Below, one piece after another: positions 1 through 64,000 of a stretch of DNA of 64,000 bases. Source of the stretch: a virus. The notes under the pieces were generated by a model. The model made no database searches, was not told the DNA's origin, and saw nothing but the letters and a program-made list of their open reading frames with translations. Position numbers and translations under genes: made by a program. The stretch lies in IMG/VR virus record IMGVR_UViG_3300013093_000022, positions 62,514 to 126,513 of that record. One strand, 5' to 3'. Every line of letters begins with the position of its first letter. Within the stretch, counting starts at the first letter, position 1.

Positions 1-296
1 GCCAATGTGAAGAAGAGCGACGACGCCGAGTTCTCCCTCTTCAGGACCTGGCCCCGCACGATGTCTTTTGACACGTCGTACTGGATGCCGTTGTGCCGTA
101 TCAGGATGGTGACGTCCGGGGCGTAGACCGCCGTTCCCATCGGGGGAGGGTTCAGGGTCGGGAAGGTCGCGTTCTGGCTGTGGTTCCCGATCGCCGTCTG
201 GGTACCGGCGCTGGCGTTGGCCGGGACCCCACCGATCGCGCCGCCGGTGGTCGTGGTCCCCGGGGCCGACGCCGACGGGGTGTTGGGCGCGGTCAA
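1..296 (-). CDS. 5' part of probable baseplate hub / tail-associated protein (runs off window)
   Basis: Not in the ORF track. Manual translation from TTG at 296 (TTGA overlap with the upstream stop) gives MTAPNTPSAS...PDVTILIRHNGIQYDVSKDIVRGQVLKRENSASSLFFTLA, open to position 1. Lies downstream of the tape measure gene. Confidence 0.7.
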   Translation of the reverse strand, partial: MTAPNTPSASAPGTTTTGGAIGGVPANASAGTQTAIGNHSQNATFPTLNPPPMGTAVYAPDVTILIRHNGIQYDVSKDIVRGQVLKRENSASSLFFTL

Positions 297-931
297 AACG
301 CGATACCCCCGGTGAGGGCCTGGGTGATGCCGGGGATGACCGACGCCGTGCCGCCCGACAGGAGGTTGCTCCCCAAGGTGCTCTGCACGGCACCGTAGAG
401 GGCGGCGTTGCCCTGGGTGACCGCCCCGCCGATGAAGTCCTCGGCCAGCGTGAACAGGGTGTCGACGTTGCTGCCGACCGACGTGCTCTGGAACAGCCCC
501 TGCCAGCCGCTGGCGAAGCTCTGGAACACCTGCAGGTTGCTGACCAGGGACACCACGAGCTGGAACTCGACCTGGGTTCGGGGCGCGTAGTTCCACCTCA
601 TCCCCCCGGCCTTCGTTACCGGGATGATCCCGGTCCAGTTGTTGATGTTGCGCTCCGGCCAGTTCAGGGTCACGCCGGGCAGCCCGGTTGAGTTCGAGCT
701 CTGCGAGTTGACCATGTTGGTCCTCGCCCAGTCTTGCCACTGCTCCCACACCGCCTCGCTGGGGAACACGACGCTGCACACCAGGTCGGGCTGGAAGGCC
801 TTGATCGGGAAGTACTGCGCCTGGGTCTTGGTCTGGACGCCACGTATCTCGCCTGAGATCGGGGAGTTGAAGCTGACGACGTTCAGGTAGAAGTCGGGCT
901 GCCCCACCCCGCTGACCCGGAGCTGGCTCAC
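293..931 (-). CDS. baseplate/minor tail protein
   Basis: 212 aa, strong GC3 bias, coupled start/stop overlaps, post-tape-measure position. Confidence 0.65.
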   Translation of the reverse strand: MSQLRVSGVGQPDFYLNVVSFNSPISGEIRGVQTKTQAQYFPIKAFQPDLVCSVVFPSEAVWEQWQDWARTNMVNSQSSNSTGLPGVTLNWPERNINNWTGIIPVTKAGGMRWNYAPRTQVEFQLVVSLVSNLQVFQSFASGWQGLFQSTSVGSNVDTLFTLAEDFIGGAVTQGNAALYGAVQSTLGSNLLSGGTASVIPGITQALTGGIAF

Positions 932-1137
932 TGCTGCCTCGACTTCCCGAGCGCACCGATGCTGCCGCCCGCCGGAGGGGGCGCGGCCGGCGGCTCGCCA
1001 CTGGCCGACGCCGCCGTCGCCGGGAACAGGAAGCCTACGGTCTTGCTGAACATGAAGCCGTTCAGGTCGGTGTCGGGCCGTGCGGCGACCGTGATCGGCG
1101 ACGACATCTTGACGTTCGACGTGTAGCGCATGGCCAC
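928..1137 (-). CDS. small hypothetical tail-region protein
   Basis: 69 aa, fills the gap, stop overlaps the next start (GTGA). Confidence 0.6.
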   Translation of the reverse strand: MAMRYTSNVKMSSPITVAARPDTDLNGFMFSKTVGFLFPATAASASGEPPAAPPPAGGSIGALGKSRQQ

Positions 1138-1150
1138 AGGACGATACCCC

Positions 1151-1870
1151 CTACCCGCCTATGTAGCTGGCGATTGAGCCGATGATGTTTCCCGCCCCGG
1201 GAATCCCGGGGACCGGTGGGGCGGTCTGGACGGTCGGTGCCACGGGGTTCAGTGTCGACTGGAACCCCGACGACCCGCCGTACTCGTTGTTCGGGATGTT
1301 CACCCCGGCGAAGTCGAAGTTGTTGAAACCGGACGTCACGAACCCGATGCCGTCGGAGATCGCCTTGAACGCCTGGTCCAGTGAGGCCGACGTCTGGACG
1401 CCCGAGATGTCCTCTTGGATGCGGAAGCTCAACTCCAGCTCACGGACCGTCTCCCCGACCGCGTCGTGGTAGGGGAGGCTGTCGGCGAACACCTTGAGAC
1501 GCCAGTTGCGGGTCGTGTAGGTGAACGTCGCCGCCAGCCCGTTGCGCTGCTGCACCATCAGGTCGCGCACCCACTGGACGACGTACATGGCGTAGTTCCA
1601 GCCGCCCTGACCGCAGTCGATGGTGACCTTCAGGTTGTCCATCTTGATGCCCAGGATCTGGATGACCCGGCCCCCGTAGGTTTCCGTGACGAACGTCTTC
1701 ATCTCGTAGTTCCAGGTGATCGAGTTCGGGTTGGTGCGGAACTGGAGCGGGGCACCGACCGCCGGGTGGCTCAGGGTGCATATCCCGCGGGCCGCTTGGA
1801 GCTGGGTCGGGGGCACGTTGAGGCTCGGCGCGGCGACCTGCGGGATCGGCGACGGGGTGGGGCTGGTCAT
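1151..1870 (-). CDS. probable tail tube initiator / baseplate protein
   Basis: 239 aa, directly after tape measure (TGATG overlap); FRTNPNSITWNY motif resembles myovirus tube-initiator proteins. Confidence 0.6.
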   Translation of the reverse strand: MTSPTPSPIPQVAAPSLNVPPTQLQAARGICTLSHPAVGAPLQFRTNPNSITWNYEMKTFVTETYGGRVIQILGIKMDNLKVTIDCGQGGWNYAMYVVQWVRDLMVQQRNGLAATFTYTTRNWRLKVFADSLPYHDAVGETVRELELSFRIQEDISGVQTSASLDQAFKAISDGIGFVTSGFNNFDFAGVNIPNNEYGGSSGFQSTLNPVAPTVQTAPPVPGIPGAGNIIGSIASYIGG

Positions 1871-4218
1871 CAGTGGGCCCCGGTCGACGTGTTCGGCCCG
1901 TAGCCGACCGGCTCGTTGTTCACGCTCGCCCCGCCGACACCGGCGTTCGCCTGCTGCTGGTTCGGGGTCAGCGGCACCGGGTTCGGCGACGCCGAGGCGT
2001 TGCCCTGCTTGTCGATCGAGATCCTCACCGAGGCGGGGGAGAAGTTGACGTGGGTCTGCCCCCCGGTCCGGAAGGCCTGGTCCGAGTTCGCCGAGGTCTG
2101 GGCCAGTGTGATGCCCGGGCCGTCGTCACCCTTCTTCCGCCACTTGGCCTGGCCGCTGGCCAGGGCCTGGACCTGCTCTCGGTTTCCCGACAGGGCCGCC
2201 CACTGTCCGCCCTGGTTGACCTCGACCTGGTCGGCACCGTACTGGCCGACGATCTGGCTGATGATCGGGTTCTGGGCCTCGGCGTTGATGTTGTAGTGGG
2301 CCTGGTCTATGACCTTGTTCCCGTGGTCCCACGCCCTCCCGGCCGCGTCGAAGTCGCCGTGGAGCACGTCGGCCCCCGCTTTGACCATGTCCCAGACTCC
2401 GTCGCCGACGGCCCCCAACCCCTGGCCTACATCAGCGACCGCGCCCATCTCCGGGTTGACCTCGCCGACGATCTTCTGGCGCTCCTCCTTGCCCTGCTTC
2501 GCCGGGTTCTGCCCGCCCATCACCTGGAGCACGAACTGGATCGACTGCTCGGTGTCCATCTGCTGGCCCGGGAACATCCGCTGCGAGATGTTCATGAACA
2601 CCGCGACCCGGTTCAGGAACCGGGGGTCGCCACGGTCGGCCGGGTATCCCCGGAAGAGCTTCCTCACCAGGTTCTCCATCGCCTGGCCGCTCACGTCGTT
2701 GGCGTTCATGCCCTTCGACTGCATGTACGGCAACAGCATCTGGGGGTTCAGGCCCGGGACCCGGACACCGCTGTAGGTCTCCAGCAGGGCCGACGAGGCG
2801 GCGGTCGAACCGGCGCTGCCCACCATGTTCCCCCACTGACCGGCCAGCGCCTTGTTGTCCTTGAACCCCCCGAGGGCGTCGAGCATCGCCTCCGACGCCT
2901 CCGGGCCCCCGGCACCGCCCGAGATCAACTGACTCGTGCCCTGGGTGAACATCCGGTCCAGGTCGGGCTGGCTCAGGTAGCCGGTCTTGGACATCTCCTT
3001 GAGCGTGCCGAGCGACGCCGCCAGGCCCATGACCGACTGGCCGCCCTCGGCGACGTTCTTCCTCAACATCGAGACCGTGTCGCTGACCTGGATGTTCATG
3101 TCCTTCAGGTTCTGGGCCATGAACTGGGTGACCGTGTCGAACTGCTTGCCCTTGTACCCCTCCGACAGGCCGGCCATGATGACCTGGCGCGACTGCTCGG
3201 TCGAGATGAACGGGTTCAGGGCCAGCGACCGGATCCCGACCTCGGTCTCCATGCCCTCGGCGGCACCGCCGCCGTTGATCGACCCCAGGTTCTTGTAGTT
3301 CTGGTAGATCGAGCCGCCCTTCTCGAGGAAACCCAGACCGGCCAGTCCCAGGCCCACCGGGCCGGTGATGCCGCCCAGCTTCCTCAACAGTCCGCCGCCG
3401 AGACCGGCCATGAGCGATCCCCCGGGCAGGCCCGGGAGGCCCTGCTGGGCCGGCCCGGAGCTGTTCGGGGCCGCCTGCGAGTTGGGGCGCATCATGTTGC
3501 CCACCGCGCCCAGGACCTTGTTGCCCATGCTCATGGCGCTCAGCCCCGAGCCGCCGCCGACGTTCATCTCGTTCGCGATGTTGTTCAGCAGCCCGCCGGC
3601 CCCGAAGCCGCTCGTGATCCCCTGACCGGCACCCCCGCCGCTGGCGGTATTCATCGCCTGCTGGGCCTGGATCTTGTCCCGGGCCTCGACCCGGGCAGCC
3701 GACGCCTGCATGTCGGCCGGGGCCCCGCTGCCCGTCACTGGGATGTCGCCCGGCTGGATCCGGTTCCTGCCCGTCTGGGCGTTCACGTACTTGTACGGGT
3801 CCTGCTGCTGGATTTGGTCGGCCGTGTTCGGTGCCGGTGCCCGGCCCGACCCCATCCCGGCACCCATCCCGGCGAAGGCGTCCACATAGCCTTGGGGGGC
3901 CGACCGGGACAGGGGCAGCGCTTGGGCCGAGCTGCCCCCCCCGACGCCGCCCATCGCCCTCTGCTGCAGGTCGGCGTTGCGCTCCAGTTGGGCGGCCAGG
4001 TTCCGGTAGGCCTCGGTGGCCATGTTCCCGGCCTGCACCATCTGCTGGATGTAGCCGACGAACGTGGTGCTGCTCTTCGCGGCGGCCTCGACCGAGGCCC
4101 GGAAGTTGTTGATGCCGGTCGACATCTCCTTCAGCGACTGGATGCCCTCGGTGGGGACGTCGATCGAGACCCTGGCGGCGACGTAGTCGTCGCCTTGGGT
4201 GAAGCCCGGCCCGGTCAC
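1870..4218 (-). CDS. tape measure protein
   Basis: 782 aa, G/A/M/Q-rich helical protein immediately downstream of the frameshifted chaperone pair. Confidence 0.85.
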   Translation of the reverse strand: MTGPGFTQGDDYVAARVSIDVPTEGIQSLKEMSTGINNFRASVEAAAKSSTTFVGYIQQMVQAGNMATEAYRNLAAQLERNADLQQRAMGGVGGGSSAQALPLSRSAPQGYVDAFAGMGAGMGSGRAPAPNTADQIQQQDPYKYVNAQTGRNRIQPGDIPVTGSGAPADMQASAARVEARDKIQAQQAMNTASGGGAGQGITSGFGAGGLLNNIANEMNVGGGSGLSAMSMGNKVLGAVGNMMRPNSQAAPNSSGPAQQGLPGLPGGSLMAGLGGGLLRKLGGITGPVGLGLAGLGFLEKGGSIYQNYKNLGSINGGGAAEGMETEVGIRSLALNPFISTEQSRQVIMAGLSEGYKGKQFDTVTQFMAQNLKDMNIQVSDTVSMLRKNVAEGGQSVMGLAASLGTLKEMSKTGYLSQPDLDRMFTQGTSQLISGGAGGPEASEAMLDALGGFKDNKALAGQWGNMVGSAGSTAASSALLETYSGVRVPGLNPQMLLPYMQSKGMNANDVSGQAMENLVRKLFRGYPADRGDPRFLNRVAVFMNISQRMFPGQQMDTEQSIQFVLQVMGGQNPAKQGKEERQKIVGEVNPEMGAVADVGQGLGAVGDGVWDMVKAGADVLHGDFDAAGRAWDHGNKVIDQAHYNINAEAQNPIISQIVGQYGADQVEVNQGGQWAALSGNREQVQALASGQAKWRKKGDDGPGITLAQTSANSDQAFRTGGQTHVNFSPASVRISIDKQGNASASPNPVPLTPNQQQANAGVGGASVNNEPVGYGPNTSTGAH

Positions 4219-4231
4219 CTACCACACCCCC

Positions 4232-4636
4232 TCACTGCCACGGACCCCACTCCTGGCCGACCGCGCTCGCACCCGACACGGTGTGGGTGCCGTTCAGGAC
4301 CTGCTGGAGCCTGCGGTCGTCCTTCCACTTGCGCTCCTGCTCGGCGAAGTACTGGTCCATCTCGGCGACGTCGGTGACCGGGGCACCCTCGGGGTCGGAC
4401 CACTGGCCCAGCACCTTGTCCTTGAAGAACTTCATCCAGTTCTCGGGTGCCAGGTACAGGGTCAGCGACTCCAGCATCTTGTCCCTGTCCTCCAACTCGT
4501 CGCGGCGGCGCATCCAGAAGGCGTACGACTGGGCCCAGTGCTGGACCTTGTTCACCGACCTGCTGGTGAGGTGTCCCCGCTCGTAGGCTAGACGGACCAG
4601 GGCTTCCGACCTGGGGTCTAGCCGGTCAATTTTCCC
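4232..4636 (-). CDS. tail assembly chaperone GT, -1 frame extension
   Basis: The -1 frame is open from the slippery site (KIDRLDPRSEALVRLAYERGHLTSRSVNKVQHW...) into track ORF 4232..4555; fused product ~305 aa. Confidence 0.85.
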   Translation of the reverse strand, partial: GKIDRLDPRSEALVRLAYERGHLTSRSVNKVQHWAQSYAFWMRRRDELEDRDKMLESLTLYLAPENWMKFFKDKVLGQWSDPEGAPVTDVAEMDQYFAEQERKWKDDRRLQQVLNGTHTVSGASAVGQEWGPWQ

Positions 4637-5148
4637 AATTTGATCGCCAACTCCGCGAACTCTTTGTCCAGGTTCAGGATGTGCGGGTAGGCCTCCATGA
4701 TCACCGAGGCGTGGGCCTTCCGCAGGACGTTCAGCTTGGCCTCGAAAACCGACTCAGGGGACTCGTCGGACGACCAGGGGGTGTAGATGGGGCGACCGTC
4801 TATGGTCTTGATTCCGGCGGCGCACGTGGCCAACTGGACGGCTCTGGCGTAGGCCTCGGTCCCCAGGTAGTCCTTGGTGAACACCCCGACGCGGAGGTCG
4901 TCGTCGACGTTCAAAGACTCGATGCCGACGCTGTGGCCCATGACTGAGATCGTCTTGGCCCTCTTCCCGCAGTTCAACAGGGTCGCGAAGGCTTCCTGCT
5001 CCTCGTCGTCGGGCTCCCACACGGTTTCGGTGTCGTCCCCGCCGACCAGTCGCCGGGTCTGGGGGACCGTGATCTCCTGCGGGGGGATGAACGACGACGT
5101 GGGGTCGTCGGTGAGTCCGGTCTGCTCGGTGAATCCGGTGGCTGCCAT
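4618..5148 (-). CDS. tail assembly chaperone G
   Basis: 176 aa acidic protein, GAGGAG RBS, between tube and tape measure, ends at the slippery site. Confidence 0.85.
   Translation of the reverse strand: MAATGFTEQTGLTDDPTSSFIPPQEITVPQTRRLVGGDDTETVWEPDDEEQEAFATLLNCGKRAKTISVMGHSVGIESLNVDDDLRVGVFTKDYLGTEAYARAVQLATCAAGIKTIDGRPIYTPWSSDESPESVFEAKLNVLRKAHASVIMEAYPHILNLDKEFAELAIKLGKLTG
4630..4636 (-). other. programmed -1 ribosomal frameshift site G GGA AAA
   Basis: XXXYYYZ heptamer GGGAAAA three codons before the chaperone stop, canonical for actinophage G/GT genes. Confidence 0.9.
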
Positions 5149-5184
5149 GCGGGGAACTCCTCAAAAAGGAAAAGGCGAACGCCT

Positions 5185-5221
5185 CTACTCTTTACCTGGG
5201 TGAATGCCCGGTCTTTCACAG
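5185..5221 (-). promoter_or_regulatory. putative phage late promoter CTGTGA-N22-AAAGAGTAG
   Basis: Member of a bipartite motif family seen upstream of many structural genes. Confidence 0.6.
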
Positions 5222-5261
5222 GCACCAGGAGTTTATCCCCGAGCGTTTCGGACCAGCAAAC

Positions 5262-5411
5262 TCACCGATATTCGGTGTCTTCGGTCCTTTTCATAGTGCC
5301 GGTCGGGATCCGGGCACCGCCCAACAGGCCAGCCACCTCCGACACGGGGGGCACCCCTCGGGCCTCCCGGTTCGGCAGCCCGTACTGCTGAGACTGCGGG
5401 GTGATCTGCAT
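5262..5411 (-). CDS. possible 49-aa hypothetical protein
   Basis: ATG 1 nt after the upstream stop (MQITPQSQQYGLPNREARG...); below the track cutoff. Confidence 0.35.
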   Translation of the reverse strand: MQITPQSQQYGLPNREARGVPPVSEVAGLLGGARIPTGTMKRTEDTEYR

Positions 5412-5412
5412 G

Positions 5413-5601
5413 TCAGGCGGCGGGCTTGTTCGGGACCAGCCAGGTGGCGACCACGGTCAGCACGCCCAGCAGGGTCGACACCAGGGGCTGGTCGGGCAGG
5501 AATGGAATCTGGTTGTAGGCGGTCAACAGGGTTACCGCGACGCCGACCGCAGCGACGGCCGCCTTGCGTGCCGTGGCGACCCAATCCAAGAAGTTCGTCA
5601 T
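5413..5601 (-). CDS. small 2-TM membrane protein, holin-like
   Basis: 62 aa, two hydrophobic helices, ARKA start and WLVPNKP end typical of small actinophage holins. Confidence 0.65.
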   Translation of the reverse strand: MTNFLDWVATARKAAVAAVGVAVTLLTAYNQIPFLPDQPLVSTLLGVLTVVATWLVPNKPAA

Positions 5602-5623
5602 CTCATTCGTCCCTTTTTTGTGG

Positions 5624-6094
5624 TTAAACGGGCGTCGTGTAGCAGTACTGCATGGTCAGGGTCTTGGGCAGGGTCATCGTCCCGATGTTGATGTTCTCGC
5701 CCTCGTCGATGTCGGTGATCACCACGTTGTGGTACACCCTCGAGCGCATGAAGCCGGTCGGCGACTTGATGACCTTCTGCATCGTCACCGTCCCCAGGTT
5801 GATCTGGGCCTGCAGCACCTGAAGCAGGTTCGCCGTCCCCTGCAGGCCGGGCAGCATTGACCAGACCGGCTCGTTCCACAGCTCGTAGAACGTGCAACGC
5901 AGGGTGCCGCACCCGACCGCGAGCGCGGTCACGATCTCCAGCGGCACCGACTCGTCGATCGGCTGCACCGCCTGGGCGGTCGCCACCGGGGCCGGGGGCG
6001 TGTCCTGCATGACCTGGAGGTAGGCCAGGCGCTGGCCGTTCCACATCATGGTGGTGAACCCGGAACCACCGATCCTGGTTACTGACGCGACCAT
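5624..6094 (-). CDS. tail tube protein
   Basis: 156 aa, beta-rich, immediately downstream of the sheath. Confidence 0.8.
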   Translation of the reverse strand: MVASVTRIGGSGFTTMMWNGQRLAYLQVMQDTPPAPVATAQAVQPIDESVPLEIVTALAVGCGTLRCTFYELWNEPVWSMLPGLQGTANLLQVLQAQINLGTVTMQKVIKSPTGFMRSRVYHNVVITDIDEGENINIGTMTLPKTLTMQYCYTTPV

Positions 6095-6112
6095 ACTCTG
6101 TCCCCTACCCTA

Positions 6113-7723
6113 CTAGTCGCTCTGGAGCGTGTTTGACGCGCCGCCGAAGTCGTTGACCGCCGAGCTCGACGGGCCAGCGGCCGAACTCATCAAGCCGCTC
6201 TGCGTGTTCTGGGTGGTCGTGAAGTCCGACGCATTCGGAGACGCCCCGGTTGAGGTTACGGTCCCGGTGCTCAGGTCGATCCCGAAGGTCAACACGATGT
6301 AGTTCAACGGCATCGAGGGCTTCCAGTTGTACGAGATTTCCAGCACGTCGGGGTTGGTGATCAGTTGGCGTACGGTCAGGGAGTTATAGCCCGCGATCAG
6401 GCCGTTCACGAGCAGCGACTGGAGGCCGGCCTCGGCGGCGGCCTTCACATTGATCATCGTGTAGTCGTAGATCGGCTGGCCGATGAGGTTCGAGTTCTGC
6501 AGGTAGGCCCGCAGCGTGTACACCATCGAGTCCTGCTGGCCGACGATGTTCCACTCCCGGTGGAAGAGGTCGGCGTTGTTGGTGGTCACCCCGTGGCGGA
6601 CCCACATCCGGCCCCCGTTCGGGGGTGCCATCTCGATGACCATCAGCCCGTTCTGCGACTCGAAGCTCTTCTGGCTGTCGTTCACGCTGTCGTTGATCCC
6701 GGCGAAACCGGTGATCGCCTTGTGGGTCAGGGGTTGGGCGGCGCTCATGCTGACCGCCATACCGGCCAGGGCGCACGCGATGTACTGTCCCCCCAGGTTG
6801 ATGGTCTGGCTCAGCTCCGGAGAGTAGTACGAGAAGCTGGTCGGCGAGACGAGTGCGATCCGCTCGTCGTACAGGTCGGAGGCGTACTGGATCCGCTGCG
6901 TGCTCGACACCGTGTTCCCGGCCGTGCCGTCCATGCCGAGGATCGCCCGCCGCTCGAAACGGCTCGCCGACTGCTGGTCGACGTGCTCCTGGACCGCCTG
7001 GTTCAGGGGGCCCAGGTACGATCCGCTGCACGGCACCACGACCGACACCAGGGCCTGGTCGTTGAGGAGCTGGAGGGCGTTGTAGTAGTCGCCGTAGTTG
7101 GGGGCGCTCGGGTTGGCCGGATTCACCGCGACCGTCATCACCTGGCTGGCACCGTTCAAGAAGGCGAACTTCGCGCCCAAGGTCAGCTCCGACTGGACGA
7201 CGAAGCCGTTCGGGTTGGTGGTCGTCGGGACCGACGCGAACGGGGCACCGTACATGGTGACCACGTCGTTGTAGGTGTAGAAGACCTGCGGCTGGTAGTA
7301 GCTGGCGTCGGTGTAGGTGTACGAGATCTGGACGACCTGGCCGACGTTGATGTGCCCCGAGATGACGCGGGAGATCGCGTACGCCGAGGCGGCGGTGCCG
7401 CTCGCGGTTCCGTTGACCGACACGACCGTGTAGTCGGTGTTCAGGGTGTACACCTGGCCGGTGCTGGGGTTGGACACCACGATCGTGGCCTGGTCGATGC
7501 CCAACTGGGCCAGGGTGGCGTTGATCGCCGGGACCGAGGTGCTGGTGTCGGGGTTGATGACGATGCTCTGCACGAACTTGTTCGACCCGATCGACAGGCC
7601 GACCAAGGCGACGGCCGTGGGGATCGCGTTGTTGATCGCCAGGACGGTCGTCTCAGTGGGGTTGGTGTAGACCCCGGGCGGCAGGTACCTGGAGAAGTCG
7701 ACAGCCTGCGACGGAGTGCTCAT
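6113..7723 (-). CDS. tail sheath protein
   Basis: 536 aa; N-terminal YLPPGVY and C-terminal PSMPLNYIVLTF sheath signatures. Confidence 0.92.
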   Translation of the reverse strand: MSTPSQAVDFSRYLPPGVYTNPTETTVLAINNAIPTAVALVGLSIGSNKFVQSIVINPDTSTSVPAINATLAQLGIDQATIVVSNPSTGQVYTLNTDYTVVSVNGTASGTAASAYAISRVISGHINVGQVVQISYTYTDASYYQPQVFYTYNDVVTMYGAPFASVPTTTNPNGFVVQSELTLGAKFAFLNGASQVMTVAVNPANPSAPNYGDYYNALQLLNDQALVSVVVPCSGSYLGPLNQAVQEHVDQQSASRFERRAILGMDGTAGNTVSSTQRIQYASDLYDERIALVSPTSFSYYSPELSQTINLGGQYIACALAGMAVSMSAAQPLTHKAITGFAGINDSVNDSQKSFESQNGLMVIEMAPPNGGRMWVRHGVTTNNADLFHREWNIVGQQDSMVYTLRAYLQNSNLIGQPIYDYTMINVKAAAEAGLQSLLVNGLIAGYNSLTVRQLITNPDVLEISYNWKPSMPLNYIVLTFGIDLSTGTVTSTGASPNASDFTTTQNTQSGLMSSAAGPSSSAVNDFGGASNTLQSD

Positions 7724-7755
7724 CGGCAGAAACCCCTAACGGTCAGTAAATGTCT

Positions 7756-7792
7756 TCACTCTTTAGAGGGGCAGACCGGTGCCGGTTCACAT
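7756..7792 (-). promoter_or_regulatory. putative phage late promoter ATGTGA-N22-AAAGAGTGA
   Basis: Bipartite motif ending about 32 nt upstream of the sheath ATG. Confidence 0.6.
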
Positions 7793-8716
7793 CACCGGGT
7801 AGTCGACGTTCACCCCGTTCGTTTGCCCAGTCATGTCAAAGGGCGCGTACCCTGCGGGTATGACCGGGGAGTTCCCCAGCCACGCCTGGGGGGTGTAATC
7901 CTGCCCGGTCTCGGAGACCGTGACCCCCGACCGGATCTCGGCCAGGGTGTACAGGCCGTCGTTGTTGTACGAGAGGTTGAACTGGCCGACCATGTCGACG
8001 CTCCACGAGTCCTGGTAGGTGAGCAGGTCGTCGGAGAAGGGGGTGCCTTGGCTGGCCTGCTGGCCGCCGGGCAGGAGGGTGTCCAACTGCAGGGTCATCG
8101 CCACGTACGGGTTCTGGTCGAGGGCGGTGATCAGGCTCCGGTACTGCTGGGTGTCGGCCTGGGGCCTGGTCAGCAGGAGCTGCGGGGTCCGGGCGAAGGC
8201 CAGGACCGAGATCAGCGAGTCGGACAGCCGGTCCCGGTCGAGGCTCTTGAGGGCCAGGATCGTCATCGTGATCCGGCCTTGGAAGGTCCAGTCCTGGATG
8301 AACGACCACTCCCCGGTCTCGGGGTTCTTGACCTGGACCTCGTGGCCCAGGCCCGACCGGTTGATCTTGGTGACCGAGAACTCGACGAACACCGACGGGT
8401 ACTCGACCTGCTTGAGCGGGTAGTCGAGGGCGATCTGGACCTTCTGGGTCTTGTCGAACGACATCGAGCCTTGGAGGGCGTCGCGCAGCGCCTGGACGGT
8501 GGCCGTCTTGACCGACTGGATCAGGCCCCCGTCGGAGCGGGGCAGGGGAGGGATCTGGACCGACCCGCCGGGGGGGAAGTCGTAGTCGGCCATGAACACC
8601 GACGGCCCGAACTCGGGGTGGTCGGGGCCGAAGGTCTCGGGGAGCTCGACCGGGAACGCATCCGAGTTGGACACCGGTGCCCCGGGCTCGCCGGGCGGCG
8701 TCAGGGGCCCGGTCAC
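7787..8716 (-). CDS. probable tail terminator / neck protein
   Basis: 309 aa, directly upstream of the sheath; DYPLKQVEYPSVFVEF motif. Confidence 0.6.
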   Translation of the reverse strand: MTGPLTPPGEPGAPVSNSDAFPVELPETFGPDHPEFGPSVFMADYDFPPGGSVQIPPLPRSDGGLIQSVKTATVQALRDALQGSMSFDKTQKVQIALDYPLKQVEYPSVFVEFSVTKINRSGLGHEVQVKNPETGEWSFIQDWTFQGRITMTILALKSLDRDRLSDSLISVLAFARTPQLLLTRPQADTQQYRSLITALDQNPYVAMTLQLDTLLPGGQQASQGTPFSDDLLTYQDSWSVDMVGQFNLSYNNDGLYTLAEIRSGVTVSETGQDYTPQAWLGNSPVIPAGYAPFDMTGQTNGVNVDYPVM

Positions 8717-9165
8717 GAGAACCCCTGGTCCCGCATCAACTGGTTGATGTCGTAGTCGCCGACCGACTTTTGGGGTCGGCCGTAGTTCTCGGCGTAGTGC
8801 TGCTCGGCGGCCGCCTTGGCCTTCTCCGGGGTCTTGAACCGGCCCAACTGCTCGGGCTCGTCGCTGAGCGAGTACCTCGGCGAGGTGATGCTGCCGTAGT
8901 CGCCGCTCGGCGGTTCAATGGTTTCCATGCCTTGGTGGAGACCGTGGTGGTTGACACCCCAGACGACGGGGTTCCTGCCTCCCCCACCCCGGTAGATATG
9001 ATACTTGACGTGGGTTTCACCGAAGGGTGGGTGCCACTTTTCGGTACCCGTGTTCGTGCCGGGCCAGCGGGGCCGCCAGTCGTCGTGCGGCTCGTCGGGC
9101 GGGAGGACGACGTCCTCGGCGGCGATTCTGAAGGCGAACGTGTCGCGCTGCGTCTGGACTCTCAC
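8713..9165 (-). CDS. leader-bearing paralog 3 (candidate capsid cargo protein)
   Basis: 150 aa; N-term MRVQTQRDTFAFRIAA, C-term YDINQLMRDQGF; GTGA-coupled. Confidence 0.8.
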   Translation of the reverse strand: MRVQTQRDTFAFRIAAEDVVLPPDEPHDDWRPRWPGTNTGTEKWHPPFGETHVKYHIYRGGGGRNPVVWGVNHHGLHQGMETIEPPSGDYGSITSPRYSLSDEPEQLGRFKTPEKAKAAAEQHYAENYGRPQKSVGDYDINQLMRDQGFS

Positions 9166-9785
9166 CGGAACCCCTCGTCCCGCATGATCTGGTTGATGTC
9201 CATTTCGCCCAGGCCGCTGCCCTGCCGCTGCGTGTGCCTTCCCCAGGCGGTCTCAGCGGCACGCTGGGCGCTCTCCCGGTCGGGCTGATAGCCCCACAGC
9301 TCGCCCCGGCTGCCGTCTTGGAACCTCTCGTCCTCGAGGGTCGTCCCGAGGGGGCCGCCGGTGTGGGAGATCTGGTCCCAGCAGTCGGGGTCGCACTGCT
9401 TGCCCGGCTCGGCACCGCACATGCCGCACTCCAAGTCCCGGTCGCCCGGGTCGAGGTGCTCCCACCCGTGGGAGGTGGCGGGATCCGCGCCGCCGGGGCC
9501 GTGGTAGGCGTGGATGGACCACAGGTAGGGCTCGCCGACGATGGTCTTCTCGTGGTTGACCTGCAGGGCGTGCGGACGCTCGCCGTGGTAGACGATGGCG
9601 GTGGACAGGTCCTTTGGCTTCCACGGGGGCGACCCGCCGTACAGGCCGCGCTCCTGCCCCTCGTTGTAGTAGTCCATGTGGTCGGCGGTGTCCGGCAGCA
9701 CGAGGCCGCGCCGCCAGTCGACCGGTCCGGGGCCCGCGATTCTGATGGGAAACGTGTCCCGCTGGGACTGGACGCAGCGGGTCAC
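9162..9785 (-). CDS. leader-bearing paralog 2 with inserted Cys4 zinc module
   Basis: 207 aa; N-term MTRCVQSQRDTFPIRIA, internal CGMCGAEPGKQCDPDC, C-term MDINQIMRDEGF. Confidence 0.8.
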   Translation of the reverse strand: MTRCVQSQRDTFPIRIAGPGPVDWRRGLVLPDTADHMDYYNEGQERGLYGGSPPWKPKDLSTAIVYHGERPHALQVNHEKTIVGEPYLWSIHAYHGPGGADPATSHGWEHLDPGDRDLECGMCGAEPGKQCDPDCWDQISHTGGPLGTTLEDERFQDGSRGELWGYQPDRESAQRAAETAWGRHTQRQGSGLGEMDINQIMRDEGFR

Positions 9786-10282
9786 GACCTCTCCCCGAAG
9801 ATGTCGCCGTAGTCGTCGTTCAGTTCCTGCCCCGGGCCCATCAGCGACTCGTAGTCAACGCCGGAGTCGCCGCCGCCTCGGGAGCGGCTGCGGTGGTTCA
9901 GCCCGTGGAAATGGGCCTCGGCGGCCGCCTTCGCCTCATCATGGGTGGGGTAAATGGTCTTGCCGTTGTCCCCCTGCCACAGGAGGTCCCCGTCTCCGTT
10001 GCCGTAGTCGCGGTGGTTGCCCGACTGCCCGTCCTCGTCCTCAAACGGCTCATTGGTCCAGACGCCGTATCCCCAGCCGATGGGCGGCAGGTCGTGCCGC
10101 ACGCGGGACCAGCCGTCGGGGCCGGGGGGGTCTTTCTGGTGCTCCAGATTGGTCTGGAGGAAGTCCCCGAGCTCGCTGTAGGCTTCGGCCCCGCGACCAT
10201 CGCGGTCGTCCTCCCAGTTGAACTGGAGCCCCGAGGCCAAGATTGACCTCGCGAAACTGTCCCGTTGCGTCTGTATCCTCAC
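9782..10282 (-). CDS. leader-bearing paralog 1
   Basis: 166 aa; N-term MRIQTQRDSFARSILA; shared EAKAAAE helix. Confidence 0.8.
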   Translation of the reverse strand: MRIQTQRDSFARSILASGLQFNWEDDRDGRGAEAYSELGDFLQTNLEHQKDPPGPDGWSRVRHDLPPIGWGYGVWTNEPFEDEDGQSGNHRDYGNGDGDLLWQGDNGKTIYPTHDEAKAAAEAHFHGLNHRSRSRGGGDSGVDYESLMGPGQELNDDYGDIFGERS

Positions 10283-10740
10283 AGCTCACCCCTGATCGCC
10301 CGTTTGATTTCGTTCTCGATGTCCTTGCGCGAGTCCTGGAGCGCCCGCCGGATCGCGTCGTGCATGATGTTCGTCGGCTTCAAACCGGGGTGACGCCACC
10401 TCTGGGCCCGCCACACCCTGCCCCGGTGGGGGATGTCGACGTAGCCGGGGGTCCCGACCACCCCCTGACCGGCGCGCCGGTAGTGGGGCCCGTCGCCCTG
10501 CTTGCAGCCCATCGGCAGCGTCCGGCCCTCGACCCACTTCATCAGGAAAGGTTTGGTCCCTGACTCCTGGTACAGCAGGTACCGGGTCTCGGTCCGGATC
10601 CCGACCTGCCCCGTTTTCGCCATCGGCTCCAAGGTGCGGGCCGACCTCCAGCCCTTGCCGGTCATGTCCTGCCGGGCGTACTGGACCGCCTTGTAGGCCA
10701 CCGCGCGGGCCAGGTCCTCGGGGATCGGTATCAGCGCCAT
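10279..10740 (-). CDS. neck / tail-completion protein
   Basis: Start revised to ATG 10740 (MALIPIPED, TGATG overlap); basic, with YQESGTKPF and RHPG motifs typical of HK97 gp10-like tail-completion proteins. Confidence 0.65.
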   Translation of the reverse strand: MALIPIPEDLARAVAYKAVQYARQDMTGKGWRSARTLEPMAKTGQVGIRTETRYLLYQESGTKPFLMKWVEGRTLPMGCKQGDGPHYRRAGQGVVGTPGYVDIPHRGRVWRAQRWRHPGLKPTNIMHDAIRRALQDSRKDIENEIKRAIRGEL

Positions 10741-11630
10741 CAGACCAGCACCGCCACGCCCGACTGGGGGGAGCCGAAAGCGATCAGCACCAGGCCCGGG
10801 CTCGGGTACGAGACGTCGGCGCTGACCGCCTGGCCGTCGACCACCACCGTCACCTCCGGGTCGTGGCCCAGGGCGTGGGCCACCGTCCACAGCGCCGACG
10901 GCGCGGTCTGGGTGTAGGTGATCATCTGCGGGCTCCCTCCGCCGGCCCCCGGCAGGAACGGCGTCCCCGGCGGCGGCGCGACCGGGGGCCCCGACGGGGG
11001 GCTGGCCGGGACCGGGTTCGGCGGTGCCGACGAGCCCACGTTCCTGTCGGGGAACGACCAGCCCTCCACCGGGAAGGCCGTCACCCCTTTAGTTCTCGGC
11101 GGCACCCAGTTCACCGTGGCCGCCTGGCCGATCACGTCTCGCCACGTCTGCCCGTACTGGGGGCCGGTCCGCAGGCTGTTGCGGGTCACGGCCGTCACCT
11201 CGAAGAACTCACCGGCCCGGACCACCGTGTTGTTGTCGCCCCACTGCCTGACCCGCACGATGTAGTCGTGCTCGACCAGCATCGGGAAGGCCTCGCACTG
11301 GACCTGGCGCTGGTCGGCCTCCAAGGTCCCGAACTGTCCGTACTGCTCGGTCACCACGTGGTCGGTGAACTGGCACCAGGCCACGGCCGCCATCTTCACC
11401 CCGCCCTGGCCGGTCGCCTCGCTGAACCACGAGGTGCCGTAGCACACCGGGCACTGCTCCTCGGCGTCCAGGTACTCGCTCGACGCGCACCGGGGGCAGC
11501 GTTGGACGTCGTCCTCCTCCCGGTACATCGACAGCAGGACCGCCCTCTCACCGTGGTATTGGAGAGAGTCCCGGACGCACGAGCGCAGGTAGGTGACCGT
11601 GTACGGCTCGGTGAGCTTGACGATCGACAT
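10740..11630 (-). CDS. probable head closure/neck protein with Zn ribbon and C-terminal appended domain
   Basis: Start revised to ATG 11630 (MSIVKLTEP); CPRC...CPVCYGT; Pro-rich linker, then a WTVAHALGHDPEVTVV domain. Confidence 0.65.
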   Translation of the reverse strand: MSIVKLTEPYTVTYLRSCVRDSLQYHGERAVLLSMYREEDDVQRCPRCASSEYLDAEEQCPVCYGTSWFSEATGQGGVKMAAVAWCQFTDHVVTEQYGQFGTLEADQRQVQCEAFPMLVEHDYIVRVRQWGDNNTVVRAGEFFEVTAVTRNSLRTGPQYGQTWRDVIGQAATVNWVPPRTKGVTAFPVEGWSFPDRNVGSSAPPNPVPASPPSGPPVAPPPGTPFLPGAGGGSPQMITYTQTAPSALWTVAHALGHDPEVTVVVDGQAVSADVSYPSPGLVLIAFGSPQSGVAVLV

Positions 11631-11632
11631 GG

Positions 11633-13270
11633 TCAGGCGATCGGGGGGCCGAGGAAGCTCAGCTCGACCCAGCAGGCCTGGCTGTTCCCCGGGGTGCTGG
11701 AGTGGAAGAGCCAGCACGTGTACTGGGAGTTGTGCTGGGCGGTCACGTGCAGCACGTCGCCGTACCTGAAGTTGTAGGTGAACGAGCACGACTGGGTCTG
11801 GGCGAAGCCGGGGGCGTAGCCGTTGCCGCGCATGAAGTTCTTCGCCAGCCGGGCGATGTCCTGGCCGTTGACCGTGAAGCCCACCCCGGCGTTGTCGAAC
11901 GAGTCGTACCCCGGGTCCCAGCAGATGGAGGCGTTCACCTGGTAGACGCCGGTCTCCTTGATGACGATGTCGGTCTGGCTGGTCGACACATTGATGAACG
12001 GGTCGGGGATCCAGTTCCCGAACAGGGTGTCGAAGCCCAGAACGGTCGGGTTCAGCGGGTAGACCTGCTGCCGGAACTGGGCCTGGGCGATGATGTGGGG
12101 CTTGTTCCCGATCGGCAGCAACTGCCAGGTCATGCCGCTGTTGCTGGTGTAGTACGGGAGGTCGGCGACCGACACCTGGGACAGGCCGTTGGGGACCGTC
12201 TGGGCGGTCTGGCCCTGGCCGGCCTGCATGCCGATCCCCCAGCCCCGGTACGAGGGGCCGACGCCGACCGAGTTAGCGTTGTCGACCACCGCCAGGACCT
12301 GCTGGCCGTTGGCGTACACCAGGTAGGTGTTCCCGACCGCCTTGAACAGCCACGTCGTCCCGGCGGTGCTGGTCGGGCACACCGCCCCGCCCAACAGGGC
12401 CTCACCCGTCGGGCCGGTCGTCGTGCAGTACACGTACACCCCGGTGTCCTGGACCGAGTACCTCACGTACGACTGAAGGCTCGACGAGGCCCGGAGGTAG
12501 AAGTCGTTGCTCGGCGACGGGTTTGACGAGTACCGGGCCTGCAGTAGGGTCGACCCGGTGACCGCCGTGATCTGCTGGTCGTCGGTGGCGAAAGGGCTCG
12601 CCACGCTCTTCTCGATCACCCGGCACGTCACGTTCGCCCCCGGGTACCAAGCGCAGACGCCCGCCGACGGGGCACCCATCGACCCGTCGCCCGTCGACCC
12701 GGTCACGAGGGTCGGCGTGAACACCGTGCTGTCGAGGCTCGACGCGCTGTTGCGGGTGTTGAACGTGTACGTGTACTGGGTTCCGGTGGTCGGGGCGATG
12801 GCCGGGAACTGCCCCCAGACACGCATCGTCTGGGTGTCGGACTCCCAGATCATCTGCCCGACCTGGGGGTCGACCGGCCGGGTCTGGGTCGTGCAGAGCA
12901 GGAAGGGCTTGTTGAAGATGTCGCCCGAGTTGTAGTCGTGGGCGTGGTTGCCGGGCGCTGCCTGGGTGGCGTTGCGGCCCAGGGTGTGGTGGATCGACGA
13001 GATCGACGAGTCGGTGTCGGCGTTCTGGTGGGTGTTGACTTGGCTCAGCCGGTTGGTCGGCCAGACCCCGTTGCCGTCGGCCGTCGAGTGGTCGTGGGCC
13101 AGCGGGGCGGCGTTCGCCTCGAGGGCCTGGATCGCGGCACCCAGGTCAACGTGGGCCTGGTAGTGGTTACGGCCGTCGCCCCCGTCCGACGAGAGGCTGG
13201 TCGTCTCCGGGTTCGTCGGCGGGTTGAACGTGTCGATGTACGGCGATGTGCTGGGGTAGACGATCCCCAT
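11633..13270 (-). CDS. minor tail / fibre protein
   Basis: 545 aa; HHTLG..QAAPGNHAH knot motif, TRP...GQMIWESDT motif, beta-sandwich and C1q-like C-terminus. Confidence 0.7.
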   Translation of the reverse strand: MGIVYPSTSPYIDTFNPPTNPETTSLSSDGGDGRNHYQAHVDLGAAIQALEANAAPLAHDHSTADGNGVWPTNRLSQVNTHQNADTDSSISSIHHTLGRNATQAAPGNHAHDYNSGDIFNKPFLLCTTQTRPVDPQVGQMIWESDTQTMRVWGQFPAIAPTTGTQYTYTFNTRNSASSLDSTVFTPTLVTGSTGDGSMGAPSAGVCAWYPGANVTCRVIEKSVASPFATDDQQITAVTGSTLLQARYSSNPSPSNDFYLRASSSLQSYVRYSVQDTGVYVYCTTTGPTGEALLGGAVCPTSTAGTTWLFKAVGNTYLVYANGQQVLAVVDNANSVGVGPSYRGWGIGMQAGQGQTAQTVPNGLSQVSVADLPYYTSNSGMTWQLLPIGNKPHIIAQAQFRQQVYPLNPTVLGFDTLFGNWIPDPFINVSTSQTDIVIKETGVYQVNASICWDPGYDSFDNAGVGFTVNGQDIARLAKNFMRGNGYAPGFAQTQSCSFTYNFRYGDVLHVTAQHNSQYTCWLFHSSTPGNSQACWVELSFLGPPIA

Positions 13271-13284
13271 TGGAGCCCCCTCGG

Positions 13285-13638
13285 CTAGACGATGGGAACC
13301 CCGCCGCTGCGGGCGATCGACGCCTCCAGGTAGAAGTCCATGACGAAGTCGAAGTTACGGGTCACCAGGCTCTGGGCGGTGGCCGGGGTGTACCAGGGCT
13401 TGCCGTAGTTGGAGCTCGTCGTGGCCGTGGTGCCCTTGGCCTGGGCGTGGGACAGCGAGGCGAGCTCGGAGGTGATCCCGGAGGCCGGGGGGTTGACCAG
13501 GTAGTCGAACACGGTCCCGCCGCCACCGGCCGAGGCGTAGGCCCCGACGTAGAGGTTGCCCAGACCGGGGGTGCGGCTCAGGTAGGAGCCGGTGAACGTG
13601 GTCGGCAGCGGGCCGGACCAGGGTGTGGGTGCGGACAT
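13285..13638 (-). CDS. small virion protein (paralog family with 13702 and 16880 ORFs)
   Basis: 117 aa, AGGAGGAG RBS. Confidence 0.75.
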   Translation of the reverse strand: MSAPTPWSGPLPTTFTGSYLSRTPGLGNLYVGAYASAGGGGTVFDYLVNPPASGITSELASLSHAQAKGTTATTSSNYGKPWYTPATAQSLVTRNFDFVMDFYLEASIARSGGVPIV

Positions 13639-13663
13639 CGTTTGCTCCTCCTGCGGAAGTTTC

Positions 13664-13699
13664 TCACTAATTCAGGGGGCGGGCGGCCCCCGATGACAG
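13664..13699 (-). promoter_or_regulatory. putative late promoter CTGTCA-N21-AATTAGTGA
   Basis: Bipartite motif. Confidence 0.6.
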
Positions 13700-13701
13700 C
13701 G

Positions 13702-13974
13702 TTACGGGTGGTGGTAGTTGAAGATGTCGGACGCGGTGACCGCATACAGGGCGGCCGCGTGGGTCACCGAGTCGGTGGCTGCGGTCGTCATGTTCGACGG
13801 AGGGCTGGCCAGGGCCGAACTGATGTCGATCGGCCGACCGACCGTGGCGACCGCGCCGACGCCGAACTGGCGGACCTGGTAGGCCCCCGTGTACAGCACC
13901 GGCAGCGACGGCGACGTCCCGTAGTACTGCTCCTCCGGGTTTTCGAAACCGGTGTATCCCATAGGGCTGCTCAT
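13702..13974 (-). CDS. small virion protein (paralog family)
   Basis: Start revised to ATG 13974 after GGAGGAGG; YTGAYQVRQFGVG motif. Confidence 0.75.
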   Translation of the reverse strand: MSSPMGYTGFENPEEQYYGTSPSLPVLYTGAYQVRQFGVGAVATVGRPIDISSALASPPSNMTTAATDSVTHAAALYAVTASDIFNYHHP

Positions 13975-13985
13975 GCTCGCCTCCT

Positions 13986-14021
13986 CCACCTATTCTTTGA
14001 CGGCCGGTAAGCCCGTCACAG
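13986..14021 (-). promoter_or_regulatory. putative late promoter CTGTGA-N21-AATAGGTGG
   Basis: Bipartite motif. Confidence 0.65.
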
Positions 14022-14024
14022 TGC

Positions 14025-15005
14025 CTACAGTCCGCCCGGGATACCGGCCCCGTGGTTGGTCGAGCCCCATGAGATCGACGGTGCCGCCGGGTAGAACCGC
14101 CACGAGCGGACCTGGGAGGCGTAGGTGCCCGCCTGGAAGATGCCCAGTGCGTTGCCGCCGTAGATGCCGCCGCCGACCAGCAGGGCACCCCGGCCTAGGC
14201 TGAGCAGCTTCCTCTTCGCCATCTTGGTGTATGTCACGTACTCGGGCCACTCCTGGGTCCAGATCGTGTTCCACCGCTGCTGGTAGTCGCGCCGGTCGGC
14301 GAACGTGATGTTTGAGCCCTGGAACACCGGGATCTCGGTGTAGGAGGCGACCAGGAATCGGACCACCTCCAGGTAGGTGCCCAGGACCAGCAGGCCGTGG
14401 AAGTCTTGGTTGACCTCCTGGGTGTCGGGCCCCACACCCCAGTACATGACCGGGAAGCCGATCAGGTTCATCCGGGTCACGGCACGCTTCTCGCACTGGG
14501 CCAGCCGCTCGTAGTCGAAGTGGGTCTGGAACGGCTCGATCAGGTTCGGGCCGCCGGTCGACGAGTCGAACAGGTCTCCCAGCATCCACGACACCTCCTC
14601 GACGACGCTCCTCTCCGAGTCGCGCAGGGAGTCGTAGAGGGGCATCTGGTTGAGGATCTGCGCGTTGTCGTAGAAGGAGAGGGTCTGGCCGTTGACGGCG
14701 TAGGTCCACACCATCGTCAGGACTCCCCGGTACATGGTGTTCGGGGGCCCGATGTCGTAAGAGTAGTGGCCGGTGTCGACCCAGGTGATCTGGTCGGCGG
14801 TCGCGGTGACGATCAGGTTGCCGGGCGGCTGGGACAGCAGTTCGCCCGGGTTGGCCGGGTCGGCCTGGTTGAAGTACACGTTCAGTTGCAGGCTGCCCGG
14901 GTCGGCGTCGGTGTACGAGGATCCGTTCGTGATCGACAGGGCCGTGTAGCCGGAGCCGTTCTGGGAGATGAACTTCCGGACCAGGGTCTGATCCTGGAGC
15001 TTCAC
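14025..15005 (-). CDS. probable head-to-tail adaptor
   Basis: Start likely GTG 15005 (GTGA overlap); N-terminal Ig-like part, then a helical adaptor-like domain (DRRDYQQRW). Confidence 0.65.
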   Translation of the reverse strand: MKLQDQTLVRKFISQNGSGYTALSITNGSSYTDADPGSLQLNVYFNQADPANPGELLSQPPGNLIVTATADQITWVDTGHYSYDIGPPNTMYRGVLTMVWTYAVNGQTLSFYDNAQILNQMPLYDSLRDSERSVVEEVSWMLGDLFDSSTGGPNLIEPFQTHFDYERLAQCEKRAVTRMNLIGFPVMYWGVGPDTQEVNQDFHGLLVLGTYLEVVRFLVASYTEIPVFQGSNITFADRRDYQQRWNTIWTQEWPEYVTYTKMAKRKLLSLGRGALLVGGGIYGGNALGIFQAGTYASQVRSWRFYPAAPSISWGSTNHGAGIPGGL

Positions 15006-15130
15006 TGCTGCCCCGATTCCTCTAGGGTCGTGTCGGACGCCATCTTCGGCGACACCACGTACTGGCCCCACGGCAACATCCTGGAGATGACCGCCGGGTC
15101 GTTGTAGACGTTGGGCGAGGGTTCGGTCAC
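15002..15130 (-). CDS. 42-aa hypothetical protein
   Basis: GGAGGAGGG RBS before GTG 15130 (MTEPSPNVYNDP). Confidence 0.55.
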   Translation of the reverse strand: MTEPSPNVYNDPAVISRMLPWGQYVVSPKMASDTTLEESGQQ

Positions 15131-15146
15131 GCCGCCCTCCTCCCCG

Positions 15147-16499
15147 CTAGTCGAGGTTGTAGGTGGTGGACTGGACCTGCGCGATGGTGATGGTGGGCTG
15201 GGTGCCACCGGTCCCGGAGATGAACCCGAGTCCCATGATCTGGCCCGCCGCCAGGCTGGCCGAACCCACGGTGCCGCTGAAGTGAGAAGAGCTACCGGTT
15301 GTCATTCCGAACCCGGTGGCCGACGGTGCGACGTGGGTCGTGACAATCGAGTAATAGTAGGCAGAGGCACCGGTGAAGGTGACCTGGACCTCGACCGTCA
15401 TGTTGTCGGCGACGGCGGTCTGGGTGCCCAAGGACACCGTCGCGTCCACCGTGTCGGCGGTCGTCCCGTTCGGGCCCCGGTAGAAGACGAGGCTGAAGGT
15501 CCCGGTTCCGTTGGCGTTCTTGTTGATTGCCACGTCCCAGATGAACGTCGTCTTGTTGGCGGTCACGCCGGTGAGCAAGGTTGACGGCAATGCCAGGGCG
15601 CTGCCGGGAATGTATACCGCCGTGCCCGCCGTGGGCTGCGCCGAGTACGCCGTGGTGTTGAAGTTGGTGATCCCGTTGGGCAGGTTGGCCGGAGGAATCG
15701 GGGTCGAGGAGTTGAAGGCGACGAACCACTGGGCGGCCGTGGTCGGGGTGTTCGTTTTGGCGACGAACGTCGCCGTCTGACCGCCGAGCAGGGTCGTGAT
15801 CGTGTTCAGGCCCGACGACTGGACGGTCACCGCGCCCGTCGACTGGTTCACGATCGTGTACGAGTAGCCTGCGTTGACGCCCGTCGTCGGCAGGGCCACC
15901 GTCTGGGTCGAGGTGCCGGTGAAGATCTGGGTCTGGGCGCTGGCGATCGTCAGGGTCGTCGTCCCGGCGGCGGTCGCCGTCGAAGTCTGGGCCGGGAGCA
16001 GGGCGTTCGCCGAGAGGTTCTTGCTCGCGTCCCACTGGGCGACCGTCGACGCGGTCGGGGTCGAGGTCGGGGCGGTCGCCAACACGTACCGGGCGTCCAT
16101 CCCCGACAGAGGCACGTCGGTGCTGACCACGTACCACACCGACTGGGAGAGCGAGTACAGCAGCTTCACCGCCTGGTACTGAAGGGACAGCGACAGCGAA
16201 ATCCCGTCGTTGGACCGGTTGAAGTGGTCGGAGCCCGAGGCGGCCACCGTGACCGCGTTCGTGCCCGGGTCGACCTTCTTGACCACGATCAGGGCCTGGT
16301 CGACCGGTGCCGAAGGCAGGGTCACCGTGACCGGGGCCGACGTGGCGTCGACCGGCACCAACTGGCCCGGCGAGGCGGTGTAGTTGGCGGTCTGGACCGC
16401 CACCGGGGCCAGTTGCAGGTTGTCGATCGCGGCCTCGACCGCGTTCTCGGCGGCGGCGGTGAACTGCTGGCCAGAGGCCCAGTTGGCGGGGAGTGTCAT
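15147..16499 (-). CDS. T/S/A-rich fibre or decoration protein
   Basis: 450 aa; two repeats of a VDATSAPVTVTLP / TQTVALP...YTIVN domain. Confidence 0.75.
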   Translation of the reverse strand: MTLPANWASGQQFTAAAENAVEAAIDNLQLAPVAVQTANYTASPGQLVPVDATSAPVTVTLPSAPVDQALIVVKKVDPGTNAVTVAASGSDHFNRSNDGISLSLSLQYQAVKLLYSLSQSVWYVVSTDVPLSGMDARYVLATAPTSTPTASTVAQWDASKNLSANALLPAQTSTATAAGTTTLTIASAQTQIFTGTSTQTVALPTTGVNAGYSYTIVNQSTGAVTVQSSGLNTITTLLGGQTATFVAKTNTPTTAAQWFVAFNSSTPIPPANLPNGITNFNTTAYSAQPTAGTAVYIPGSALALPSTLLTGVTANKTTFIWDVAINKNANGTGTFSLVFYRGPNGTTADTVDATVSLGTQTAVADNMTVEVQVTFTGASAYYYSIVTTHVAPSATGFGMTTGSSSHFSGTVGSASLAAGQIMGLGFISGTGGTQPTITIAQVQSTTYNLD

Positions 16500-16515
16500 A
16501 TTTTTAACCTATTCC

Positions 16516-16857
16516 TTAGAAGGTGCCGGGGAGTTTGATCGGAAGAACATCGCCCGCCCGGCCCCGGCCTGTGTAGTCCTGGGGGGAGCCGGTGTCGGCG
16601 GTGTAGACGCCTTGCTGGTCGAAGTCCAGTTCGAAGTTCTCGGCCTCGACCTGGTGCGGGTCGGCGGCCATCTCTGTCTCGACCGTGACCTGCTCGGCGG
16701 CGATTCCCCACGCGGGGGCGTTGGAGCCCATCGAGTCGAGTACCGAGACCCACGACTCCCCGCCCGGGTAGGAACCGGCACGCGACTGCCGTACCGGGAA
16801 GCCGACCGAACTCAGCCAGCCCGGACCCTGAACGCCCTGGACGCCGGGGAACGTCAT
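16516..16857 (-). CDS. hypothetical virion protein
   Basis: 113 aa, AAGGAG RBS. Confidence 0.7.
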   Translation of the reverse strand: MTFPGVQGVQGPGWLSSVGFPVRQSRAGSYPGGESWVSVLDSMGSNAPAWGIAAEQVTVETEMAADPHQVEAENFELDFDQQGVYTADTGSPQDYTGRGRAGDVLPIKLPGTF

Positions 16858-16879
16858 CTCTTCTCCTTCGCGCAGTCGA

Positions 16880-17395
16880 TCAGAACGGGACGATGCCCTG
16901 CTGCTGGCCGGTCGTGGTGACGGTCACGGTCGGCTCGGTGCCGCCGGTCAGGTTGTACTGCCGGACCGCGATCAACTGGAGCGGCACACCCGACGCGAAA
17001 CCGGTCACCGTCCACGGCCCGCCCTGGTTGCCGGAAACGGTCACATTGGCCACCTCGCCGCCCAGGGCCCGCAGCGCGGTCTGGACGTTGGCGGCGGTCG
17101 CGTTGTAGTTCAGGACCGACGTCGGGTTGCCGTAGTAGCCGAGGACGAAGTTGCCCCCGTTCGGGCCGCCGTTGACCGTGATCGTCTGGGTCGTGAAGCC
17201 GAAGAACTTCGCCTCCAGGGTCAGGGCCGTCTCGGCCTCGGCCGTGGTCCCGGTCGCCGGGGGGTTGGCCAGCGAGTCGAACACCGAGATCGGCGGGGTC
17301 GGGGCCGGGGTGAGGATGCTGCCCACCCCGAACTGGCGCTGCTGGTAACCGGCGGTGTACGGGTTCGAACCCGACAGTGGCAGTGGGGCGCTCAT
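16880..17395 (-). CDS. virion decoration protein (paralog N-terminus plus actinophage surface domain)
   Basis: 171 aa; C-terminal QTITVNGGPNGGNF...YNATAANVQTALRAL...GGPWTVT domain. Confidence 0.75.
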   Translation of the reverse strand: MSAPLPLSGSNPYTAGYQQRQFGVGSILTPAPTPPISVFDSLANPPATGTTAEAETALTLEAKFFGFTTQTITVNGGPNGGNFVLGYYGNPTSVLNYNATAANVQTALRALGGEVANVTVSGNQGGPWTVTGFASGVPLQLIAVRQYNLTGGTEPTVTVTTTGQQQGIVPF

Positions 17396-17991
17396 CAGTT
17401 CTCCTTGCTGCGGCTGGGCGACGTCACCGTCACCGACTTGATGATGTCGGAGATCGACACCGACTCTTCCTCGGACCGGGCCTCGGTGATCTCACCGGTC
17501 ATCACGTCCATCACCTTGTCGCCGATCTTCACCGGCGACGGGTTGGTGAACTCGTCGATGTCGTTGCGGAACTGGGACTGGGCGACACGCTTCTTCACCG
17601 ACCGGTCGATCAGTCCCTGGGTCTGCTCCTTGGCGTCGATCGCCCGGCTCTGCGGGGCATCCTCGACGACCAGCTTCGCCTTGATCTCGGTCAGCACGTT
17701 CCCGACGACAGACTGCTCGGGTGCCATCAGGCCCATCATCTCGTCCTCCAGGTCGGGGGAGATGGTGACCTTTCCGGCGGCGTAGTTGCGGGCCACGCCC
17801 GGCAGGTCGAGGGCGGCGGGGGGCAGGTAGGCGATCGAGTCGGGGCCACCGGAGGCCTTCAACTCGATGTCAACTTTCTGCCCGTTCCCGGCCTTCTCGT
17901 GCAGGGTCCACGGCAGGCCGGTGTTGTTCCGGATGAACAGCGACTTCTTCGACGCCCGGAGTTGGGCCATCGTGTAGGTCTTTTCGGTCAC
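17395..17991 (-). CDS. hypothetical protein
   Basis: Start likely GTG 17991 after GAGGGAAGG (MTEKTYT). Confidence 0.7.
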   Translation of the reverse strand: MTEKTYTMAQLRASKKSLFIRNNTGLPWTLHEKAGNGQKVDIELKASGGPDSIAYLPPAALDLPGVARNYAAGKVTISPDLEDEMMGLMAPEQSVVGNVLTEIKAKLVVEDAPQSRAIDAKEQTQGLIDRSVKKRVAQSQFRNDIDEFTNPSPVKIGDKVMDVMTGEITEARSEEESVSISDIIKSVTVTSPSRSKEN

Positions 17992-18017
17992 AGGACCTTC
18001 CCTCGATTCTGGTTCTT

Positions 18018-18053
18018 GCACCTATTGGTCAGCCGGAGTATAGCCGACTACAG
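18018..18053 (-). promoter_or_regulatory. putative late promoter CTGTAG-N21-AATAGGTGC
   Basis: Bipartite motif. Confidence 0.65.
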
Positions 18054-18055
18054 GG

Positions 18056-21000
18056 TCAGAGGTAGAACGCCAGGAACTCGCCCGAGTTGCCCGCCGAGTA
18101 GGGCTCGACCGAACTGTAGAGGCGTCCATGCCCCGACGAGAGTGGCTTCGAGGTCTGGGTGACTGAGGCGACGACCCGGCCCGTGCTTCGGAATGTCACA
18201 CCGGTGACCGTGGTCGGCGCGACGATGCCGACCAGAGACCCCCTGCCGTGGATTGAGGCGGGAATGAACTGGCGAACAAAAACACTGGGGGCCGAGAGCA
18301 TTCCATTCCCGGCGGGCAGCGCAGACACGGCGAACCGGATCAGTTCGGTCGCCGAGTCGCCGCCCGACCCGCGCAGGGGCACCGACACGAAGAACCTGGC
18401 CGTCGTGGCGGCGGTGAAAGCGCCCCGGCCGGTGAGGGCGGCGGGAGACTTGAAGACCGGAACCGTCTTGGCGGTGAGGGAACCGTGGCCGGTGGGGGAC
18501 GCCGTGGCGTACCGGCGGGGTATGGTGGCCGCCGTCAGCGAGCCTTTGCCTGACACTTTCTCGGTGTAGTCGATCAGGTCGACGGCGGTAAGCCTTCCCT
18601 GGCCGGTCAAAGCCTTTGAGATCGGCACGATCTGTTTGGTGGTCGCGGCCAGGGTGCCGTGGCCGGTGACCGCCTTCGAGATCGGGATGACGGCCCTGGT
18701 GGTCGCGGTGAGGGCACCGTGGCCGGTGACGGCCTTGTTGACGAAGAAGATGGGCACGAATACCCCGGTCAGGGCACCCGAGCCGTGGGTTTGAGCCGCC
18801 GAGTTGATCGAGTACATGCGGGCCGCCGCAGACACGGTGCCCCGGCCTGGCAGGGCGGCGGCGGAGGCGAGCCTGGGGTAGGCGGCCCCCGACACGGTGC
18901 CGCTGCCCGCGAGGGGGGACGACCGGCTGAACCTAGGCGTCGCCGCCGCCCCAAGGGTGCCCCGCCCAGTCAGCGACGCCGACAGCCTGGGGGTCGCCTT
19001 GGCGGTGAGGGTGCCGCTCCCCTGGAGCGTGGCGGGGGCACTGATCCTCGGGACGGTGGCGGTTGTGATCGTGCCCCGGCCCTTAAGTCCCGGGGTGCCG
19101 ACGCTGAACCTGGGGTAGGCGGTCCCCGCGAGTGCCCCGTTCCCAGTCGGGGAGCCACTGTCGGGGATCCTCGCGAAGTCGGACAGGGTCAGTGATCCGG
19201 ACCCGGTGAGGGCGGCGGTCCGGGAGAACCTTTGGTATTGGGAGGCCGACAGCGAGCCGCTCCCGGCCGTGGCGGCCGACCTGACGAATTGGGGGGTTGC
19301 CGGAGCCGACAGCGAGCCCCGACCGGCCGCTTGGCCCGTGAACGAGAAGCCGGTCGCCAGGGCGGTCGCCGACACCGACCCCTGGCCCCTGGCCGTGGGT
19401 GAGATCGGCGTGTATCCGAAAGGCTTCCCGGTCAGGGCGACCGCGATCGCCACCCAGTTCTGCGACGAGGCCAGGGTCGTGGAGAAGGTGGGGTTCTTCA
19501 GCCCCGACTCCTCCCCGACCAGGGTCGGGTAGGACACCCCGTTGACGTAGCCGTCCACGGCGATCTGCGACTCCGGGGCCGCGTAGGTTCCGAAAGACGA
19601 GGTGCTATTGCTGCCGAACGACTGCAGCACCAGGTCGCCGGTGCCCGCCGTGACCGACTGCGACGGGGTGGACGACGTGGCGGTGGCCGTCTGTGCCGAC
19701 CCGATCCCCACACTGCCGACGTAGGAGACCCCGTGGGCGGTCAGGATCGAGCCGTACCCGCCCCCACCGGAGGCGTTGATGACTATTTGGTTGGTGCCCG
19801 CAGACGGGTTGGTCAGCGAGTAGATGAAGGATTTGTGAGCCGACGCCGACACCGACCCGACCAGGTTCATCGCCGCGCCGTTGTAGGTCACGCCGGAGAC
19901 GTTCGCGCCCCCGTAGCAGTAGTCGTGGAGCACCACCATGAGCACGCCGCTCAGCGACGCCGCCGACGACACGGTGTGGTTCCAAGACATCGAGCCGGTG
20001 CCGCCGATGGACAGCGACTTGCTCGACACCGAGTCCCGGACCGGGGGAGCGGCACCGGCCAAAGAGCCCTGGCCGGTCAGCGACTTCGAGACGATGAACT
20101 TGGTCGAATTGGCGTTCGCCGAGAGGGAGCCGTGGCCGGACAGCGGGACCGATACGTTGAACTTTAGGGCGGCCGACAGTGTGCCGCGACCCGAAACCTG
20201 CGCCGTAAGCCCTGGGACGGCTTTACCGGTCAGCGAGCCGTTGCCGTGCGGCGACGACGGGGTCGGGATCCTAGGTGTCGTGAACCCGGTCAGCGACCCG
20301 GCACCGGTCAGTGGGGCGGTCGCGGCGATCCTCGGATAGGTGGCCGCCGTCAGGGTGCCGCTGCCGGTCAATGCGGCCGACCGGCTGAACCTCTGGGCGG
20401 TCAGGCACGTCAGCGAGCCGGAGCCCGACAGGAGGGCGAACCGGGCGAAACGCGGGGTAGCGGTCGCCGAGACGAGGCCGTGGCCGGACAGGGCCGACGA
20501 CGCGGAAAAACTGGGGGTGCAGGAACCGGCGAGGGTGCCGTGGCCGGATACCGAGGCCGCCGAACCGAAACTCTGGTAGGTGGCACCGGTCAGGCGGCCG
20601 TTCCCGGTCGGCGACCCGTTGTCGGGGATCTTGGCGTAGTCGGACAGCGACAGGGCCCCGTGGCCAGTCAGCGAGACCGAAACCGAGAGCCTCGGGTATC
20701 GGGTGGCGGACAGGGACCCGTTGCCCGTCAAGGCAACCGAAACGGGTATTCGGGCGTACTTGGCCGCCGACAGGAGGCCCTGGCCGCTTGTCGACGCCGA
20801 CCGGGAGAAAATCGCGTAGCAGGACCCCGACAGGGATCCGCTGCCCGAGAGGCCCGTCGGGCGGGAGTACCTGGCGTACGCGGCGGCCGCCAGCGTCCCA
20901 GACCCTACCGGTGAACCGGTGTCGGGAATCTTCGCGAAGTCGGAGACGGCCAGGGTGCCGTGGCCCGAGACCGGGGCCGTCTGGCTGAACACGGGCCTGG

Positions 21001-21214
21001 TCGAGGCCGACAACGATCCGTGGCCGGACAGTGAACCGGCCCGGTAGGTCGCCGTGGAGCCGGAGAGGGCACCGTTACCGGTTAGTGAGGCCGACGCCGA
21101 AGTCGAACCCGACGAGGGCGGGGTCCACAGGAACGAGGTCGGGCCGTTCATCCCGGCCAGGCCGACCAGGCCCCCCGACGCTACCGAGAGCGAGGGTTCG
21201 GTCGCCAAAGCCAC
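18056..21214 (-). CDS. long repeat fibre protein (GxGxL[ST]A repeats) with an inserted globular domain
   Basis: 1052 aa; dozens of ~19-aa degenerate repeats such as SLTGHGSLSA, interrupted by a ~200-aa beta domain. Confidence 0.8.
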   Translation of the reverse strand: MALATEPSLSVASGGLVGLAGMNGPTSFLWTPPSSGSTSASASLTGNGALSGSTATYRAGSLSGHGSLSASTRPVFSQTAPVSGHGTLAVSDFAKIPDTGSPVGSGTLAAAAYARYSRPTGLSGSGSLSGSCYAIFSRSASTSGQGLLSAAKYARIPVSVALTGNGSLSATRYPRLSVSVSLTGHGALSLSDYAKIPDNGSPTGNGRLTGATYQSFGSAASVSGHGTLAGSCTPSFSASSALSGHGLVSATATPRFARFALLSGSGSLTCLTAQRFSRSAALTGSGTLTAATYPRIAATAPLTGAGSLTGFTTPRIPTPSSPHGNGSLTGKAVPGLTAQVSGRGTLSAALKFNVSVPLSGHGSLSANANSTKFIVSKSLTGQGSLAGAAPPVRDSVSSKSLSIGGTGSMSWNHTVSSAASLSGVLMVVLHDYCYGGANVSGVTYNGAAMNLVGSVSASAHKSFIYSLTNPSAGTNQIVINASGGGGYGSILTAHGVSYVGSVGIGSAQTATATSSTPSQSVTAGTGDLVLQSFGSNSTSSFGTYAAPESQIAVDGYVNGVSYPTLVGEESGLKNPTFSTTLASSQNWVAIAVALTGKPFGYTPISPTARGQGSVSATALATGFSFTGQAAGRGSLSAPATPQFVRSAATAGSGSLSASQYQRFSRTAALTGSGSLTLSDFARIPDSGSPTGNGALAGTAYPRFSVGTPGLKGRGTITTATVPRISAPATLQGSGTLTAKATPRLSASLTGRGTLGAAATPRFSRSSPLAGSGTVSGAAYPRLASAAALPGRGTVSAAARMYSINSAAQTHGSGALTGVFVPIFFVNKAVTGHGALTATTRAVIPISKAVTGHGTLAATTKQIVPISKALTGQGRLTAVDLIDYTEKVSGKGSLTAATIPRRYATASPTGHGSLTAKTVPVFKSPAALTGRGAFTAATTARFFVSVPLRGSGGDSATELIRFAVSALPAGNGMLSAPSVFVRQFIPASIHGRGSLVGIVAPTTVTGVTFRSTGRVVASVTQTSKPLSSGHGRLYSSVEPYSAGNSGEFLAFYL

Positions 21215-21231
21215 GATCTACCCTCCCCCTG

Positions 21232-21240
21232 TCACCTATT
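21232..21240 (-). promoter_or_regulatory. AATAGGTGA late-promoter proximal element
   Basis: Perfect proximal element; distal element weak. Confidence 0.5.
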
Positions 21241-21824
21241 TAGGGGGTGACAGTGACCGTGTTCGACACCTCCGAGGTGGCGGTGTGGCCGTAGTGGTCG
21301 GTGGCGGTCACCGTGAACGAGACGTCGGCACCGGGGGTCAGGCCGGTGACCGTCAGGGTGACGTCGCCACCGGAAACGACCGGGGATCCCGACACCGTCA
21401 CGGCACCCGAAGGGTCGGACACGGTGTACGTCCACGGGGCGTTGGGCGACGACGGTTGCGGGAAGGTGAGGGTCGCCTCCGAACCCGCGATCGGGTTTGC
21501 GACCGGGGTCGCCGACCACGCCAGGGGCACGTCGGCGGTGAAGGTGGCGGCGAACTCGCTGGGCGTGTAGCAAGTAATCGTTTCGCCGTCCGACACGATC
21601 CAGTCGTGTTCGTAAGCGACCTGGGTTTCAAGCCGGGGCTGGACGAAGCTGATCTGCCAGATCGGTGCCTCGATGGTGCCCTGGCACAGGGCGTTGGTCT
21701 GGTAGCCCAGTTGTGCCCCGACGATCATGGCCGTCATGGCGTCGGCGGGGTGGTCGAAGTCCACCTGCCATGCGCTGAACGTCGGCGCGGCGGGAGGGGT
21801 GATGAGGGTGGGGTTGATGGTCAT
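21240..21824 (-). CDS. Fn3/Ig-like domain protein
   Basis: C-terminal TVTGLTPGADVSFTVTATD...SEVSN fibronectin type III signature. Confidence 0.75.
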   Translation of the reverse strand: MTINPTLITPPAAPTFSAWQVDFDHPADAMTAMIVGAQLGYQTNALCQGTIEAPIWQISFVQPRLETQVAYEHDWIVSDGETITCYTPSEFAATFTADVPLAWSATPVANPIAGSEATLTFPQPSSPNAPWTYTVSDPSGAVTVSGSPVVSGGDVTLTVTGLTPGADVSFTVTATDHYGHTATSEVSNTVTVTP

Positions 21825-21839
21825 GTGTCAGTCCTTAAA

Positions 21840-22571
21840 TTAGATCGCTGGTGCTAGAACGGTGGACATTGCTGTGTAAAACCTCGCGTAAGATGCGGTG
21901 CCGCTGATGGTTCCGGTGAAGGTCTTCGTGGTGCTTGCATCGGCAATGTTTGAGCCGACGTAATATACCCCCGCACCGTTCCAGCCGCTTAAGTTGAACC
22001 TTTGATCCCCCCCGGCAGGGGAGGTGATGCCGGAAGGCGAGTTGAAGCAACTGAACATGAATCCATTTACGACCATATTGTTGACAGGGCAGGAAATGGT
22101 GTTACTGAGGCTGATCGCCGCTGTTGTTGACGTAACCGGATTCACTGTGGTCGCCTGACTGGTGACATTCAAGTAGGACATTGAGGAAATACAGGTCCAG
22201 ACTGCGTTGCCGCCAAATGTGATGTAGAGGCTTACCGGGCCTCCGCTGACATTCGGCAATCCGTATCGGGAATACATCCCAGCGGTACTCAAGCCAGATT
22301 CTGTAAAGGTGACCGACGAGAGAAGCTGCATTGCGGTTCCCGACGACCCACCGTACTGGACGCTGGTTATTGGCACGCGGTCGGTCACAACATCTACAAT
22401 CAAATACGACCCCGCCGTGGCAACACTGTTGATTGAGTAAGTGGTGGCGTTGATATACTGCTGGTAGGTCGTCGGGTAGCCCGTCCCGCTCTGGTCGTAT
22501 TTGACAGCGATCCCCTCCGATGGCTGTGGGGCAATTGGCCTGATCGGGAACCGACGCAACAGGTGCGCCAT
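21840..22571 (-). CDS. low-GC fibre/appendage subunit
   Basis: 243 aa; N-term LLRRFP; beta-rich domain. Confidence 0.75.
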   Translation of the reverse strand: MAHLLRRFPIRPIAPQPSEGIAVKYDQSGTGYPTTYQQYINATTYSINSVATAGSYLIVDVVTDRVPITSVQYGGSSGTAMQLLSSVTFTESGLSTAGMYSRYGLPNVSGGPVSLYITFGGNAVWTCISSMSYLNVTSQATTVNPVTSTTAAISLSNTISCPVNNMVVNGFMFSCFNSPSGITSPAGGDQRFNLSGWNGAGVYYVGSNIADASTTKTFTGTISGTASYARFYTAMSTVLAPAI

Positions 22572-23251
22572 CAGAGCCTCGCCATCCCCACCGCACTCGA
22601 CATAGGCATTTGCATTTGACTCAATCCCTGCGGCGGCACGTCCACGTTGGTGTAGGTGTAAATCCAGGCCGCGCCGTTACCCCCTGACCCACCCGGACCG
22701 TAGTAAAAACTGCCGCTATTTCCCGCACTCCCAGGCGAACCACCACTACCAAATACCGCGCTAGCCGCAGTGCCCCCTAAATAGGTTTTAAAATCAAACG
22801 TGAAGTTTCCGGCAGGTTGCCCCTGAACAGCGTCGTATCCTGCGGTGACGTAACCTGCAACGCCGCCAGCCGCCGTTAAAGACCACGATCCAGATGAGGC
22901 GGAACTGTTACTCCCGGCGATGCCGGGATAGGCGTAACCAGCGTAAGGCAAGGGACCGCCAGCGCCACCCGCGCCGACAGTCACAGTGATTTTTGCGCCG
23001 ACCGGCACCGTCACACCAACTGCGAGGGTTTGGCCTTCCCACTTGCCAGCGCCACCGCCGCCGCAGTAGGTTCCACCACCGGAACCACCACCCCCGCCGC
23101 CGATCAACACCACGTCCACGAAGTTGACACCGGCAGGAATCGTGAAAGCAAACGTACCGGGCGTGTTGAGTTGGAGGGCGAGCTGTTTATAAATCGGGGT
23201 TGGTAAAAAAACTCGTGTCTGCGGGTATCCGCGACCAAGGCGAGATGCCAT
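22571..23251 (-). CDS. low-GC glycine-rich-domain fibre subunit
   Basis: FTIPAGVNFVDVVLIGGGGGG...TVTVGAGGAGG glycine-rich domain. Confidence 0.8.
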   Translation of the reverse strand: MASRLGRGYPQTRVFLPTPIYKQLALQLNTPGTFAFTIPAGVNFVDVVLIGGGGGGSGGGTYCGGGGAGKWEGQTLAVGVTVPVGAKITVTVGAGGAGGPLPYAGYAYPGIAGSNSSASSGSWSLTAAGGVAGYVTAGYDAVQGQPAGNFTFDFKTYLGGTAASAVFGSGGSPGSAGNSGSFYYGPGGSGGNGAAWIYTYTNVDVPPQGLSQMQMPMSSAVGMARL

Positions 23252-23252
23252 G

Positions 23253-23906
23253 TCAGATCAGCCCCCCACGAGTCATCATGGTAGTGGCTGTTATTTGGGA
23301 ATAATTTTCCGGCAGGGTCAGGATGTAGGGGTTGACGTAGGCGTAGAACCAGATTGCCCCCTGACCTCCAGCGCCGCCACCGTAAGCAAAAAAAGATGGC
23401 CCCCCGCCGCCACCCGGCACCGCGCCAGTTTGACCGAAACCCAAAGAAATTAGTGGACCGCCAATGTAGCTTCTCCCATTGTAGCTAATTCCCCCAGGTG
23501 ACGTAGAGGAAGCGGTCCCAGCATTCTGCGCTCCAGCCGCGACGAGGCCGGACCAGCCAGTAGAAGTCGCCGTGGTGTTGCCCCCCACCCCGAACCCGTA
23601 GACTCCACCACCCCCACCGGCACCGACTGAACCCGCAATGGTGGGACCGACCTGAGATACCTTGACTGTTGCCCACGCCCAGTTTCCTGGGTTACCTACG
23701 AAGCCGTAGCCCCCACCGGAGCCGCCACCTAAAGCGACCACGTCCACATACACTGCACCCACTGGAATTGTGTAGGTGTATGCACCTACTGCGGTGAATT
23801 GTGCCATCGCATTGTTGGAGTGGACAGTGCCGGGTGCAGACTGTTTGGCCCAACCCGTGTAAGGCTGGGTGGACTGCATTGGGAAGCCTCGACCGATGAC
23901 GGGCAT
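23253..23906 (-). CDS. low-GC glycine-rich-domain fibre subunit
   Basis: YTIPVGAVYVDVVALGGGSGGG; paralog of the 22571 ORF. Confidence 0.8.
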   Translation of the reverse strand: MPVIGRGFPMQSTQPYTGWAKQSAPGTVHSNNAMAQFTAVGAYTYTIPVGAVYVDVVALGGGSGGGYGFVGNPGNWAWATVKVSQVGPTIAGSVGAGGGGGVYGFGVGGNTTATSTGWSGLVAAGAQNAGTASSTSPGGISYNGRSYIGGPLISLGFGQTGAVPGGGGGPSFFAYGGGAGGQGAIWFYAYVNPYILTLPENYSQITATTMMTRGGLI

Positions 23907-24652
23907 CAGAACAACCTCCCCCTGGACATAGGGATTGTCACCGGAACCTGGGAAGGCTCCTTAAGGTACGGGGTCTGTATCAGCGGCACAGCGATAGAGC
24001 AATACCCGAGGCTGCCGCTCGACGTGGTCGCAAAGGTCGCGGGAGGAACGGCATCACCAATATACAGCGTAGAACATGCAAAACGTTCTGTTTTTGTGAG
24101 ATAACCCGTCACCGCTGTATCGCTGAGTGCGGCCCCCATCCACGCCTGGGAAATGAGCTGTCCACCCGACACTGTTGTTGAGATGGTTCCGGCAGTGTTC
24201 TGTCCTTGGAGGATGACAGGTATTCCGAATCGTCCGACGTTGTTATACGAAACTGAACCAACATAAACACCATTGGCGTTAATGTTACAGTTGGAAACAG
24301 AAACGGAAATCGTCTGAGTACCCTTGGGTGGATTGCTCAATCCGAAAACAAAACCATATCCCCAAAAATAATAGCTGGCGATAAACAGGTAGTAAGGACC
24401 AACCTGATAGGCGATTGGTGTCATGCTTAATCCCCCACAGGAAACATTCACCGTGGGCGCGGAGTTATAGACATCTACTTCCACATAAACCAACAAAGCA
24501 TTGCCAGCTATGGTGTGAGAAAAGGAGGGGTTTGCTGCCCCTGTCCCACCAGCGAAACCCGCACCAGCGGAGTCGAACGTGATCGGGGAAACCGCGCCGT
24601 CCGACAACGTCAAGGTAGAGGCGACGGGTAGGGTGCGACCAAGCCGTGCCAT
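23906..24652 (-). CDS. low-GC fibre/appendage subunit
   Basis: 248 aa; N-term MARLGRTLP, C-term QVPVTIPMSRGRLF. Confidence 0.78.
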   Translation of the reverse strand: MARLGRTLPVASTLTLSDGAVSPITFDSAGAGFAGGTGAANPSFSHTIAGNALLVYVEVDVYNSAPTVNVSCGGLSMTPIAYQVGPYYLFIASYYFWGYGFVFGLSNPPKGTQTISVSVSNCNINANGVYVGSVSYNNVGRFGIPVILQGQNTAGTISTTVSGGQLISQAWMGAALSDTAVTGYLTKTERFACSTLYIGDAVPPATFATTSSGSLGYCSIAVPLIQTPYLKEPSQVPVTIPMSRGRLF

Positions 24653-25380
24653 TACAGGTACGCTCCGCGACTCATCGTTACTGGAACCTGATTGTAAAGT
24701 TCCGGCAGTGCAGGGGGGAACGGTAGGGGGTTAAGTGGCAGAGAAAAGGAACTCCAAGCATTGGCGCTAGCGGTAGCCGAAATGTTTCCAGAGGTAGATG
24801 TTCCCAGTAGAACTTGCTGTGTTGACGCAATCGTTCCGCTGTAGCCGGAACTGTAAGAGGTCATTGCGTTGAAGATCAGCCCATTATTTTCCAACCCGGT
24901 CACGGTTTGGCTGATCGACGTTGTAGTACCGCTGGCGGTCTGTATTCTCCCCACCGAACCAACATTGCGGAACGATATCGCGTTCAAACCCAAGGCGCTG
25001 TTGTAGCCGGTATTTGCCGTGTTTGATATTGTCTGTAGTCCTTGCGGCGGGTTCCAGAGTAGGTATAAAAGAGCGCTCTGCGCCTGATTGACTACGTTAA
25101 CGTAGTTTAGAACGGCAGAAACGAATTTCATCGTCTGACCACCGACACTGATCGTACATGGGTTTCCTCCAATCGGACCCTGCGTATACAGAGTCACGAA
25201 AACGAGTAACAAGTTGCCGTAGATGTACTGTTGCTGTGTCGGGGCATTGCTAATCGCAATCGTGAACCCAGCATTGCAGCCTGGACCGACAACGTCCACC
25301 GTGACCGGGGAAAACGGGGCAATGCGGGGAGCAAGCTGATTATTCTTTGTTGAGGCGAGTTGGCTGTGAAACCTCCCCAC
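24652..25380 (-). CDS. low-GC fibre/appendage subunit
   Basis: 242 aa; GGAGGGGAGG RBS; paralog of the 23906 ORF (NPPxGxQTIS). Confidence 0.78.
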   Translation of the reverse strand: MGRFHSQLASTKNNQLAPRIAPFSPVTVDVVGPGCNAGFTIAISNAPTQQQYIYGNLLLVFVTLYTQGPIGGNPCTISVGGQTMKFVSAVLNYVNVVNQAQSALLYLLWNPPQGLQTISNTANTGYNSALGLNAISFRNVGSVGRIQTASGTTTSISQTVTGLENNGLIFNAMTSYSSGYSGTIASTQQVLLGTSTSGNISATASANAWSSFSLPLNPLPFPPALPELYNQVPVTMSRGAYL

Positions 25381-25403
25381 GACGACCTCCCCTCCGCGAA
25401 ATC

Positions 25404-25427
25404 AGTTCACCAGAACAACGGTGAACT
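25404..25427 (-). terminator. 8-bp hairpin, possible weak terminator/attenuator
   Basis: AGTTCACC-N8-GGTGAACT directly after the stop, at the GC boundary; poor U-tract. Confidence 0.35.
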
Positions 25428-25927
25428 CACTCCTCCCAGATGCAGTAGCACAGGACGGTCGTCGCCGCAGACGTCGAAGGGGTGGCCCGAATCCGAAGGC
25501 TGTACCCGGCGTTCGCCTCAACCTCTCTCCCGAGAGGGAACTGCTGCTTGAAGTAGGTGCTCAGGTCGTACGTCATCGCCAACAGCCGGGTCGCGGTGAT
25601 CGTGCCCTCCGCGCTCGCGTTGAACCCGGTCGCCGCCGTGCCGGTCGTGGCCTGAGACGCCGGGCCGGTCGTGTCGTTGTAGTTCGAGATCGTCCCGGCG
25701 GTGACCGTGGCGAACACGGTGCCGGTCTCGATCAACTCCATCTGGACTGGGCTGGTCGGGGCGGCCGCGAACATGTACCCCCACTCAACGACCCGGATCT
25801 TCTTCAGCGGGGCGATCTGGAGAATAGTTTTCACCGTCCCCGAAGAGGTCGAGGTAGCCGTCCCGGCCATAGGTGCCGTCAGGGCAGTCGTGGACGCATT
25901 CCACGAGATGAAGCAGGGTGCCGCCAT
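25427..25927 (-). CDS. hypothetical virion protein
   Basis: 166 aa, GAGGAG RBS, T/A-rich beta protein. Confidence 0.75.
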   Translation of the reverse strand: MAAPCFISWNASTTALTAPMAGTATSTSSGTVKTILQIAPLKKIRVVEWGYMFAAAPTSPVQMELIETGTVFATVTAGTISNYNDTTGPASQATTGTAATGFNASAEGTITATRLLAMTYDLSTYFKQQFPLGREVEANAGYSLRIRATPSTSAATTVLCYCIWEE

Positions 25928-25952
25928 TGTTACTCACTCCTCGTAATCGATG

Positions 25953-26672
25953 TCACGCTATCTCCAGGGGTACATCTTCCAGCCCGGCCTCCCGGGCCTG
26001 TTCCCACGTCTTCACGTCGGGGTCGATGGCCAAAGCGGCCTGCGAGTGGCCGTACCCGATCGGGACCTCGGTCAGGTGTCCGCACCCGATCCCCGAGTCG
26101 AGCCACACCTTGAACCCTTGCTGGCGTGCGGCGTGGCAGAACCACAGGTCGTGGCCGACCAGCGGCGGCTGGGCGTCCCACATCGGGATCCTCGGGTCCC
26201 AACCCTCGAACACCCGGCGGTGGATCGACGTCAAACCCATCGCCACCCCGTCGACCGGGTACAGGGCTGGGTTGTCGACCATTACCCTGGTCACCTCGGC
26301 CGTCAGGGGCGAGAACATCGGCGGCTTGACCTGCATCCAGGCCATCACGTGGTGGGGGGCGTCGTGCTTGAAGTAGGTGGTCCCGACGATGTCATAATCC
26401 GCACCGTCGGGGGCGTCTCCGTAGGTGGAGATCCGGTTAAGGGCGTCCAGCGGGGGAATCATGTCGTGCTCGTAGACGACCACCCGGTCCCAGTCGTCGC
26501 CGAAATGCTTGTACGTCAAATCGACCAGGGTCGCCATCGCCTGGGGCAGGTAGATGCCCTCGGTGGCGACGGTGCCGACCACGTGGTCCTTCTTCAACTG
26601 CAGCCACTGGAAGAACCAGTTCACCGACACCTGTCGGTACATGGGGAAGGCGACGACGAGCCGATCGGTCAC
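25953..26672 (-). CDS. glycosyltransferase (GT-A / family-2-like)
   Basis: Start likely GTG 26672; VVVYEHDMIPP (DxD-like), GLTSIHRRVFE, GHDLWFC, GFKVWLDSGIGCGH motifs. Confidence 0.8.
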   Translation of the reverse strand: MTDRLVVAFPMYRQVSVNWFFQWLQLKKDHVVGTVATEGIYLPQAMATLVDLTYKHFGDDWDRVVVYEHDMIPPLDALNRISTYGDAPDGADYDIVGTTYFKHDAPHHVMAWMQVKPPMFSPLTAEVTRVMVDNPALYPVDGVAMGLTSIHRRVFEGWDPRIPMWDAQPPLVGHDLWFCHAARQQGFKVWLDSGIGCGHLTEVPIGYGHSQAALAIDPDVKTWEQAREAGLEDVPLEIA

Positions 26673-27217
26673 GGGGCCACACCGAAGGAGAATGAGTTCA
26701 CGCCGGTAGAGTAGCACTGCGACTGGCCCGAACCGTTAACGACAACAACCTCGCCACTGTCGCCCGGATTGCCGCCCGGCGAGTCGATCGTGATCTCGGT
26801 GTCGGAGACAACTGTGTAATCGGGCGTTAAAGGCCCGCTATCGGTCCCCAGAACGATCAGAATCGTCCCGGTGAAGAACTGGCCGGTGACGGTGATCGTG
26901 TCGCCCCCAGAGGGGCTCAGGACGGTCGGGGAGATGCCGGTGATGACCGGGACCGCCGAGTACAGGTACTGGCCTTCCGGTGCCACAGGGGAAATCCCAG
27001 AGGGGCCGGTGACCGTGACGTCGACCTGTCCGACGGCATTCGCCGGGGCGACGGCGGAGATGTAGGTGTCCTCGACGACCTCCCAGCCCGTCGCCTGGAC
27101 CGAGCCGAAAGTCACGGCGGTCGCGTCGGTGAACCCCGAGCCCTCGATGCCGACGGTGTTGCCGCCGACCGTGGGACCCGAACCCGGCCAGACGCCTGTC
27201 ACGACAGGGCTGGTCAT
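26669..27217 (-). CDS. IPT/TIG (Ig-like) two-domain protein
   Basis: Start revised to ATG 27217; PVVTGVWPGSGPTVGGNTVGIEGSGFTDATAVTFG, repeated twice. Confidence 0.85.
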   Translation of the reverse strand: MTSPVVTGVWPGSGPTVGGNTVGIEGSGFTDATAVTFGSVQATGWEVVEDTYISAVAPANAVGQVDVTVTGPSGISPVAPEGQYLYSAVPVITGISPTVLSPSGGDTITVTGQFFTGTILIVLGTDSGPLTPDYTVVSDTEITIDSPGGNPGDSGEVVVVNGSGQSQCYSTGVNSFSFGVAP

Positions 27218-27221
27218 GCTC

Positions 27222-27569
27222 TTAGGTCTGGGTGAAGGTCGGGGTGACGACGATCTGGCCCTGTGCGCCCATGACGACCGAGGTGATGCTCGCATTGTCG
27301 GTCATGTTATTACCCGACGACGACGACGCGATCAGCATGTAGGTGTAGGTGGCTGCCGGAACGTTGATCGTGACTGCGGTACCCGACTGGACACCGGCGC
27401 TACCGGCCGACCAAGTGGTCTGGACCCGGGCGTAGGCCGGGGAACCGCCCGAGGCCTCACCGGTCGGAGTCGACGAGGTGCCGGGGCTCGCGGTCGCCAA
27501 ACCGATCCAGTTGCCGTAACCGGCGTACGCGGCTGCCAGCGAGGTCAACGTCGCGGTGCAGGTAACCAT
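27222..27569 (-). CDS. small structural/tail-fibre-associated protein
   Basis: Start ATG 27569 after TAGGAG; GLATASPG...EASGGSPAYARVQTTW motif common in actinophage structural genes. Confidence 0.75.
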   Translation of the reverse strand: MVTCTATLTSLAAAYAGYGNWIGLATASPGTSSTPTGEASGGSPAYARVQTTWSAGSAGVQSGTAVTINVPAATYTYMLIASSSSGNNMTDNASITSVVMGAQGQIVVTPTFTQT

Positions 27570-27601
27570 TGATGCTCCTAAAAGGGTGAGATTGAGGTTC
27601 C

Positions 27602-27638
27602 TCACCCTTTACTGCCGGGGTCGGGAGAGGCTTTACAG
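27602..27638 (-). promoter_or_regulatory. putative late promoter CTGTAA-N22-AAAGGGTGA
   Basis: Bipartite motif; proximal element is one arm of a 10-bp inverted repeat (27581-27610). Confidence 0.6.
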
Positions 27639-27640
27639 GA

Positions 27641-27979
27641 TTATGACTGGATGGCCGCCGACAGGGCAAACCAGGCCTGTGCCGACGACGAGTAGCGGAA
27701 ACCGAAGAAGCCGGTCTTGCCGGGGCCGACCGTGTAGAAGCTCACCATCCCGGCGGTCAACAGCACCCCCGCCGGGAAGGTCACCGAGACGGCGACGGTC
27801 GGGGCCACCACCTCGACCAGGAACATGGCCTGGTCGGCCGGGCCCGACGGCAGTGCGACCGTGTACGGACCGTAGGTGGTGACCCGGGCGCTGGTCGACG
27901 GGTAGTTTGTCTGCAGGTACTGCAGGTCGACGTAGTCGTTCGGCCTCGACGGCGGCTCGCCGAAGTTCTGTAGCGACAT
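27641..27979 (-). CDS. hypothetical virion protein
   Basis: 112 aa, GGAGGGGG RBS. Confidence 0.7.
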   Translation of the reverse strand: MSLQNFGEPPSRPNDYVDLQYLQTNYPSTSARVTTYGPYTVALPSGPADQAMFLVEVVAPTVAVSVTFPAGVLLTAGMVSFYTVGPGKTGFFGFRYSSSAQAWFALSAAIQS

Positions 27980-27993
27980 GAAGAAACCCCCTC

Positions 27994-28029
27994 CTACCCT
28001 TGGTGTGGGGCGGGAGGGGGCTCCTACAG
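27994..28029 (-). promoter_or_regulatory. putative late promoter CTGTAG-N21-CAAGGGTAG
   Basis: Bipartite motif at the point where structural genes resume. Confidence 0.55.
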
Positions 28030-28037
28030 GTGGGAAC

Positions 28038-28601
28038 TCAGTAGCCGATCTTGGCCAGGCAGACCGGGCCGATGCCCCGCTCCTTGGACGCCAGGACGTC
28101 CAATTTGCGGCCGCAGATGAAGCACTGGTCGAACTGGATCGACAGGGCCTCGATCTCGGCGACCGACAGCTTGGTGCCGTTGGTGGCCAGCCTGTACTGC
28201 ATGCCCGGGGCCTTGACCCAGTCGACCCGGTGGGCGTCGGCGTGGTTGGCCGGGACGACCCTGTGGCCGGCCGTGGTGAACTGACCGCGCTTGGCGTAGC
28301 GGATCACCTTGCCCTCGGCCTTGAACTGGCGGACGGCGAAGATGTCGCCGCCCATCGAGTAGACGCCCAGCTCGGCCGGGACGTCGGAGCGGGGGGCGGC
28401 CGACTGGACGACCTTCTTGGGGGCCGCCTTGAGGGTGACGATCCACTCGATGCCGCCGCTGTTCGTCATGCCCTTCTTGGCCTCGGCGAACAGCTCGTCG
28501 CGCTGCTCGGCGGTGACCTCGCGCTCGGTGAGGAGGGCGCGGATGAGGTTCTTGCGGCCCTCGGAGATGGGCTCTCGGGCCCAGACTGCGTTGTTGGTCA
28601 T
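28038..28601 (-). CDS. DUF6011-like zinc-finger protein
   Basis: Start revised to ATG 28601; C-terminal CFICGRKL...SKERGIGPVC. Confidence 0.75.
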   Translation of the reverse strand: MTNNAVWAREPISEGRKNLIRALLTEREVTAEQRDELFAEAKKGMTNSGGIEWIVTLKAAPKKVVQSAAPRSDVPAELGVYSMGGDIFAVRQFKAEGKVIRYAKRGQFTTAGHRVVPANHADAHRVDWVKAPGMQYRLATNGTKLSVAEIEALSIQFDQCFICGRKLDVLASKERGIGPVCLAKIGY

Positions 28602-28609
28602 AACCGTTC

Positions 28610-28637
28610 CAACATAGGGGCCGGCGGCTTTATTCCC
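28610..28637 (-). promoter_or_regulatory. ECF-sigma-type promoter GGGAAT-N18-GTTG
   Basis: One of 4 identically spaced copies; 8 nt before an ATG with no RBS. Confidence 0.75.
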
Positions 28638-28654
28638 GATCCGGCAGAGACTTT

Positions 28655-28852
28655 CTACCAGACCGGAGAGTCGACCGGCTCGTTCTCGACCGCGATCAGC
28701 ATCGGCAGGAAGGGCAGGTCCGGCAGGGCCAGGATCCAGTCCTCGAGGCCGCAGTCGCACCCGACCCGGACGCGGATCTGGTGGACCCGGGGGTGGGGCA
28801 GCGAGTCGTCCATCAGGGTCGCCAAGATCATTCGTTCAGGTTTGCTGCACAT
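28655..28852 (-). CDS. hypothetical protein
   Basis: 65 aa, GAGGAG RBS; CSK...H...CDC possible zinc site. Confidence 0.6.
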   Translation of the reverse strand: MCSKPERMILATLMDDSLPHPRVHQIRVRVGCDCGLEDWILALPDLPFLPMLIAVENEPVDSPVW

Positions 28853-28919
28853 GTGACGGCTCCTCTTCTCAGACGGGTCACAGATCCTATTCCACTCTGA
28901 ACTGATTCACTTGCTACTG

Positions 28920-28949
28920 ATTGTACGGCGAAACGGGCGACCTTTTCAG
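28920..28949 (-). promoter_or_regulatory. possible SigA-type promoter (CTGAAA-N18-TACAAT)
   Basis: TACAAT -10 element in an AT-richer intergenic gap. Confidence 0.35.
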
Positions 28950-29170
28950 GGTGCCACCTCCTGCAGGTGCCTCTTCATCTCATCGGGGTGGGACCGGAAG
29001 CCGGTCCAGTCGATGCTCCTGAGCGGCTCGAGGTCGAGGGAGAACACGGTCGCGAAGATCCTCATCCCGGGCAGGACGACGAACGAGTAGTGGCGGACCC
29101 CGTCGCTGGCCCAGTAGACCCACGCCCCCCGCGACTGGCGGTGGGTGAAGTGGAGGGCCCCGCCCATCAC
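28946..29170 (-). CDS. hypothetical protein
   Basis: GTGA-coupled to the upstream gene. Confidence 0.6.
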   Translation of the reverse strand: MMGGALHFTHRQSRGAWVYWASDGVRHYSFVVLPGMRIFATVFSLDLEPLRSIDWTGFRSHPDEMKRHLQEVAP

Positions 29171-29484
29171 CACCCCCGGAGCCAACTCTCGGCCTCGCCG
29201 GGGTTCCGGCGGGCCGCCGTGACCGCCTTGCGGGCGGCCGCTGCCATCTCCCGGGCCGCCTTACCCGCACCGGTGCGTCCGTCCATGACCTCGCGGCCGA
29301 AGATCTGCCAGCCGTCGATGGTCGTCGGGACCGGCCTGACCTTGCCGCCCCACCGGGCTGCGTCGACGACCGAGTCGATCAGCAGGGCGAACACGGCCCG
29401 GGGCTCGGTGTCGCACGCCCCGAACTCGGCGTGACGCTCCTGGACCTCTTGGAAGGCCTTGGCGGTTTCCTTGAATGTGGTCAT
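29167..29484 (-). CDS. hypothetical protein
   Basis: Start revised to ATG 29484 (MTTFKETAK) after GAGGAGG. Confidence 0.7.
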   Translation of the reverse strand: MTTFKETAKAFQEVQERHAEFGACDTEPRAVFALLIDSVVDAARWGGKVRPVPTTIDGWQIFGREVMDGRTGAGKAAREMAAAARKAVTAARRNPGEAESWLRGW

Positions 29485-29822
29485 GCTTCCTCCTCGTGTT
29501 GTGTGGACAGGACGGTCTCGGTCTGGCGCTCCAGGTGGTCGCGGATCGCCCGCAGCATCACCTTGTAGGCGTCGTGGCGGTCGAAGCCCCAGCCGGTGAG
29601 GCCCAGCGGGGTGTAGGTGCAGCCCGGGCCGTCCACGCCGTCGACGAAGGCGTAGTCGCCGTCCCCGATCCAGGGCATCTTGACCTCTGTCGGGAAGGGT
29701 CGGCGGGCCAGGGTCGACCCGGCGTGCTTGGCGTGGACCTCCCGCGCCTTGCCCTCGACGACGGTCTGGACCGAAGCGCCGTTCGGGAGCCGGACGATGT
29801 AGAGGGTGTCGGGAGTGGTCAC
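29481..29822 (-). CDS. hypothetical protein
   Basis: 113 aa, coupled overlaps, AAGGAGG RBS. Confidence 0.7.
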   Translation of the reverse strand: MTTPDTLYIVRLPNGASVQTVVEGKAREVHAKHAGSTLARRPFPTEVKMPWIGDGDYAFVDGVDGPGCTYTPLGLTGWGFDRHDAYKVMLRAIRDHLERQTETVLSTQHEEEA

Positions 29823-29989
29823 GACTGCGCCTCCTTCTGGTGTAGTGCCAGCCGATCCTCGGCGTGCTCGCGGGTCTTGCCTTGGGAGACGTAGCCACAG
29901 CTACAGTGAGCCCGGTAGGGGGTCGGGTTGCGGTGGTTGCGGCCAGACTCAATGATCTTGCGAGTTTTTTCGTGGGTGTGGTTGATCAT
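29819..29989 (-). CDS. small zinc-binding protein
   Basis: Start ATG 29989, 8 nt after an ECF promoter; H...CSCG...H pattern. Confidence 0.65.
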   Translation of the reverse strand: MINHTHEKTRKIIESGRNHRNPTPYRAHCSCGYVSQGKTREHAEDRLALHQKEAQS

Positions 29990-29997
29990 GCTCATTT

Positions 29998-30025
29998 CAA
30001 CCGCAGTTGATCCCTGTTTATTCCC
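29998..30025 (-). promoter_or_regulatory. ECF-sigma-type promoter GGGAAT-N18-GTTG
   Basis: Identical spacing to the other copies. Confidence 0.75.
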
Positions 30026-30038
30026 CGATTGGGGAGAA

Positions 30039-30158
30039 TTATTTGCGCCCCTTGCCGAAGCGGTCGAGGCAACGCTCGGCAAGATGCAACAGCGAGACGG
30101 CACTGAAGGCGGCGGCCACCGCACCCACCGCCGAACCGGCGACGACCATGAGGGTCAT
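30039..30158 (-). CDS. 39-aa single-TM peptide
   Basis: MTLMVVAGSAVGAVAAAFSAVSLLHL...; ATGA-coupled. Confidence 0.55.
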   Translation of the reverse strand: MTLMVVAGSAVGAVAAAFSAVSLLHLAERCLDRFGKGRK

Positions 30159-30235
30159 CTCCTGTCCAGGGCGGCGAAGGCGAGCGACACCACCGAGAAC
30201 ACGGCGATGAACGAGAACAGGACCAGGTCGGTCAT
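30155..30235 (-). CDS. 26-aa single-TM peptide
   Basis: MTDLVLFSFIAVFSVVSLAFAALDRR; GAGAGG RBS; not in track. Confidence 0.55.
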   Translation of the reverse strand: MTDLVLFSFIAVFSVVSLAFAALDRR

Positions 30236-30247
30236 GGTGGAATCCTC

Positions 30248-30601
30248 TCAGACGGCGATCTTGGTGGCGATCATCTGGTCGCCGCACCCGGGGCACGGCT
30301 CGCCGTAGGTGTAGCTGGTGTCGAGGTCCTTGACCGACGCCCCGACCTCGGACAGGTCGTTGGGACCGGCGTCGTCCTTCCACTGGGGGTTGTAGAAGCA
30401 GCCGTGCTCCCAGACCGCCTTGATGTGCTTGCAGGTCCGGTCGGCGGGCTCGCCCTTGAAGTAGGCGTAGGCCGGGCAGTCGCAGTGGGCGAAGCCGGTC
30501 CCGGCCAGGGAGACCGTGTACACGCTGCCACCCGACCCCTGGACCGAGAAGGTGGAGTAGTACTGGGGGCAGAACCCCACGGTGACGATGTCGGCGCTCA
30601 T
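30248..30601 (-). CDS. SWIM zinc-finger protein
   Basis: Start ATG 30601; GSGGSVYTV...CDCPAY...TCKHI. Confidence 0.8.
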   Translation of the reverse strand: MSADIVTVGFCPQYYSTFSVQGSGGSVYTVSLAGTGFAHCDCPAYAYFKGEPADRTCKHIKAVWEHGCFYNPQWKDDAGPNDLSEVGASVKDLDTSYTYGEPCPGCGDQMIATKIAV

Positions 30602-30825
30602 GCTCGCTTTCCTCTCAGGTAGTCGGCGACGAACCGTTCGGCGGACTGCTTGGCCGACTCCTTGGAGGCGAAGCCCTCGCCGTGGCCGACCACGTGGGCG
30701 TCGTGGACCGACCAGCGCCACGACACGAGATCGTAGACGGCGGCCGTGACCCGGCCGATCTTGAGCTGCTCGTCCTCGTCTCCCTCCGAGTACGGCTCCC
30801 ACTCGCCGGTCAGTGTCAGATCCAT
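30598..30825 (-). CDS. hypothetical protein
   Basis: 75 aa; WRWSV...G.ASKESAKQSAE. Confidence 0.7.
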   Translation of the reverse strand: MDLTLTGEWEPYSEGDEDEQLKIGRVTAAVYDLVSWRWSVHDAHVVGHGEGFASKESAKQSAERFVADYLRGKRA

Positions 30826-30983
30826 CGCCGTCCCTCCCTGGTGGGCAGGTCCCGCTTGACGATGTGGGCGCTCTTGTCGCCCCGCCGGTAGCGGCGCTCG
30901 TAGCGCAGGTTCAGGGCCGGTGTGGGCGTGGGGAACGTGGCCAGCAGGACGCCGGCCCCGCTGTACACCTCGTAGGCGGTCAT
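30816..30983 (-). CDS. hypothetical protein
   Basis: Start revised to ATG 30983 (ATGA overlap). Confidence 0.6.
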   Translation of the reverse strand: MTAYEVYSGAGVLLATFPTPTPALNLRYERRYRRGDKSAHIVKRDLPTREGRRWI

Positions 30984-31102
30984 TTGGCGGTCCTGAGAGC
31001 GACGTGGCCGCACGAAAGGGTCATGCGGAGCCGGTCCATGCCGCCGAAGGCGTACGGCTCGGTGACGCGGGCCTGACGGCCGCACTGTGGGCATGTGGTC
31101 AT
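30980..31102 (-). CDS. 40-aa zinc-ribbon peptide
   Basis: MTTCPQCGRQ...LSCGH; strong AGGAGAGGG RBS; not in track. Confidence 0.65.
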   Translation of the reverse strand: MTTCPQCGRQARVTEPYAFGGMDRLRMTLSCGHVALRTAK

Positions 31103-31109
31103 GCTTCCC

Positions 31110-31473
31110 TCTCCTGTTGATCCTATCGTCGTGTGTGGTGCCCGAAAACTTAAGGGAGCACCCAGCCAGCCTTCCGGTTCCCCTACCCTCCCCGGATTGT
31201 GGCCACGCCCCGGCTGCTCTTGAGTACTACGTCCAACTGTTCTCCTGCTTCACTCGCGGCGGATTTCGCCCTCCGTGCCGCCTTTCGGCGACTCCCCCAC
31301 CTAAGGGGCTCGTCCTTCGTTCAGGGATCGCTCTTCAGGGGCTGCACCACTTAAGGTGTCTGTCCTGAGCCGCTTGCGGCAAAGAGTCGTGGTCGTTAGC
31401 CGTCAGGGACGCTTCTGGGGTACTTGCACGGTACCTCGCAGGTCTGGATGCTCTCTTCAGTTGTCGGTCTTAC
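31110..31473 (-). ncRNA. putative structured non-coding RNA / long 5' leader
   Basis: ~360 nt with no credible ORF between an ECF promoter and the next RBS; multiple hairpins, including a GAAA tetraloop and three CCUUARGU loop motifs. Confidence 0.6.
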
Positions 31474-31481
31474 ACACGGTC

Positions 31482-31509
31482 CAACAGAACGGGGCCCGGG
31501 TTTATTCCC
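31482..31509 (-). promoter_or_regulatory. ECF-sigma-type promoter GGGAAT-N18-GTTG
   Basis: Identical spacing; would drive the putative ncRNA. Confidence 0.75.
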
Positions 31510-31534
31510 CGGGCCCCGAACTTTCTTCCCGCCG

Positions 31535-32305
31535 CTAGTCGAACCGTTCCTGAGCGTCCTTCTGGGTGGGCTTCGGCAGGCTCGCCAGGTTGATGAAGTC
31601 GCCGCTCAGGTCCTTGCAGGCGTGGACCGGCTCACCGGCCAGCCAACGGTTGTACGTCCTGATCCAGACCGCGTACTCGTTCATCAGCGCCGTGTAGCTG
31701 CCCGTCCCCCCGATCTTCAGTGGGCGGACGTTGATCAGGCGGCGGCGCATCGCGCCGAAGGTGGCCCGCTCGGTCTCGTCGCCGCACACCCCGGTGGCGA
31801 CCCCGGTCGCGAACTCCATGTGCTTCACCGGGTCGGCACCGGCCCGGTCGAGGTGGATGTGGAGCGCCGCCAGCGCCGAGGCGGTGATCGACTTGTTCCT
31901 GCCCGAGGCCGTCTTGGTGTACGGCGACTCGTCCGACAGCGCTATCGCCCACTGGACGATCGGACGCCACTCGTCGTTGAAGACCTGGACGTAGTCGGCC
32001 ACCAGGCCCTTGTCCTGGGTGGCGACCATGCCCATCTCCTCGACGATGAACAGCCGGGCGACGGCGGCGAGCCGCCCGACCAGGGACATCCTCGCGCCCC
32101 GGGTCTGGAGGACGTTGCCGATCGTGCGGGGCTTGTTCATGTCGATCACGTCCCCGGCGGAGGGCTCAACGCCCTCGACGATCATCATCGGGACGTCCTG
32201 GGACTTGTCGTTGATGTTGACGCCCATCCCCGTGTGGGGAATTGCAGCCGTGCGCCACGGTGACAGCAGTTCCACCTGCTCCCTCGCCGTCCAGATGCGC
32301 CTCAC
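31535..32305 (-). CDS. leader peptide fused to the C-terminal part of a ParB/DGQHR-like protein
   Basis: Start likely GTG 32305 (GTGA overlap): MRRIWTAREQVELLSPWRTA, then VPMMIVEGV...DVIDMNKPRTIGNVL. Confidence 0.6.
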   Translation of the reverse strand: MRRIWTAREQVELLSPWRTAAIPHTGMGVNINDKSQDVPMMIVEGVEPSAGDVIDMNKPRTIGNVLQTRGARMSLVGRLAAVARLFIVEEMGMVATQDKGLVADYVQVFNDEWRPIVQWAIALSDESPYTKTASGRNKSITASALAALHIHLDRAGADPVKHMEFATGVATGVCGDETERATFGAMRRRLINVRPLKIGGTGSYTALMNEYAVWIRTYNRWLAGEPVHACKDLSGDFINLASLPKPTQKDAQERFD

Positions 32306-32508
32306 ACCAATTCTGGTCGCACACCGGGAACTTTCCACCCCGCGTACGTGCCCCTCGTTGACACGTAGCAGCCACCCACGACGGTCTTGCGGGGGATGTC
32401 TTTCGGGTGGCACGCCGAGTACGGTACACGGCGGTGGTGGGCCGAGGCGGGGGCGTTCGCCAGGCACACGGCGACGGCGATCAGCCTCATGAAGCGACGC
32501 CGGTTCAC
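32302..32508 (-). CDS. small protein with signal-peptide-like N-terminus
   Basis: MNRRRFMRLIAVAVCLANAPASA; AATTAGTGT motif overlaps the start. Confidence 0.45.
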   Translation of the reverse strand: MNRRRFMRLIAVAVCLANAPASAHHRRVPYSACHPKDIPRKTVVGGCYVSTRGTYAGWKVPGVRPELV

Positions 32509-32538
32509 ACTAATTACACGTGCGATATTGGCCAGTAT

Positions 32539-33447
32539 TTAGGCTCGGAGAACGGCGAGAAACTGATTCTTGTTGAAGATGCGCTCCAACTCCCCCAGTC
32601 GCTGCCGATCAACCACCACCAGTGGCTCTGAGAGGTCCCAGGAGTCCCGAATCCGAGGTTGGGGACTGTTGGGGTGGTCCCAACCCTTAGTCTCGATGGC
32701 GAGCCCTTCAACTAAAAAGTCGGGACGATACTCGTGGCCGTCAAGAATAAACGGACGGTCGTCGGGCCACGGTGCCCAAGAAATATTTAAGCGAGTCAGG
32801 CAAGCGATGAATCGAATCTCGTAACCACTGTTGAGATTTACTTCACCGTGACGGTAGTGCTGTGCCCGTTTTCGGCTGTGCTGCAAGTTGGAGCATTTTA
32901 ACGAACAGAACATCATCTGCCCCGGCCACGTTCCAGGGCGGGAAAATTCTTCTTTGCACTGCTGACAGACGGCAGTCTTTCTGGGGATGGGTTTGCGGCC
33001 TGGGCGAGATGTTCGATGTTCGCTGCAGTAAATCCGGTTGTATGACCCCGTGGAGACGCCACACACCTTGCACTCTGGGTAGTGAATGCCACTTGACCGA
33101 GCAATTGCGGCGCACTTCACCGAACAGGTGTTGCGGTCCTGACGGGCGTAGTGGGTGAATTCGTTACCGCATACGGTACACGTACTGGCGGCCCTAGCTT
33201 CCTGTGCCGCCATTTTTCCTCGGCATTTTACGGAACAGGTGTTGTAGGGCTTGCTCCTGCGGTATTTGAACTCTTCGCCGCACCCTGGGCAGACCTTGAC
33301 TATCCAAGTTTCCTGAGCCTCATAAGTGGCTTTCATGTTGCGGGTGCGGAGTTCCTTCCCACACGCGGTTGAGCACGTCCGTTTTGTTCGATATCTGGGC
33401 TGCTCGAACTCGTCGCCGCAGATCTCACAATTACTTTTGTCAGACAA
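32539..33447 (-). CDS. free-standing homing-type endonuclease: tandem Cys4 zinc repeats plus PD-(D/E)xK nuclease
   Basis: Five CxxC...(C)SxxC-type repeats, then SGYE...YRPDF...IETKG; lower GC; start likely TTG 33447 after GGAGGGG. Confidence 0.8.
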   Translation of the reverse strand: MSDKSNCEICGDEFEQPRYRTKRTCSTACGKELRTRNMKATYEAQETWIVKVCPGCGEEFKYRRSKPYNTCSVKCRGKMAAQEARAASTCTVCGNEFTHYARQDRNTCSVKCAAIARSSGIHYPECKVCGVSTGSYNRIYCSEHRTSRPGRKPIPRKTAVCQQCKEEFSRPGTWPGQMMFCSLKCSNLQHSRKRAQHYRHGEVNLNSGYEIRFIACLTRLNISWAPWPDDRPFILDGHEYRPDFLVEGLAIETKGWDHPNSPQPRIRDSWDLSEPLVVVDRQRLGELERIFNKNQFLAVLRA

Positions 33448-33504
33448 AGCAAAACCCCTCCATTTCGGTTGGTTACCCAACCTTACATGAAGGGGCCTTG
33501 CTTT
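33446..33504 (-). terminator. long hairpin: capsid-gene terminator and/or RBS-sequestering structure
   Basis: AAAGCAAGGCCCCUUCAU pairs with AUGGAGGGGUUUUGCUUU (18 bp with G-U), plus an inner GGUUGG/CCAACC stem. Confidence 0.75.
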
Positions 33505-33538
33505 TCAAACTAGGCTTGGTTTACACCCGCAAGAGTTA

Positions 33539-34540
33539 CTAGCTCTTACGAAGTATAACTATGCCGCGTGGGTTTAACACAGCCATCCCGACGAGCTCGT
33601 CCATCACCCATCCCTTGTGGAACTGCTCCACGAGGTTGTTCTCGGTGACGTCCAGGCTGTACATGACCGGGAACACGCCCAGGAAGGACGGGTCCGGGGT
33701 CAGGTACGTGGTGCCCGGGGGGATGATGATCGACTTGCCGATCTGGAACTCGCCGAACTGGACGATCCGCTCACCGGCCACGACACTGTCCTTGAAGGCC
33801 CAGCCGGTCGTGTTGATGTCCCACCTGTAGAAGTCACGGTACTCCTGCGGGTTGCACAGCAGACGGGTGCTGTCCAACATGCGCTGGTCGGTGAAGGTCA
33901 CCGCCGTGTACAGGTCGTCCGGGGACAGGTAGGTACCCGCCACCTGGATCTCGTTCGGCAGCGACCCGGTGCCCGGTGCCGAGGTCGGGTCGACCGACCG
34001 GTACTGGGCCGCCGAGACCTCCAGCAGGGTCACCAGGCGGGCGTCTTCCTGACGCATGATCGCCTGCTTCGTCATGTCCTGGGTGTACTCGACGATGTTG
34101 GACCGCAGGTAGTACAGGTCTTCCTTCTTGATCTTCGGGAAGGAGGCGATGCGGAACAGGAGGATCTCGACACGCTTGCCCTCGAAGGGCGTGATCTTGA
34201 TCTCGCCCTCGTCGCCGTGCAGGAGGTACGCCTGACCCAGGTCGTCCAGGATGTCGTACTGAATGGGCACGCCGGGGGTCAAAGTGTCCTCCAGCAGAAC
34301 ATTCCGCAGAATACCCTGGTAGCGAAGCTGAAGCTGGATCGGGCCGATCATCGACTGACCGAGGCGAACCATCCCATTCTGGCGGTCGGCCAGAATGTTC
34401 GCCAGCTTGACCTGCTTGTCGCGGGCCGACAGCTTACGCCCGCCCATCTTCCGCATCGTCGACTGCATGTCGGAGACGTACTCGTCGGACTTCTTCGCGA
34501 ACCGGCCGAAGCCGGAACCGGTAGCAACAGGAACAGCCAT
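33539..34540 (-). CDS. major capsid protein
   Basis: 333 aa, HK97-like size; follows protease/scaffold; very high GC3; ends GMAVLNPRGIV; resembles the Bxz1-type MCP. Confidence 0.88.
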   Translation of the reverse strand: MAVPVATGSGFGRFAKKSDEYVSDMQSTMRKMGGRKLSARDKQVKLANILADRQNGMVRLGQSMIGPIQLQLRYQGILRNVLLEDTLTPGVPIQYDILDDLGQAYLLHGDEGEIKITPFEGKRVEILLFRIASFPKIKKEDLYYLRSNIVEYTQDMTKQAIMRQEDARLVTLLEVSAAQYRSVDPTSAPGTGSLPNEIQVAGTYLSPDDLYTAVTFTDQRMLDSTRLLCNPQEYRDFYRWDINTTGWAFKDSVVAGERIVQFGEFQIGKSIIIPPGTTYLTPDPSFLGVFPVMYSLDVTENNLVEQFHKGWVMDELVGMAVLNPRGIVILRKS

Positions 34541-34554
34541 TGTCCTACCCCTTC

Positions 34555-35091
34555 CTAACTCGCCGAACCGACGGCGACGGAACTGGCGAAGTTGAACGGG
34601 TTCAGGCGGACGAGGATGACCGAGGTCGACTCCACGTCAATCAGCTCCGCGATCGCGTTCGAGTTGTTCGCGCCGGTTGGGGTGAGAAGGCCGACCGAGT
34701 TCCCGGTCAGCAGCACACGGCCGCCATTGACAGGGTTCAGGCCGGACCAGTTGGCGGTCGCGTCGAACGCCGGGGCGACGACCTCGAAAACCGCGTCGAT
34801 AGCGCCGGTCCACACCGTGAACAGGTTGGTGCCGGTCGCTGTCACCTCGTCGATGCCGAGGGACGGGGCGCAGAACAGGGCCGAGAGCCCGAAGGGCTTC
34901 TGGTTGGCCGCGCCGGTGTAGGGGGTGAAGACTTCAGCCGTCTTGCGGCACATCACCGAACCAGGAAGGATGTCGAACGAACGGCTCCAAGACGGGTCCA
35001 GGAATCCGCCGTACGGTGTCGCCTGGTGCTGCGCGTAGATCGGGCGCAGGGTGCGCTTCTGGGCCGGGTTGGCCACAGTGGGTCGGAACAT
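34555..35091 (-). CDS. capsid accessory/decoration protein
   Basis: 178 aa between scaffold and MCP; strong AAGGAGG RBS. Confidence 0.7.
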   Translation of the reverse strand: MFRPTVANPAQKRTLRPIYAQHQATPYGGFLDPSWSRSFDILPGSVMCRKTAEVFTPYTGAANQKPFGLSALFCAPSLGIDEVTATGTNLFTVWTGAIDAVFEVVAPAFDATANWSGLNPVNGGRVLLTGNSVGLLTPTGANNSNAIAELIDVESTSVILVRLNPFNFASSVAVGSAS

Positions 35092-35129
35092 AACTCTCTT
35101 CCTCCTTTCAGAGGTGTCTAGTCAGGCCC

Positions 35130-38100
35130 TCAGAAGAAGAGGGCGCTGTCGGTGTCGGGATCACTGGCGGAAATCCGACGGGTGCTCGCCACGCGCTGGT
35201 TGGCGAATCCGACCGGAATCCCTCTGGTCCCGCGAGAGCCTGCTGCGGCGACCTTGCGTGCGGTCTTCTTGCTTTGCTTGCCCTGGTCCGCGACGACCGC
35301 CTCGAGGACACGGATCCGGTCACGAACAACCGGCGAGCGAAGGGTTTCGAACCGGGCGGTCAGAGTCCACCGGTCCTTCTCCGAGTAGGTACCCGGGTAG
35401 GCCTTGATGTAGGCGTCGGCCAGACGAACGGCCTCCACACCCGTGGCCAGCTTCCTGGACTCCTTACCCTTGTCGGGTGCCCAGGTGCCCGCGTTACCGT
35501 CCACGACATCGAGGACCGGGTCAGCGAGCTGGTCACCGGCGTTGTGCGCGAAGTCGCTGAGATCGAACTGCGATGCCTGCGCGTCTGCGTCGGTAACATT
35601 CTTGACAGGAGCCTCGACGTCGATCCGGTCCTGTGGTGCCGCCACGCTCAAAGACTCGTCCTGAGCCCTGCGTTGACGCATATTGCCTCCCTCGAACTTG
35701 CGGGCCTCGGCCAGAACGTATTCCAGCGTCGGGAACAGTGTGGCCAGCTTGGCCTGCGGGTTCTGCCACCGGGCCGAGTACGAGGCGGCGGCGCGGCGGA
35801 TGAAGTTGGCGTTGCGGTGCTGGCGTGCAGTCCGGCCGGTCGCCTTGTGGAGCCACGAGTCGAAGGCCCGGAAGGCGTGGATGGAGGCGTCCTTGGGCTG
35901 GGTTTCGACATTGTCCAGGGCCAGCGAGTCGAAGTCGTCGCCCGCCAGTTCCTGGACGTCGGTGCCCGACAGTTCGGGGTCGACGGTCGTCGGGTCCTCA
36001 AGTTCCTCGGCGTAGAAGTAGCGGTTGCCTCGTTTCACGACAGGAACGGCGGCCGCCTCGTAGAAGGTGCGGCCGTTGAAGTTCGGGTGGTCGGCGGTGA
36101 GCATGGCCACCATCTTGCGGGCCATCGCGCCGCGCTGGGCCGGGGGCAGGGCGCGGACCACGTCGGCCAGGCGCTGGTAGTGGCCCGGGTCGAACTGGGG
36201 CCGGCGCGAGGCCACCAGGTTGTTCTCGGTGTTCGAGATCGGGGAGTCGCCCTCGACCGGGGCGGCCACCGCCTCGGCACCGGGCACCTGGGAGATGAAC
36301 ACCTCCTCGGAGTTGCCCTGGCTGTCGTCGATGCCGTACGGGCCGCCGTCGGTGTGTCCGCTGTCGTCGGCCATGAAGTGCCGCCCCTTGGCGGTCCGGC
36401 TGGCCAGTGTGGTGCGTCGCATGGTGCCTCCTCGCTTATTGCCACGCGAACGTGCGCTTCTCACAGGATCGGCGTAGAGGTAACCAGATTCCTTCTTGTT
36501 GCCTCCATCAAGGTGGTCGTCAACAATGTCCTTAATGCCGTCCATAGTGTCGGCAGAGTGCATGCCTTTGCCGTCAAGCATCACGGAGTACATTCCGTTG
36601 CCGCGATGCCGAGAAATGGAATGATCGCGGTAGGATGACCCCGATTCATCGTCACGATAATCGAGGGCAGCCCTACGGCGGGCTTCCATCTGCTGGCCGT
36701 CGGCACCGGCGTAGTCCTCGTCGTAGTCGCCCATAGGGTCCGAGTCGTCGTCACCGTCGTCGTCGTAGTCGCCCCCGTCGCCGTCCTCAAGGCCCTCTTC
36801 GCTCTCAAAGGCCTCGATGTCGCCCTCGGCCTCGTCGAGCAGCGACTCGATGTCCCCGCCGCCCATCTCCGGGCCCATGTCCTCGCCACCCATGTCGGGG
36901 CCGCCCTGCTCATCCCCGTAGCCCGGGTCCTCGTCGCCGTAGCCCTCGTCGCCGCCGTAGGCCTCGTCCTCGGGGCCCGCCTCGTCGCCGTAGCCTTCGT
37001 CCTCGTCGGCCGCGTAGTAGCGACTCATGCCTACTCCTTTGGTGGTCCGTCTACCCTTTTTAAGTTCCGGGGGGTTGATTGGCATTACAGGGTTGTTTTT
37101 TTTCTTACCGCTCGGCATTGCCACCTCTTCGGCAGATTCCGAATTGCGGTCGTCGTCGAGGCCGCCCTTTTCCTGGTCGGCGTCCAATTTGTGGGAGCGG
37201 TCCATCGACGGTGCCCGCAATTCCATCGGGCTCTGCACCCAATGGTGAAAAAGGTCGGTGTCGTCGTCCGACTCGTCGCGCAAAGTGTCGATGTCCTCGG
37301 GGGCCTTGTTCTTCAACAGGCGGGGCAATTCGGCCTTCTTGTACCAGTGGGCCATGAAGTCGCCCTTTCTCTTCGCCTTCTTGATGGTCGCCCCGTACAG
37401 GGCCCGCAGGTCCTGGTTCGGGTCCCACTCGTCGACACCCAGGTTCTTGGCCCCCAAGGCGTTGCGGTACGAGGCCAGCGCCTGTTCCTTGGCGTGGTCG
37501 GCGCTCTCGGCGTGCCCCCAGTTGGAGGGCCTGTAGTCAACAATGTGCGGGTTGTGGGGGTGCGGGCCCCCCTCCTCGTGGACCCACTGCCAGCGCGAGT
37601 CGGGGAAGGTCTCGTCCGGCGAGAAGACCGACAGCCGGTGGCCGCCGGGCAGGACCGCCACTGAGTGGGCACCCGACTCGTCCGAGAACTGGACGTCGTC
37701 GACGGCACCGGCCGACCTGCGGTTCGCTGAGATGACCCGCGACACGACCGCCGTCTCGTCGGCCGGGTCGAACACGTAGCTCAGCTCGAAGAAGCCCAGC
37801 TTGTAGCACTTCTCGTACACCAGGGTCCGCTTCCCGGTCTTGGCGTTCTTCATGTGCTCGCCCTTGTGCAGCAGGATGTGGTCGCACATGTTCGACTCGT
37901 CGGTCGCCCTGTGGTCGCAGACCGAGCAGATCGTGAAGCCCGCCTCGACGCCCATCGACACCGAGTCCAGGCCGCCCGACACGATCTCGCGGGCCAGCTT
38001 CGGGAACCGGACCGCGTCGGTCTCCATGATCGTCTCGACGTATCGGTCGGCACCCTTCTCGATGTAGCGGGCAGCCACCACCACCCCGCGCGCCCTCTCG

Positions 38101-38360
38101 GGATCCTCGTTGCCGTGGTTGACGAACACCGGCTTGCCGACGAACGTCTTGTAGTACTTCTTCAACTGGCTCGACGGCCAGGCGTCGTAGTTCTGGTTCA
38201 CCCGGGCCGAGATCGCCCTCACCTGGGTGTACACGAAACCCGGTTTGGCCTTCCACCCCTCGGCGGCGGCCCCGGCCTTCCGGTAGTCGGCCACCAGCCG
38301 GGTCGCGTCGTCGCCCGAGAGGGAGGCCCCGACCTTGGAGGAGCTGATCCTGCGCTGCAC
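35130..38360 (-). CDS. capsid maturation protease fused to scaffold-like polyprotein
   Basis: N-terminal TFVGKPVFVNH...SVSMG...FFELSYVFDPADETA prohead-protease motifs with a Zn insert; very acidic C-terminal modules. Confidence 0.8.
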   Translation of the reverse strand: MQRRISSSKVGASLSGDDATRLVADYRKAGAAAEGWKAKPGFVYTQVRAISARVNQNYDAWPSSQLKKYYKTFVGKPVFVNHGNEDPERARGVVVAARYIEKGADRYVETIMETDAVRFPKLAREIVSGGLDSVSMGVEAGFTICSVCDHRATDESNMCDHILLHKGEHMKNAKTGKRTLVYEKCYKLGFFELSYVFDPADETAVVSRVISANRRSAGAVDDVQFSDESGAHSVAVLPGGHRLSVFSPDETFPDSRWQWVHEEGGPHPHNPHIVDYRPSNWGHAESADHAKEQALASYRNALGAKNLGVDEWDPNQDLRALYGATIKKAKRKGDFMAHWYKKAELPRLLKNKAPEDIDTLRDESDDDTDLFHHWVQSPMELRAPSMDRSHKLDADQEKGGLDDDRNSESAEEVAMPSGKKKNNPVMPINPPELKKGRRTTKGVGMSRYYAADEDEGYGDEAGPEDEAYGGDEGYGDEDPGYGDEQGGPDMGGEDMGPEMGGGDIESLLDEAEGDIEAFESEEGLEDGDGGDYDDDGDDDSDPMGDYDEDYAGADGQQMEARRRAALDYRDDESGSSYRDHSISRHRGNGMYSVMLDGKGMHSADTMDGIKDIVDDHLDGGNKKESGYLYADPVRSARSRGNKRGGTMRRTTLASRTAKGRHFMADDSGHTDGGPYGIDDSQGNSEEVFISQVPGAEAVAAPVEGDSPISNTENNLVASRRPQFDPGHYQRLADVVRALPPAQRGAMARKMVAMLTADHPNFNGRTFYEAAAVPVVKRGNRYFYAEELEDPTTVDPELSGTDVQELAGDDFDSLALDNVETQPKDASIHAFRAFDSWLHKATGRTARQHRNANFIRRAAASYSARWQNPQAKLATLFPTLEYVLAEARKFEGGNMRQRRAQDESLSVAAPQDRIDVEAPVKNVTDADAQASQFDLSDFAHNAGDQLADPVLDVVDGNAGTWAPDKGKESRKLATGVEAVRLADAYIKAYPGTYSEKDRWTLTARFETLRSPVVRDRIRVLEAVVADQGKQSKKTARKVAAAGSRGTRGIPVGFANQRVASTRRISASDPDTDSALFF
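36432..36466 (-). promoter_or_regulatory. intragenic late promoter CTGTGA-N20-AATAAGCGA upstream of in-frame ATG 36422
   Basis: Bipartite motif immediately followed by GAGGAGG RBS. Confidence 0.6.
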
Positions 38361-38363
38361 GGG

Positions 38364-41300
38364 CTACCCGTCCTCGTAGTGGGTGCCCCGCAGGTCGAGG
38401 CTGCCCAGGTTCCGGGCCCCCTTCGGGTGCGACTCGTCCTCCAGCTCCCGCTGCTCGGCCGGGGTGTAGTTGCGTCCCGCCGTGCGGAGCATCTTCTGGG
38501 CCGCCGCAGCGATCCCGTCGTCGCTGTGCGACGGCTCGTCGAGGAACCCGCCGCCCGAGGCGTGGAAGCGTCGAACCACGTCCGAATCGTCGAGGCTGGC
38601 GGCTTTCGGGACGGCTTTGAGGAGTTCGGTGATGGGCTTGCCCATATTCGCGACACCTCCCCCTTCACCGTCCTCCTCGTCGTCTTCCTCTTGGTTCTTT
38701 CTCTTTGGCCCGACCTCGCCCAGGCCGACGTCGCCCTTGTCGTAGGCGAGGTTCTTGGGGTTGTTCGGGTTGAAGTAGCCCCGCTCGCCCCCGTCGAAGG
38801 CGTCGGCCTCGTACACGAGCGAGGCACCCTTGGTGTTGCTCAAATCGCCGACCGTGTGGCCGCCGGACTGCTCGGCCGCCGACTCAAAGCCGCCGTGGCC
38901 CAGGCCCTCACCCGACCCCCCGGCGCTCAAGTGACCGGCCGACACCCCGCCCAGGGACCCGTAACCGGCGTCGCCCGAACCGGCGAAGTCCCCGTTGGCA
39001 CGGACACGGCGCGACTTCTTCTGCTGGGGCAGCCGCTCGCTGTACACCGTGACGTCGCCGTCGCAGTCGGTCATCCAGGTCTCGTTGTGGCGGGGCCGCT
39101 CATGCTCCTTGACGTAGTCCTCCGACGTCGTCGACCACTCCTGCCGGTTGGGCCCGGAACCGGCGAACGAGTAGTCCATCCAGTTGGGTCCGCCCTTGGT
39201 CAGGAAAGCGCCGTCGGCCTCGAAGTACATCTTCGCGAACCTCTGCGGGTCGCTGCTGCCGTGGAACAGGTGGGTCAGCCCGGACAGGGCGCTCCCGATG
39301 CCGCTGCCGATCGAAGGGATCAGCGACGCCCCCTCGCCCAGCAGGGTCGGGACCATCGACATCATGTTCGCCGCACCGGCACCGCCGCCCATCTGGGGGC
39401 GCTGCCTCTGCTGGTCGGAGTCGGTGCCGCTCGGGGTGCCGTTCGGCTTCGGCGGGGCCATCGCCGTCCCGTTGTTCCCGTCGTGGGTGCCCTGCATGGG
39501 GCCGCTCGGGATGATCTGCTGGCCTTGGGCGTTCGTCGTCGGCTTCCGGGGCGTGTTCACCGAACCGCTCGGCGGTGCCACCGACTTGTAGGCCCCGCCC
39601 TGTCCGCCCGGGGTGCCGGGGGCGTTCGGGGCGGTGCTTGAAGCCGCTGCGGCGGCAGGCTCGTCGTCGTCGTCGGCACGCTTCCACAGCGCGGCCTGTT
39701 TCATCGCGACCAGCGGCGAGGCGTCGAAGCCACGCTCGTGGAGTTCGTCGACGACGTTCCTGACCTCGTCGTTGTGGTCCCGGCAGTCCTGGAAGTGGTC
39801 CGACGGCTCGTCGTTCGACAGGTCGCGCAGCCTGTTCAGCAGGTCCTCGTCGGCGACCATCTTCAGCGACGAGAAGTGGACGATCCCGTCCTTGGGCATG
39901 TCCTCAATGCCCTCTGCGTGCCATGCGAAAGCCGGGTGGTGCTCGGTGATCTTTCCCTTGGCGGTCCGGCGGGCGTCCTTGCCCCACTGCTTGCGCTCGT
40001 GTTTGTGCTGCTCCCATTCGGGCAGGGCCTCGTAGCCTTCCACGGCGTCGGCCCAATTGTTCCTCTGCTGCTTGGACCGCCAGTCGTCGGGGTCGCCCAT
40101 GTAGTCTCGGGGGTCGCCGGTCGCGACCCCACCGGCCAGTTTGCGCCGGTCCCGGCGGCGGGCGTCCTTGACGTCGCGCCCGGGGGCTTGCCGGTCGTTT
40201 CCAGACTCCCCCTCGTAGGGCAGGGGTGCGTACTCGGTGTGGTCCACCGGTGCCCCGTTGCAGCAGTCGGTCACCGGGTACTCGTGGCCTTGGGCGTAGG
40301 GTCCGCGCTCGTCGTAGTTGGGCTCCTCGTACTCCCAGTGGATCGGCGGTGCCGGGGCCCCGCAGTTGTCGCACACCTCGTGGTTCCCGGCGGTGTCGGG
40401 CATCGGGTCCTCATAATCTGAGGGGTCGAGGTCCTCGGGGCGGGGGTCGGCACCCGGGCCCAGCAAACCGGCCCGGCGTCGAGAGGCCATGATCTGGTCG
40501 GGGCCGGTCGTCTCCCGGTCGTCGCCCAGGTCGGTGAAGTAGTGGTTCTGCTCGTCCGACAGCTCCGGCACCCAGTACAGGTTCGGTGTCAGCCGGTGGG
40601 GCTGGTGCTTGAGGACGTCGGCCTTCTTCTTGTAGGCGTCGTCGGGGTTGTTGCCGTACCCGTCCTGGTCGTAGTCGCGCTCCCATGACGGGGAGCAGCC
40701 CGAGTCCTTGCCCTGGACGAAGTCGAAGACCTGCTCGGCCTGCTCCCGGGTGGCCGGCTCCTCCAGCGAGGTCAGGAAGTTGTCGGCGGCCGTCATGTCG
40801 ACGTGGTTGTCGTTGTTCTCCTTCGCCCACGACTTGAACTCGTCGACGACCGACCCCTTGCGCTTCTTGAAGTGGTGGGGGTTGGTCTTGGCCTGCTGGG
40901 ACTGCTGGGCCAGGTAGGTGGCGTAGCCGTGGGAGCACAGGCGGCCGACGAACGTGAACTTGCGCTTGAAGGCCCACTTGCCCCACTCGCAGCCGCACTT
41001 CCAGTTCGCGATCGCCCTCTTGCCGCCCGAGAAGCCGCCGTTCGGGTAGGCGGAACCGTTGAGGATCATCACCTCGTAGGTGGCGTGGTCGCCGTCGACG
41101 CTGGCCAGGATCGCGTTCGAGTCGGACGCCTTGACGTGGACCCCGCCGTCGCGCAGGATCCGGACCGCCTTCTGCCGGACGTCCTTCCAGGCTGCGGTGC
41201 GGATCGACCTGTCGGCCAGGACCAGGTCCATCCACTCGCCGGTCTCCCGGTCGAGCCCGGCGTCGAGCTCCATCGAGCCCTTGCGGACGATCGCCCCGTA

Positions 41301-42461
41301 CGGGTCCTGCCGGAAGCGGCCGACCTCGCTGTGGTCGGGGGCGTCGGGGATTGAGGCGTACCTGTCGCCCAGACCGGCGGGCCGCTCCCATTTGGCCTCG
41401 TGGTGGGCGAACGGGTCGTCGCCGTGGTCCTGGTGCTCGACCTCGCGCCGGTTGCCGCAGTCGTTGCAGCGGACCGTGGTGTCGTCGCCGAGAAGCTCCT
41501 CGTCCTCGTGGTCGCACGTGTCGGGGTCGTACGGGAAGTGGTCCTCCTGGACCCGATCCGGGCCCTCGCTGCGGAGCCGGTGCTCCAGCCGGGCGGCGTC
41601 CTCGTATTCGGGCGAGTTCAGGTCAACCTTGTCGGGGTTGAACAGGTCGAGGGGGACGATGCCGCCCGACTCGTGGAACAGTGAGCTCTCGTGGTGGGTG
41701 TGGCGCTCGTCGTCGTAGGCGGCCTTGCCGGTGCAGTAGGGGCGGCACTCCTCGCCAGCGTCGGCACCGCACGCCCCGCAGGGCTCGTCTTGGTGGGCGG
41801 CGTCCTTGGCGAAAAGGTCTTTGTGCAGGTTGAGTTCCTGCTGACGCTTTTTATTCCACTCCTGCTGCCGGGGACTGTGCTCCCGGACCCAATCCGGGTC
41901 GTCCTCGGGGTCAACCTCAAAACCATCTTCGTCGTGGTAGGCCGCGTCCTTGGCGAACAGGTCGGGGTTGGGGCCCGGTCCCTCAGGCTCGTCGCGCCCC
42001 TCACCGGTACGGGAGTCGGTCCATTGGGTCCGCTCGTCGGCGTCGATCTCGTGGTCGGGGGAGATCGTCTGCTCGTCGCGGAAACCGTCGACCGGGTACT
42101 GGGGGGTCCAGTCGTAGGGCAGGGTCGTCGAGTTGTCGAAAACGTGGCCCGACGGCTCGAAGCCGAAACCGCCCGACGCCTCGCGCCGGGTGCCGTGGAT
42201 CGCCCAAGCGTCCCCGCCGTGGTGGCCGCCGCCGAAGTGGGGCTCCTCCATCGGGGTGCCCGGGGTGTGCTCGGCGTAACCGGCCGCCTCCATCTCGGGG
42301 GCGTACGAGAACAGGTCCTCGCCGGCCGTGATGATCGCCGGGTCGGTGGCGTCCATCCACATCTCGAACCCGTAGCCCGCCACCTTGTAGCGGGTCTTCC
42401 CCATCCGGCCGCGCTCAACGCCGACGATGTCGCCGTCACCGAACTGAGTATGAATGGTCAC
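38364..42461 (-). CDS. large modular acidic head-associated protein with SWIM zinc finger
   Basis: 1365 aa; WKCGCEWG...LCSHG; several Cys4 mini-modules; many basic-x-Ala motifs. Confidence 0.8.
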   Translation of the reverse strand: MTIHTQFGDGDIVGVERGRMGKTRYKVAGYGFEMWMDATDPAIITAGEDLFSYAPEMEAAGYAEHTPGTPMEEPHFGGGHHGGDAWAIHGTRREASGGFGFEPSGHVFDNSTTLPYDWTPQYPVDGFRDEQTISPDHEIDADERTQWTDSRTGEGRDEPEGPGPNPDLFAKDAAYHDEDGFEVDPEDDPDWVREHSPRQQEWNKKRQQELNLHKDLFAKDAAHQDEPCGACGADAGEECRPYCTGKAAYDDERHTHHESSLFHESGGIVPLDLFNPDKVDLNSPEYEDAARLEHRLRSEGPDRVQEDHFPYDPDTCDHEDEELLGDDTTVRCNDCGNRREVEHQDHGDDPFAHHEAKWERPAGLGDRYASIPDAPDHSEVGRFRQDPYGAIVRKGSMELDAGLDRETGEWMDLVLADRSIRTAAWKDVRQKAVRILRDGGVHVKASDSNAILASVDGDHATYEVMILNGSAYPNGGFSGGKRAIANWKCGCEWGKWAFKRKFTFVGRLCSHGYATYLAQQSQQAKTNPHHFKKRKGSVVDEFKSWAKENNDNHVDMTAADNFLTSLEEPATREQAEQVFDFVQGKDSGCSPSWERDYDQDGYGNNPDDAYKKKADVLKHQPHRLTPNLYWVPELSDEQNHYFTDLGDDRETTGPDQIMASRRRAGLLGPGADPRPEDLDPSDYEDPMPDTAGNHEVCDNCGAPAPPIHWEYEEPNYDERGPYAQGHEYPVTDCCNGAPVDHTEYAPLPYEGESGNDRQAPGRDVKDARRRDRRKLAGGVATGDPRDYMGDPDDWRSKQQRNNWADAVEGYEALPEWEQHKHERKQWGKDARRTAKGKITEHHPAFAWHAEGIEDMPKDGIVHFSSLKMVADEDLLNRLRDLSNDEPSDHFQDCRDHNDEVRNVVDELHERGFDASPLVAMKQAALWKRADDDDEPAAAAASSTAPNAPGTPGGQGGAYKSVAPPSGSVNTPRKPTTNAQGQQIIPSGPMQGTHDGNNGTAMAPPKPNGTPSGTDSDQQRQRPQMGGGAGAANMMSMVPTLLGEGASLIPSIGSGIGSALSGLTHLFHGSSDPQRFAKMYFEADGAFLTKGGPNWMDYSFAGSGPNRQEWSTTSEDYVKEHERPRHNETWMTDCDGDVTVYSERLPQQKKSRRVRANGDFAGSGDAGYGSLGGVSAGHLSAGGSGEGLGHGGFESAAEQSGGHTVGDLSNTKGASLVYEADAFDGGERGYFNPNNPKNLAYDKGDVGLGEVGPKRKNQEEDDEEDGEGGGVANMGKPITELLKAVPKAASLDDSDVVRRFHASGGGFLDEPSHSDDGIAAAAQKMLRTAGRNYTPAEQRELEDESHPKGARNLGSLDLRGTHYEDG

Positions 42462-42479
42462 AGACCCTCCCAGATATGC

Positions 42480-42515
42480 TCACCTATTGAGCAGGGGAGA
42501 GGCGCGAGACTACAG
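42480..42515 (-). promoter_or_regulatory. putative late promoter CTGTAG-N21-AATAGGTGA
   Basis: Best match to the consensus. Confidence 0.7.
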
Positions 42516-42551
42516 GTTTACGACGCCGTTTCCCCCGACGGCGCTCGCCCC

Positions 42552-43331
42552 CTAGTCGAAACTGATCGGCAGGGTGTCGGGCACCAGCTCGACCAGCAGC
42601 CGCCGGAAGCCGTCCATCGTCACCCGGGGCTGGGGCACGTCGAGGACCAGTCCCCCGGTGTTGGCGTCAAGGTGGCTCTGCGGCAGGACCGACATCCAGC
42701 CCCGCTCGATCGCCCACTGCATCACCCGGTACCGCCTGTCGCCTCCCCGGCCGATCCAGTTCCGGCCCTCCAAGTGCTTGAACAGCCTGTTCTGGCCGAC
42801 CTTGATCCCGGCCCGGGTCAGTGCCTGGGCCGTGTCGCGGACAGACATGTCACCGCTGGCGTTGAGGATCCTGTCGGCCACCAGGGCCCGGGGCCTCAAT
42901 TCCTCGACCTCGGCCGCCAACTCCTGGACCCGGCGTGCCGTGATCGACAGGGCCCGGTGGACGATCTCGTCCTCGGTCAGCGCGGGCCGGGGGTCGCCGT
43001 ACCGGCCTGTCCTGCGGATGGCCGGGAGAACCTCGCCGGTGATCCAGCGCCGGAAGCGGACCGCCTCGGGCTTGTCGCTGCGGATGACGACCTCGTACAT
43101 GCCCGACTCGGACACGATGACCGTCTGGCGCATCTGACCTCGGGCATTCTCAACCTCAGTTTGACTGAGGTTCATTGCATCAAGGCGGTCGGCGACCATC
43201 GACGGGTTGCCGATGTTCAGCACCGCACACAGGTCGGCCAGGACGAACCACGGGTCGCCGTCGACGAGCAGGACACGGACCTGGTGGGTGTCGAAGACGA
43301 ACCCCTCAAGATCGGCGGGGCCGACGCTCAC
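42552..43331 (-). CDS. BRO-N / KilA-C phage antirepressor
   Basis: DGDPWFVLADLCAVLNIGN, VSESGMYEVVIRSDKPEAVRFRRWITGEVLPAIRRTGRY, GQNRLF. Confidence 0.92.
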   Translation of the reverse strand: MSVGPADLEGFVFDTHQVRVLLVDGDPWFVLADLCAVLNIGNPSMVADRLDAMNLSQTEVENARGQMRQTVIVSESGMYEVVIRSDKPEAVRFRRWITGEVLPAIRRTGRYGDPRPALTEDEIVHRALSITARRVQELAAEVEELRPRALVADRILNASGDMSVRDTAQALTRAGIKVGQNRLFKHLEGRNWIGRGGDRRYRVMQWAIERGWMSVLPQSHLDANTGGLVLDVPQPRVTMDGFRRLLVELVPDTLPISFD

Positions 43332-43846
43332 GCCGTCACCCCCTTACGGGCGACCAGTGCGGACAGCTCCGCCCGGCCGATGGCCGGGTCGGCGATCACG
43401 GCGCGGGCGAACGCCTTGAGGGCGTCGGCGGCCTCGTGGTACTGCTTCCAGCCGCAGGAGAACAGCACGTCGTGCTTGTCCTCGCCCCCGTAGGGGCCGT
43501 AGGGCTGCACGTCGGCGGTGGGGCACCCGTTGATGCAGATATCGTCGGAGTTGCGGTGCTCGTAGGCCGCGAACGTCCAGCCGCCGACCGAGACCGTGAT
43601 GCCGTGCTCTCGGCAGTTGTCAAACGTCCCGAAGTCGAGCAGCTCCTGCTCGCGGTAGAACTCGTCCAGCAGGCCGGCCTCCCCGAAGACACTGGAGGAG
43701 ATGCGGACGTTCTCGTTGCCCGCCGCGATCTCGTCGCGGGTCTCCAAGGTTCCCAAAGTCTCGGGGAGCAGCTCATGGAGCCTCTGGGCGGCGGCGTGAC
43801 GCTGGTCGATCAGGGCGGTGAGGGCGGAGGCGAATGTGTTGGTCAT
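43328..43846 (-). CDS. hypothetical protein
   Basis: 172 aa, leaderless ATG 8 nt after an ECF promoter. Confidence 0.75.
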   Translation of the reverse strand: MTNTFASALTALIDQRHAAAQRLHELLPETLGTLETRDEIAAGNENVRISSSVFGEAGLLDEFYREQELLDFGTFDNCREHGITVSVGGWTFAAYEHRNSDDICINGCPTADVQPYGPYGGEDKHDVLFSCGWKQYHEAADALKAFARAVIADPAIGRAELSALVARKGVTA

Positions 43847-43854
43847 AGCCGGGT

Positions 43855-43882
43855 CAACAGCGCACGCCCCGACACTATTCCC
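43855..43882 (-). promoter_or_regulatory. ECF-sigma-type promoter GGGAAT-N18-GTTG
   Basis: Identical spacing to the other copies. Confidence 0.75.
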
Positions 43883-43898
43883 GGGGTCGGGGAAACTT

Positions 43899-44162
43899 TT
43901 AGGCGGCGGCGGGCTCCTCGCCCGGCAGGGGTGCCACCAAAGCGCTCGTCACCGGCACGCCCTCCGAGTGGTCGCTGACCTCGCGGGTCACCCACAGGTA
44001 GCGGGACGTGAAGTCGGGCTCGGGCCACTCCAACTCGACCGCCGTCTTCGACAGGGCCACCCGCATGTTCGCCCGGCCGTCCGGCGACGAGAAGTCGTGG
44101 CCACGCCACGAGCCCCAGAAGATGCCCCCATTGGGGCACTGCAGACCGTATTCCAGCATCAA
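43899..44162 (-). CDS. hypothetical protein
   Basis: 87 aa directly after the portal; start at 44162 or 44159. Confidence 0.65.
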   Translation of the reverse strand: MMLEYGLQCPNGGIFWGSWRGHDFSSPDGRANMRVALSKTAVELEWPEPDFTSRYLWVTREVSDHSEGVPVTSALVAPLPGEEPAAA

Positions 44163-44171
44163 AGACCCTTC

Positions 44172-47100
44172 TCAGAAGTTCCGACTCGGCCGCGTCCCCG
44201 TGATCGACTCGTAGTCCTCCAGGAGGCGCTCCAAGAGTTTACGGGACTCGGGGGCACCGCCGCCAACGATCTCCGGCCAGTCGGCCACGATCTCGGCCTC
44301 GTGGCCCTGGGCGTGCAGCAGCTCGTAGAAGCCCGGGTCGTGGACGAGCCTCTCCACCGACACCGGGGCGGCGGCACGCCGGTGGATCGCCTGCTCCACC
44401 CTCGACTGGTCGGCCAGGTACGACCTGCGGTACGACGACGGGCCAGACTTGAAGTTGCGGAGCTTGTTGGCCAGCTTCGCGATGTCGCGGGGCGAGGCCC
44501 CGCCCCTGCCCGGCAGGTGGACCGGCGGCAGCCGCCGGGCACCCTCCTTCGGCTGGCGGGCTGGCAACTCGCCGCTGCCCCGCCACTCGTCCGACTCCTC
44601 GGGGCGCTGCCGGTTCTTCGGCACGATCACCTCCGCCGAACCGCCCGGTGCGGACACCTCTCCGCCCGGCGGGAAAGCCGACGGGCCCGCCGCCCTCGGC
44701 CCGTGCATCGTCGCCGTCACCTGCTGCTGACCGGCGGCCGGTGGGGCGGCCTGCTGCTGGTCGGCCGACTGCTGCTGGGCGTCGCCCGCTAAGGGCTGCA
44801 TCGTCGTCCCCGGCAACAAGCCCATCATCCCCGCCGGAGACGCCTGAGCGATCTGCTGATCCATCATCTTCGTCTGGTCCTCAAGCTGCTCGGTCTGAGC
44901 CAAACCCTGACGCAACTGCAGGGTCGCCATCAGGTGCTGGGTCAACTCGGGCGGGTAGGCGTAGTCCTGCTCGTCGCACATCTGCTGCAGGACGTGCATC
45001 GCCTCGGCCTGGGCTAGGCCCTTGTCGATCGTCTCCTGGGCCTGACGCTCCAACTCCTGCTCAAACTCGAACGGGATGTTGATCGCCAGGGTCTTGTCCG
45101 AGATCGGGACGCCCAACTGCTTCAACTGGGACACGAAGTTCCGCTCGGTCGCCTCGTCGCGCAGGTTCAGGGTGTTGTGCGACACCAGGCCAGCCGTAAC
45201 ATGGGTGTGGGTGCTGGTAATTCCCAGGGTAACGATATCGCCGCCCTCGGGGAGGTGAGTCACCGACAGGACCTGGTCCCACTCGACCGGACGCGGGGCC
45301 TTCCTCCCCCGTGTGGATGGTCGGGCCATGTCATCCAGCGCGGCGATCTTGGTGCCGATCATCGGTGTCAGGGTGTCGCGCAGCATCTGGAAGTAGTGGT
45401 TGTTGCTGACTGTCAGGTGGTTCACCGACTGCATGCCGGGGCCCTTTTGAGACTTGTACCGGTAGGCGTAGGAGCGGACTTGGGCGCGAATGCCCAGCGA
45501 CTCGAAAAGCACCTGGCAGTCGTCCAGCAGGGCACGGTTGACTGAACCGATCTTCAGTCCAGAACGACGACAGGCGTAGCCGTCGGCGTCAAAATATCCG
45601 GACAGGAACGCGGCGCGACCCTTGGCCCCTGCCGCCCAGACCATCGGCGGAACACGTTTGGTGTGGCCGTTCTCGCCCCACATGCCCTGCTCGCGGAGCA
45701 GGGTGTGTAGCGGGTTCCGCAGCACATTTCCCTTCCAAGGTGCAGGCCGGGAGAACGCCCGGTACCAGACCTTGTCGGTGCGGGCATCGGCCTTTCGGCG
45801 AGCAGTAAGACCCATCCGCTCGGCCTGCTCGCAGACGAATGCATCCACCTCGGGGTCGCTGACCGACAAAGACACATGAGTGGTGGAATAATTTCCATCA
45901 CCGACCAGCAACCCCAGAAAGCGCAGCATGTCTATGTCGTCGTCGGAATCGACGTGTGCCGTCAACTGACCGGCGGACGTGCGGATCAGGCTGTCAGCGG
46001 TAAGATTTTCGGCCGACACCCACCCCCGGCTGGTCCAGAACGGGTGGTCGGCGGTGCAGCGCACCGTGCGCCCAGTGGCAGTGGCCACCTCAACCAGGTG
46101 GTCGCGGTGCTCGATGCCGGTGTGTAGCGCGGTATCAATAACGTAGCCGGTGCCGTCCCAAGCGATGACCTCATCGCCGGTCTGGATGTCCTCAACATTG
46201 CGCTGTCCGGTAGGCGTGAGGACCTGCGTGCCAGGAACGACACAGGCGAACTTCACCTCGGGGATCAGCAGCTTCGGTACCCGGACCGTGTACTGCTCGC
46301 CCGTCTCCTCGTCCTCCTCGACCACCGTCTCGTAGATCGGGACCCGCGTCCCGCCCTTGAGGTCGTAGTCGTAGAACTCCTGGGCCTCCGACACGATCTC
46401 CATCCTCTTGCGGAGGTGGCGGACGACCTTGTTCTGGGCCGATTTCATCAGTTGCTCGCACACCTCGCGGTTGATCGCCGTCCCGGCGTAGGTGTCGCCC
46501 GAGCCGCCCATGATCAGGCCCTGCCCGATCCCCCACGACTGCATGATCTGGGCGTCGACCCGGTCGTAGTCGGTGTCGAAACGGGGTACCGACTCGCGGC
46601 CGAACACGCTCGTCACGTTCAGCCCGAAGTTGTGGCACAGCAGCTTGAAGTCGGCCGCCAGCGCCGACTGGATGTCGTCCCGCAGGTCCTCCAACTCGGC
46701 CTGGTCGGGGATCCACGGCTCGCCGTCGCCCATGTTCTCGATGCCCAGCGTCGCCAGGATCATCGGCGCGTACAGGCGATCGCAGTTGTGAACGGCGATC
46801 GGAGAGCAATACGAGTTGTCCTCTTTAACTTCGAGGTTGTACACCGTCTCTGTGACCTGATGGTGCCTGACGGACCGGACCTCCACCCAGTACCCGCCGC
46901 GATCGTTTCTGGCCGCACGGCGGGGCGTCTTGACCGCTGTTACGGACCCCCCTGTCCAGCCCCGTTCGGCGTCCCGTTTACCCGAAAACACCGAGGTGAT
47001 CATTCCGGCTCGGCGCATCAGCCACGCCGCAGATTCCTGCAGGGTTCGGTGCTTGGCCACACCAAGGTCACGGACATGGTTGCGGCAGCCATCGCCGTCA

Positions 47101-48872
47101 AGCCACCCCTCTACAAGGTGGTGTGTTTGTTCGGGGGTGAGGGTGAAGGCCCACGACGGAAAGCGTTTAGTCTCGCCGACGCCACACATTTCCCGGAAGA
47201 AAGGGCCCAGCACGGTGCTGTTCAGTTCCACGTTGATCGACTTGATGCGAGACCCATCCGAACGAAATCCTGTGGCTTTGACGATCGCGTCAAGTCCGAA
47301 AACATCCTTGATAACTTTGGCGGCCCGGGCAGCCTTATCAGATTCACCCTCGCCGACCACAATCCGAACCGATTTGCTGTTGGCGCTTCCATCTGCGACG
47401 TGAAGGCCGATCAGCCACAGCAGGTCGTCGGTGACCTTAAACTCGTCACCGCAGGACCGGACTGCTCTGTTTCTTAGGGCCGACAAGATTTTCTCGTCCA
47501 GGTGCTCACCCAAAAAGAGCGAAACCTTTTCCAGACCGGGGGAATCGGGGTGGAGAACCTGATCGTACTTCCGAACATCGGCGGCCCTCACAAAGCCTTC
47601 AGAAAAATTGGAATGGCTGTGCATGTTGTATCGGGCCGGGACGTTTACAGGCCGCCGGACATAGACCGGGTGCTCACCCGTCAACGTCATCGGCCGGTCG
47701 TACCACCAGTTCAGAGTGACGCCCGGTTCGTCGGCCTCGCGGATCATCGTCCGGATAACCTTCCGGTACCTTCCCCTGTGGGTCAGTACGGCGTCACCGG
47801 CCTTGACGTTCTGGATCTCAACAACGCCATTGGAGGTCAGAACGGGCTGGCCGTAGACCAGACACACGGCATCTTGTGCCGCGTTGAGGCTTTCCTCCAG
47901 CATCAGGGTCCGGAACGACCGCAGCAGGTGGGGGGTGCCCCGTAGGTCCCACCAGGCGGCCTTGTTGACCATGCGGCTGACCAGGGCGTCGGAGATGTCC
48001 AGCCCGTCGTTCTGGGCGGCGGCTGAGATGATCTCCGGGTAGTTCTTCGTGAGTTGCTGGTACTCCCAGGTCCGCTCGTACTTCTCGGACGGCGACTCGC
48101 CCGCCAGGGCCATCCCGCCCGGGCCGGTACGCAGCGACTCGACCAGGTCCTTCACCAGGAGTTGGACCCTCTCCTGCTCCACGAACAGCGACTTCGACAC
48201 CCGGACCATGTCGGGGTTCAGGATCTCCTCCGACGACCAGATGCCCAGGTCTTCGTTGAAGTGGGCCAGGGCCGTCACCTCGCCGACCATGAAGTACTCG
48301 CGCAGCAGGCCGTCGGGCAGGAACTCCTCATAGTTCAGGTCGTTCATGAACATCTGGGTGTAGAACTTCTCGATCTCCGGGTCCTTGCACACGAACTCCA
48401 GGCCCATGACCGGGAACTTCGAGTAGATGTCGATTAGCAGCGGGACTAGGGGGTGGGTGGCGAAAAACAGACGACACCACCTTCTGAGCTCGGTCAACTC
48501 GTCGGGGTCGTGGACGTTGAACGGGACGCCCTTGTCCATGAGGCTGCCCAGGGGCTGGCGGACCTTCGGCAGCACCATCTGGGTGTTGGCGGCGGTGCGG
48601 GTCATAGCCCCGCCCGAACCTGCCCGCCGGAACCTGTCCTGGCGCATCGCGGCCATCGCGGCCCGGTTCTGGACGTCGCTGACCGTGCCACGGCTCTGCA
48701 AGTCGGACGCCACCTTGCGGGCCTCCAGGCGGGCCATGACGGGGTTGTTGGGCATGGGGAAGCCGGAGGCCTTGAGGCGGCGCATCTCGGCGTCGCCGTT
48801 GCCCACGTAGAGGCCGGAGGCGGTCACCTGCCGGGCCGAGTGGCGCTGGTCATTGATCGGGAAGTCGGCCAC
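44172..48872 (-). CDS. portal protein precursor with two inteins (spliced ~849 aa)
   Basis: Helical extein (LIDIYSKFP...EEILNPDMV...RGTPHLLRSFRTL) located between terminase and protease; two intein blocks. Confidence 0.8.
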   Translation of the reverse strand: MADFPINDQRHSARQVTASGLYVGNGDAEMRRLKASGFPMPNNPVMARLEARKVASDLQSRGTVSDVQNRAAMAAMRQDRFRRAGSGGAMTRTAANTQMVLPKVRQPLGSLMDKGVPFNVHDPDELTELRRWCRLFFATHPLVPLLIDIYSKFPVMGLEFVCKDPEIEKFYTQMFMNDLNYEEFLPDGLLREYFMVGEVTALAHFNEDLGIWSSEEILNPDMVRVSKSLFVEQERVQLLVKDLVESLRTGPGGMALAGESPSEKYERTWEYQQLTKNYPEIISAAAQNDGLDISDALVSRMVNKAAWWDLRGTPHLLRSFRTLMLEESLNAAQDAVCLVYGQPVLTSNGVVEIQNVKAGDAVLTHRGRYRKVIRTMIREADEPGVTLNWWYDRPMTLTGEHPVYVRRPVNVPARYNMHSHSNFSEGFVRAADVRKYDQVLHPDSPGLEKVSLFLGEHLDEKILSALRNRAVRSCGDEFKVTDDLLWLIGLHVADGSANSKSVRIVVGEGESDKAARAAKVIKDVFGLDAIVKATGFRSDGSRIKSINVELNSTVLGPFFREMCGVGETKRFPSWAFTLTPEQTHHLVEGWLDGDGCRNHVRDLGVAKHRTLQESAAWLMRRAGMITSVFSGKRDAERGWTGGSVTAVKTPRRAARNDRGGYWVEVRSVRHHQVTETVYNLEVKEDNSYCSPIAVHNCDRLYAPMILATLGIENMGDGEPWIPDQAELEDLRDDIQSALAADFKLLCHNFGLNVTSVFGRESVPRFDTDYDRVDAQIMQSWGIGQGLIMGGSGDTYAGTAINREVCEQLMKSAQNKVVRHLRKRMEIVSEAQEFYDYDLKGGTRVPIYETVVEEDEETGEQYTVRVPKLLIPEVKFACVVPGTQVLTPTGQRNVEDIQTGDEVIAWDGTGYVIDTALHTGIEHRDHLVEVATATGRTVRCTADHPFWTSRGWVSAENLTADSLIRTSAGQLTAHVDSDDDIDMLRFLGLLVGDGNYSTTHVSLSVSDPEVDAFVCEQAERMGLTARRKADARTDKVWYRAFSRPAPWKGNVLRNPLHTLLREQGMWGENGHTKRVPPMVWAAGAKGRAAFLSGYFDADGYACRRSGLKIGSVNRALLDDCQVLFESLGIRAQVRSYAYRYKSQKGPGMQSVNHLTVSNNHYFQMLRDTLTPMIGTKIAALDDMARPSTRGRKAPRPVEWDQVLSVTHLPEGGDIVTLGITSTHTHVTAGLVSHNTLNLRDEATERNFVSQLKQLGVPISDKTLAINIPFEFEQELERQAQETIDKGLAQAEAMHVLQQMCDEQDYAYPPELTQHLMATLQLRQGLAQTEQLEDQTKMMDQQIAQASPAGMMGLLPGTTMQPLAGDAQQQSADQQQAAPPAAGQQQVTATMHGPRAAGPSAFPPGGEVSAPGGSAEVIVPKNRQRPEESDEWRGSGELPARQPKEGARRLPPVHLPGRGGASPRDIAKLANKLRNFKSGPSSYRRSYLADQSRVEQAIHRRAAAPVSVERLVHDPGFYELLHAQGHEAEIVADWPEIVGGGAPESRKLLERLLEDYESITGTRPSRNF
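45174..46244 (-). mobile_element. intein 2 in portal with LAGLIDADG endonuclease (357 aa)
   Basis: KFA|CVVPGTQV...TADHPF...FLGLLVGDG...FLSGYFDADG...VSHN|T. Confidence 0.93.
46785..47864 (-). mobile_element. intein 1 in portal with LAGLIDADG endonuclease (360 aa)
   Basis: DAV|CLVYGQPV...TGEHPV...LIGLHVADG...LVEGWLDGDG...VYNLEV...AVHN|C. Confidence 0.93.
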
Positions 48873-49259
48873 CTATCCCTCGACCCTCTGCATGCAGACC
48901 TCCGAGTACCAGACCTCGTCGGGTGCCTCCGGGTAGGCCTTCTCGTCCAGCGCCACCAGGAACATCGGGACGACTGGGCTCGCCAAATCCTCGGGGTTGA
49001 ACGAAACCCTCACCACGTGGCCGACGCCGTCGTAGACCTGGCCCCCGGTCTTGCACGACACCTTGTCGCCCTCCTTGTACGGGACGGTCAGGGCCAGGAA
49101 GGCCAGCAGCGCCGCCTCGCGGCTCTCGGGCATCAGCGACGCGCAGTCCCGGCAGTAGTCGCGGTCGGCACCGTCGACGACCGCGATGGCCCGCATCTTC
49201 TTACACCCCCAGCACAGGGATGTCCTATCCCCGGGTGTATCGCTGGGTTCTGTGGTCAC
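48873..49259 (-). CDS. hypothetical protein (CxxC...CxxC plus SH3-like part)
   Basis: 128 aa abutting the portal start; start uncertain. Confidence 0.6.
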   Translation of the reverse strand: MTTEPSDTPGDRTSLCWGCKKMRAIAVVDGADRDYCRDCASLMPESREAALLAFLALTVPYKEGDKVSCKTGGQVYDGVGHVVRVSFNPEDLASPVVPMFLVALDEKAYPEAPDEVWYSEVCMQRVEG

Positions 49260-51165
49260 GGCTGTGCCAATCGGGGGAGGTCTTTCCCTCGCTCACACCT
49301 TTGGACCGGGTGTCGGTCTTGGGGAGGTGGTCACTGGGGAACGGGTCGTCGTCATCGTAGTCGTCGCCGTTCGCACGCCGCAAACGCCGAGAGCCTTTAA
49401 TGCGGGGGTCGTCGGGTCCGGGGCTGTCGTCGGGATCCCAATTCAAAGGGGTGCATGTCTCATCCTTGATGTGCAACTCCGGCGGCGTCCAGAAGTGTTT
49501 GACGCACCCGTGGACCTTGTTGAAGTAGTTCTGAAGTGTCGGATCCACCGGGTCATCGTCCGCCCCGTCCAAGCGGTTGGTGATGTGGGTCCACATAACA
49601 TTGCTCAGCATGGAGCCGGGAAATGAGGGGTCCGACCGGCGGCGCTCGTGCTCACGCGCCAACTGGCCATCCTTAAGCTCGACGACTTGGTCCATGAGGT
49701 CTTGGAGCTCAACGTCGTCATCCGTGCCGTACATGTCACCAGCGCCGGGCGGCAGGCCGGGACCATCATAAGGCTCGGGTTGCCAGTCCCCGTCCTCCTT
49801 CGCACGCCGCAAACGTGTGCGACGGTTCGCGACGATGACATTGTCTCGGACCGGGATCTCGCGGGCGATGAACTTCTCGGCCGCCGCCTGGTGACGGTCG
49901 CCGCCGGTGCCGATCACGTACGTGTTCCAGATCTTGCCGCACTTGCAATGGTGGTAGTCGGGGACCTGTACAGGCTCGCCGCACGCACACTCAAAACGGC
50001 GGGGCTTGTTGGAGATGTAGCCGTTGAGGTGGTTGTCCCACTCCCAACCGGCGACCCTGTGCCGCTTGGGTGACACGGACGGTCCCCAGCCCATCCAGGC
50101 CCGCTTACGGCGGCCCAGGTGCTTGATCTGGTCCTGGAAGATGCGGGCGTGGTCCTCCTCGTCGGAGATCACCTCCCGCATCGCGGCCGCAGCGTCGGGG
50201 TCGCCCTCCCGCATCGCGTCGTCGGCGTAGTCGTCGTACTCGCCGATCGTCTTGATCTCGTCGCCCTCGGCCTGCATCAGGTCGTTGCGGAGGTCGGCGC
50301 GACGCCGCCCACCCTCCTTCGGCGGAATCGGGGCGAACGAGTCGCCCGGGTGCGGGTACAGCCCCAAGGCGTAGCCGTTGTAGGGCTCCGCGTGGACCCC
50401 TATGGACCGGAGTTGGTCCTTCAGCGTGTCGTCCGCTGCGGCGTAGTCGGTCCAGCCCGGCCGCCCCTCAAACAGGATGTGAGGGCCTGGGCCGCTATCG
50501 CTCGGGACCGTCTCCCCCGTGAACGGGTGCTGGTAGGTGGGGAGCCAGTCTGGGTGGAGCATCGGCCCAGCCCCCGACTCGTAGGCCTTCCGGCCGGACG
50601 GCACGTCGTCCCGCTCGCCGTGCTCCTCGTCCCAGCCCATCCAGTCGCGAACCATGTTCAGGGCCCGGCGCTGGGTCAGGTCATCAAGCCGGGGCTTGCC
50701 CTTGGCGGTCCGGCGTCGGGACAGCATGTACCGGCCCAGGGCCTCGTTCGCCGAGCGGTGGGCGTCGCGGTCGGTGATCCTCCCGGCCGCATGGTGGTCG
50801 GCGATCTCGGAGATGATCTGCTTGAACACCGCGTCCGGGTGGTGGCCGGCACCGACACGGGCACCGAACTCGTCGCGCACCGTCGACGGCGACTTCGACC
50901 ACGGCTCGTCGGGGCTGGAGGACCGCTTCCGGCGGGCGGTCTGGGTCGGCAGCTTCGGCAACTGGGGCAGCTTGGTCGTGGCCGGGGTCAGGGCCGCCCC
51001 GCCGACGCCTTGGCTCTTCAGCTTCTGGACCCCCTGCGGGCCGACCCTCTTCCGGTTCACGAAGTCCTGGGCCGCGCCCGGGTCGCCCCGGTTCAGGCCC
51101 TGCTGCTCTGCCTTCTGTTGGGCCCTCTGCCAGTCGGCCATCAGGTCGGCCCGGCGGGGCCTCAC
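49225..51165 (-). CDS. modular head-associated protein with half-ferritin and zinc modules
   Basis: 646 aa; EGDEIKTIGEY...DEEDH; CACG...CKCG; possibly also made as a -1 frameshift fusion. Confidence 0.78.
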   Translation of the reverse strand: MRPRRADLMADWQRAQQKAEQQGLNRGDPGAAQDFVNRKRVGPQGVQKLKSQGVGGAALTPATTKLPQLPKLPTQTARRKRSSSPDEPWSKSPSTVRDEFGARVGAGHHPDAVFKQIISEIADHHAAGRITDRDAHRSANEALGRYMLSRRRTAKGKPRLDDLTQRRALNMVRDWMGWDEEHGERDDVPSGRKAYESGAGPMLHPDWLPTYQHPFTGETVPSDSGPGPHILFEGRPGWTDYAAADDTLKDQLRSIGVHAEPYNGYALGLYPHPGDSFAPIPPKEGGRRRADLRNDLMQAEGDEIKTIGEYDDYADDAMREGDPDAAAAMREVISDEEDHARIFQDQIKHLGRRKRAWMGWGPSVSPKRHRVAGWEWDNHLNGYISNKPRRFECACGEPVQVPDYHHCKCGKIWNTYVIGTGGDRHQAAAEKFIAREIPVRDNVIVANRRTRLRRAKEDGDWQPEPYDGPGLPPGAGDMYGTDDDVELQDLMDQVVELKDGQLAREHERRRSDPSFPGSMLSNVMWTHITNRLDGADDDPVDPTLQNYFNKVHGCVKHFWTPPELHIKDETCTPLNWDPDDSPGPDDPRIKGSRRLRRANGDDYDDDDPFPSDHLPKTDTRSKGVSEGKTSPDWHSRDHRTQRYTRG

Positions 51166-54104
51166 CCTAAAGGGGGGCGGCCCCTGGGGGGTTGGCGACC
51201 TTGGGACGACTTCTTCCTGCCCGGGGCGAACTTGCCGTACTGCTCATCAAACGGGTTGTCGCCCGGCTCGTGGAGATAGCCCTTCGTCAGGTTCAGCCCG
51301 TAGTTGTAGTGGCCGCCGCACTGGCTTCCCTCACTGTCGCAGTGCTCACAGCCGGGCTCCGGCTCCCCCCGCTCGAGCCGGTTCATCAGGGCGACCTCGA
51401 AAAGCTCCGGTGTGAGCTCCCCTGAGCCGACCATCTTCTTGCGGACATCGCGGAGCCGCTTCGGGAACTCGTTCATGTCAAGTATTTGCCGACCCAGGTA
51501 GTTCGCGTCGTGCGGGTGCATGCCCAGGTCCTTCAGCTTCTGGGCGTACTCAGGGGACGGCTCCCTTCCAAGCATCCCCGGGAAGTACATGGGGTAGCTG
51601 GCCGACCCGTCTCCGTAGGTGAGGCCGCTGGCGGTGCGAATCCCGGTGGAGCCGCCGCGAACGGCGGCCTCACCTAAAGGGCGGCGGCCCCTAGAGGACT
51701 TCCTCTTGCGGCGCTCTGACTTGTCCGCGCAGTCCTCGCAGTGGAAGTCCAAGTCGCCGTGACCGCCGGTCTCAGTGACGTACATCTGATCCTTGGGCAT
51801 CTCGACCCCGCAGGAGGGGCAGGAGGCGTGGTCGCCGTCGTCCCAGTTCCCGGCCTGACGGCGACGGGACGCCCCTCTCCCCTTGCAGTCGTGCGACTTG
51901 ATCATCCGCTCGGCATCGGGGCCGGTCATTGCCGCGCCGCAGTCCGGGCATTCGGCCCGGCCCGCCTGACGGCGGCGTGCGGACTTGCGGTGGGTGTCGC
52001 ACTTCTCACACGAGCCCTCGGCGCAGGGCTTGGTGCCCGGAACCCTCTTGTAGCCCTCCCAGCACTCGCAGTTCTTGGCCTGTCGCAGGCGGCGGGCCTG
52101 CATCTGCTGCGGGGCCTGCTGCCCGGCCAGACCGGCCGCAGCCGGGTCGACCTGCGGCATCCCACCGCCCTGCGGGGCACCGCCCGGCTGCTGGGGCATG
52201 ACGTTCACCGTACCCGCCGGTGGGGACACGTTCAGCGGGTTCGTCAACTGCTCGGCCTGCTGGATCGTCACCAAGGCCTGCTGCAGCGGGGCGATCGTCT
52301 CCTGGAACTCCTGGGCCTTCTCGTTCAGGACCTTCGTCAGGGCCTCGTCGGCCTGCTGCAGGTAGTTCCGGTCGGCCAAGAGGCGCAACGCGGCGTGGTG
52401 CCTGTTCGGGCGCGAGGTGTCATACCCCTCGGGAACCGGCCAGCGGGCGTCCGGGTCGCCCGGCTCGCCGCGCTCCAGTTGACCCTCGGGCCTCCCGCTG
52501 TAGGGGTTGCGGGCGTCCCCAAAGGCCCAGTCGTCGAGGTCCATGACGTTGTGCTCAGCGGCCGTGCGGCCGCCGATCATCCCGGCGATGATCTGGAACT
52601 CGCGGCTCGCGGTCGGCATCATCGGCTGCGCCGGGTTCATCGCCATGTCGGGGGTCGTCGACGGGGCCGCCGGTGTGGTGCCGGTGCCGGGCCCGCCCTG
52701 CGGGGGCATCGCCGGGGGTCCCGACGGGGCAGCCATCGGGGCGTCGGCCCGCATCAACCGGGCGATCCGATAGAACTCCGGGTACATTCCCGCCCCCTTC
52801 ACGAAGTTGTGGTCGCCGTCGTCGTCGTGGCGCTCCACCTCGTACGGGCTGGACGACCGCGAGTCGGGGCCGACGAAGTCACGGTCAACTTTGCCCTCTG
52901 CGCCCTGGTCGACCCGGCCCTTGTACGAGTCGAAGTCGCCCTCGGGCTCCAGCCGGTCGTAGGTGTGGGGCTCGTAGGTCGAGTGGTTGTCCACCTCGGG
53001 GTGGTCGCGCTCCTCCTCGAACTCGGCGTAGTAGCGGCGGCCGCCCCTGGGCATGCCGGTTTGACCCAACCCGGGGACCGGGGCGGGGGGCGGCGCTGCC
53101 GGGTTCGGGGACGGGGTGGGGCCACCGGCGGGGGGAGCGGCTGCCGCCGGTGCCCCGAGCGGCTTGTACAGCTTGTCGCCCGGGTGGATCAGGTCGGGGT
53201 TCTTCCCGATGTCGGTGCCCGACGACATAGCCCCGGTGTTGGCCTTCTCCAGGTCGCCCAGGTCGGATCCCATGCCCTTGGCGATGTTGCTCAGCGTGTC
53301 GCCCGGCTTGACCGTGTACTCGCCGTCGCCGATGCTCCCCGGGGCGATGTCGCTCGCAGACCAGGAGGGGCCGCCGCTCCCGGAGACCCCGGAGAGTGGC
53401 TTCCCGAGGCCGCCACCGGCGGCAGGAGCCCTGCCGGGGCCGGCCGCCGGACCGACTGGGACGGTGTCGCCCGAGAGGACCCCCTTGTTGTAGGCGGCCG
53501 AGTTCTCCGCCGCCGCGTTCTCCGACAGGCCGGTGGGGCTCTTGGTCGGGACCGGGACGCCGTTGTTGCGGTACACGGTCACGGGGGCACCGGGACCGCT
53601 GCTCCCAGGAGGTGGTCCGTTGGGGTTGGCCTTTGGAGCCGACTTTGGAGCCGACTGAGGGTCATTTATCCCGCCGCTATTGAATCCGTTGGCGAAACTG
53701 GCACCGCCCGCGAATGCGCCGGGTGCATCTACCGTCGGCCTCGGCGCTCGCCCCTCATCCAAGCCACCACCATTGAATCCGTTGGAGAAACTGGGCTCTT
53801 CGTTTTGATCGTCGGCCGTCCGGCGGGTCGACGCCTCGCGCCACTCCCGCTCCAGGGTCTTCAGGACCTTCTTGTACACGCCCAGCCGGGCGTGCAGGTG
53901 GGGCTCGATGGTCTTGCAGATGTCGACGTAGGCCAGCTTCGCCCGGTCGTGGAAGGCGTCCCGGTCGTGGGCACCGAACAGCCACGGCCCGTGCTTCTCC
54001 CGGACGTCGTAGGTGGCGGCCGCCAACTTGTCCTGGGCGGCCTGCTTGCGGACCTTTTCCTCGTCGTCACCGAACGACGCGACATCGAAAACACCGACGG
54101 ACAT
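51162..54104 (-). CDS. modular head-associated protein with LysM domain
   Basis: Start revised to ATG 54104 (GAAAGG RBS); YTVKPGDTLSNIA...NPDLIHPGDKL LysM at ~53160-53321; several Cys modules. Confidence 0.8.
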   Translation of the reverse strand: MSVGVFDVASFGDDEEKVRKQAAQDKLAAATYDVREKHGPWLFGAHDRDAFHDRAKLAYVDICKTIEPHLHARLGVYKKVLKTLEREWREASTRRTADDQNEEPSFSNGFNGGGLDEGRAPRPTVDAPGAFAGGASFANGFNSGGINDPQSAPKSAPKANPNGPPPGSSGPGAPVTVYRNNGVPVPTKSPTGLSENAAAENSAAYNKGVLSGDTVPVGPAAGPGRAPAAGGGLGKPLSGVSGSGGPSWSASDIAPGSIGDGEYTVKPGDTLSNIAKGMGSDLGDLEKANTGAMSSGTDIGKNPDLIHPGDKLYKPLGAPAAAAPPAGGPTPSPNPAAPPPAPVPGLGQTGMPRGGRRYYAEFEEERDHPEVDNHSTYEPHTYDRLEPEGDFDSYKGRVDQGAEGKVDRDFVGPDSRSSSPYEVERHDDDGDHNFVKGAGMYPEFYRIARLMRADAPMAAPSGPPAMPPQGGPGTGTTPAAPSTTPDMAMNPAQPMMPTASREFQIIAGMIGGRTAAEHNVMDLDDWAFGDARNPYSGRPEGQLERGEPGDPDARWPVPEGYDTSRPNRHHAALRLLADRNYLQQADEALTKVLNEKAQEFQETIAPLQQALVTIQQAEQLTNPLNVSPPAGTVNVMPQQPGGAPQGGGMPQVDPAAAGLAGQQAPQQMQARRLRQAKNCECWEGYKRVPGTKPCAEGSCEKCDTHRKSARRRQAGRAECPDCGAAMTGPDAERMIKSHDCKGRGASRRRQAGNWDDGDHASCPSCGVEMPKDQMYVTETGGHGDLDFHCEDCADKSERRKRKSSRGRRPLGEAAVRGGSTGIRTASGLTYGDGSASYPMYFPGMLGREPSPEYAQKLKDLGMHPHDANYLGRQILDMNEFPKRLRDVRKKMVGSGELTPELFEVALMNRLERGEPEPGCEHCDSEGSQCGGHYNYGLNLTKGYLHEPGDNPFDEQYGKFAPGRKKSSQGRQPPRGRPPLG

Positions 54105-54137
54105 GGGGCACCTTTCAAGAGCGGAGAAGAACAACCT

Positions 54138-54172
54138 CTACCAATTGCGTCGGTGAAACACGGGAATTACAT
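54138..54172 (-). promoter_or_regulatory. putative late promoter ATGTAA-N20-AATTGGTAG
   Basis: Bipartite motif. Confidence 0.6.
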
Positions 54173-54391
54173 CTTGAACCCGAAGCCGGCCCGGTCGTCC
54201 CAGTCCCACGTGTACCGGTCGTCGGGCGACAGGGGTGCCGTGTCCCGCTCAAACGACCCCGACTGGCCGCCTGAGATCTCTCCCGGCTCCAGTCCCCCAT
54301 CGGGCTGCTGGACCACGATCAGCGGCTTCTCGGTGAACCGGACCCCGAAGCTGAACACCTCGGCACCCAACAGGCTGAACCAGACCCTCAT
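54167..54391 (-). CDS. hypothetical protein
   Basis: 74 aa, GGAGGGGG RBS, preceded by an AATTGGTGG element (54404-54412). Confidence 0.7.
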   Translation of the reverse strand: MRVWFSLLGAEVFSFGVRFTEKPLIVVQQPDGGLEPGEISGGQSGSFERDTAPLSPDDRYTWDWDDRAGFGFKM

Positions 54392-54454
54392 GGCGTCCCC
54401 CTCCCACCAATTACGGTCAGGAGAGGGGCGCGAAAACGGTCCCGGAGAAGACTA

Positions 54455-54482
54455 CCGGCGACGGATTGGAGTAAATCGCCGG
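54455..54482 (-). terminator. possible intrinsic terminator
   Basis: CCGGCGA/TCGCCGG stem followed by TAGTCTTCT, downstream of the phosphoesterase. Confidence 0.35.
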
Positions 54483-54530
54483 GACTCGACGGGACCGCTT
54501 CCAGAAGCCACGGTAGCAGCAAGAGAGGTC

Positions 54531-55700
54531 CTAGACAACGGTCAGATAGGACGGGGTCCCCGACTCCAACAGGTACACCAGGCCGCCCCGCCGCGACGTC
54601 GACCCGTGCTTGTCCCGGTACCAGTCGGAGCCGCAGTCGTAGGTCGAGGCGCTGATCGCGACCCGGTTCTCGTTCGACCGGACCTGCATCTCATGCCAGT
54701 GGCCGAACTGGAGCAACTGTGCCGCCCCGGGGGGCTGGTTGTTGATCGCCTGCTGGGCCCACCAGGTGAAGGCCTGGTTGCGCGACCACTGGTGGCCGTG
54801 GGTAACGCAGACGGCGGTGTTGCCGACCGGGACGGTCATCATCCCGCACCACTTGTCAGGGGTCCTCACCTCGACATGGCCGTACGACCCCTTGTTCATC
54901 CGCAGGGCGTCGGACACCTGGATCGCGCACTCGGTGGCCCACCCGTTGCCGGGGTACACGTTCTGCACCCTCGTGGCCTCGTCGTGGTTGCCGTTCACCA
55001 CGTCCAGGTAGACCCGGTCAACCAGCGGGGCGAACTCCTCGACCGTGTGCATCATCAGGCGACGGAAGATACGGACCTGCTCGGTGATCGGCTCCTGGGT
55101 CAGCCAGATGTTCTTGCTCGACTGGGACACCACGCCCTCGATGCAGTCGCCGGGCATCGAGATCTGAATCCCCTCAATACCCAGCCTCTTCAGGTTCTTG
55201 AAGTGCTGCTTCGCCAGGGACACCGAGTCGATGTAGCGTTCCACGATCTGCTCTGTCGACCCGTCCCTTGACCGCTTGCCGATCTGCAGGTCCGAGGCCT
55301 GGAACACGAACCAGTGCGGGCCCGACCCGGGGGCGGGTGACTTGCGGGACCTGTCGACGACCGCCTCGATGTCGACCGCCGACGACATGGCCGGGTTGAC
55401 GCACGCGAACTTGTAGGCGTGCAGCCACACCGTCTCGTACTCGCCGGTGTCCTTGTCGCGGGACCTCTGCTGCCAATGGGATTGTTTGAGGACCGAGCCC
55501 AGTTTGATTTTCTCCGGGTCCTCACCGGCCGACTCCAGGGCCTGCCGGAACATGGGGCTGAAGTCGGTGGGCGGGTCGCCCCGCAGGACCCCGGTCTCCC
55601 ACACCCCCGACGACCCGTCGAACTCGATCCTCGGTGAATACGAGGACTCCTGGGCCTCTGTCCGTGCCTTGGAGATGTCGTCGGCGGCGCTCACAATCAA
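54531..55700 (-). CDS. calcineurin-like metallophosphoesterase (MRE11-like)
   Basis: SDLQ, GDCIEG, GNHDE, HGH, GHWH motifs in the canonical order. Confidence 0.88.
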   Translation of the reverse strand: MIVSAADDISKARTEAQESSYSPRIEFDGSSGVWETGVLRGDPPTDFSPMFRQALESAGEDPEKIKLGSVLKQSHWQQRSRDKDTGEYETVWLHAYKFACVNPAMSSAVDIEAVVDRSRKSPAPGSGPHWFVFQASDLQIGKRSRDGSTEQIVERYIDSVSLAKQHFKNLKRLGIEGIQISMPGDCIEGVVSQSSKNIWLTQEPITEQVRIFRRLMMHTVEEFAPLVDRVYLDVVNGNHDEATRVQNVYPGNGWATECAIQVSDALRMNKGSYGHVEVRTPDKWCGMMTVPVGNTAVCVTHGHQWSRNQAFTWWAQQAINNQPPGAAQLLQFGHWHEMQVRSNENRVAISASTYDCGSDWYRDKHGSTSRRGGLVYLLESGTPSYLTVV

Positions 55701-55948
55701 CCCCTATTCAGCAGGCATTCCCGTACGTGCTTACGGAAAGTGGAGGCCTGAACCTTCAGGCCGTGAGGTTGGAGAATGGTAAGTAGCTTCTCCCGGGAGA
55801 GGCCGTCGTGGATCCACGACTCGACCTCGTCAATGAGCTGTCGGTCCTGACCCTCGAGCCAGGCACAGACCGTGCAGAGGTGGGGCTTGGTGAGCTGCTC
55901 GCGCCCTAGGCGAATGTCTTCGAGGATAGACATGGGGCGATCATACAC
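55697..55948 (-). CDS. small Zn/HTH protein
   Basis: CTVC...FRKHVREC; typical partner upstream of phage metallophosphoesterases; start may be 55933. Confidence 0.7.
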   Translation of the reverse strand: MYDRPMSILEDIRLGREQLTKPHLCTVCAWLEGQDRQLIDEVESWIHDGLSREKLLTILQPHGLKVQASTFRKHVRECLLNRG

Positions 55949-55980
55949 AAGTTGTCCACAGATGCACCAACAGCCACTTC

Positions 55981-56946
55981 TCAGTAGCCGCGCCGGTGGG
56001 GCAGGGAGTTGCCGAGGGAGACCATGTCGCCGATGCAGGCATCCATCTGGGGGTAGTAGAGCCAGTGGGGGGCGTTGGTCCCGGCCGCGAAGAAAATCAA
56101 ACCGTTTATGATCTCCTCCACCATTCCGATGGGGGTGAAAAGTGCTGCTGCGATTTCGATGGTGTTCACGAAAGTCGGGTTCTGGATCTCACGGAATATG
56201 AGGTTGCCGACCCTTCCAGCGGAGGCAATGGCAGTCCACGGATTCATCCCTGTAGGGGCGGCCGTATAGATGTCCCCGTGATTGGCGCACGAATTGACCA
56301 GCCACGCCCCGTCGGGTGCCTTCATGTTCGCGATGTCGGGGGTGTAGTCCAGGTTGCCGCCGATGCCGCCGGTCTCCACGCCGTCCTGCTCAATGTCCTC
56401 GCTCAGACCAGCCAGCGCATTCCCGTGAGCGATCCCCGGGCACCTAAAAGGGTCACCGAAAAGGTAAATCCGGTAAAAACAGGGCAATAAATGGGCGTGG
56501 GCACCGCTAACATTTAATACATAATTTCTGAAATAGGACATTACGCTCATGGCACCCTGGCTGTAACCGCTCATAGTGATGACGAAGCCATTCATGTTTC
56601 CATGCTGGGCGTACCAGTTGGCGGCGTCGTATTGAATGGACGTCGCCAGATTGGCGGCACCGGTCGCGTACGAACTCCCCATCGGGATTGTTTGGGCCGG
56701 GTAGCCGATCATCCTCGACGCCCACAGCCCGTCCTGGACGTTCATCAGGCCACCGGCGATGCCCGACGAGAAACCAGACCAGGTGCCGGGGTTGCCCTGG
56801 CCGTCGGTGCCGTCGCCTAAAATCACCGCCGGGGGGTCCGGTGCCCCCGGGTAGGCGGTTCCGTCGACGGCGTAGAAGTAGCCCGCCGGGGCGTAGTCGA
56901 GGCCGTTCCCCGCCGCCCGGACGTTGACGAACAGGCTACTGGTCAC
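55981..56946 (-). CDS. lysB: lysin B (cutinase-like mycolyl-arabinogalactan esterase)
   Basis: GYSQGA nucleophile elbow, FGDPFR, GDIY, C-terminal PH. Confidence 0.85.
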   Translation of the reverse strand: MTSSLFVNVRAAGNGLDYAPAGYFYAVDGTAYPGAPDPPAVILGDGTDGQGNPGTWSGFSSGIAGGLMNVQDGLWASRMIGYPAQTIPMGSSYATGAANLATSIQYDAANWYAQHGNMNGFVITMSGYSQGAMSVMSYFRNYVLNVSGAHAHLLPCFYRIYLFGDPFRCPGIAHGNALAGLSEDIEQDGVETGGIGGNLDYTPDIANMKAPDGAWLVNSCANHGDIYTAAPTGMNPWTAIASAGRVGNLIFREIQNPTFVNTIEIAAALFTPIGMVEEIINGLIFFAAGTNAPHWLYYPQMDACIGDMVSLGNSLPHRRGY

Positions 56947-57313
56947 GGCTGCCCAGGGCCTCGTTCAGGGGGCTGGCCGCCTTGGGCGAGGAGGATTGGT
57001 TGTTGACGCTGAGATGCTCGTCGTCGTTGATGTGCGGGTTCTGCGACAACAACCACTTGGTGCAGGTCCTGACCATGTCGTAGAGGTCGTACTCATTCCC
57101 GTCGGCTAGGGTTGCGGTTCTGGTCAGCAGCTTGGCGAGGCTGGTGATCTGGTCCCACCGCGACGGGGAGACGTTGGAGCCCTCCGGGTTGGCGTAGTCC
57201 ACGGCCCGGCCGAACATATGGGCGTCGTAGAACATGGCCACCAGGGCGTAGGGGAGGGCATTGGTGCCGTCGGTGCCGTTCCCGGCGTTGCTCACGTCCT
57301 GGTCCGCGCTCAT
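56936..57313 (-). CDS. hypothetical protein in lysis region
   Basis: Start revised to ATG 57313 (MSADQDVS), ATGA overlap. Confidence 0.7.
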   Translation of the reverse strand: MSADQDVSNAGNGTDGTNALPYALVAMFYDAHMFGRAVDYANPEGSNVSPSRWDQITSLAKLLTRTATLADGNEYDLYDMVRTCTKWLLSQNPHINDDEHLSVNNQSSSPKAASPLNEALGSRDQ

Positions 57314-57723
57314 TTCCTGTTTCCCTCTTCTTCTTCGTCGATCAAAAGGTCCGCCAGGAGCTCCTCCGGCGGCTCCGGCCTGTCCTTGTGGTCGGTCCAG
57401 TTGTCGTCCACCCACTGCATGACCCTCCGCAGGTACGAGAGGGCGAGCGCATACATGCGGCCGACGTGGGCGGCACGCTGCTCGGCGACGTCGCTGCGGG
57501 CCTCGGCGATCGCCAGGCGGCGCTCGACGTCGGCCAGCCTCTGCGAGAGCGCGGTCGTGAACGAGGCCCAGTCGGCGGTGGCCGCCTGGCGCTCGTGGGC
57601 GCGGGCGCTCATCAGGACCGCCTCGATCTTCTTCTTCCCGGCGCGGCGACCCAACTCGGGTGCCAGGATCACCCCCAGAAAGGTCAGCAGGGGGCCGAGG
57701 TAGTTGACGACGTTGTGCCACAC
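57310..57723 (-). CDS. membrane-anchored coiled-coil lysis accessory protein
   Basis: N-terminal TM helix, coiled coil, W...PEPPEEL end typical of actinophage lysis cassettes. Confidence 0.75.
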   Translation of the reverse strand: MWHNVVNYLGPLLTFLGVILAPELGRRAGKKKIEAVLMSARAHERQAATADWASFTTALSQRLADVERRLAIAEARSDVAEQRAAHVGRMYALALSYLRRVMQWVDDNWTDHKDRPEPPEELLADLLIDEEEEGNRK

Positions 57724-57739
57724 GGTGATCGCCCCCGGC

Positions 57740-58450
57740 TTAGATGAACATGAGTTCGGGCGGGAAGTCCTGGTTGCTGGGTCGGGCCGCAGCGGTCCTC
57801 ACGGGCGGCCTGTGCAGGGTGCTGACCTTGCGGACGAAGGCGGCTGTGATCGCCCGGGAGCGGGCCCGTGGGAGGGTGCTGGTGGCCTCTTGGGCGAAGT
57901 TGGCGGCCCGGGTCTGGAGCTCGTCGAGCGGTACCCGGTGGGCACGGGCGAACTTGGCGGCCTCGAGGTCGACGAAACGCCGGTCGGCGGGGGACAGATT
58001 AGCCTCGGCCCGGTGTTTGCCCTTGTAATCGCCGTCGAGGGCAATGTCGGCGAAGTCCAGCCCCTTGCCGTTCTCGCCCCAATAATGGTCGGTCATCAAC
58101 GAGTCGTACGGCTCGTCGGACATGGTGTGCCGCCACGGCTCGTCGGGGTCGGTGTCGTGCTTTCCCGCCCCCCTGTCGGCACCGGCGGTCAACAAATGGC
58201 GGCGCAGTCCGGTCAGGGCCGAGAGCTGCTGCTCCAGTTCCGCGACACGATCCAGAGAAGCAGCCGAGAAGCCAGCCGACCCGATCCTCGCCTGAGCAGA
58301 GCCGAGGAGGCGGCGACACAGTCCCAGGCGACGGTCGACAGACTCGACGCTGCCGTCAAACCAAACTTCAGCCTCCCGACGCCATTGGGCGGCCGGAGAA
58401 ATAGCTGCCTTAGACCTAGCATATTCAGCCTCGGATTGGATTCGCACCAC
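57740..58450 (-). CDS. hypothetical head-associated protein with leader-like N-terminus
   Basis: 236 aa; MVRIQSEAEYARSKAA; ends DFPPELMFI, similar to the protease/scaffold end DTDSALFF. Confidence 0.7.
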   Translation of the reverse strand: MVRIQSEAEYARSKAAISPAAQWRREAEVWFDGSVESVDRRLGLCRRLLGSAQARIGSAGFSAASLDRVAELEQQLSALTGLRRHLLTAGADRGAGKHDTDPDEPWRHTMSDEPYDSLMTDHYWGENGKGLDFADIALDGDYKGKHRAEANLSPADRRFVDLEAAKFARAHRVPLDELQTRAANFAQEATSTLPRARSRAITAAFVRKVSTLHRPPVRTAAARPSNQDFPPELMFI

Positions 58451-58457
58451 GACCTCC

Positions 58458-58492
58458 TCACCTGTTCCAAATGAAATCAGGGGTTATTACAG
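58458..58492 (-). promoter_or_regulatory. putative late promoter CTGTAA-N20-AACAGGTGA
   Basis: Bipartite motif directly followed by GAGGAGG RBS. Confidence 0.65.
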
Positions 58493-58753
58493 GGAGGTCG
58501 GCTTGTCCTTCTCCGGCGAACGGCGGTAGCAGTAGACGACCTCGTCGTCCACGGTCCTGACCCCGTCAAAGACATACGCCAGAGTCCGGGACTTCTCATA
58601 CGCGACCTTCTGGGCGAGGGGGCTGCGGACCGTCTGCCGGATCTCCTCCATCACCGTCAACGGCACGGCGAAGAACACGCTGGGCCGCTCAGGGGCGTTG
58701 ACCTCCTGGGTCAGGCCGTCGCACTCCCCACCGTACAAGGTGACTCTCAGCAT
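58487..58753 (-). CDS. hypothetical protein
   Basis: Start revised to ATG 58753 (MLRVTLYGGECDG); AATAGGTGA at 58788-58796. Confidence 0.7.
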   Translation of the reverse strand: MLRVTLYGGECDGLTQEVNAPERPSVFFAVPLTVMEEIRQTVRSPLAQKVAYEKSRTLAYVFDGVRTVDDEVVYCYRRSPEKDKPTSL

Positions 58754-58815
58754 CGCCCCGCCCCCCTCTCCCGGCACCGAGCCGCGCTCACCTATTAGGG
58801 AAGGGGGGAAGGCGG

Positions 58816-59028
58816 TCATGTCTCCCGCAGGCCCGGGTCGTAGTCGGGGTCCGGGGCCGGGCCCCAATTGTAGCCCGAGTCCTCGTCGTCGGCGGCCCGC
58901 TTCAGCACAGGGCCGACCCTCAACGGGTCTACGTGATAGGCGTGGTCAGGAGAGGGGCAGTCGTCCAGGTCCTGAAACCTCATGACGCGCTGGGACTGCC
59001 CCCGCTGGGTCGCGACTTCTCTGAGCAT
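58816..59028 (-). CDS. hypothetical protein
   Basis: 70 aa, GAGAGGAAGG RBS; contains LKRAADDED motif. Confidence 0.6.
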   Translation of the reverse strand: MLREVATQRGQSQRVMRFQDLDDCPSPDHAYHVDPLRVGPVLKRAADDEDSGYNWGPAPDPDYDPGLRET

Positions 59029-59049
59029 GGCCTTCCTCTCCCTGCCCCG

Positions 59050-59358
59050 CTAGGGGCCTCGTTGACCTAGGATCTGGCTCAGCGGGACATTCTGGAAATA
59101 GCCGTGCGGGGTGCTCACCAGAACCGAGAGGCTCGACGGGTACACGTAGACGACACGGCAATGGGGAAGGACCATCCCATTGGTCGTCACCCAGTTGATG
59201 TAGTCGCCCAGGTTCGGGCACGGCCCCACATCGGGGGCCGACTCCAGCATGTCCAGCTCGGCCCACATGGCGTCGGAATCAACGGTCTGCCTCATGCGAA
59301 TCACCACCATAGTCATCAAAGGGAAAATGCCAGTGGACACCATAACAGGACCCCCCAC
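59050..59358 (-). CDS. hypothetical protein (start uncertain)
   Basis: SH3-like C-terminal part; true start probably downstream of 59358. Confidence 0.5.
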   Translation of the reverse strand: MGGPVMVSTGIFPLMTMVVIRMRQTVDSDAMWAELDMLESAPDVGPCPNLGDYINWVTTNGMVLPHCRVVYVYPSSLSVLVSTPHGYFQNVPLSQILGQRGP

Positions 59359-59372
59359 CCGGGGCGCAATAC

Positions 59373-59612
59373 CTAGGAACAGTTCAGATGCGGGGTGTTG
59401 GGCGGGGTCACGAATCCCCTCGACTCCTGACCGGGATAGATGCCCAGCATCATCATCAACTGGGCCGCGTCGGCGGCGTCAATGGAGCCGCCGGCCACGA
59501 CCCGGCGGGCGTGGGCCCTCTGGTCCTCGGTGAGGTCCGGGCGGTCGTCGTCGCCGACCCGGCCCTCGTCGCACTGGGCCATCTGGTGCTGGGGGTTGAA
59601 GCGGTGGGCCAT
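59373..59612 (-). CDS. hypothetical protein
   Basis: Leaderless ATG 59612, 7 nt after a SigA-like -10. Confidence 0.6.
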   Translation of the reverse strand: MAHRFNPQHQMAQCDEGRVGDDDRPDLTEDQRAHARRVVAGGSIDAADAAQLMMMLGIYPGQESRGFVTPPNTPHLNCS

Positions 59613-59619
59613 GACACAC

Positions 59620-59648
59620 ACAGTAGCCGCGACTCAAGAAGCTATCAA
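59620..59648 (-). promoter_or_regulatory. SigA-type promoter TTGATA-N17-TACTGT
   Basis: 5/6 match at -35, TAnnnT at -10, 17-nt spacer. Confidence 0.5.
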
Positions 59649-62600
59649 CCCCGCCTCTGAACGCCTTTCGGCGTCTTCGGTTCCCGGGTGTGGATGGAGT
59701 TCAGGCTGGACGGCTCGTACCGGCCCCGGCGGTGCCTCCCGTCGGTCATGGCACGCCTCTCTTGGATCACCTCAGACGCCGGACGCCACGTCTTGTCCTC
59801 CATGAACTTGTCCATCTCGCGGCCCGACTTCAGACCGGACACATTAGACGAGCCGTAGGCACCGGCGGTCAGCCTGTCCGACGACCACCGGTCGAGCGCG
59901 TCACGCAACAGGTCGACCGCCACCACCATGACCGCGTCGGCCAGGTCCTTCGTCACCACCGGGCCCGTGTCCTGCTTCACGACCCGGCCGTTCCTCTCCG
60001 ACAGGAACTTCAACTCCAACTCCAGCAGGCACGACTCGTTGTCCAGGTAGAAGCTGTCCGGGAAGCAGTGGATCCAGCCCAGGTTGAGCGCCGACTTGAA
60101 CTTCTCACACCGGACCTGGTTCTCCTTCTCGGTGAACGGCAACTCGACCACCCGGATGCCGGGCATGAACTTCTGCCGCAGCGATGCGATGAACGAGGCG
60201 CTGTTGTGAGAAACCACGCCGTTGGCGATGTAAGACTCAGGGCCGGGGACGGAGAGGTCGTAGCAGTCGGTCACAGAATCCTCAATGCGGGACACCCTCA
60301 CCCAGTACTCGTCCCCGTGTCGCTGATGTTTACTCCTAAGACCAACACCACGCCCCGAACTCCCCTGAACAACATTAACGGCTTGGACGAGTTCCTGCTG
60401 CTTCCGCGAGCAAGAAAACCCAACTTCGTCGGCGAAGTCAAGCAAGTCAAGACCGTACATCTTGATGCGCCATTGGTCTCGCACCTCACCCCTATAGCGA
60501 TAAGTGCCCGACCAGAGAGTGGAGAAAACTCCGATTGACAGCAGCAGTTGCTGTACCACCTCGGCGATGTCGTAGGAGGTTGTCGTAGCCTCAATCCAGA
60601 CCTCCCCCTCCCTACCAAAGCAGACGCCGCCATCACCCTCAAAGTATCCGCGCAAGAACGCCTTGACGACTTCGGCGGGGGACGTCCGAATAACCCAGGG
60701 AACCGCCTTCTCCGTTGCCCTGCCACTTAGGCCCAATTGGCGCAAGAATCGGGGAATCCGGCCACCCTTCCGCACCGTTCCCCAGTGATACTTCCCCATC
60801 CAGTCATCCACGGTTTTGGAGGTCCAGGTTCCCCCGAAACTCTTCTCCATCAGGGTTCGGTACCGCTCAACCAACTCGTCGTCACTGTTACCGAACCGAC
60901 AGTGAAGATCGGTGTAATCGCCCTCGGCCACCAGCAGACCGAGAGCCTCCCCCAATGCCTCGTCGCAGCCCGGGGACCACTCTCCTGTCCAGTTGGGCAG
61001 ATTCGTCAGATCAAACTCTTCACTGGGGAGCATCGTATTGCGCTTCAGGCAGAGCCAGTCGCCGACCTCAATGTTCCCGCCGACCTCGTAACCCCACGGC
61101 TCGTCGGCGTGCCAAGGCCTCGCCTTGGCTTTCCTGACCCACAACCTATGCTCGGGCGTGATCTCAATCGTGTTGCCCAGTTTGGTGGTGATCTTCCTAG
61201 TCGGAACGACACCTTTGTGAAACCCCTGCCTAATCACCGCAGTCTGGGTATGGGACTCCACGCCAAGGTTCAAATCCACGACTTTCCCGACAGGAACCTC
61301 GTCTCCGACGATCTCATCAACTCGAAGCAGGCCACGTGCCGTCGGCACAAGGGTTGATCCAGCGAGGCAGTTCCACTGGTCGAACGAAATCTTCTCGGTC
61401 GACATGAACCGGGACAGGATGTCGTCAATGTCGGAGTGGACCTGCACGTAGTCGATCGTCCGCTTGTGGGTCTCGGCGTCCTCGGGGAAGTCCATCGGCC
61501 GCCACACCTTCAGGAAGTCAAACACCACGTGGGGCCAGACCCGGCCGTGCTCGTCGGGCGGGGCGTCCTCCAAATGGGCGACCGCCAGCGAAAAGTTCGC
61601 GCCGGTGCGGCCCGGGTCGCAGTGGATCCGATACTTGCGGTCAAACGTGCCGTACGCCTGCGGGGCCAGCGGCTCGCGCCAGTCGGGGTCGCGGTACATG
61701 GCATCGACCTTGTCCGAGTCGAGGTACTGGTCGAGAACCTCGCCGAACTGACCCTGCTTCTCCACCCGGAACTTGTCGGGGTCGCGGAGCCTCTCCCGAA
61801 TTTGGCGCTCGTCGGTCAGGTCGGGCTCGGGCGACTTGTCGAATTTGTACCGAACGCCCAGGACGCGGCGCACGTCCCTCCAGTCGCGGTACAGGTCCCA
61901 CGACGAGCCCTGGAAGATCAGCCACGACGGGTCGCAGTCAAGTTCGGCCTGGCGGCCCACGTTCATCAGGTTCTGGCGGGCCTCGTCGGCCATGCCGGTC
62001 TCATCGCTGTAGCTGCTCATCAGGACCCGGCCCGACTGGTACAGGACGTAGAACTGGCCCGCCTTCGTCGCCGGGGACGACGGGATGTAGGTCAGAGAGT
62101 CGTTGCCGAACTGTCCCAGCGACGGCTGCCAGGCGTGGTAAATCTCGGTGTCGGACTTACTCGACCCGGTCTGGACGTGGAACGCGAACTCGTCGTACAG
62201 GTTGGCGAACGAGGTCTGGCCACGTCCCGACACCGAGTTCGTCGCCAGGGCCACCCCGACCAGAGAGGCGATCTGGTGGTCGATCGGGATCCTCGCGACC
62301 TTCATCTCCGAGATCCGGCGCAGGTCGGCCGGGGTTCGGATCCGCAGGATCGCGTCCTTCGACTCGGCGATCCACGGCGGCTGGCCGTCGGGCCGGAAGT
62401 ACTTGCACTGCTCGACCATCGTCCGGACGTCGGCGAACAGTTGGCGGGCCGCCTGGGTTTGGGAGGTGCCTCCGACGTTGAGGTACACATCCTTGCCACG
62501 GGCGACCCCGTACACGGCCTGCGGGTCGTCGAGCGAGTGGAGGTAGGCGATCTGCTCACAGGCCAGCAGACCCCCCATCGCCCCCTTCGAGGCGCGTCGG

Positions 62601-62953
62601 CCGAGGACCATCTGGATGTGGGGGAACCGGCGGTAGCCTCGCTGCTTCAGGTACTCGACCCGCTGCCAGATGTCGGGCTGGACCCCGAACGTCTCCCGGG
62701 CCAGGGTGAAGCCCTTGCGCCACTCGTTGATCACGTCGACGTCGTACTGGGTCATCTGCTCGGTCTCGAGGAAGATGAGCTTGAGCAGGGTCGCCTGCCT
62801 GGGGAAGATCGGGAATCCGCAGAAGCTGGGGTGGATCGCGAAGTCGACGATGCTGTCCCACGGTGCCCGCCGGTTCAGGCCGCCGACCACCATCTCGACG
62901 GCGTCGAACCCCTTGGCGGCGAGCCTCTCCTGCTCCCGGGGGTTGAACGCCAT
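59645..62953 (-). CDS. terL: terminase large subunit precursor with one intein (spliced ~713 aa)
   Basis: Walker A LGRRASKG, Walker B LYDEFAF, nuclease HCDPG, SFDQWN|S and KDLADAV motifs. Confidence 0.9.
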   Translation of the reverse strand: MAFNPREQERLAAKGFDAVEMVVGGLNRRAPWDSIVDFAIHPSFCGFPIFPRQATLLKLIFLETEQMTQYDVDVINEWRKGFTLARETFGVQPDIWQRVEYLKQRGYRRFPHIQMVLGRRASKGAMGGLLACEQIAYLHSLDDPQAVYGVARGKDVYLNVGGTSQTQAARQLFADVRTMVEQCKYFRPDGQPPWIAESKDAILRIRTPADLRRISEMKVARIPIDHQIASLVGVALATNSVSGRGQTSFANLYDEFAFHVQTGSSKSDTEIYHAWQPSLGQFGNDSLTYIPSSPATKAGQFYVLYQSGRVLMSSYSDETGMADEARQNLMNVGRQAELDCDPSWLIFQGSSWDLYRDWRDVRRVLGVRYKFDKSPEPDLTDERQIRERLRDPDKFRVEKQGQFGEVLDQYLDSDKVDAMYRDPDWREPLAPQAYGTFDRKYRIHCDPGRTGANFSLAVAHLEDAPPDEHGRVWPHVVFDFLKVWRPMDFPEDAETHKRTIDYVQVHSDIDDILSRFMSTEKISFDQWNCLAGSTLVPTARGLLRVDEIVGDEVPVGKVVDLNLGVESHTQTAVIRQGFHKGVVPTRKITTKLGNTIEITPEHRLWVRKAKARPWHADEPWGYEVGGNIEVGDWLCLKRNTMLPSEEFDLTNLPNWTGEWSPGCDEALGEALGLLVAEGDYTDLHCRFGNSDDELVERYRTLMEKSFGGTWTSKTVDDWMGKYHWGTVRKGGRIPRFLRQLGLSGRATEKAVPWVIRTSPAEVVKAFLRGYFEGDGGVCFGREGEVWIEATTTSYDIAEVVQQLLLSIGVFSTLWSGTYRYRGEVRDQWRIKMYGLDLLDFADEVGFSCSRKQQELVQAVNVVQGSSGRGVGLRSKHQRHGDEYWVRVSRIEDSVTDCYDLSVPGPESYIANGVVSHNSASFIASLRQKFMPGIRVVELPFTEKENQVRCEKFKSALNLGWIHCFPDSFYLDNESCLLELELKFLSERNGRVVKQDTGPVVTKDLADAVMVVAVDLLRDALDRWSSDRLTAGAYGSSNVSGLKSGREMDKFMEDKTWRPASEVIQERRAMTDGRHRRGRYEPSSLNSIHTREPKTPKGVQRRG
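60203..61369 (-). mobile_element. intein in terminase with LAGLIDADG endonuclease (389 aa)
   Basis: QWN|CLAGSTLV...TPEHRL...ALGLLVAEG...FLRGYFEGDG...CYDLSV...VSHN|S. Confidence 0.94.
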
Positions 62954-62971
62954 GTACTGATGCCCGCCGGG

Positions 62972-63232
62972 TCAGGCGCGGGGCAGCTCGTCGCGTGCCG
63001 GGAGGAAGCTGGCCGGTGCCGAGTTGGGGACACCCTCGCTGGCCAGGCTGGCCAGGCTCGACACCAGGGCACCGATCGCCCCGGCCGACAGGGCCGTCTC
63101 CCACGGCACGGCCGCCAGGCCTCCGGCGAAGCCGGTGCCGATCACGCCCAGCACGCCACCGGCGAATGCGTGGATGCCGTTCTCGAACAGCCGGACCCAG
63201 AAGGCCTTGGTGAAGATCTGTCCCATCGTCAT
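62972..63232 (-). CDS. holin (r1t-like)
   Basis: Start ATG 63232 or 63226; FTKAFW...HAFAGGVLGVI...VPW...LVSSLASLAS, two TM segments. Confidence 0.8.
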   Translation of the reverse strand: MTMGQIFTKAFWVRLFENGIHAFAGGVLGVIGTGFAGGLAAVPWETALSAGAIGALVSSLASLASEGVPNSAPASFLPARDELPRA

Positions 63233-63555
63233 CAACCGATCTGCTGCTCGACGGCAGCCTTGATGGAGTCCACGTCGATAGACGCGGCCTTGCACAGGGC
63301 CTCGACGAGGGCCTGGGTCTGCAATTGCTCGGCACGCAGGCTCAGGATGTGCCCGTACAGGTCGTCGTTCTGTGTGGGGGTGCGGGGCCGGTCGTTGAGG
63401 CGCAGGGGCAGGGTGACCTTCGTCAGCACGGCCGCGACGGCCCCCCGCAGGGTGAGCGGGTTGCCGTTGGGGTCGGGCAGCGGCTGGGCGGCGGAGGCCG
63501 ACAGTTCATTGGCCACCTGGGCCAGCAATTGGGCCGGAGTAATCGGGTCGCTCAT
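63232..63555 (-). CDS. lysis-cassette hypothetical protein
   Basis: 107 aa, AGGAG RBS; DDLYGHILS motif reminiscent of endolysin C-terminal regions. Confidence 0.7.
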   Translation of the reverse strand: MSDPITPAQLLAQVANELSASAAQPLPDPNGNPLTLRGAVAAVLTKVTLPLRLNDRPRTPTQNDDLYGHILSLRAEQLQTQALVEALCKAASIDVDSIKAAVEQQIG

Positions 63556-63564
63556 GTGCTTCTC

Positions 63565-63756
63565 CTATTTCCTGTTCAGATTGTAGCGGTCGAGAATGAC
63601 GTCGGCAATCCGGGAGGAATGGGTGAAGTCGACCGTGTTCACCAATTCGACGAGATCGGAACGCAGCACCGCGTCGTCGAATGCCTCCTTGCCGTATATC
63701 TCACCGCCCCTTCCCCCGGTGAATGACGGCTCTTCCGACAGTGGTTTGATGGCCAT
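63565..63756 (-). CDS. hypothetical protein
   Basis: Start revised to ATG 63756 (MAIKPLSEE). Confidence 0.6.
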   Translation of the reverse strand: MAIKPLSEEPSFTGGRGGEIYGKEAFDDAVLRSDLVELVNTVDFTHSSRIADVILDRYNLNRK

Positions 63757-63766
63757 GCAAATGCCC

Positions 63767-64000
63767 CTACCTACCGAATCCGAAAACGCCGGGAATGGAG
63801 GACAGAAGGGTCCAGATGCTGTCGTCGGTCGGGAGGCCGGCGAACGTGTCGGGCTCTTTCGGAGGGGGCGGTGGGCCGGCCGGTACGGTGCCGAAGAGGA
63901 CGTTGATGTCGTCGCCCCTGTAGGCGTTGCAGTCGACCGGGATCCCGCAGACCGTGGCCTTGTCGGTGAACTGCCAGGCGGCCGGTGCGGCACCCCCGTA
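63767..64000 (-). CDS. lysA: 3' end of endolysin with GH25 muramidase domain
   Basis: Manual translation YGGAAPAAWQFTDKATVCGIPVDCNAYRG..., the GH25 C-terminal WQFT...VDxN signature; upstream of the holin. Confidence 0.75.
   Translation of the reverse strand, partial: YGGAAPAAWQFTDKATVCGIPVDCNAYRGDDINVLFGTVPAGPPPPPKEPDTFAGLPTDDSIWTLLSSIPGVFGFGR

Follow-up and report, generated by a model that had tools for sequence, protein, structure and literature searches.

Three tandem genes of an uncultured Myrna-like phage share terminal peptides that may be address tags directing proteins into the virion

Three small overlapping genes in an uncultured phage genome raise the question of why proteins with divergent bodies should begin with the same short leader and close with an acidic tail. 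They lie in tandem on the minus strand of the window, by which we mean the whole 64,000-nucleotide stretch of viral DNA analysed here (genes 1, 2 and 3, or W1, W2 and W3; Table 1). The initial annotation had read the leader as a capsid-targeting sequence; of that reading a portable tag in a late structural operon stands, and no consistent protease motif exists. Comparison with relatives suggests that such terminal leaders may be address tags by which proteins are loaded into the virus particle.

Table 1. Coordinates of the trio, its leaders and tails, its neighbours and a second tagged protein in the window
Feature	Coordinates	Strand	Description
Gene 1 (W1)	9782..10282	-	166 aa; type-C member; L1 leader, AKAAAE helix, T2 tail DDYGDIFGERS
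Gene 2 (W2)	9162..9785	-	207 aa; type-B member; L1 leader, inserted Cys4 segment, AQRAAE helix, T1 tail DINQIMRDEGFR
Gene 3 (W3)	8713..9165	-	150 aa; type-A member; L1 leader ending AAE, AKAAAE helix, T1 tail DINQLMRDQGFS
L1 leader of gene 1	10235..10282	-	MRIQTQRDSFARSILA; L1 HMM 30.8 bits; DNA repeat D1
L1 leader of gene 2	9732..9785	-	MTRCVQSQRDTFPIRIAG; L1 HMM 32.9 bits; DNA repeat D1
L1 leader of gene 3	9115..9165	-	MRVQTQRDTFAFRIAAE; L1 HMM 36.7 bits; DNA repeat D1
T2 tail of gene 1	9782..9820	-	NDDYGDIFGERS; T2 HMM 20.5 bits
T1 tail of gene 2	9162..9203	-	T1 HMM 31.2 bits
T1 tail of gene 3	8713..8754	-	T1 HMM 37.1 bits; overlaps gp121-like gene start at 8716
Upstream neighbour	10282..10890	-	Neck1/tail-completion-like, Myrna gp120 homolog; phrog_2819, phrog_5
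Downstream neighbour	7790..8716	-	Homolog of Myrna gp121 and Phrappuccino gp72; phrog_2748
L4-tagged protein	31538..32305	-	256 aa, starts MRRIWTAREQVELLSPWRTA; body = phrog_5931; downstream of major capsid gene and an inserted Cys-rich ORF

By their common leader of about 16 residues, their AKAAAE-type helix and their acidic C-terminal tails, the three products can be recognized as diverged paralogs. All three genes start with GTG, overlap the adjoining gene by 4 bases (GTGA) and have a GC3 of 0.87-0.94 (W1 0.88), as do real genes of the same genome. A family HMM recovers W1, W2 and W3 with E-values of 1.5e-20, 1.3e-59 and 5.9e-52 respectively, and W1 additionally aligns with the second module of a polyprotein, P0039 (E = 1e-10). 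One gene caller places the W1 start at an internal TTG (P0007), with loss of the leader. The leader sequences stand as the initial annotation quoted them, and an HMM of this leader type (L1), run over the 2,160 six-frame ORFs of the 126.5-kb source record, found it on these paralogs only (next best 3.9 bits; best reversed decoy 4.1). The DINQ(I/L)MRD(E/Q)GF tail had rightly been limited to genes 2 and 3 (next best T1 HMM score 3.5 bits); gene 1 carries a different one (next best T2 HMM score 6.1 bits). At the DNA level the leader repeat D1 spans 9122-9159, 9736-9773 and 10239-10276, a helix repeat lies at 8803-8832 and 9917-9946, and the tail repeat noted earlier is indeed present, at 8713-8760 and 9162-9209 with 81% identity.

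The neighbours place the trio in a structural operon. The upstream gene matches Myrna gp120 and Phrappuccino gp71 in BLASTP searches (4e-46 and 4e-40), with homology that starts only at residue ~51, so that its true start is probably near 10740; the downstream gene matches Myrna gp121 and Phrappuccino gp72 (6e-55 and 5e-75) and is followed by the tail sheath gene at 7723..6116. The source phage is an uncultured Myrna/Phrappuccino-like myovirus, in which, relative to those two phages, the trio is an insertion between the gp120-like neck gene and the gp121-like gene. Its nearest cultured relatives are Mycobacterium phages with ~50% sheath identity, and the name mycobacteriophage used in the initial annotation is therefore an extrapolation.

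The family to which the trio belongs is unannotated. None of the three has a family match in PHROGs v4, and the single Pfam-A match of the trio, that of W2 to Phage_zn_bind_8, reaches 20.5 bits, under the 24-bit cut-off; tblastn with W1, W2, W3 and one G001 member found the family absent from 50,697 GenBank phage records. Scoring of 8,000 candidates yielded 29 relatives, and a search of 1.84 billion proteins yielded 45 representative clusters at E <= 1e-3. Related genomes came only from searches with a back-translated pattern of a second leader type, L2, and with alignment A6: IMG/VR related-locus searches with each single protein or with alignments A2 and A3, metagenome scans for related loci and a T1-tail pattern search returned nothing, and a genome-collection match in a Pirellulaceae MAG was discarded as chance, lying in no real gene.

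The AF2 model of W3 (pLDDT 85.7, pTM 0.72) has a beta-sheet core, a helix at residues 113-127 and a tail helix at 140-146, with leader residues 1-13 below 50; that of W2 (pLDDT 81.6) has its leader below 55. In both models the leader stands apart from a confidently predicted core. Fold searches of the two models against PDB and BFVD gave no significant match (best Foldseek E 0.51, 0.061 and 0.85), the ESM Atlas gave none at >= 0.8, and against PDB sequences an A5 profile reached no E-value below 0.34. Weak matches to levivirus coats and to p32/PUR-like beta-sheet-plus-helix folds recur and are leads only. An isolated match of the A4 profile to a collagen adhesin (E = 1.3e-4, PDB sequences), to which the fold search lends no support, was set aside. 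So was the idea of amphipathic leader helices: 21-89% of shuffles reach the observed hydrophobic moment, and none of the helical moments of leaders or tails exceeds those of shuffled sequences. A prediction of the W1+W2+W3 complex (W3 as partner), run without controls, scored 0.50, 0.00 and 0.00 and counts neither way.

Across the family, the cores carry four interchangeable leader types (L1-L4) and two tail types. Among 83 family sequences L2 occurs in 51, L3 in 13 and L1 in 8, with none of these in the other 11; exchange of leaders is evident in P0011 (L3) and P0073 (L2), which are 89% identical over 132 residues. In some relatives the modules are fused into polyproteins, in which successive modules are joined by the same tail and leader-like peptides, RIAAE and RRTAGE recurring directly before the modules. 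Types A and C occur both split and fused (P0031, P0039). Seven metagenomic polyproteins have no informative Pfam match.

That a leader can move between unlike proteins is seen with L4 (MRRIVTAREQVEMLSPWR), which heads nine ORFs in three related genomes (41-52 bits with an L4 HMM, against 5.9 for the next real ORF and 10.8 for the best decoy, among 6,431 ORFs). Eight of the nine either drew no match from the family profile when the genomes were searched or are much larger, and in BLASTP comparisons of three pairs only the ~20-aa leader is held in common. By Pfam, one of the nine has a GNAT acetyltransferase domain above cut-off, two have DUF7178 and one has a ParB_N match short of the threshold; the conjecture that Phrappuccino gp67/gp68 and some of the L4 proteins might be ADP-ribosyltransferases found no Pfam support and was dropped. 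Proteins led by L4 reach 514-1,199 aa, with repeated linkers, and the one of 1,199 aa, in G001, includes a type-C module with a DDYGDIFG tail. L4 also heads a true family member, the 133-aa product of a G002 gene that aligns over its full length with the type-C module of P0039 (E = 3e-11), the module with which W1 also aligns. Since each genome bears L4 on one to five other proteins as well, whose bodies mostly differ and in some cases contain enzyme domains, the leader behaves as a portable tag. It extends to the cultured phages Catera (gp102, and gp103 when the frame is read upstream) and Myrna; homologs of the DUF7178 protein, aligned from residue 1-3, occur in 206 phage records.

In the window itself L4 heads the ORF 32305..31538, whose start the initial annotation had likened to the trio leaders. 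This leader is strongly conserved (49.4-59.3 bits with an HMM built from nine leaders, its own included) but has no significant similarity to L1, and its body recurs without the leader in 10 Mycobacterium phage records, with alignment from residue 38. Among 15,071 candidate N-termini the L4 HMM ranks gene 1 367th and gene 3 611th and gives no N-terminal alignment for gene 2, so that a direct kinship of L1 and L4 was rejected as unsupported; the two are connected through their interchange on family cores, not through sequence. A similar leader proposed for the ORF at 58450 scores above decoys with no leader HMM and is not confirmed. What survives of the leader idea, owing to the relatives, is a portable N-terminal leader on varied cargo in a late operon; the trio's own L1 sits on paralogs only, and one leader on unrelated mature parts, as in T4, is accordingly a property of L4 and not of L1.

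The late structural operon, from the capsid to the sheath genes, contains most of the tagged genes. Six of the nine L4 genes fall between the major capsid gene and the neck genes, one is inside the neck module and one is at 62375 of G002, the ninth having no assigned place. All eight family genes of three genomes (three in G000, three in G001, two in G002) are in the neck module, at the gp118-gp119, gp119-gp120 and gp120-gp121 boundaries, and are tightly coupled in translation to the structural genes around them by overlaps of 1-4 bases. Our preferred, if tentative, reading is that the trio are small separate members of a modular leader-cargo-tail set of Bxz1/Myrna-like actinobacterial myoviruses, with a tag that addresses the virion. 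Each protein begins with a peptide that lies outside the fold, continues in a variable domain of beta-sheet plus helix and closes with an acidic peptide; the tag would most likely address the proteins to the assembling virion, modelled here as the prohead interior on the analogy of the T4 capsid-targeting sequence, with docking at the neck as a close alternative. After incorporation, and perhaps once the prohead protease has cut the leader off, the proteins would travel with the particle and enter the next host along with the DNA. The acidity of the three trio proteins (pI 4.6-6.0) counts against it. A bolder form, which we regard as doubtful, would have a leader of ~20 residues, of four interchangeable types, send enzymes, beta-sheet modules and polyproteins into the prohead of Bxz1/Myrna-type myoviruses, M. 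smegmatis phages included, with the junctions cut, the cargo injected with the DNA and the trio as single-module cargo.

The constant position of the family genes among neck, and not head, genes suits an address at the neck at least as well. The terminal peptides would then be docking pegs on the outside of the particle, the domains would decorate the neck or collar, and the polyproteins would form beads-on-a-string neck appendages. The three slots within the neck module and the coupling to neck genes speak for this, as does a second tandem array in the window (21843-25380), where five minor-tail-like genes have short N- and C-terminal peptides in common around variable bodies, so that the same design occurs on external parts of the virion too. 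We nevertheless consider such external decoration unlikely: L4 cargo that includes a GNAT and large multi-domain proteins would make odd decorations, Myrna and Phrappuccino build necks without such family genes, and no fold likeness to known decoration or fibre domains is seen.

Rather unlikely, too, is the strict form of the T4 analogy, which was the reading of the initial annotation and is a narrower version of the one we prefer: the leader would take its protein into the scaffolding core of the prohead, the protease would cut at a terminal A-x-E, and polyproteins would be cut at every junction. Besides the precedents of T4 and SPN3US, it can point to leaders ending (I/T)A(A/G)E in W3 and most type-A members and to RIAAE and RRTAGE directly ahead of modules at polyprotein junctions. 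It can point also to a prohead protease domain (phrog_18299) at residues 57-205 of a 1,076-aa ORF (38360..35133) that has a long acidic extension, ends in DPDTDSALFF and lies near the portal and major capsid genes; the phage is predicted to encode both a prohead protease and a scaffolding core. The leader ends, however, appear to bear no consistent protease motif. Of 72 family N-termini, 30 have [AGS]xE near the end of the leader, a modest enrichment over the 21 +/- 3.7 of shuffled sequences; in the window it directly follows the leader in one gene of three, being shifted ~15 residues in W1 and absent from W2. The listed type-B proteins have AAQP in its place, and L4 leaders have no common A-x-E end. 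The A-X-E at P3-P1 that would mark every maturation site in giant-phage head proteins is lacking in W2, in all type-B members and at most L4 leader ends. RRTAGE may moreover be part of the first strand of the domain and not a cleavage site, and the N-terminal domain of the protease has no informative PDB match by sequence. A module of the trio's kind that had been proposed inside the protease ORF is not borne out (family HMM E = 1.3 only).

The insertion of the trio relative to Myrna and Phrappuccino is moron-like, and the fast-evolving cores, without known fold, together with the occurrence of types A and C both split and fused in P0031 and P0039, would also agree with late accessory proteins outside the virion, serving host takeover or counter-defence, whose termini are short linear motifs for a common factor of host or phage or for mutual assembly. 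We see little likelihood in this: no promoter- or terminator-like site was found on the coding strand, the genes overlap structural genes, and the stretch from capsid to sheath holds seven of the nine L4 genes along with every family gene.

The tails do carry a nucleic-acid signal. The final codons of gene 2, GAC GAG GGG TTC CGG, form a Shine-Dalgarno-like run for the GTG of gene 3, and the GGGGAGAGG run of the T2 tail directly precedes the GTG of gene 2. Because the next, overlapping gene has its ribosome-binding site there, the last 3-5 codons of each tail are under extra constraint, and embedded ribosome-binding sites explain part of the tail conservation. It is very improbable that the conserved ends are on the whole a gene-junction cassette (tail codons, overlapping stop/start and first codons) for translational coupling and recombination, portable to any boundary of the operon and encoding functionless peptides: although each start has a G-rich run of this kind before it, within the 4-5 codons that close the upstream gene, GGEL, EGF, GERS and GGGR tails encode such runs as does the RGEL end of an unrelated neck gene, and different genomes use different slots, a third of the conserved leader codons differ synonymously, L2 shows conservative replacements (K/R, M/F) among proteins with cores <35% identical, polyproteins retain leaders and tails where no restart is needed, and the DYDINQIM part of the tail is upstream of the ribosome-binding site. 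Synonymous differences at 3/9, 3/10 and 2/6 of the same-residue codons in the trio leaders imply that the leader is conserved as protein and exclude recent gene conversion.

Were the leaders virion-loading tags, as we tentatively prefer, actinobacterial phages would have their first described system of this kind; the literature found on capsid-targeting sequences with mycobacteriophages or internal proteins concerns T4, P1 and giant phages only. For Bxz1/Myrna-type phages the texts of the papers found gave no usable virion proteomics or proteolysis data. The tag would offer a handle on unannotated, fast-evolving proteins that are possibly delivered into the host, and a means to load chosen proteins into such phages. 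Because one leader type occurs in the cultured phages Catera and Myrna, grown on M. smegmatis mc2 155, the idea is directly testable. Even without a tag function, the family is of interest for near-identical proteins whose leaders have been swapped, for modules that occur both split and fused, and for insertion at several gene boundaries of a structural operon.

Several known systems invite comparison. The C-terminal encapsidation signal of the HK97 prohead protease and the cargo-loading peptides of encapsulins illustrate that terminal peptides suffice to load an HK97-fold shell; the acidic, aromatic tails DYGDIFG and DEGF, and the DPDTDSALFF end of the protease ORF, resemble them in general look only. 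The polyvalent proteins of phages and conjugative elements, from the work of Iyer, Aravind and colleagues, are reported to be long chains of many small and enzymatic modules, encoded next to structural genes and presumed to accompany the DNA into the host. The proteins of 500-1,200 aa seen here, with their repeated linkers, are reminiscent of them; the trio, by contrast, is a split single-module form, and Pfam finds no hallmark domains besides the one GNAT and the sub-threshold ParB_N. Minor-tail arrays with an N-terminal anchor are represented in the window by the array with MARLGRGFP-type starts and a C-terminal motif around variable bodies, but those bodies match known minor-tail PHROGs and the trio matches none. 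In SPN3US (PMC10052503), head proteins lose propeptides of 20 and 24 residues after AXE; the head and ejection proteins of giant phages, such as the gp245 substrates of SPN3US and those of the phiKZ group, include head-borne paralog families with short N-terminal propeptides, which the type-A leaders ending A-A/G-E bring to mind, whereas here the motif is limited to those 30 of 72 N-termini, the phage is not a jumbo phage and the protease is a 1,076-aa fusion. The T-even internal proteins are described in PMC3012670 as diverse, with the capsid-targeting sequence alone conserved. T4 IPI-III and Alt and the tagged proteins here alike carry a short common N-terminal peptide on otherwise diverse bodies, and in both cases the genes are small, stand partly in tandem and vary from one relative to another; the trio differs in being homologous throughout, in bearing a C-terminal tag as well and in having polyprotein forms, and with four leader types here against one in T4 the two are likened by design and not by sequence.

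The paralogous proteins W1, W2 and W3, encoded by three neighbouring genes, are 25-35% identical overall, and their invariant residues cluster at the N-terminus (the first 14 residues), at the C-terminus and in an A..AAE helix. Profile HMMs of their leader (L1; MRIQTQRDTFALRIAAE) and of the two tail types (T1, DYDINQIMRDEGF; T2, DDDYGDIFG...) gave 20-37 bits on exactly these genes, versus 6 bits or less on the rest of the record's 2,160 six-frame ORFs and on reversed decoys, with L1 present on the trio only. The shared ends claimed in the initial annotation are therefore confirmed as more than chance, and the DNA repeats it named are also present. Synonymous differences occur at one third of the leader codons with the same residue kept, so the peptide itself is under selection.

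Each trio ORF (GC3 0.87-0.94) overlaps its neighbours by four bases. Within 4 kb around the trio there is no promoter-like site and the sole terminator-like site is on the opposite strand, indicating that the trio is part of a late operon. A G-rich Shine-Dalgarno-like run lies 5' of each trio start, inside the final codons of the preceding gene, and the RGEL end of the unrelated neck gene upstream of the trio likewise holds such a run. Accordingly, the tail endings EGF(R/S) and GERS, as well as GGGR/GGEL in relatives, in part reflect translational coupling.

Positions of the trio and of other features discussed (in the window unless another genome or locus is named)
Feature	Position	Strand	Description
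W1	10282..9782	-	166 aa, GTG start
W2	9785..9162	-	207 aa, GTG start
W3	9165..8713	-	150 aa, GTG start
Upstream neighbour of trio (neck gene)	10279-10890	-	Homolog of Myrna gp120 and Phrappuccino gp71, Neck1/tail-completion-like; longest ORF begins ~50 codons too early, homology from residue 51
Downstream neighbour of trio			Homolog of Myrna gp121 and Phrappuccino gp72; followed by sheath gene
gp118-like and gp117-like genes	14028-15071		gp118-like upstream of gp117-like; opposite order in Myrna, G001 and G002
Minor-tail-like array	21843-25380	-	Five tandem genes, 217-248 aa
L4-led protein	32305..31538		Conserved leader L4
Cys-rich ORF	32539-33480		313 aa; between major capsid gene and L4-tagged gene
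Prohead protease	35133-38360		N-terminal ~200 residues of 1,076-aa protein (phrog_2774)
Anti-repressor (Ant)-like gene	42555-43331		phrog_130, E = 4e-57; between portal gene and 1,365-aa head-module ORF
Portal protein	44175-48872		phrog_2833
Large terminase subunit	59648-62953		phrog_2
Short ORF 3' of tail tube gene	5262-5411		49 aa; begins MQITPQSQQYG
G002 ORF directly 3' of tail tube gene	L018 (G002 locus) 13153-14517		454 aa; begins MSMPIQRQSEQYG
Phrappuccino gp67 and gp68	L001 (Phrappuccino) 4946-5952		Adjacent pair between gp118-like and gp119-like genes
Catera gp103	L027 (Catera) 15883-17184		Annotated start 15928 removes L4; open frame to ATG 15883 gives MCNRRRIVTAREQFEMLQPWYREAA

The window covers the second half of an IMG/VR virus record of 126.5 kb (65.5% GC; 84% complete by CheckV), and its tail sheath is ~50% identical to those of the Mycobacterium phages Phrappuccino and Myrna; hence, the phage is an uncultured myovirus of their lineage. 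As the gp120-like and gp121-like genes that flank the trio directly adjoin in both of these phages, the trio represents an insertion. Elsewhere in the window, the large terminase subunit and the portal protein each contain domains of inteins and of LAGLIDADG homing endonucleases (Pfam Intein_splicing, LAGLIDADG_3, Hint).

Neither W1, W2 nor W3 matched any PHROG, and the only Pfam match in the trio was a sub-threshold zinc-finger model in W2. A word-seeded profile search recovered 29 relatives, and an HMM search run exhaustively over 1.84 billion representatives yielded 45 clusters at E <= 1e-3, all of them metagenomic 'hypothetical proteins'; tblastn with the trio and one relative found no match among 50,697 GenBank phage records. 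The family is modular, combining core types A (HVKYHIYRGGG...), B (HALQVN..., in many cases with a Cys4 insert) and C (LENGH...) with a T1 or T2 tail and with leaders L1 (8 of 83 family sequences), L2 (MSRHLMA(K/R)(M/F)R...; 51) or L3 (MSDPILAAIQATRYADAIMRRTAAE; 13), the remaining 11 having none of these. Leaders are swapped on a short time scale, given that P0011 (L3) and P0073 (L2) are 89% identical across their remaining 132 residues. Long relatives (342-702 aa) are polyproteins, at whose junctions a T2-like or DPFDPRLIGA peptide precedes a leader-like stretch whose last residues are RIAAE or RRTAGE. AF2 models of W3 (pLDDT 85.7, pTM 0.72) and W2 (pLDDT 81.6, pTM 0.76) show cores with a confident beta-sheet followed by the conserved helix, leaders of low confidence (below 50-55) and a short tail helix of moderate confidence. 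Foldseek found no significant match to W3 in PDB or BFVD or to W2 in PDB, and profile searches against PDB sequences gave no credible match to the family.

Two related IMG/VR genomes were retrieved, through an L2 pattern translated back to DNA and through a broader alignment. In G001 (150.1 kb, 97% complete) there are three family genes, each L2-led; the gp118-like/gp119-like boundary holds two of them and the gp119-like/gp120-like boundary the third. G002 (94.6 kb, 62% complete) has an L2-led gene at the former boundary and a second family gene at the latter. Thus, across the three genomes, the family is confined to the neck module, at three different gene boundaries. Phrappuccino gp67 and gp68 are inserted at the gp118-like/gp119-like boundary, which holds family genes in G001; neither has a Pfam match, and they have a common N-terminal peptide of their own (MSVAILKQAQQFSWR / MTAILKQAEQYSWR). 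The two ORFs 3' of the tail tube genes of the window and G002, compared by eye, may have yet another.

The second G002 family gene begins with a further leader, L4 (MRIVSAREQVQLLAAWRRTAG), and is a genuine type-C member, alignable end to end with the type-C module of polyprotein P0039 (E = 3e-11), a module with which W1 also aligned (E = 1e-10). Across the three genomes, L4 occurs on another eight proteins: among 6,431 ORFs its HMM gave nine matches of 41-52 bits, each from a start codon and one of them ORF 32305..31538 of the window, with the next real ORF at 5.9 bits and the best decoy at 10.8. BLASTP on three pairs of L4 proteins found only the ~20-aa leader in common. Two, related to each other, contain DUF7178; one combines a GNAT acetyltransferase above the Pfam cut-off with a weak ASCH domain; another has a sub-threshold ParB_N; and within a 1,199-aa G001 protein there is a DDYGDIFG-tailed type-C module. 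Six of the nine genes lie in the stretch that separates the major capsid gene from the neck genes, and a seventh, the family member, within the neck module; that at G002 62375 is elsewhere on the other strand, and the ninth is at G001 88132. Among cultured phages, L4 was also recovered in Catera gp102 (27-33 bits), in gp103 when its frame is extended upstream to an ATG overlapping the gp102 end (40 bits), at one site in Myrna (31 bits) and, weakly, at one in Phrappuccino (E = 0.005). In 10 further Mycobacterium phage records the body of the window L4 protein is present but leaderless, the alignment beginning at residue 38; homologs of the DUF7178 protein are present in 206 phage records, aligning from residue 1-3. 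The leader is portable in sequence, separate from the fold, and found on varied cargo made with structural proteins. The Cys-rich ORF adjacent to the window L4 gene is probably a homing endonuclease insertion, since an annotated HNH endonuclease (gp97) is at the corresponding place in Catera.

The initial annotation had likened the start of this L4 protein to the trio leaders: a conserved portable leader is indeed present, but it shows no significant direct resemblance to L1 (W1 and W3 rank 367th and 611th among 15,071 N-termini scored with the L4 HMM), and the link between them is that both are found on family cores. The leader proposed for the 58450 ORF gained no support from the leader HMM scans, nor did the related module proposed within the protease ORF from the family search, its likeness to a G001 polyprotein module being by eye and not significant. 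The remainder of the protease protein, which includes a very acidic low-complexity stretch with DEGYGDE repeats and has the end DPDTDSALFF, may act as the scaffold.

We favor, as the best reading of these analyses, that the leader is an address tag, which would direct proteins to the assembling virion; the tagged proteins might then be packaged, cleaved and injected. Docking at the neck and a role outside the virion remain serious rivals because four points speak against strict T4-type capsid targeting with cleavage: no cleavage motif is shared throughout (30 of 72 N-termini have it versus 21 +/- 3.7 expected), and W2 has none at all; the trio proteins are acidic; family genes are always among neck genes; and the minor-tail-like array also has common short N- and C-terminal peptides, implying that the same design is used on external virion parts. 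This array lies in a lower-GC island (52-60% versus ~65% nearby). Its proteins share a MA(R)LGRGFP-type peptide at the N-terminus and a LPE..SQ..T..M.RG motif at the C-terminus, with bodies in between that are variable and in part glycine-rich; minor-tail-protein PHROGs match four of the five. In the papers searched, no proteomic data were found for any family member.

Comparisons for such an address tag are the targeting of the HK97 protease, the cargo peptides of encapsulins, and polyvalent proteins. Its model is the capsid-targeting sequence of T4 (PMC3012670), with a second precedent in SPN3US, whose A-X-E propeptides are likewise short (PMC10052503).

What the first reader, a model, noticed from the sequence alone, without database searches (positions are those of the whole stretch)
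31110..31473. ~360-nt structured non-coding RNA with three CCUUARGU loop motifs
Seen: the largest ORF-free gap in a densely packed window, starting right after an ECF promoter. Minus-strand hairpins include GCCG-CAAG-CGGC (31369-31380), CACC-UUAAGU-GGUG (~31345-31358), CCCC-UUAGGU-GGGG (~31295-31308), GUCGCC-GAAA-GGCGGC (31277-31292) and GGUGCUC...GGGCACC enclosing a third CCUUAAGU (31148-31155). CUGAAGAG occurs twice (31331-31338, 31453-31460). Inference: a phage ncRNA or cis-acting leader (antitermination element, protein-binding decoy or antitoxin-like RNA) at the head of a small-gene operon. I do not recognise the family.
Basis: partly seen in the sequence, partly recalled or inferred. Interest (0 to 1): 0.75.

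Follow-up and report, generated by a model that had tools for sequence, protein, structure and literature searches.

The report
New self-pairing phage noncoding RNA
The gap holds a real, transcribed and elaborately folded noncoding RNA, shared by large phages of mycobacteria-like bacteria and matching no catalogued RNA family, and one of its loops evolves in a way that implies two copies of the RNA pair with each other.

Summary
The finding is real, but its anatomy was partly misread. On the minus strand, about 31139-31469, lies a structured ncRNA with no Rfam match. It has one homologue in each of about 207 cluster C mycobacteriophage records. There it is unannotated or called as tiny hypothetical ORFs. 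It also occurs in about 30 IMG/VR contigs and in 70 of 80 metagenome loci tested. Covariation supports a long terminal helix P1, helices P2, P3, P5, P5a, P6 and P6b, and a hairpin P7. Two internal-loop strands, CUGACGGYUAACGAYCACG and GCGAYCCCUGAAYGAA, are nearly invariant. The P7 loop always carries a self-complementary 8-mer that changes between relatives while staying palindromic, even at adjacent positions. That is the signature of a symmetric intermolecular kissing loop. Four lake metatranscriptomes each hold an identical contig covering 31159-31442, at 3-7 times the depth of neighbouring genes. My reading is a trans-acting, probably P1-processed, self-dimerising phage RNA whose invariant loop is the functional site. 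The function itself is unknown. A cis-leader role, a coding role and tmRNA membership are not supported.

The parts
31139..31469 (-). Whole element as a precursor: structured ncRNA closed by terminal helix P1
   Evidence: fold and duplex searches; coordinates checked; models R1 and R2 hit 31238-31444 (79.2 bits, E 3.7e-18; the window was not in the R1 seed) and 31158-31249 (88 bits; the window was in the R2 seed)
31159..31442 (-). Stretch covered by metatranscriptome contigs (candidate mature RNA, about 284 nt)
   Evidence: contigs 31160-31430, 31165-31441, 31207-31441 and 31159-31442 in runs X3-X6, 0 mismatches, depths 16.3, 8.8, 16.7 and 37.4
31444..31469 (-). P1 5' strand (holds the first CUGAAGAG); a bulged A follows at 31443
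   Evidence: across the family 64 of 80 members pair at least 9 of the 10 innermost positions
31139..31165 (-).
31438..31442 (-). P5 5' strand (CCUGC); pairs with 31244-31248 (GCAGG)
   Evidence: helix 1: all 5 of 5 pairs have compensatory changes, 93.2% of cells paired
31428..31437 (-). Purine-rich internal loop (GAGGUAC, facing AGUGAA at 31249-31254) and P5a 5' strand CGU (pairs with GCG at 31255-31257)
   Evidence: pair 16-317: GC 17, AU 6, CG 3, UG 3, UA 1
31407..31411 (-). P2 5' strand (CGUCC); pairs with GGACG at 31311-31315
   Evidence: helices 3-5: all 7 pairs have compensatory changes
31386..31406 (-). Near-invariant internal-loop strand (consensus CUGACGGYUAACGAYCACG)
   Evidence: present in 9 of 9 distinct sequences that were found through the other strand's pattern alone
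31332..31385 (-). P3 variable domain, closed by CUCUU/AAGAG (the second CUGAAGAG is its 3' strand). It holds hairpins GCCG-CAAG-CGGC (31369-31380) and CACC-UUAAGU-GGUG (31345-31358)
   Evidence: helix 6: 5 of 8 pairs compensatory; the domain is 13-200 nt long in relatives
31316..31331 (-). Second near-invariant internal-loop strand (consensus GCGAYCCCUGAAYGAA)
   Evidence: exact in 63 of 69 distinct sequences chosen through the other strand only; 11 of 16 positions invariant
31277..31308 (-). Two hairpins specific to the sub-lineage: CCCC-UUAGGU-GGGG (31295-31308) and GUCGCC-GAAA-GGCGGC (31277-31292, GNRA loop)
   Evidence: in 7 sub-lineage members both stems covary; the loops stay UURRGU and GNRA
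31192..31213 (-). P7 hairpin: CCGG stem and a 14-nt loop with the self-complementary 8-mer GUGGCCAC (31199-31206). Proposed intermolecular pairing site
   Evidence: stem 97% paired, 4 of 4 pairs compensatory; palindrome columns 144 of 144 cells paired
31181..31224 (-). P6b (CUC 31222-31224 with GGG 31181-31183), enclosing a symmetric 8x8 purine-rich internal loop (AAGAGCAG / GGAGGGUA) and P7
   Evidence: helix 2: 3 of 3 pairs compensatory
31167..31239 (-). P6 (CAG 31237-31239 with CUG 31167-31169), closing the 3' domain next to P1
   Evidence: helix 1: 2 of 3 pairs compensatory, 91.7% paired
31490..31518 (-). Terminator-like hairpin of the upstream gene (31535-32467). Not part of the RNA
   Evidence: upstream-gene RNA contigs end at 31517-31549

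Best explanation

Proposed mechanism, step by step:
1. A precursor is transcribed on the minus strand. Its two ends pair into a long helix P1 (10-36 bp in the family).
2. P1 is probably a processing stem. Cleavage and trimming would release a body of about 285 nt.
3. The body has two domains joined at a three-way junction. The 5' domain (P5, P5a, P2, P3) presents a large, nearly invariant internal loop of about 17 + 13 nt. In many members, though not in the window's own sub-lineage, a kink-turn-like module flanks it.
4. The 3' domain (P6, P6b, P7) ends in a hairpin whose loop holds a self-complementary 8-mer. Through it, two RNA molecules pair symmetrically, as a kissing loop or an extended duplex.
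5. The dimer would therefore display two copies of the invariant loop. I take that loop to be the functional site, most likely a binding site for a highly conserved host factor.

Shown here: the family, the structure, the presence in RNA libraries, and the palindrome-preserving evolution. Inferred: the processing, the dimer and the binding role.

My odds: real expressed structured RNA 0.95; intermolecular pairing through the P7 loop 0.7; P1 as a processing stem 0.5; invariant loop binds a conserved host macromolecule 0.35 (catalysis about 0.1, small-molecule sensing about 0.1).
For: Family.
- An 81-nt block is 85.7% identical in 202 phage records, and conserved blocks lie in the same order along about 400 nt.
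- Exact-motif scans gave 23 and then 31 IMG/VR loci. The metagenome scan gave at least 119 stretches, of which 80 were returned as loci.
- Model R1, built from 15 sequences without the window, hits the window at 31238-31444 (79.2 bits, E 3.7e-18). It gave 39 matches over 43 sources and 73 matches in 70 of 80 metagenome loci.

Structure.
- 5' domain: 94.3% of 653 cells are paired against 63.3% in shuffles and 29.5-39.4% with partners slid. 18 of 22 pairs have compensatory changes. The covariation score is 0.665 against 0.154, reached by 0 of 500 shuffles (this alignment was fitted to the model).
- 3' domain, on a plain MAFFT alignment of 36 sequences: 95.6% against 69.9%, 12 of 14 pairs compensatory, 0 of 500 shuffles.
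- P1: 64 of 80 members pair at least 9 of the 10 innermost positions (40 pair all 10), against 70 of 400 and 4 of 400 with a shuffled arm.

Strand.
- GNRA loops, GA motifs and upstream promoter-like sites occur only on this strand.
- G-U pairs outnumber A-C cells 39 to 18.

Expression.
- 21 lake-water metatranscriptome runs hold 5-25% of the words of a 4-kb stretch.
- Each of the 4 runs laid has one 100%-identical contig inside the RNA, at depth 8.8-37.4. Contigs of the flanking genes have depth 2-5.5, and 29500-30437 and 32716-33117 have zero cover.

Processing hint.
- Three contigs start at 31441 or 31442, the first bases of P5, just after the bulged A. Two end at 31159 or 31160.
- 0 of 64 members have a terminator-like site after P1.

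Dimer.
- In the P7 loop the four palindrome 'pairs' are standard pairs in 144 of 144 cells. This includes adjacent columns 51-52 (GC 23, CG 13) and columns 50-53 (GC 27, UA 8, CG 1), which cannot pair within one chain.
- Near-identical RNAs differ in the palindrome. L030 and L032 differ at 7 of 266 positions, 4 of them turning GGCC into CCGG. L016 and L072 differ at 10 of 260, 2 of them turning CG into GC.
- In two contigs with tandem paralogues, both copies share one palindrome (GCGGCCGC in one contig, GUGCGCAC in the other) although their internal loops differ.
- Kretsch et al. 2025 used the same argument for the solved OLE and GOLLD bridges (PMC12286853, passages read).
- The extended duplex of two P7 hairpins is computed at -34.5 kcal/mol, against 2 x -7.7 for the monomers.

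Functional loop.
- GCGAYCCCUGAAYGAA is exact in 63 of 69 distinct sequences chosen only by the other strand's motif.
- The other strand's motif is present in 9 of 9 distinct sequences chosen only by this one.
Against: - No experiment shows a dimer, and the palindrome argument is comparative only. In a minority of members the P7 region is a perfect palindromic hairpin with a UGCA tetraloop. That could simply be a hairpin.
- The 36 sequences were chosen from 46 with a compact 3' domain. I dropped 3 near-duplicates and 7 with a divergent P7 region before the count.
- Identity of the paralogues' palindromes could come from gene conversion.
- Logan contigs cannot show true RNA ends, strand or level. 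The tool rates shared contig ends as a weak hint only, and DNA carry-over is excluded only by the uneven cover.
- No promoter was found for the window's own copy. Only 11 of 78 members have a good sigma-70-type site upstream, against 5 of 390 shuffles.
- The kink-turn-like parse fits only 39 of 77 sequences and does not fit the window.
- No partner, target or phenotype is known.
- A related Gordonia phage (capsid protein 80.5% identical) has no copy by either model. The RNA is therefore dispensable for this virus type.
Confidence: 0.6

Rival explanations
1. It is a monomeric structured RNA, such as a protein sponge, scaffold or ribozyme. The P7 palindrome is only the top of an ordinary hairpin and no intermolecular pairing occurs.
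For: Some members have a fully palindromic hairpin with a UGCA tetraloop that folds well on its own. RNAalifold also places two intramolecular pairs inside the loop. No physical data exist.
Against: An ordinary hairpin does not need its central four loop bases to be self-complementary. Yet adjacent columns 51-52 are complementary in 36 of 36 sequences with two types, and columns 50-53 in 36 of 36 with three types. Recent switches keep the palindrome.
Confidence: 0.2
2. It is a cis-acting leader (riboswitch, antitermination or translational control element) of the small genes downstream.
For: In the window the element ends 36 nt before a ribosome-binding site and the ATG at 31102. A sub-group of weaker R1 hits is followed directly by a ribosome-binding site and an ATG.
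Against: No downstream gene family is shared among 33 loci. 0 of 64 members have a terminator-like platform. The RNA contigs stop at 31159-31207, and runs X3, X5 and X6 have zero cover from 30438 to 31107. Some members have their own promoter-like site and lie far from the next gene.
Confidence: 0.07
3. The palindrome and the conserved blocks act at the DNA level, for example as an operator for a dimeric protein, a recombination site or an origin site. The RNA structure would then be incidental.
For: 8-10-bp perfect palindromes are typical sites for dimeric DNA-binding proteins. A gene like an HNH endonuclease lies 1 kb upstream in the window.
Against: The palindrome's sequence changes (at least 8 different words) while its symmetry is kept. 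That fits base pairing, not recognition by a protein. More than 30 other base pairs covary as RNA helices with G-U pairs. The region is abundant in RNA libraries. No neighbouring gene is conserved.
Confidence: 0.04
4. It encodes small proteins, as annotated in many cluster C1 phages (for example genes 66 and 67 of phage Asterius).
For: Annotated CDSs of 25 and 87 codons overlap the homologous region in Asterius and in many relatives.
Against: Other curated records of the same region carry no gene. The longest sense ORF has a median of 37 aa, and only 12 of 80 members reach 60 aa. The window has no minus-strand ORF of 30 aa or more here. Conserved blocks are separated by insertions and deletions of arbitrary length, and variation is compensatory in helices.
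Confidence: 0.02
5. It is a degenerate or split tmRNA or tRNA-like RNA. The triplets GCU AAC GAC in the invariant strand recall the start of tmRNA tags (recalled, not from a call).
For: Its size is similar to tmRNA. It occurs in phages that also carry tRNAs and a tmRNA (Momo genome note, abstract seen in the listing). tmRNA or tRNA-like genes lie within 0.1-1 kb downstream in 3 of 25 loci.
Against: ARAGORN finds nothing in the window and nothing overlapping the element in 25 loci. There is no Rfam tmRNA match even at E up to 10. I saw no acceptor or T-arm. Read by eye, the frames after GCU AAC GAC differ in length and ending. Cluster C1 phages have a separate annotated tmRNA.
Confidence: 0.02

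Closest known systems
GOLLD, ROOL and OLE 'ornate' large RNAs (homo-oligomeric RNA-only complexes; Kretsch et al. 2025, PMC12286853, passages read)
   Same: It is carried by phages, is large and many-helixed, and has no known protein partner or function. It has a hairpin loop whose internal palindrome switches between self-complementary words. That signature was used in that paper to support symmetric intermolecular kissing loops in OLE and GOLLD.
   Different: It matches none of their Rfam models. It is smaller, about 285-450 nt, with a different architecture: a long terminal stem, a three-way junction and one huge invariant internal loop. It is only rarely next to tRNA genes (3 of 25 loci). 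Its stoichiometry is unknown. Most members have one symmetric loop, which predicts a dimer rather than a cage.
Retroviral dimer-initiation hairpins such as HIV-1 DIS (recalled, not tested; general review PMC7357161 seen only in the listing)
   Same: A palindromic loop flanked by purines, able to form a kissing complex or an extended duplex. Different lineages carry different palindromes.
   Different: Those hairpins dimerise a viral RNA genome for packaging. This is a small noncoding transcript of a dsDNA phage.
phi29 pRNA (recalled)
   Same: A phage-encoded structured RNA that multimerises by loop-loop base pairing.
   Different: Here one loop is self-complementary. There is no Rfam match and no constant link to packaging genes.
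tmRNA
   Same: Similar size, occurrence in the same phages, and three triplets that recall the start of a tag.
   Different: No tRNA-like domain, no conserved tag frame, no ARAGORN or Rfam match.
Processing stems of rRNA and other stable-RNA precursors cut by RNase III (recalled)
   Same: A long helix formed by the 5' and 3' flanks of the mature RNA. The RNA contigs lack the 5' arm and most of the 3' arm.
   Different: Cleavage is not shown. The contig ends are not the 2-nt staggered pair expected straight after an RNase III cut.
Recurrent RNA modules: kink-turn, loop E / bulged-G (AGUA/GAA), GNRA tetraloop (motif definitions recalled)
   Same: A 3-bp stem, a 3-nt bulge and tandem GA next to P2 in 39 of 77 members, with covariation in the 3-bp stem. 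AGUA/GAA-type and symmetric purine-rich internal loops. GNRA loops on a covarying stem in the window's sub-lineage.
   Different: These are building blocks, not families. None has been probed here, and the window's own copy lacks the kink-turn-like arrangement.

Membership tests
Any Rfam 15 family | Covariance-model score at or above the family's gathering score | tested here: not met
   0 matches in the 64-kb window. The best sub-threshold match in 30900-31700 scored 18.9 bits against a cut-off of 50. In 15 homologous loci the only match was a tmRNA elsewhere in L009.
tmRNA | tRNA-like domain (acceptor stem, T-arm, 3' CCA) | tested here: not met
   ARAGORN: 0 genes in the window and none overlapping the element in 25 loci. 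No Rfam tmRNA-clan match at E up to 10.
tmRNA | Conserved tag reading frame after a resume codon | tested here: not met
   Read by eye: the frames after GCU AAC GAC differ in length and in their last residues. The region is the covarying helix P3.
GOLLD / ROOL / OLE | Sequence and structure homology to the family model | tested here: not met
GOLLD / ROOL / OLE (works like) | Symmetric intermolecular kissing loop shown by palindrome-preserving covariation | tested here: met
   (144 of 144 cells paired; adjacent columns GC 23, CG 13). Comparative evidence only, no structure.
GOLLD / ROOL / OLE (works like) | Location near tRNA islands in phages | tested here: inconclusive
   A tRNA or tmRNA lies within about 1 kb in 3 of 25 loci. 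There are none in the 64-kb window.
Riboswitch / cis-regulatory leader | Constant class of downstream gene and an expression platform | tested here: not met
   No shared neighbouring gene in 33 loci. 0 of 64 members have a terminator-like site.
Y RNA / YrlA | Partner Ro/Rsr (TROVE) protein in the same genome; tRNA-like module | tested here: not met
   No TROVE match in the 126.5-kb virus record, which is 84% complete. No Rfam match.
Kink-turn module | Canonical stem, 3-nt bulge, tandem G-A/A-G, non-canonical stem | tested here: inconclusive
   It fits 39 of 77 distinct members, with covariation in the 3-bp stem. It does not fit the window's copy, where two hairpins are inserted.
Protein-coding gene | Conserved open reading frame | tested here: not met
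RNase III-processed precursor | Cleavage in the long terminal helix | not testable with these tools
   The only evidence is contig ends at 31441/31442 and 31159/31160. Raw stranded reads or an rnc mutant are needed.

The most novel reading that the evidence does not exclude
These RNAs are a new class of natural RNA-only assemblies in a genetically tractable phage-host pair. The P7 palindrome would be an evolvable 'address' that makes dimers. Where a second palindromic loop exists (GUCAUGAC in the three C2-type members), or where tandem paralogues share one address, it would make mixed or higher-order complexes. The scaffold would be modular: the same dimerisation domain carries different 'effector' internal loops in paralogues. 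Rapid palindrome switching between near-identical phages would keep co-infecting relatives from cross-assembling. The invariant loop would be a catalytic site or a site that captures a host factor.
Probability: 0.3. Interest if true: 0.88.

Novelty: new variant of a known kind. Interest (0 to 1): 0.77.

Why it matters
Cluster C mycobacteriophages are among the most sequenced and most taught phages. Even so, this 300-450-nt locus is left blank or annotated as tiny hypothetical proteins in about 200 genomes.

If the reading is right, it corrects those annotations. It also adds an abundant, widespread RNA family (soil, lake and other metagenomes) to the short list of large structured phage RNAs. 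And it offers a natural RNA with predicted symmetric self-association in a system where genetics is routine (Mycobacterium smegmatis and its lytic phages).

The pairing of a near-invariant loop with a fast-switching palindrome gives two clean handles for experiment. It bears directly on an open question: why do phages carry ornate RNAs, and what is RNA quaternary structure for?

Tried and rejected
- Rfam at gathering score and at E up to 10: nothing.
- ARAGORN: nothing at the element.
- Single-sequence folding on both strands: not informative.
- Sigma-70 promoter scan of the window: none. The 'ECF promoter' could not be verified.
- Conserved neighbouring genes: none.
- Pfam on 7 neighbouring ORFs: no family. 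PHROGs gave only the major head protein, an HNH-like protein and one family of unknown function.
- TROVE/Ro partner in the virus record: none.
- Terminator after P1: 0 of 64 members, against 2 of 320 shuffles.
- Second copy in the window's own virus: none.
- Copy in the related Gordonia phage Pupper with R1 and R2: none. For R2 alone the tool warns that an empty answer shows little.
- Genome scan of 185,579 species for the 19-nt motif: 6 stretches. Only one is a strong model hit, identical in score to a viral contig, and one is weak. The motif is therefore neither a copy nor an exact antisense of a cellular gene. Shorter complementarity to host RNAs was not tested.
- My first automatic search for P7 by its 3' flank failed for 37 of 83 sequences. 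I replaced it with the alignment.
P1 was tested by a script instead.
- A pseudoknot or loop-partner for the UURRGU hairpin loop: I looked by eye and saw no consistent covariation.
- Literature: searches found no description of this RNA (one search was badly posed and gave only unrelated papers). Term look-ups in two 2026 preprints on noncoding families found nothing relevant.
- Parts of the 4-kb stretch without RNA cover were used only as a contrast to the covered part.
Full report
**What is at the coordinates.**
All genes around the finding run on the minus strand. Between the stop of a 310-codon gene (31535-32467) and the ATG of a 40-codon gene (31102) there is no minus-strand ORF of 30 codons or more. 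Three of the window's four CCTTARGT words and two of its five CTGAAGAG words lie here, where about one per 64 kb is expected. Rfam gives nothing at gathering scores and only noise at E up to 10. ARAGORN finds no tRNA or tmRNA in the window. Folding the single sequence is only marginally better than shuffles and is equally good on both strands. The window alone therefore cannot settle the matter.

**Relatives.**
- The window is the second half of a 126.5-kb IMG/VR virus record.
- Its major head protein is 81-82% identical to that of cluster C mycobacteriophages.
- A blastn of the gap found an 81-nt block at 85.7% identity in 202 phage records, all of Mycobacterium or Mycolicibacterium.
- A pairwise alignment with phage Asterius shows conserved blocks in the same order over about 400 nt, separated by unalignable stretches of different length.
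- In Asterius the region carries two tiny 'hypothetical protein' CDSs. In other C1 records and in the C2 phage ScoobyDoobyDoo it is an unannotated gap of about 540 nt.
- Two conserved words, used as exact patterns, gave 23 and 31 IMG/VR loci. The metagenome scan gave at least 119 stretches, of which 80 were returned as loci.
- Among 185,579 species genomes there were only 6 stretches. Only one of them is a strong model hit, with the same score as two viral contigs.
- Among 50,697 isolated phages, only cluster C mycobacteriophages carry the motif (207 records).
- A related Gordonia phage has no copy by either model.

**Structure.**
The architecture came from anchored comparison, RNAalifold and two covariance models.
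- *P1.* A long terminal helix pairs the two ends. In the window this is 31444-31469 with 31139-31165.
- *Junction.* After a bulged A, P5, P6 and P1 meet at a three-way junction.
- *5' domain.* P5 leads through a purine-rich internal loop and P5a to P2. P2 closes a very large internal loop whose two strands are nearly invariant (CUGACGGYUAACGAYCACG and GCGAYCCCUGAAYGAA). From this loop rises P3, a hypervariable domain of 13-200 nt.
- *3' domain.* P6 and P6b enclose a symmetric 8x8 purine-rich loop and the hairpin P7.

Model R1 (5' domain, 15 seed sequences, window not included) finds the window at 31238-31444 with 79.2 bits, one match per viral locus, and 73 matches in 70 of 80 metagenome loci.

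| Test | Cells paired | Shuffled | Slid | Compensatory pairs | Shuffles reaching the score |
|---|---|---|---|---|---|
| 5' domain, model-fitted alignment, 32 distinct sequences | 94.3% | 63.3% | 29.5-39.4% | 18 of 22 | 0 of 500 |
| 3' domain, plain MAFFT alignment, 36 sequences | 95.6% | 69.9% | 33.0-54.0% | 12 of 14 | 0 of 500 |

P1 could not be aligned because its sequence differs everywhere. A scan anchored at its inner end finds at least 9 of 10 pairs in 64 of 80 members, against 70 of 400 with a shuffled arm. All 10 pair in 40 of 80, against 4 of 400. Helix lengths are 10-36 bp.

The strand is fixed by several observations:
- GNRA tetraloops and GA motifs appear only on this strand.
- G-U pairs outnumber A-C cells 39 to 18.
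- Promoter-like sites lie upstream in 11 of 78 members, against 5 of 390 shuffles.

**Modules.**
In 39 of 77 distinct members, the base of P2 fits a kink-turn-like arrangement: a 3-bp stem that covaries, a 3-nt bulge, and GA facing GA. The window's own sub-lineage (7 sequences) does not fit. It has two hairpins inserted there, CCCC-UUAGGU-GGGG and GUCGCC-GAAA-GGCGGC. Their stems covary, and their loops stay UURRGU and GNRA. Several AGUA/GAA-type internal loops recall loop E. That label is recalled, not tested.

**The invariant loop.**
The scans selected on one motif at a time, so conservation of the other motif is an unbiased measure. The 16-nt strand is exact in 63 of 69 distinct sequences chosen by the 19-nt strand, and 11 of its 16 positions never vary. 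The 19-nt strand is present in 9 of 9 distinct sequences chosen by the 16-nt one. Flanking helices differ at almost every position, so this is selection on the loop itself.

**The palindrome.**
The 14-nt P7 loop holds an 8-mer that is self-complementary in every one of the 36 aligned sequences (144 of 144 cells). It takes many forms: GUGCGCAC, GUGGCCAC, GGUGCACC, GCUGCAGC, GUUGCAAC, GUCCGGAC, GCGGCCGC, and GGUGCAUC with a wobble.
- Columns 51-52 are adjacent, and columns 50-53 enclose only two bases. Neither can pair within one chain. Yet they switch GC/CG (23/13) and GC/UA/CG (27/8/1) in step.
- Near-identical RNAs differ there. L030 and L032 have 7 differences in 266 positions, 4 of which turn GGCC into CCGG. 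L016 and L072 have 10 in 260, 2 of which turn CG into GC.
- Two contigs carry tandem paralogues whose internal loops differ but whose palindromes are identical within a contig and different between contigs.
- Kretsch et al. 2025 used the same reasoning, and confirmed it by cryo-EM, for symmetric kissing loops of OLE and GOLLD (PMC12286853, passages read).
- An extended duplex of two window P7 hairpins is computed at -34.5 kcal/mol against -15.4 for two monomers.

Caveats:
- The 36 sequences were chosen from 46 with a compact 3' domain.
- Seven divergent sequences were left out. By eye they also have palindromic centres, mostly UGCA, but some of them could be plain hairpins.
- Gene conversion could explain the identity between paralogues.

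**Expression.**
A 4-kb stretch around the element has words in 21 lake-water metatranscriptome runs. The 24 rows carry 24 study codes, which may be one campaign. In the four runs laid, each has one contig with no mismatch inside the element: 31160-31430, 31165-31441, 31207-31441 and 31159-31442. Their depths are 16.3, 8.8, 16.7 and 37.4. Contigs of the upstream gene have depth 2-5.5, and long stretches have no cover at all. Uneven cover argues against DNA carry-over.

Three contigs begin at the first bases of P5, just after the bulged A, and two end 6-7 nt into the 3' arm of P1. Together with the lack of terminators after P1 (0 of 64), this suggests that P1 is a processing stem. Contigs cannot prove ends, strand or level, so this stays a weak hint.

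**What it is not.**
- *A coding gene.* The median longest sense ORF is 37 aa, and no frame is shared.
- *A cis-leader.* There is no constant neighbour and no expression platform, and the locus position differs: about 2 kb past the capsid gene here, at about 21 kb in C1 phages and about 4 kb in C2 phages, whose capsid genes lie at about 47-51 kb.
- *A tmRNA.* There is no tRNA-like domain, and C1 phages have a separate tmRNA (Momo abstract in the listing).
- *A Y RNA.* No Ro gene is present.
- *A DNA site.* The palindrome's sequence varies while its symmetry is kept.

**Verdict.**
This is a genuine, expressed, highly structured phage RNA family that I could not find in Rfam 15 or in the searchable literature. 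An unnamed entry in the closed supplements of Fremin et al. 2023 cannot be excluded.

The best-supported mechanism is a trans-acting RNA that is released from a long-stem precursor, pairs with a second copy through the P7 palindrome, and uses the invariant internal loop as its working surface. What that surface binds or does is not known. I rate it a new family within the known kind of ornate, self-associating phage RNAs, with an interest score of about 0.77.

Noticed in passing
L079 5199-5413 and 4927-5149 (minus strand); L093 2146-2361 and 2414-2635 (minus strand): Two contigs carry two copies of the RNA head to tail. The upstream copy has the same scaffold and the same P7 palindrome as its neighbour, but a different sequence in place of the two invariant loop strands. 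This suggests a modular scaffold with exchangeable 'effector' loops.
   Followed up: partly
L013, L014, L037 (Mycobacterium phage ScoobyDoobyDoo, about 3255-3290 of L037): C2-type members have an extra hairpin in the 3' domain. Its 8-nt loop holds a second self-complementary word (GUCAUGAC with its closing pair). It is the same word in all three, so there is no covariation to test it.
   Followed up: partly
L053, L073, L085, L103, L104, L109, L113: This sub-group of weaker R1 hits (53-77 bits) lacks the usual 3' domain. After P5 comes a short hairpin with a loop of the type UCGUGCAAG, followed directly by a ribosome-binding site and an ATG. It may be a cis-acting or truncated variant.
   Followed up: no
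L001 2981-3315 (Mycobacterium phage Asterius genes 66 and 67) and the same place in many C1 records: Annotated hypothetical protein genes of 25 and 87 codons lie inside the RNA and are probably not genes. Other records of the same sequence leave the region blank.
   Followed up: partly
L009 10219-10616 (minus); L021 284-609 (minus); L018 629-712 (plus): ARAGORN calls tmRNA genes 0.3-1 kb downstream of the RNA in two loci. Rfam sees only an 83-nt match spanning the ends of the tmRNA model in L009. In L018 ARAGORN calls an odd tRNA-Tyr (anticodon ATA) about 80 nt after the RNA. T-arm-like words also follow the RNA in L003 and L009.
   Followed up: no
window 32539-33480 (minus): A 313-codon ORF with PHROG matches to HNH endonucleases lies between the major head gene (33539-34540) and the gene upstream of the RNA. 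It might be a homing-endonuclease-like insertion in the structural region.
   Followed up: no
window 30980-31102 (minus): The 40-codon ORF right after the RNA has CxxC ... CxH spacing, like a small zinc ribbon. It has no Pfam or PHROG match and is not conserved next to the RNA in other loci.
   Followed up: partly
outer part of P1 in many members (window 31459-31466 with about 31142-31150; L016, L024, L028, L033, L045, L098): The outer part of P1 is conserved in sequence in distant members: (U/C)GACAACU on the 5' arm and AGUUGUC(A/G) on the 3' arm. The inner part varies freely. As DNA the 5' arm often reads TTGACA. The reason is unknown; it may be a processing signal.
   Followed up: no
W01 (Gordonia phage Pupper, whole record): This phage has a capsid protein 80.5% identical to the window's, yet it has no match to either RNA model. 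The RNA's distribution within this virus group is therefore patchy.
   Followed up: partly

Follow-up and report, generated by a model that had tools for sequence, protein, structure and literature searches.

Several large minus-strand head genes of a lake-water phage encode strings of modules joined by a short, Arg-rich motif that ends in Ala, and it is at these joints that whole modules are present in one close relative and absent from another. The genes lie in a 64,000-nt stretch (the window) of an IMG/VR phage contig of lake-water source, distant kin of the cluster C mycobacteriophages (myoviruses). Our main reading, to which we assign a probability of about 0.6, is that the strings are chains of cargo polyproteins with joint-bounded turnover of modules, putatively cut by a prohead protease and with homology helping. 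P0004, P0003, P0001, and the extension of P0005 would then be very large cargo polyproteins, putatively internal to the capsid, each built of conserved core domains with dispensable accessory modules in a chain. The prohead protease would recognize the joint, the Ala being P1, and would release the individual proteins of the chain within the prohead. The evolutionary unit would be a module plus its own C-terminal joint, the next domain beginning right after the Ala. As every module would bring a joint and insert behind an existing one, a new module would become bracketed by two in-frame joint-coding sequences, and these would be the DNA direct repeats that a first-pass annotation had described. 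Gained modules would derive from free-standing early genes or from the polyproteins of other phages, and loss or swapping of modules would take place at joints.

Large Head Genes and Their Surroundings

The head genes of the window match those of cluster C mycobacteriophages and of Gordonia and Rhodococcus myophages. They run in the order polyprotein-polyprotein-portal-...-polyprotein-protease-MCP, which places the polyprotein genes around those for the portal, the putative head protease, and the MCP, among late/virion genes. All of the genes described here are on the minus strand. P0004 (51162..54134; phrog_2922) is a putative head polyprotein of 990 aa with a LysM domain (1.3e-6), a conserved core (NYLQQADEALT...PPAGTVNV), a C-terminal module of ~170 aa, and three Cys-rich mini-modules, each closing with RRRQA or a basic run. 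P0003 (49225..51165), of 646 aa, is also a putative head polyprotein; its conserved core is a Zn-ribbon (WxGWGP...REIPVRxxVIVA, aa 358-450) with variable modules on either side. P0001 (38364..42461; phrog_2940, 5e-93), a third putative head polyprotein with 1365 aa, is a homologue of Myrna gp96 and Pupper gp93. The LysM domain was the sole Pfam match above threshold across these three proteins: P0001 had none, and P0003 gave sub-threshold ferritin-like matches only. The portal gene (44172..48872) contains two inteins (46785-47864 and 45174-46244), the second of which is absent in relatives; the true inteins of the window are in the portal and the terminase.

A Joint Motif Ending in Ala

In 259 homologues, [RK][RK]xA occurred 1087 times, against 307 expected (3.5-fold). 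The consensus is (A/S)-R-R-R-(Q/T)-A, with a variant F-A-K-x-A. Ala ranked first of the 20 residues at the final position, the next-best reaching 1.9-fold, and the logo was constrained from -5 to 0 and not downstream, with conserved domains beginning at +1. In the window, the motif was denser in the four polyproteins (20 in 4077 aa) than in 17 other ORFs (13 in 9225 aa; Fisher p = 4e-4). [RK][RK]xS was likewise enriched in two window proteins, so that part of the motif signal reflects clustering of basic residues.

We infer that the prohead protease cuts at the motif. The candidate enzyme is P0005 (35130..38360; 1076 aa; phrog_2774, 1e-190), of which aa 57-205 match phrog_18299, "head maturation protease", at E = 2.7e-22, an assignment that rests on one PHROG match. 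Directly after the protease part stands ANRRSA↓G (here and below, the arrow marks the end of a joint), followed by a long acidic/basic extension with more copies of the motif; the motif also directly follows the protease domain in L013/L014. Searches for the protease family gave nothing in Pfam or NCBIfam and chance zinc-finger matches only among PDB sequences, an AF2 model from a 3-sequence alignment was discarded (pLDDT 35), and a scan of viral contigs with the protease domain confirmed no relative.

The motif might instead not be a protease site, the proteins being intact multi-domain virion proteins whose joints serve in DNA binding, in capsid targeting, or as flexible linkers. The enrichment of basic clusters ending in Ser would fit this, as would the contact of internal head proteins with DNA via basic residues, described in the available text of PMC3012670. 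We nevertheless consider it unlikely, given the specificity for Ala, the one-sided logo with conserved domains from +1, the motif directly after the protease domain, and strung modules that have unrelated stand-alone homologues. A literature search turned up no account of proteolytic processing or of a cleavage motif for cluster C-type actinophages, nor any proteomic or N-terminal data on these phages. The available text of the Myrna capsid paper has no occurrence of "cleav" or "protease", and its supplements are, by its own text, Rosebush gel bands only (PMC7150772).

Whole Modules Differ at the Joints

The clearest cases of module turnover are in P0003. Its module B (49372..49800; 143 aa, aa 456-598) lies between two copies of a 17-nt repeat encoding RLRRA. 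The upstream copy (49799..49815) ends the conserved core (VIVANRRTRLRRA↓K) and the downstream copy (49370..49386) forms the tail of the module (GSRRLRRA↓NGDD). In P0007, which is 93% identical, module B is missing, and a single joint, ANRRHLRGA↓NDEDYDD, replaces the array of RLRRA, module, and RLRRA. Homologues of module B are found as a stand-alone protein (119 aa) or inside unrelated polyproteins (at 55-203, 334-468, and 1003-1152), each time followed by a "..PR[IL]xGAxRxxA" tail. No contig bridging the 17-nt pair was found among the metagenome-run contigs; 49410-49935 is thinly covered in those of runs X3-X5 and was left out of the evidence. Module A (50296..50703; 136 aa, aa 155-290), between SRRRTA↓ and GGRRRA↓, is also missing in P0007, where the gap ends on these same joints, and is skipped as 420 nt in contigs from two studies (runs X3, X4, and X5). 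The siphophage Argie carries a related gene, free-standing and of 180 aa (phrog_19324). No DNA repeat was found at the ends of module A, although the motif is present at both and the module is polymorphic.

An AF2 model of P0003 had at least five separate confident segments (8-60, 90-153, 288-350, 365-440, and 483-570), and each of the six joints fell either at the end of a domain or in a block whose pLDDT was 40-63. A Foldseek comparison of this model with the PDB returned nothing at E <= 1e-3. Modules A and B had no Pfam match, and NCBIfam gave nothing useful. The possibility that they are inteins or homing elements was rejected, given the missing Pfam match and the absence of an N-terminal Cys/Ser and of a C-terminal His-Asn.

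P0001 varies at two sites. A 48-aa segment (41799..41942; aa 174-221) separates two copies of a 14-nt repeat encoding DLFAKDAA, at 41944..41957 (upstream, where 4 of 4 aligned homologues keep NPDLFAK unchanged) and 41800..41813 (downstream). The 144 nt between the GCGTCCTTGGCGAA copies, i.e., these 48 aa, are missing in P0037 (81% identical). Contigs of X3 and X5 (one study) skip exactly 144 nt (41795->41940), with 18 nt that fit either side. The source run, X1, had the full form only, in assembled contigs, which drop rare variants. The second site (39972..40472) holds variable modules X1 (aa 664-776) and X2 (aa 777-830). A 15-nt repeat encoding KDARR occurs near the end of module X1 (40156..40170; VKDARRRDRRKLA↓GG) and at the end of module X2 (39967..39981; WGKDARRTA↓KG). 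At this site, P0037 has a different X1, the same X2, and an additional module X3, while P0038 and P0039 have neither X1 nor X2 and no other module. P0037 also gains a 97-aa module with a flanking 15-aa duplication. Weak contig joints were seen at 39950->40018 and 40137->40476; the sequence between is not known.

In P0004, the two RRRQA copies of an 11-nt repeat (51964..51974, upstream; 51853..51863, downstream) enclose a 37-aa Cys/His mini-module (51852..51962; GRAECPDCG...SRRRQA), in agreement with the finger claimed in the first-pass annotation. The upstream copy is the tail of a widespread Zn-ribbon module (KNCECWEGY...CEKCDTH) that recurs in other genes and positions, and relatives have unrelated sequence after RRRQA↓. 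The C-terminal module of ~170 aa is bracketed by the P0004/P0003 junction (51152..51185; RGRPPLG stop) and an internal near-copy of it (51662..51692; SSRGRRPLGEA). A weak contig joint, 51159->51676, was seen in X3, the sequence between not being known, and a 278-nt X4 contig that returns from 51857 to 51672 lacks the length and depth for interpretation. The P0003 gene overlaps the P0004 stop by 4 nt (GTGA), and the junction contains an in-phase -1 slippery heptamer, CCCTTTA (51168-51174).

Some of these segments could in principle be diverged copies of their neighbors, arising where disordered stretches of low complexity slipped or underwent local tandem duplication, and not acquired cassettes. 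Such repeats do exist: GYGDE and acidic repeats in P0005, FSNGFNGGG/FANGFNSGG in P0004, and a tandem ARRRFARLHQA↓KNC... duplication in P0163; similar A-x-H-x-DE sequence also follows both DLFAKDA copies. As a general account this seems highly doubtful, since outside the motif the copies of all four pairs are only 36-43% identical over +-75 nt, module B carries the linker type of its homologues, which occur both as a separate gene and within unrelated polyproteins, a siphophage gene is the counterpart of module A, and relatives carry unrelated modules at the same joints. The main reading, of modules exchanged at joints, is developed below with respect to where indels end.

Pairs at least 70% identical yielded 105 non-redundant insertions of at least 25 aa. 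The left end carried the strict motif in 42 of these (null 0.070) and the right end in 28 (null 0.066), and both ends carried it with the same offset in 16 (null 0.003). Turnover at basic-x-Ala joints is thus general in the family, although the motif is at both ends in only 16-24 of the 105. One L005/L011 indel ends on a non-basic motif, VEG↓. The earlier claim that indels in relatives are bounded by the repeats holds for the 17-nt pair (P0007) and the 14-nt pair (P0037, X3, and X5), and not for the KDARR and RRRQA pairs, where no indel ending on both copies was seen; the latter copies lie at joints where relatives hold different modules or none.

DNA Repeats, Codon Bias, and a Possible Role of Homology

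The four repeat pairs are as first described, each pattern occurring exactly twice in the window and in frame, and all lie within the three large minus-strand head genes P0003 (ORF 49225-51165; RLRRA), P0001 (38364-42461; KDARR and DLFAKDAA), and P0004 (51162-54134; RRRQA). Their spacings (429, 189, 144, and 111 nt for the 17-, 15-, 14-, and 11-mer, respectively) are all multiples of 3, and the minus-strand products are RLRRA, KDARR, (DL)FAKDA(A), and RRRQA. Within 500 nt in five large genes, exact direct repeats of at least 14 nt numbered 8. The mean was 0.31 when codon order was shuffled 300 times and 1.69 over 300 synonymous shuffles, which kept the protein; none of the 300 shuffles in either control reached 8, which bears out the expectation that counts exceed those of codon-preserving shuffles. 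At a length of at least 17 nt, the single repeat observed compares with 0.36 and is reached by 33% of synonymous shuffles.

Tested one by one, only the 17-mer exceeds codon bias, which accounts for the other three repeats; the 11-mer is near chance. The RLRRA copies have identical codons at 5 of 5 positions, including minor CGT (0.11), TTG (0.14), and GCG (0.24), and the chance that the second copy would repeat the codons of the first is 1.4e-4. For KDARR (P = 0.07) and DLFAKDAA (P = 0.03, with two synonymous differences), as for RRTAKG, all built from major codons, identity is expected at P = 0.03-0.07. The RRRQAG copies have only 3 of 7 codons in common, and at least two matches to the 11-mer occurred in 2 of 100 dinucleotide shuffles. 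Chance and transposon-type target duplication were rejected as origins of the repeats, the latter because repeat lengths range from 11 to ~45 nt and the inserts are in frame, without transposase or end repeats. The enclosed segments do have lower GC, as had been proposed (GC3 of 0.762 in the 143-aa module and 0.729 in the 48-aa segment vs. 0.91-0.95 in conserved flanks). We count as signs of recency this GC3 difference in the two polymorphic segments and the codon identity of RLRRA.

The repeats may also be a by-product with no role in recombination. Strongly biased codons, used twice for one and the same peptide joint, would then be the source of the DNA repeats, while illegitimate indels occur anywhere and selection keeps those that respect boundaries. 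We take this as possible, if on the unlikely side. It gains from the codon identities expected of KDARR, DLFAKDAA, and RRTAKG, from the few codons common to the RRRQAG copies, from the frequency with which synonymous shuffles contain a 17-nt repeat, and from module A, which is polymorphic, motif-ended, and repeat-free. DNA-level indels in L013/L014 and L005/L011 point the same way, with 0-1 nt of exact microhomology in 13 of 13, gaps being taken as aligned; by eye, GGTGGA(A/G)GGTGC could be recognized at both ends of one such indel, and GCTCGCC in another. Less easily accommodated are the excess of repeats of at least 14 nt with the protein held fixed, the rare-codon identity of RLRRA, the 18 nt common to both sides of the 144-nt deletion junction, the 15-aa flanking duplication in P0037, and the 17 of 105 indels with at least three residues common to their ends. 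In 54 of the 105, the ends have no residue in common, which counts against the main reading.

The proposal that modules are gained or lost in frame by recombination at cleavage-site sequences therefore divides into two parts. In-frame gain or loss at joints is supported. DNA homology as a driver of the recombination is only weakly supported, as codon bias explains three of four repeats, module A is repeat-free, and microhomology at the 13 indels is 0-1 nt. Within the main reading of joint-bounded module turnover, some exchanges, and deletions that are precise and in frame, are probably aided by DNA identity at the joints, which spans 17-18 nt in the two youngest cases, and surviving indels probably end at joints mainly by selection for intact domains and processing sites.

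Comparison With Known Phage Systems

The system is a variant of the known phage cargo (polyvalent) proteins, distinguished by the joint motif and the joint-bounded indels. Polyvalent proteins of phages and conjugative elements were described by Iyer, Burroughs, Anand, de Souza, and Aravind in 2017 (PMC5512222), whose available text proposes that they travel with the DNA and are processed into units, with RNA-virus polyproteins as an analogy. Like them, the proteins described here combine many unrelated domains in one polypeptide, with the gene among late/structural genes, and we infer that they are packaged in the capsid. Polyvalent proteins are processed by embedded peptidase domains (MPTase and others) and carry recognizable conflict-domain cargo according to that text, whereas P0001, P0003, and P0004 have no embedded peptidase or typical conflict domains and have a short motif at every joint. 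No joint motif or joint-bounded indels are described in the available text of PMC5512222.

Prohead proteases of T4 and phiKZ cut head proteins at short motifs. In SPN3US, as described in the available text of PMC10052503, one head protease, gp245, acts on many substrates at a short non-prime-side motif and cleaves itself, much as putative cleavage would proceed here. The SPN3US motif ends in Glu (ASE, AVE, and ALE; Table 2 of that paper), whereas the proposed P1 here is Ala after Arg, and 13 of 14 SPN3US sites remove N-terminal propeptides whereas the sites here separate concatenated modules; the same text does not report module turnover at sites. T4-type internal proteins, in the available text of PMC3012670, offer another likeness, as diverse injected anti-defense cargo with a short conserved prohead-targeting signal in common. 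They are encoded by separate genes and have an N-terminal signal, in contrast to the in-frame fusion and the signal C-terminal to each module found here. At the DNA level, PeSL shuffling in T4-type genomes is similar in that short repeats bracket non-essential cassettes and indels or replacements occur at the repeats; PeSLs, however, are intergenic promoter-terminator cassettes in the available text (Arbiol et al. 2010, PMC2839356), while the repeats here are coding, in frame, and also a protein-level signal.

Implications

A tentative extension, rather improbable as a whole, is that the joint has a dual use, ~15-18 nt encoding both a protease site and a preferred crossover. Phages with the same "joint grammar" could then exchange capsid cargo in frame, as a protein-level analogue of integron arrays, and a conserved -1 frameshift site at P0004/P0003 would set the output of the downstream array.

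Should the joints prove to be protease sites, phages of this group would package changeable small proteins strung on conserved head proteins and freed in the prohead. The rule of (A/S)RRRxA plus a new domain would, if true, pick out injected cargo across hundreds of actinophage genomes, those of the well-studied cluster C mycobacteriophages among them, and this cargo may include anti-defense proteins. The same rule suggests a way of loading foreign proteins into capsids. The module strings also offer a natural case in which to ask how constraints on the protein influence the places at which products of recombination persist.

Organization of the Head Gene Block and the Joint Motif

In the window, a portion of a 126.5-kb IMG/VR virus contig, the head gene block lies on the minus strand and comprises P0004 (51162–54134, 990 aa), P0003 (49225–51165, 646 aa), the portal gene with its two inteins (44172–48872), small genes including an Ant-like gene between portal and P0001, P0001 itself (38364–42461, 1365 aa), and P0005 (35130–38360, 1076 aa), after which comes the major head protein gene. 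The closest named relatives, cluster C mycobacteriophage myoviruses (Myrna, Cane17), Gordonia phages such as Pupper, and Rhodococcus phage E3, align solely in conserved cores amounting to 12–31% of each protein. In Myrna, P0004 and P0003 homologues form a single gene, gp87, immediately upstream of the portal gene, and the counterpart of P0001 is gp96. In the window, the major head protein gene is followed directly by a free-standing HNH endonuclease gene (32539–33480, minus strand). The Ant-like anti-repressor gene (42552–43331, minus strand) shares 75–88% nucleotide identity over about 115–280 nt with Ant genes of the unrelated temperate mycobacteriophages Dori, Firehouse51, and Brujita, which suggests that sequence was exchanged recently with phages of Mycobacterium.

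Modules of the putative polyproteins are separated by short Arg-rich joints ending in Ala (the slash below marks the boundary after Ala). Across 259 homologues (279,758 aa), [RK][RK]xA occurs 1087 times vs. 307 expected, and Ala tops all 20 residues at that position (3.5-fold; next residue 1.9-fold). The sequence logo of 1085 sites reads [AS]-R-R-R-[QT]-A, downstream residues showing no preference, and conserved domains begin immediately after the Ala (/WxGWGP, /APDYLQKA, /KNCECW, /KGxxTEHHPAFAWH). The window's four polyproteins carry 20 motifs per 4077 aa, compared to 13 per 9225 aa in 17 other ORFs (p = 4e-4). An AF2 model of P0003 has a mean pLDDT of 66; each of the six joints is located either at the end of a confident segment or within a block of low confidence.

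We infer that the joint is the cleavage site of a putative prohead protease. The N-terminal region of P0005 resembles the PHROG “head maturation protease” (E = 2.7e-22); the assignment rests on this one match, and neither sequence searches nor an attempted fold prediction strengthened it. The motif directly follows the protease domain (ANRRSA/G in the window, AGKR[TS]EA/G in the related loci L013 and L014). Herpesvirus assemblin, whose fold is that of phage prohead proteases, has Ala at P1, and the Ala proposed for P1 here is in line with it. A literature search found no proteomic evidence on cleavage in this phage group.

Presence and Absence of Modules in Relatives

The first-pass annotation listed four pairs of exact repeats as brackets of modules gained or lost in frame. 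All four are confirmed at the listed positions, each in exactly two in-frame copies: a 17-mer (49370 and 49799, RLRRA), a 15-mer (39967 and 40156, KDARR), a 14-mer (41800 and 41944, DLFAKDA(A)), and an 11-mer (51853 and 51964, RRRQA). Sequence comparison with relatives bears out in-frame gain or loss at two of the four. The metagenomic protein P0007 is 93% identical to P0003 in the best segment and 88–89% overall, and two clean deletions separate its 369 aa from the 646 aa of P0003. It lacks module B, the stretch enclosed by the 17-nt repeats (...VIVANRRTRLRRA/KEDG...module B...GSRRLRRA/NGDDYDD in the window, ...VIVANRRHLRGA/NDEDYDD in P0007), and the 136-aa module A (...SRRRTA/KGKP...module A...GGRRRA/DLRND vs. 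...AKKRRA/DLRND). Similarly, P0037, 81% identical to P0001, lacks the stretch enclosed by the 14-nt repeats, reading NPDLFAKKA/AHQDEPCG in place of the window's DLFAKDA, 48 aa, and DLFAKDA/AHQDEPCG. DNA confirms the absence of the 14-nt-bounded segment and of module A, as Logan contigs of related phages from other lake-water runs skip from 41795 to 41940 (144 nt, 18 nt at the junction matching both sides; runs X3 and X5, one study), from 50304 to 50725 with 12 other letters inserted (X3, X5), and from 50304 to 50722 in a second study (X4).

For the other two pairs no direct case was seen. Among the relatives compared, no indel was seen between the KDARR copies, which lie at the ends of two variable modules, X1 and X2; P0037 shares X2 but has another X1 and, in addition, an X3, and P0038 and P0039 lack all three. 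Beyond the first RRRQA, every relative examined (P0162–P0165) carries unrelated sequence; the Zn-ribbon module ahead of it is widespread, duplicated in P0163, and located in the P0003-type protein in P0162 and P0008.

Gain and loss of modules in frame at joints, as read from aligned homologues, is general for the family. From 343 protein pairs at least 70% identical, 395 insertions of at least 25 aa were collected, 178 of them distinct, in 106 clusters, or 105 after one intein was dropped. The strict motif lies at the left end of 42, the right end of 28, and both ends at the same offset in 16 (null 0.070, 0.066, and 0.003), and a broader motif in 53, 37, and 24 (null 0.128, 0.124, and 0.008); since the compared pairs are related to one another, these are counts rather than independent events. 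At least three identical residues are common to both ends in 17 of the 105 insertions, and none in 54. By eye, loci L005 and L011 (87–89% DNA identity) differ by ARHQA/...ARRRYA/ vs. SRRQA/ and by SRQAA/...VRDAA/ vs. RHEAA/; one further indel ends on VEG/...VEG/, with no Arg-type joint.

DNA Identity at the Joints

As a class, the local repeats are not due to chance. The comparison with codon-preserving shuffles called for by the first-pass annotation gave an excess: the five genes hold eight exact repeats of at least 14 nt within 500 nt, against 1.69 in synonymous shuffles, which keep the protein sequence, and 0.31 in codon-order shuffles, and none of 300 shuffles of either kind reached eight. 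The 17-mer uses five codons identical in both copies, including the minor CGT, TTG, and GCG (P = 1.4e-4), and about a third of synonymous shuffles yield some 17-nt repeat in the large head genes. KDARR and DLFAKDAA are written in major codons (P = 0.07 and 0.03), and the RRRQA copies have only three of seven codons in common; the 11-mer is near chance. No similarity outside the motif was found between the copies of any of the four pairs. A fifth case, not listed previously, is RRTAKG, encoded by the same 16–17 nt in P0005 (36385–36400), P0001 (39955–39971), and P0003 (50699–50715); all its codons are major, so codon bias may suffice to account for the identity across three genes.

The cassette interpretation as a whole is partly supported, and within it a driving role for homology at the putative cleavage-site DNA is weakly supported. 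The excess over synonymous shuffles, the rare-codon 17-mer, the 18 nt shared at the 144-nt junction, and a 15-aa duplication flanking the extra module of P0037 would argue for it. However, codon bias explains three of the four repeats, module A has the motif at its ends and no DNA repeat, and 13 of 13 DNA-level indels (L013/L014 and L005/L011) show 0–1 nt of exact microhomology as aligned.

Origin of the Modules

A search of the full protein library with module B returned seven proteins at E ≤ 0.001, including the window's own; two weak matches were left unused. The homologues are a stand-alone 119-aa protein and parts of three unrelated polyproteins (residues 55–203, 334–468, and 1003–1152), where each copy is followed by a ...DPxDPR[IL]xGAxRxxA(A) tail. 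The window's module B has the same tail type (...DDPRIKGSRRLRRA), which suggests that module and tail were imported together from an array of this kind. Siphophage Argie has a free-standing gene of 180 aa that is similar to module A. GC3 of the two polymorphic segments is 0.76 and 0.73, compared to 0.91–0.95 in the conserved flanks, consistent with their recent acquisition by the window's lineage. In L005, a 591-nt insertion in the P0003 homologue holds an HNH endonuclease ORF in another frame (2480–3112), the host frame being open throughout; it sits at a hot spot directly ahead of WxGWGP, the position of module A and a ferritin-like piece in the window.

The P0004/P0003 Junction and Inteins

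A programmed −1 frameshift joining P0004 to P0003 is possible. A slippery X XXY YYZ heptamer lies in phase at the junction (51152–51185, minus strand), CCCTTTA at 51168–51174 in the window and CCCAAAA in L005 (about 2040–2075), L011 (about 2175–2210), and L002 (about 705–741). It precedes the upstream ORF's stop by 6–24 nt, with the downstream ORF in the −1 frame in all four loci, and in-phase heptamers are rare (nine in 10,845 codons). The predicted shifted product, ...RGRPPL-RVRPRRA/DLMADW, resembles the fused homologue P0186 (...RGRRPLVGDRRQA/DV); in Myrna gp87 and P0162 the P0004- and P0003-type homologues are fused outright. The junction sequence RGR[RP]PLG plus heptamer occurs twice (51662–51692 and 51152–51185), as 20 nt with one mismatch followed by a 1-nt indel, enclosing the P0004 C-terminal module of about 170 aa. 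In X3, one contig jumps from 51159 to 51676, with weak support (side 22).

The portal inteins lie at 46785–47864 and 45174–46244, and a LAGLIDADG domain is present in the second; a further intein falls within 59645–62953 in the terminase large subunit. Relatives in X3 and X5 lack the second portal intein (skip from 45163 to 46245), the L002 portal has an intein at a third site, after RRW/C, and some P0001 homologues carry inteins (P0100 vs. P0085).

Relation to Known Systems and a Proposed Mechanism

In the parts of the published accounts consulted, the nearest concept is that of polyvalent proteins (Iyer et al., 2017), and the nearest mechanisms are processing by a prohead protease at a short motif, as in SPN3US, the diverse internal proteins of T4, which have only a targeting signal in common, and repeat-mediated shuffling of cassettes at PeSLs. 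Unlike all of these, the window's joint is coding and in frame, is found at every boundary between modules, and matches the positions where indels end; a literature search did not find this combination described.

If the unit of exchange is a module plus its tail, bracketing by joints would follow as a consequence. Identity at young joints could favor precise loss or exchange, and selection for intact domains and joints would do most of the sorting.
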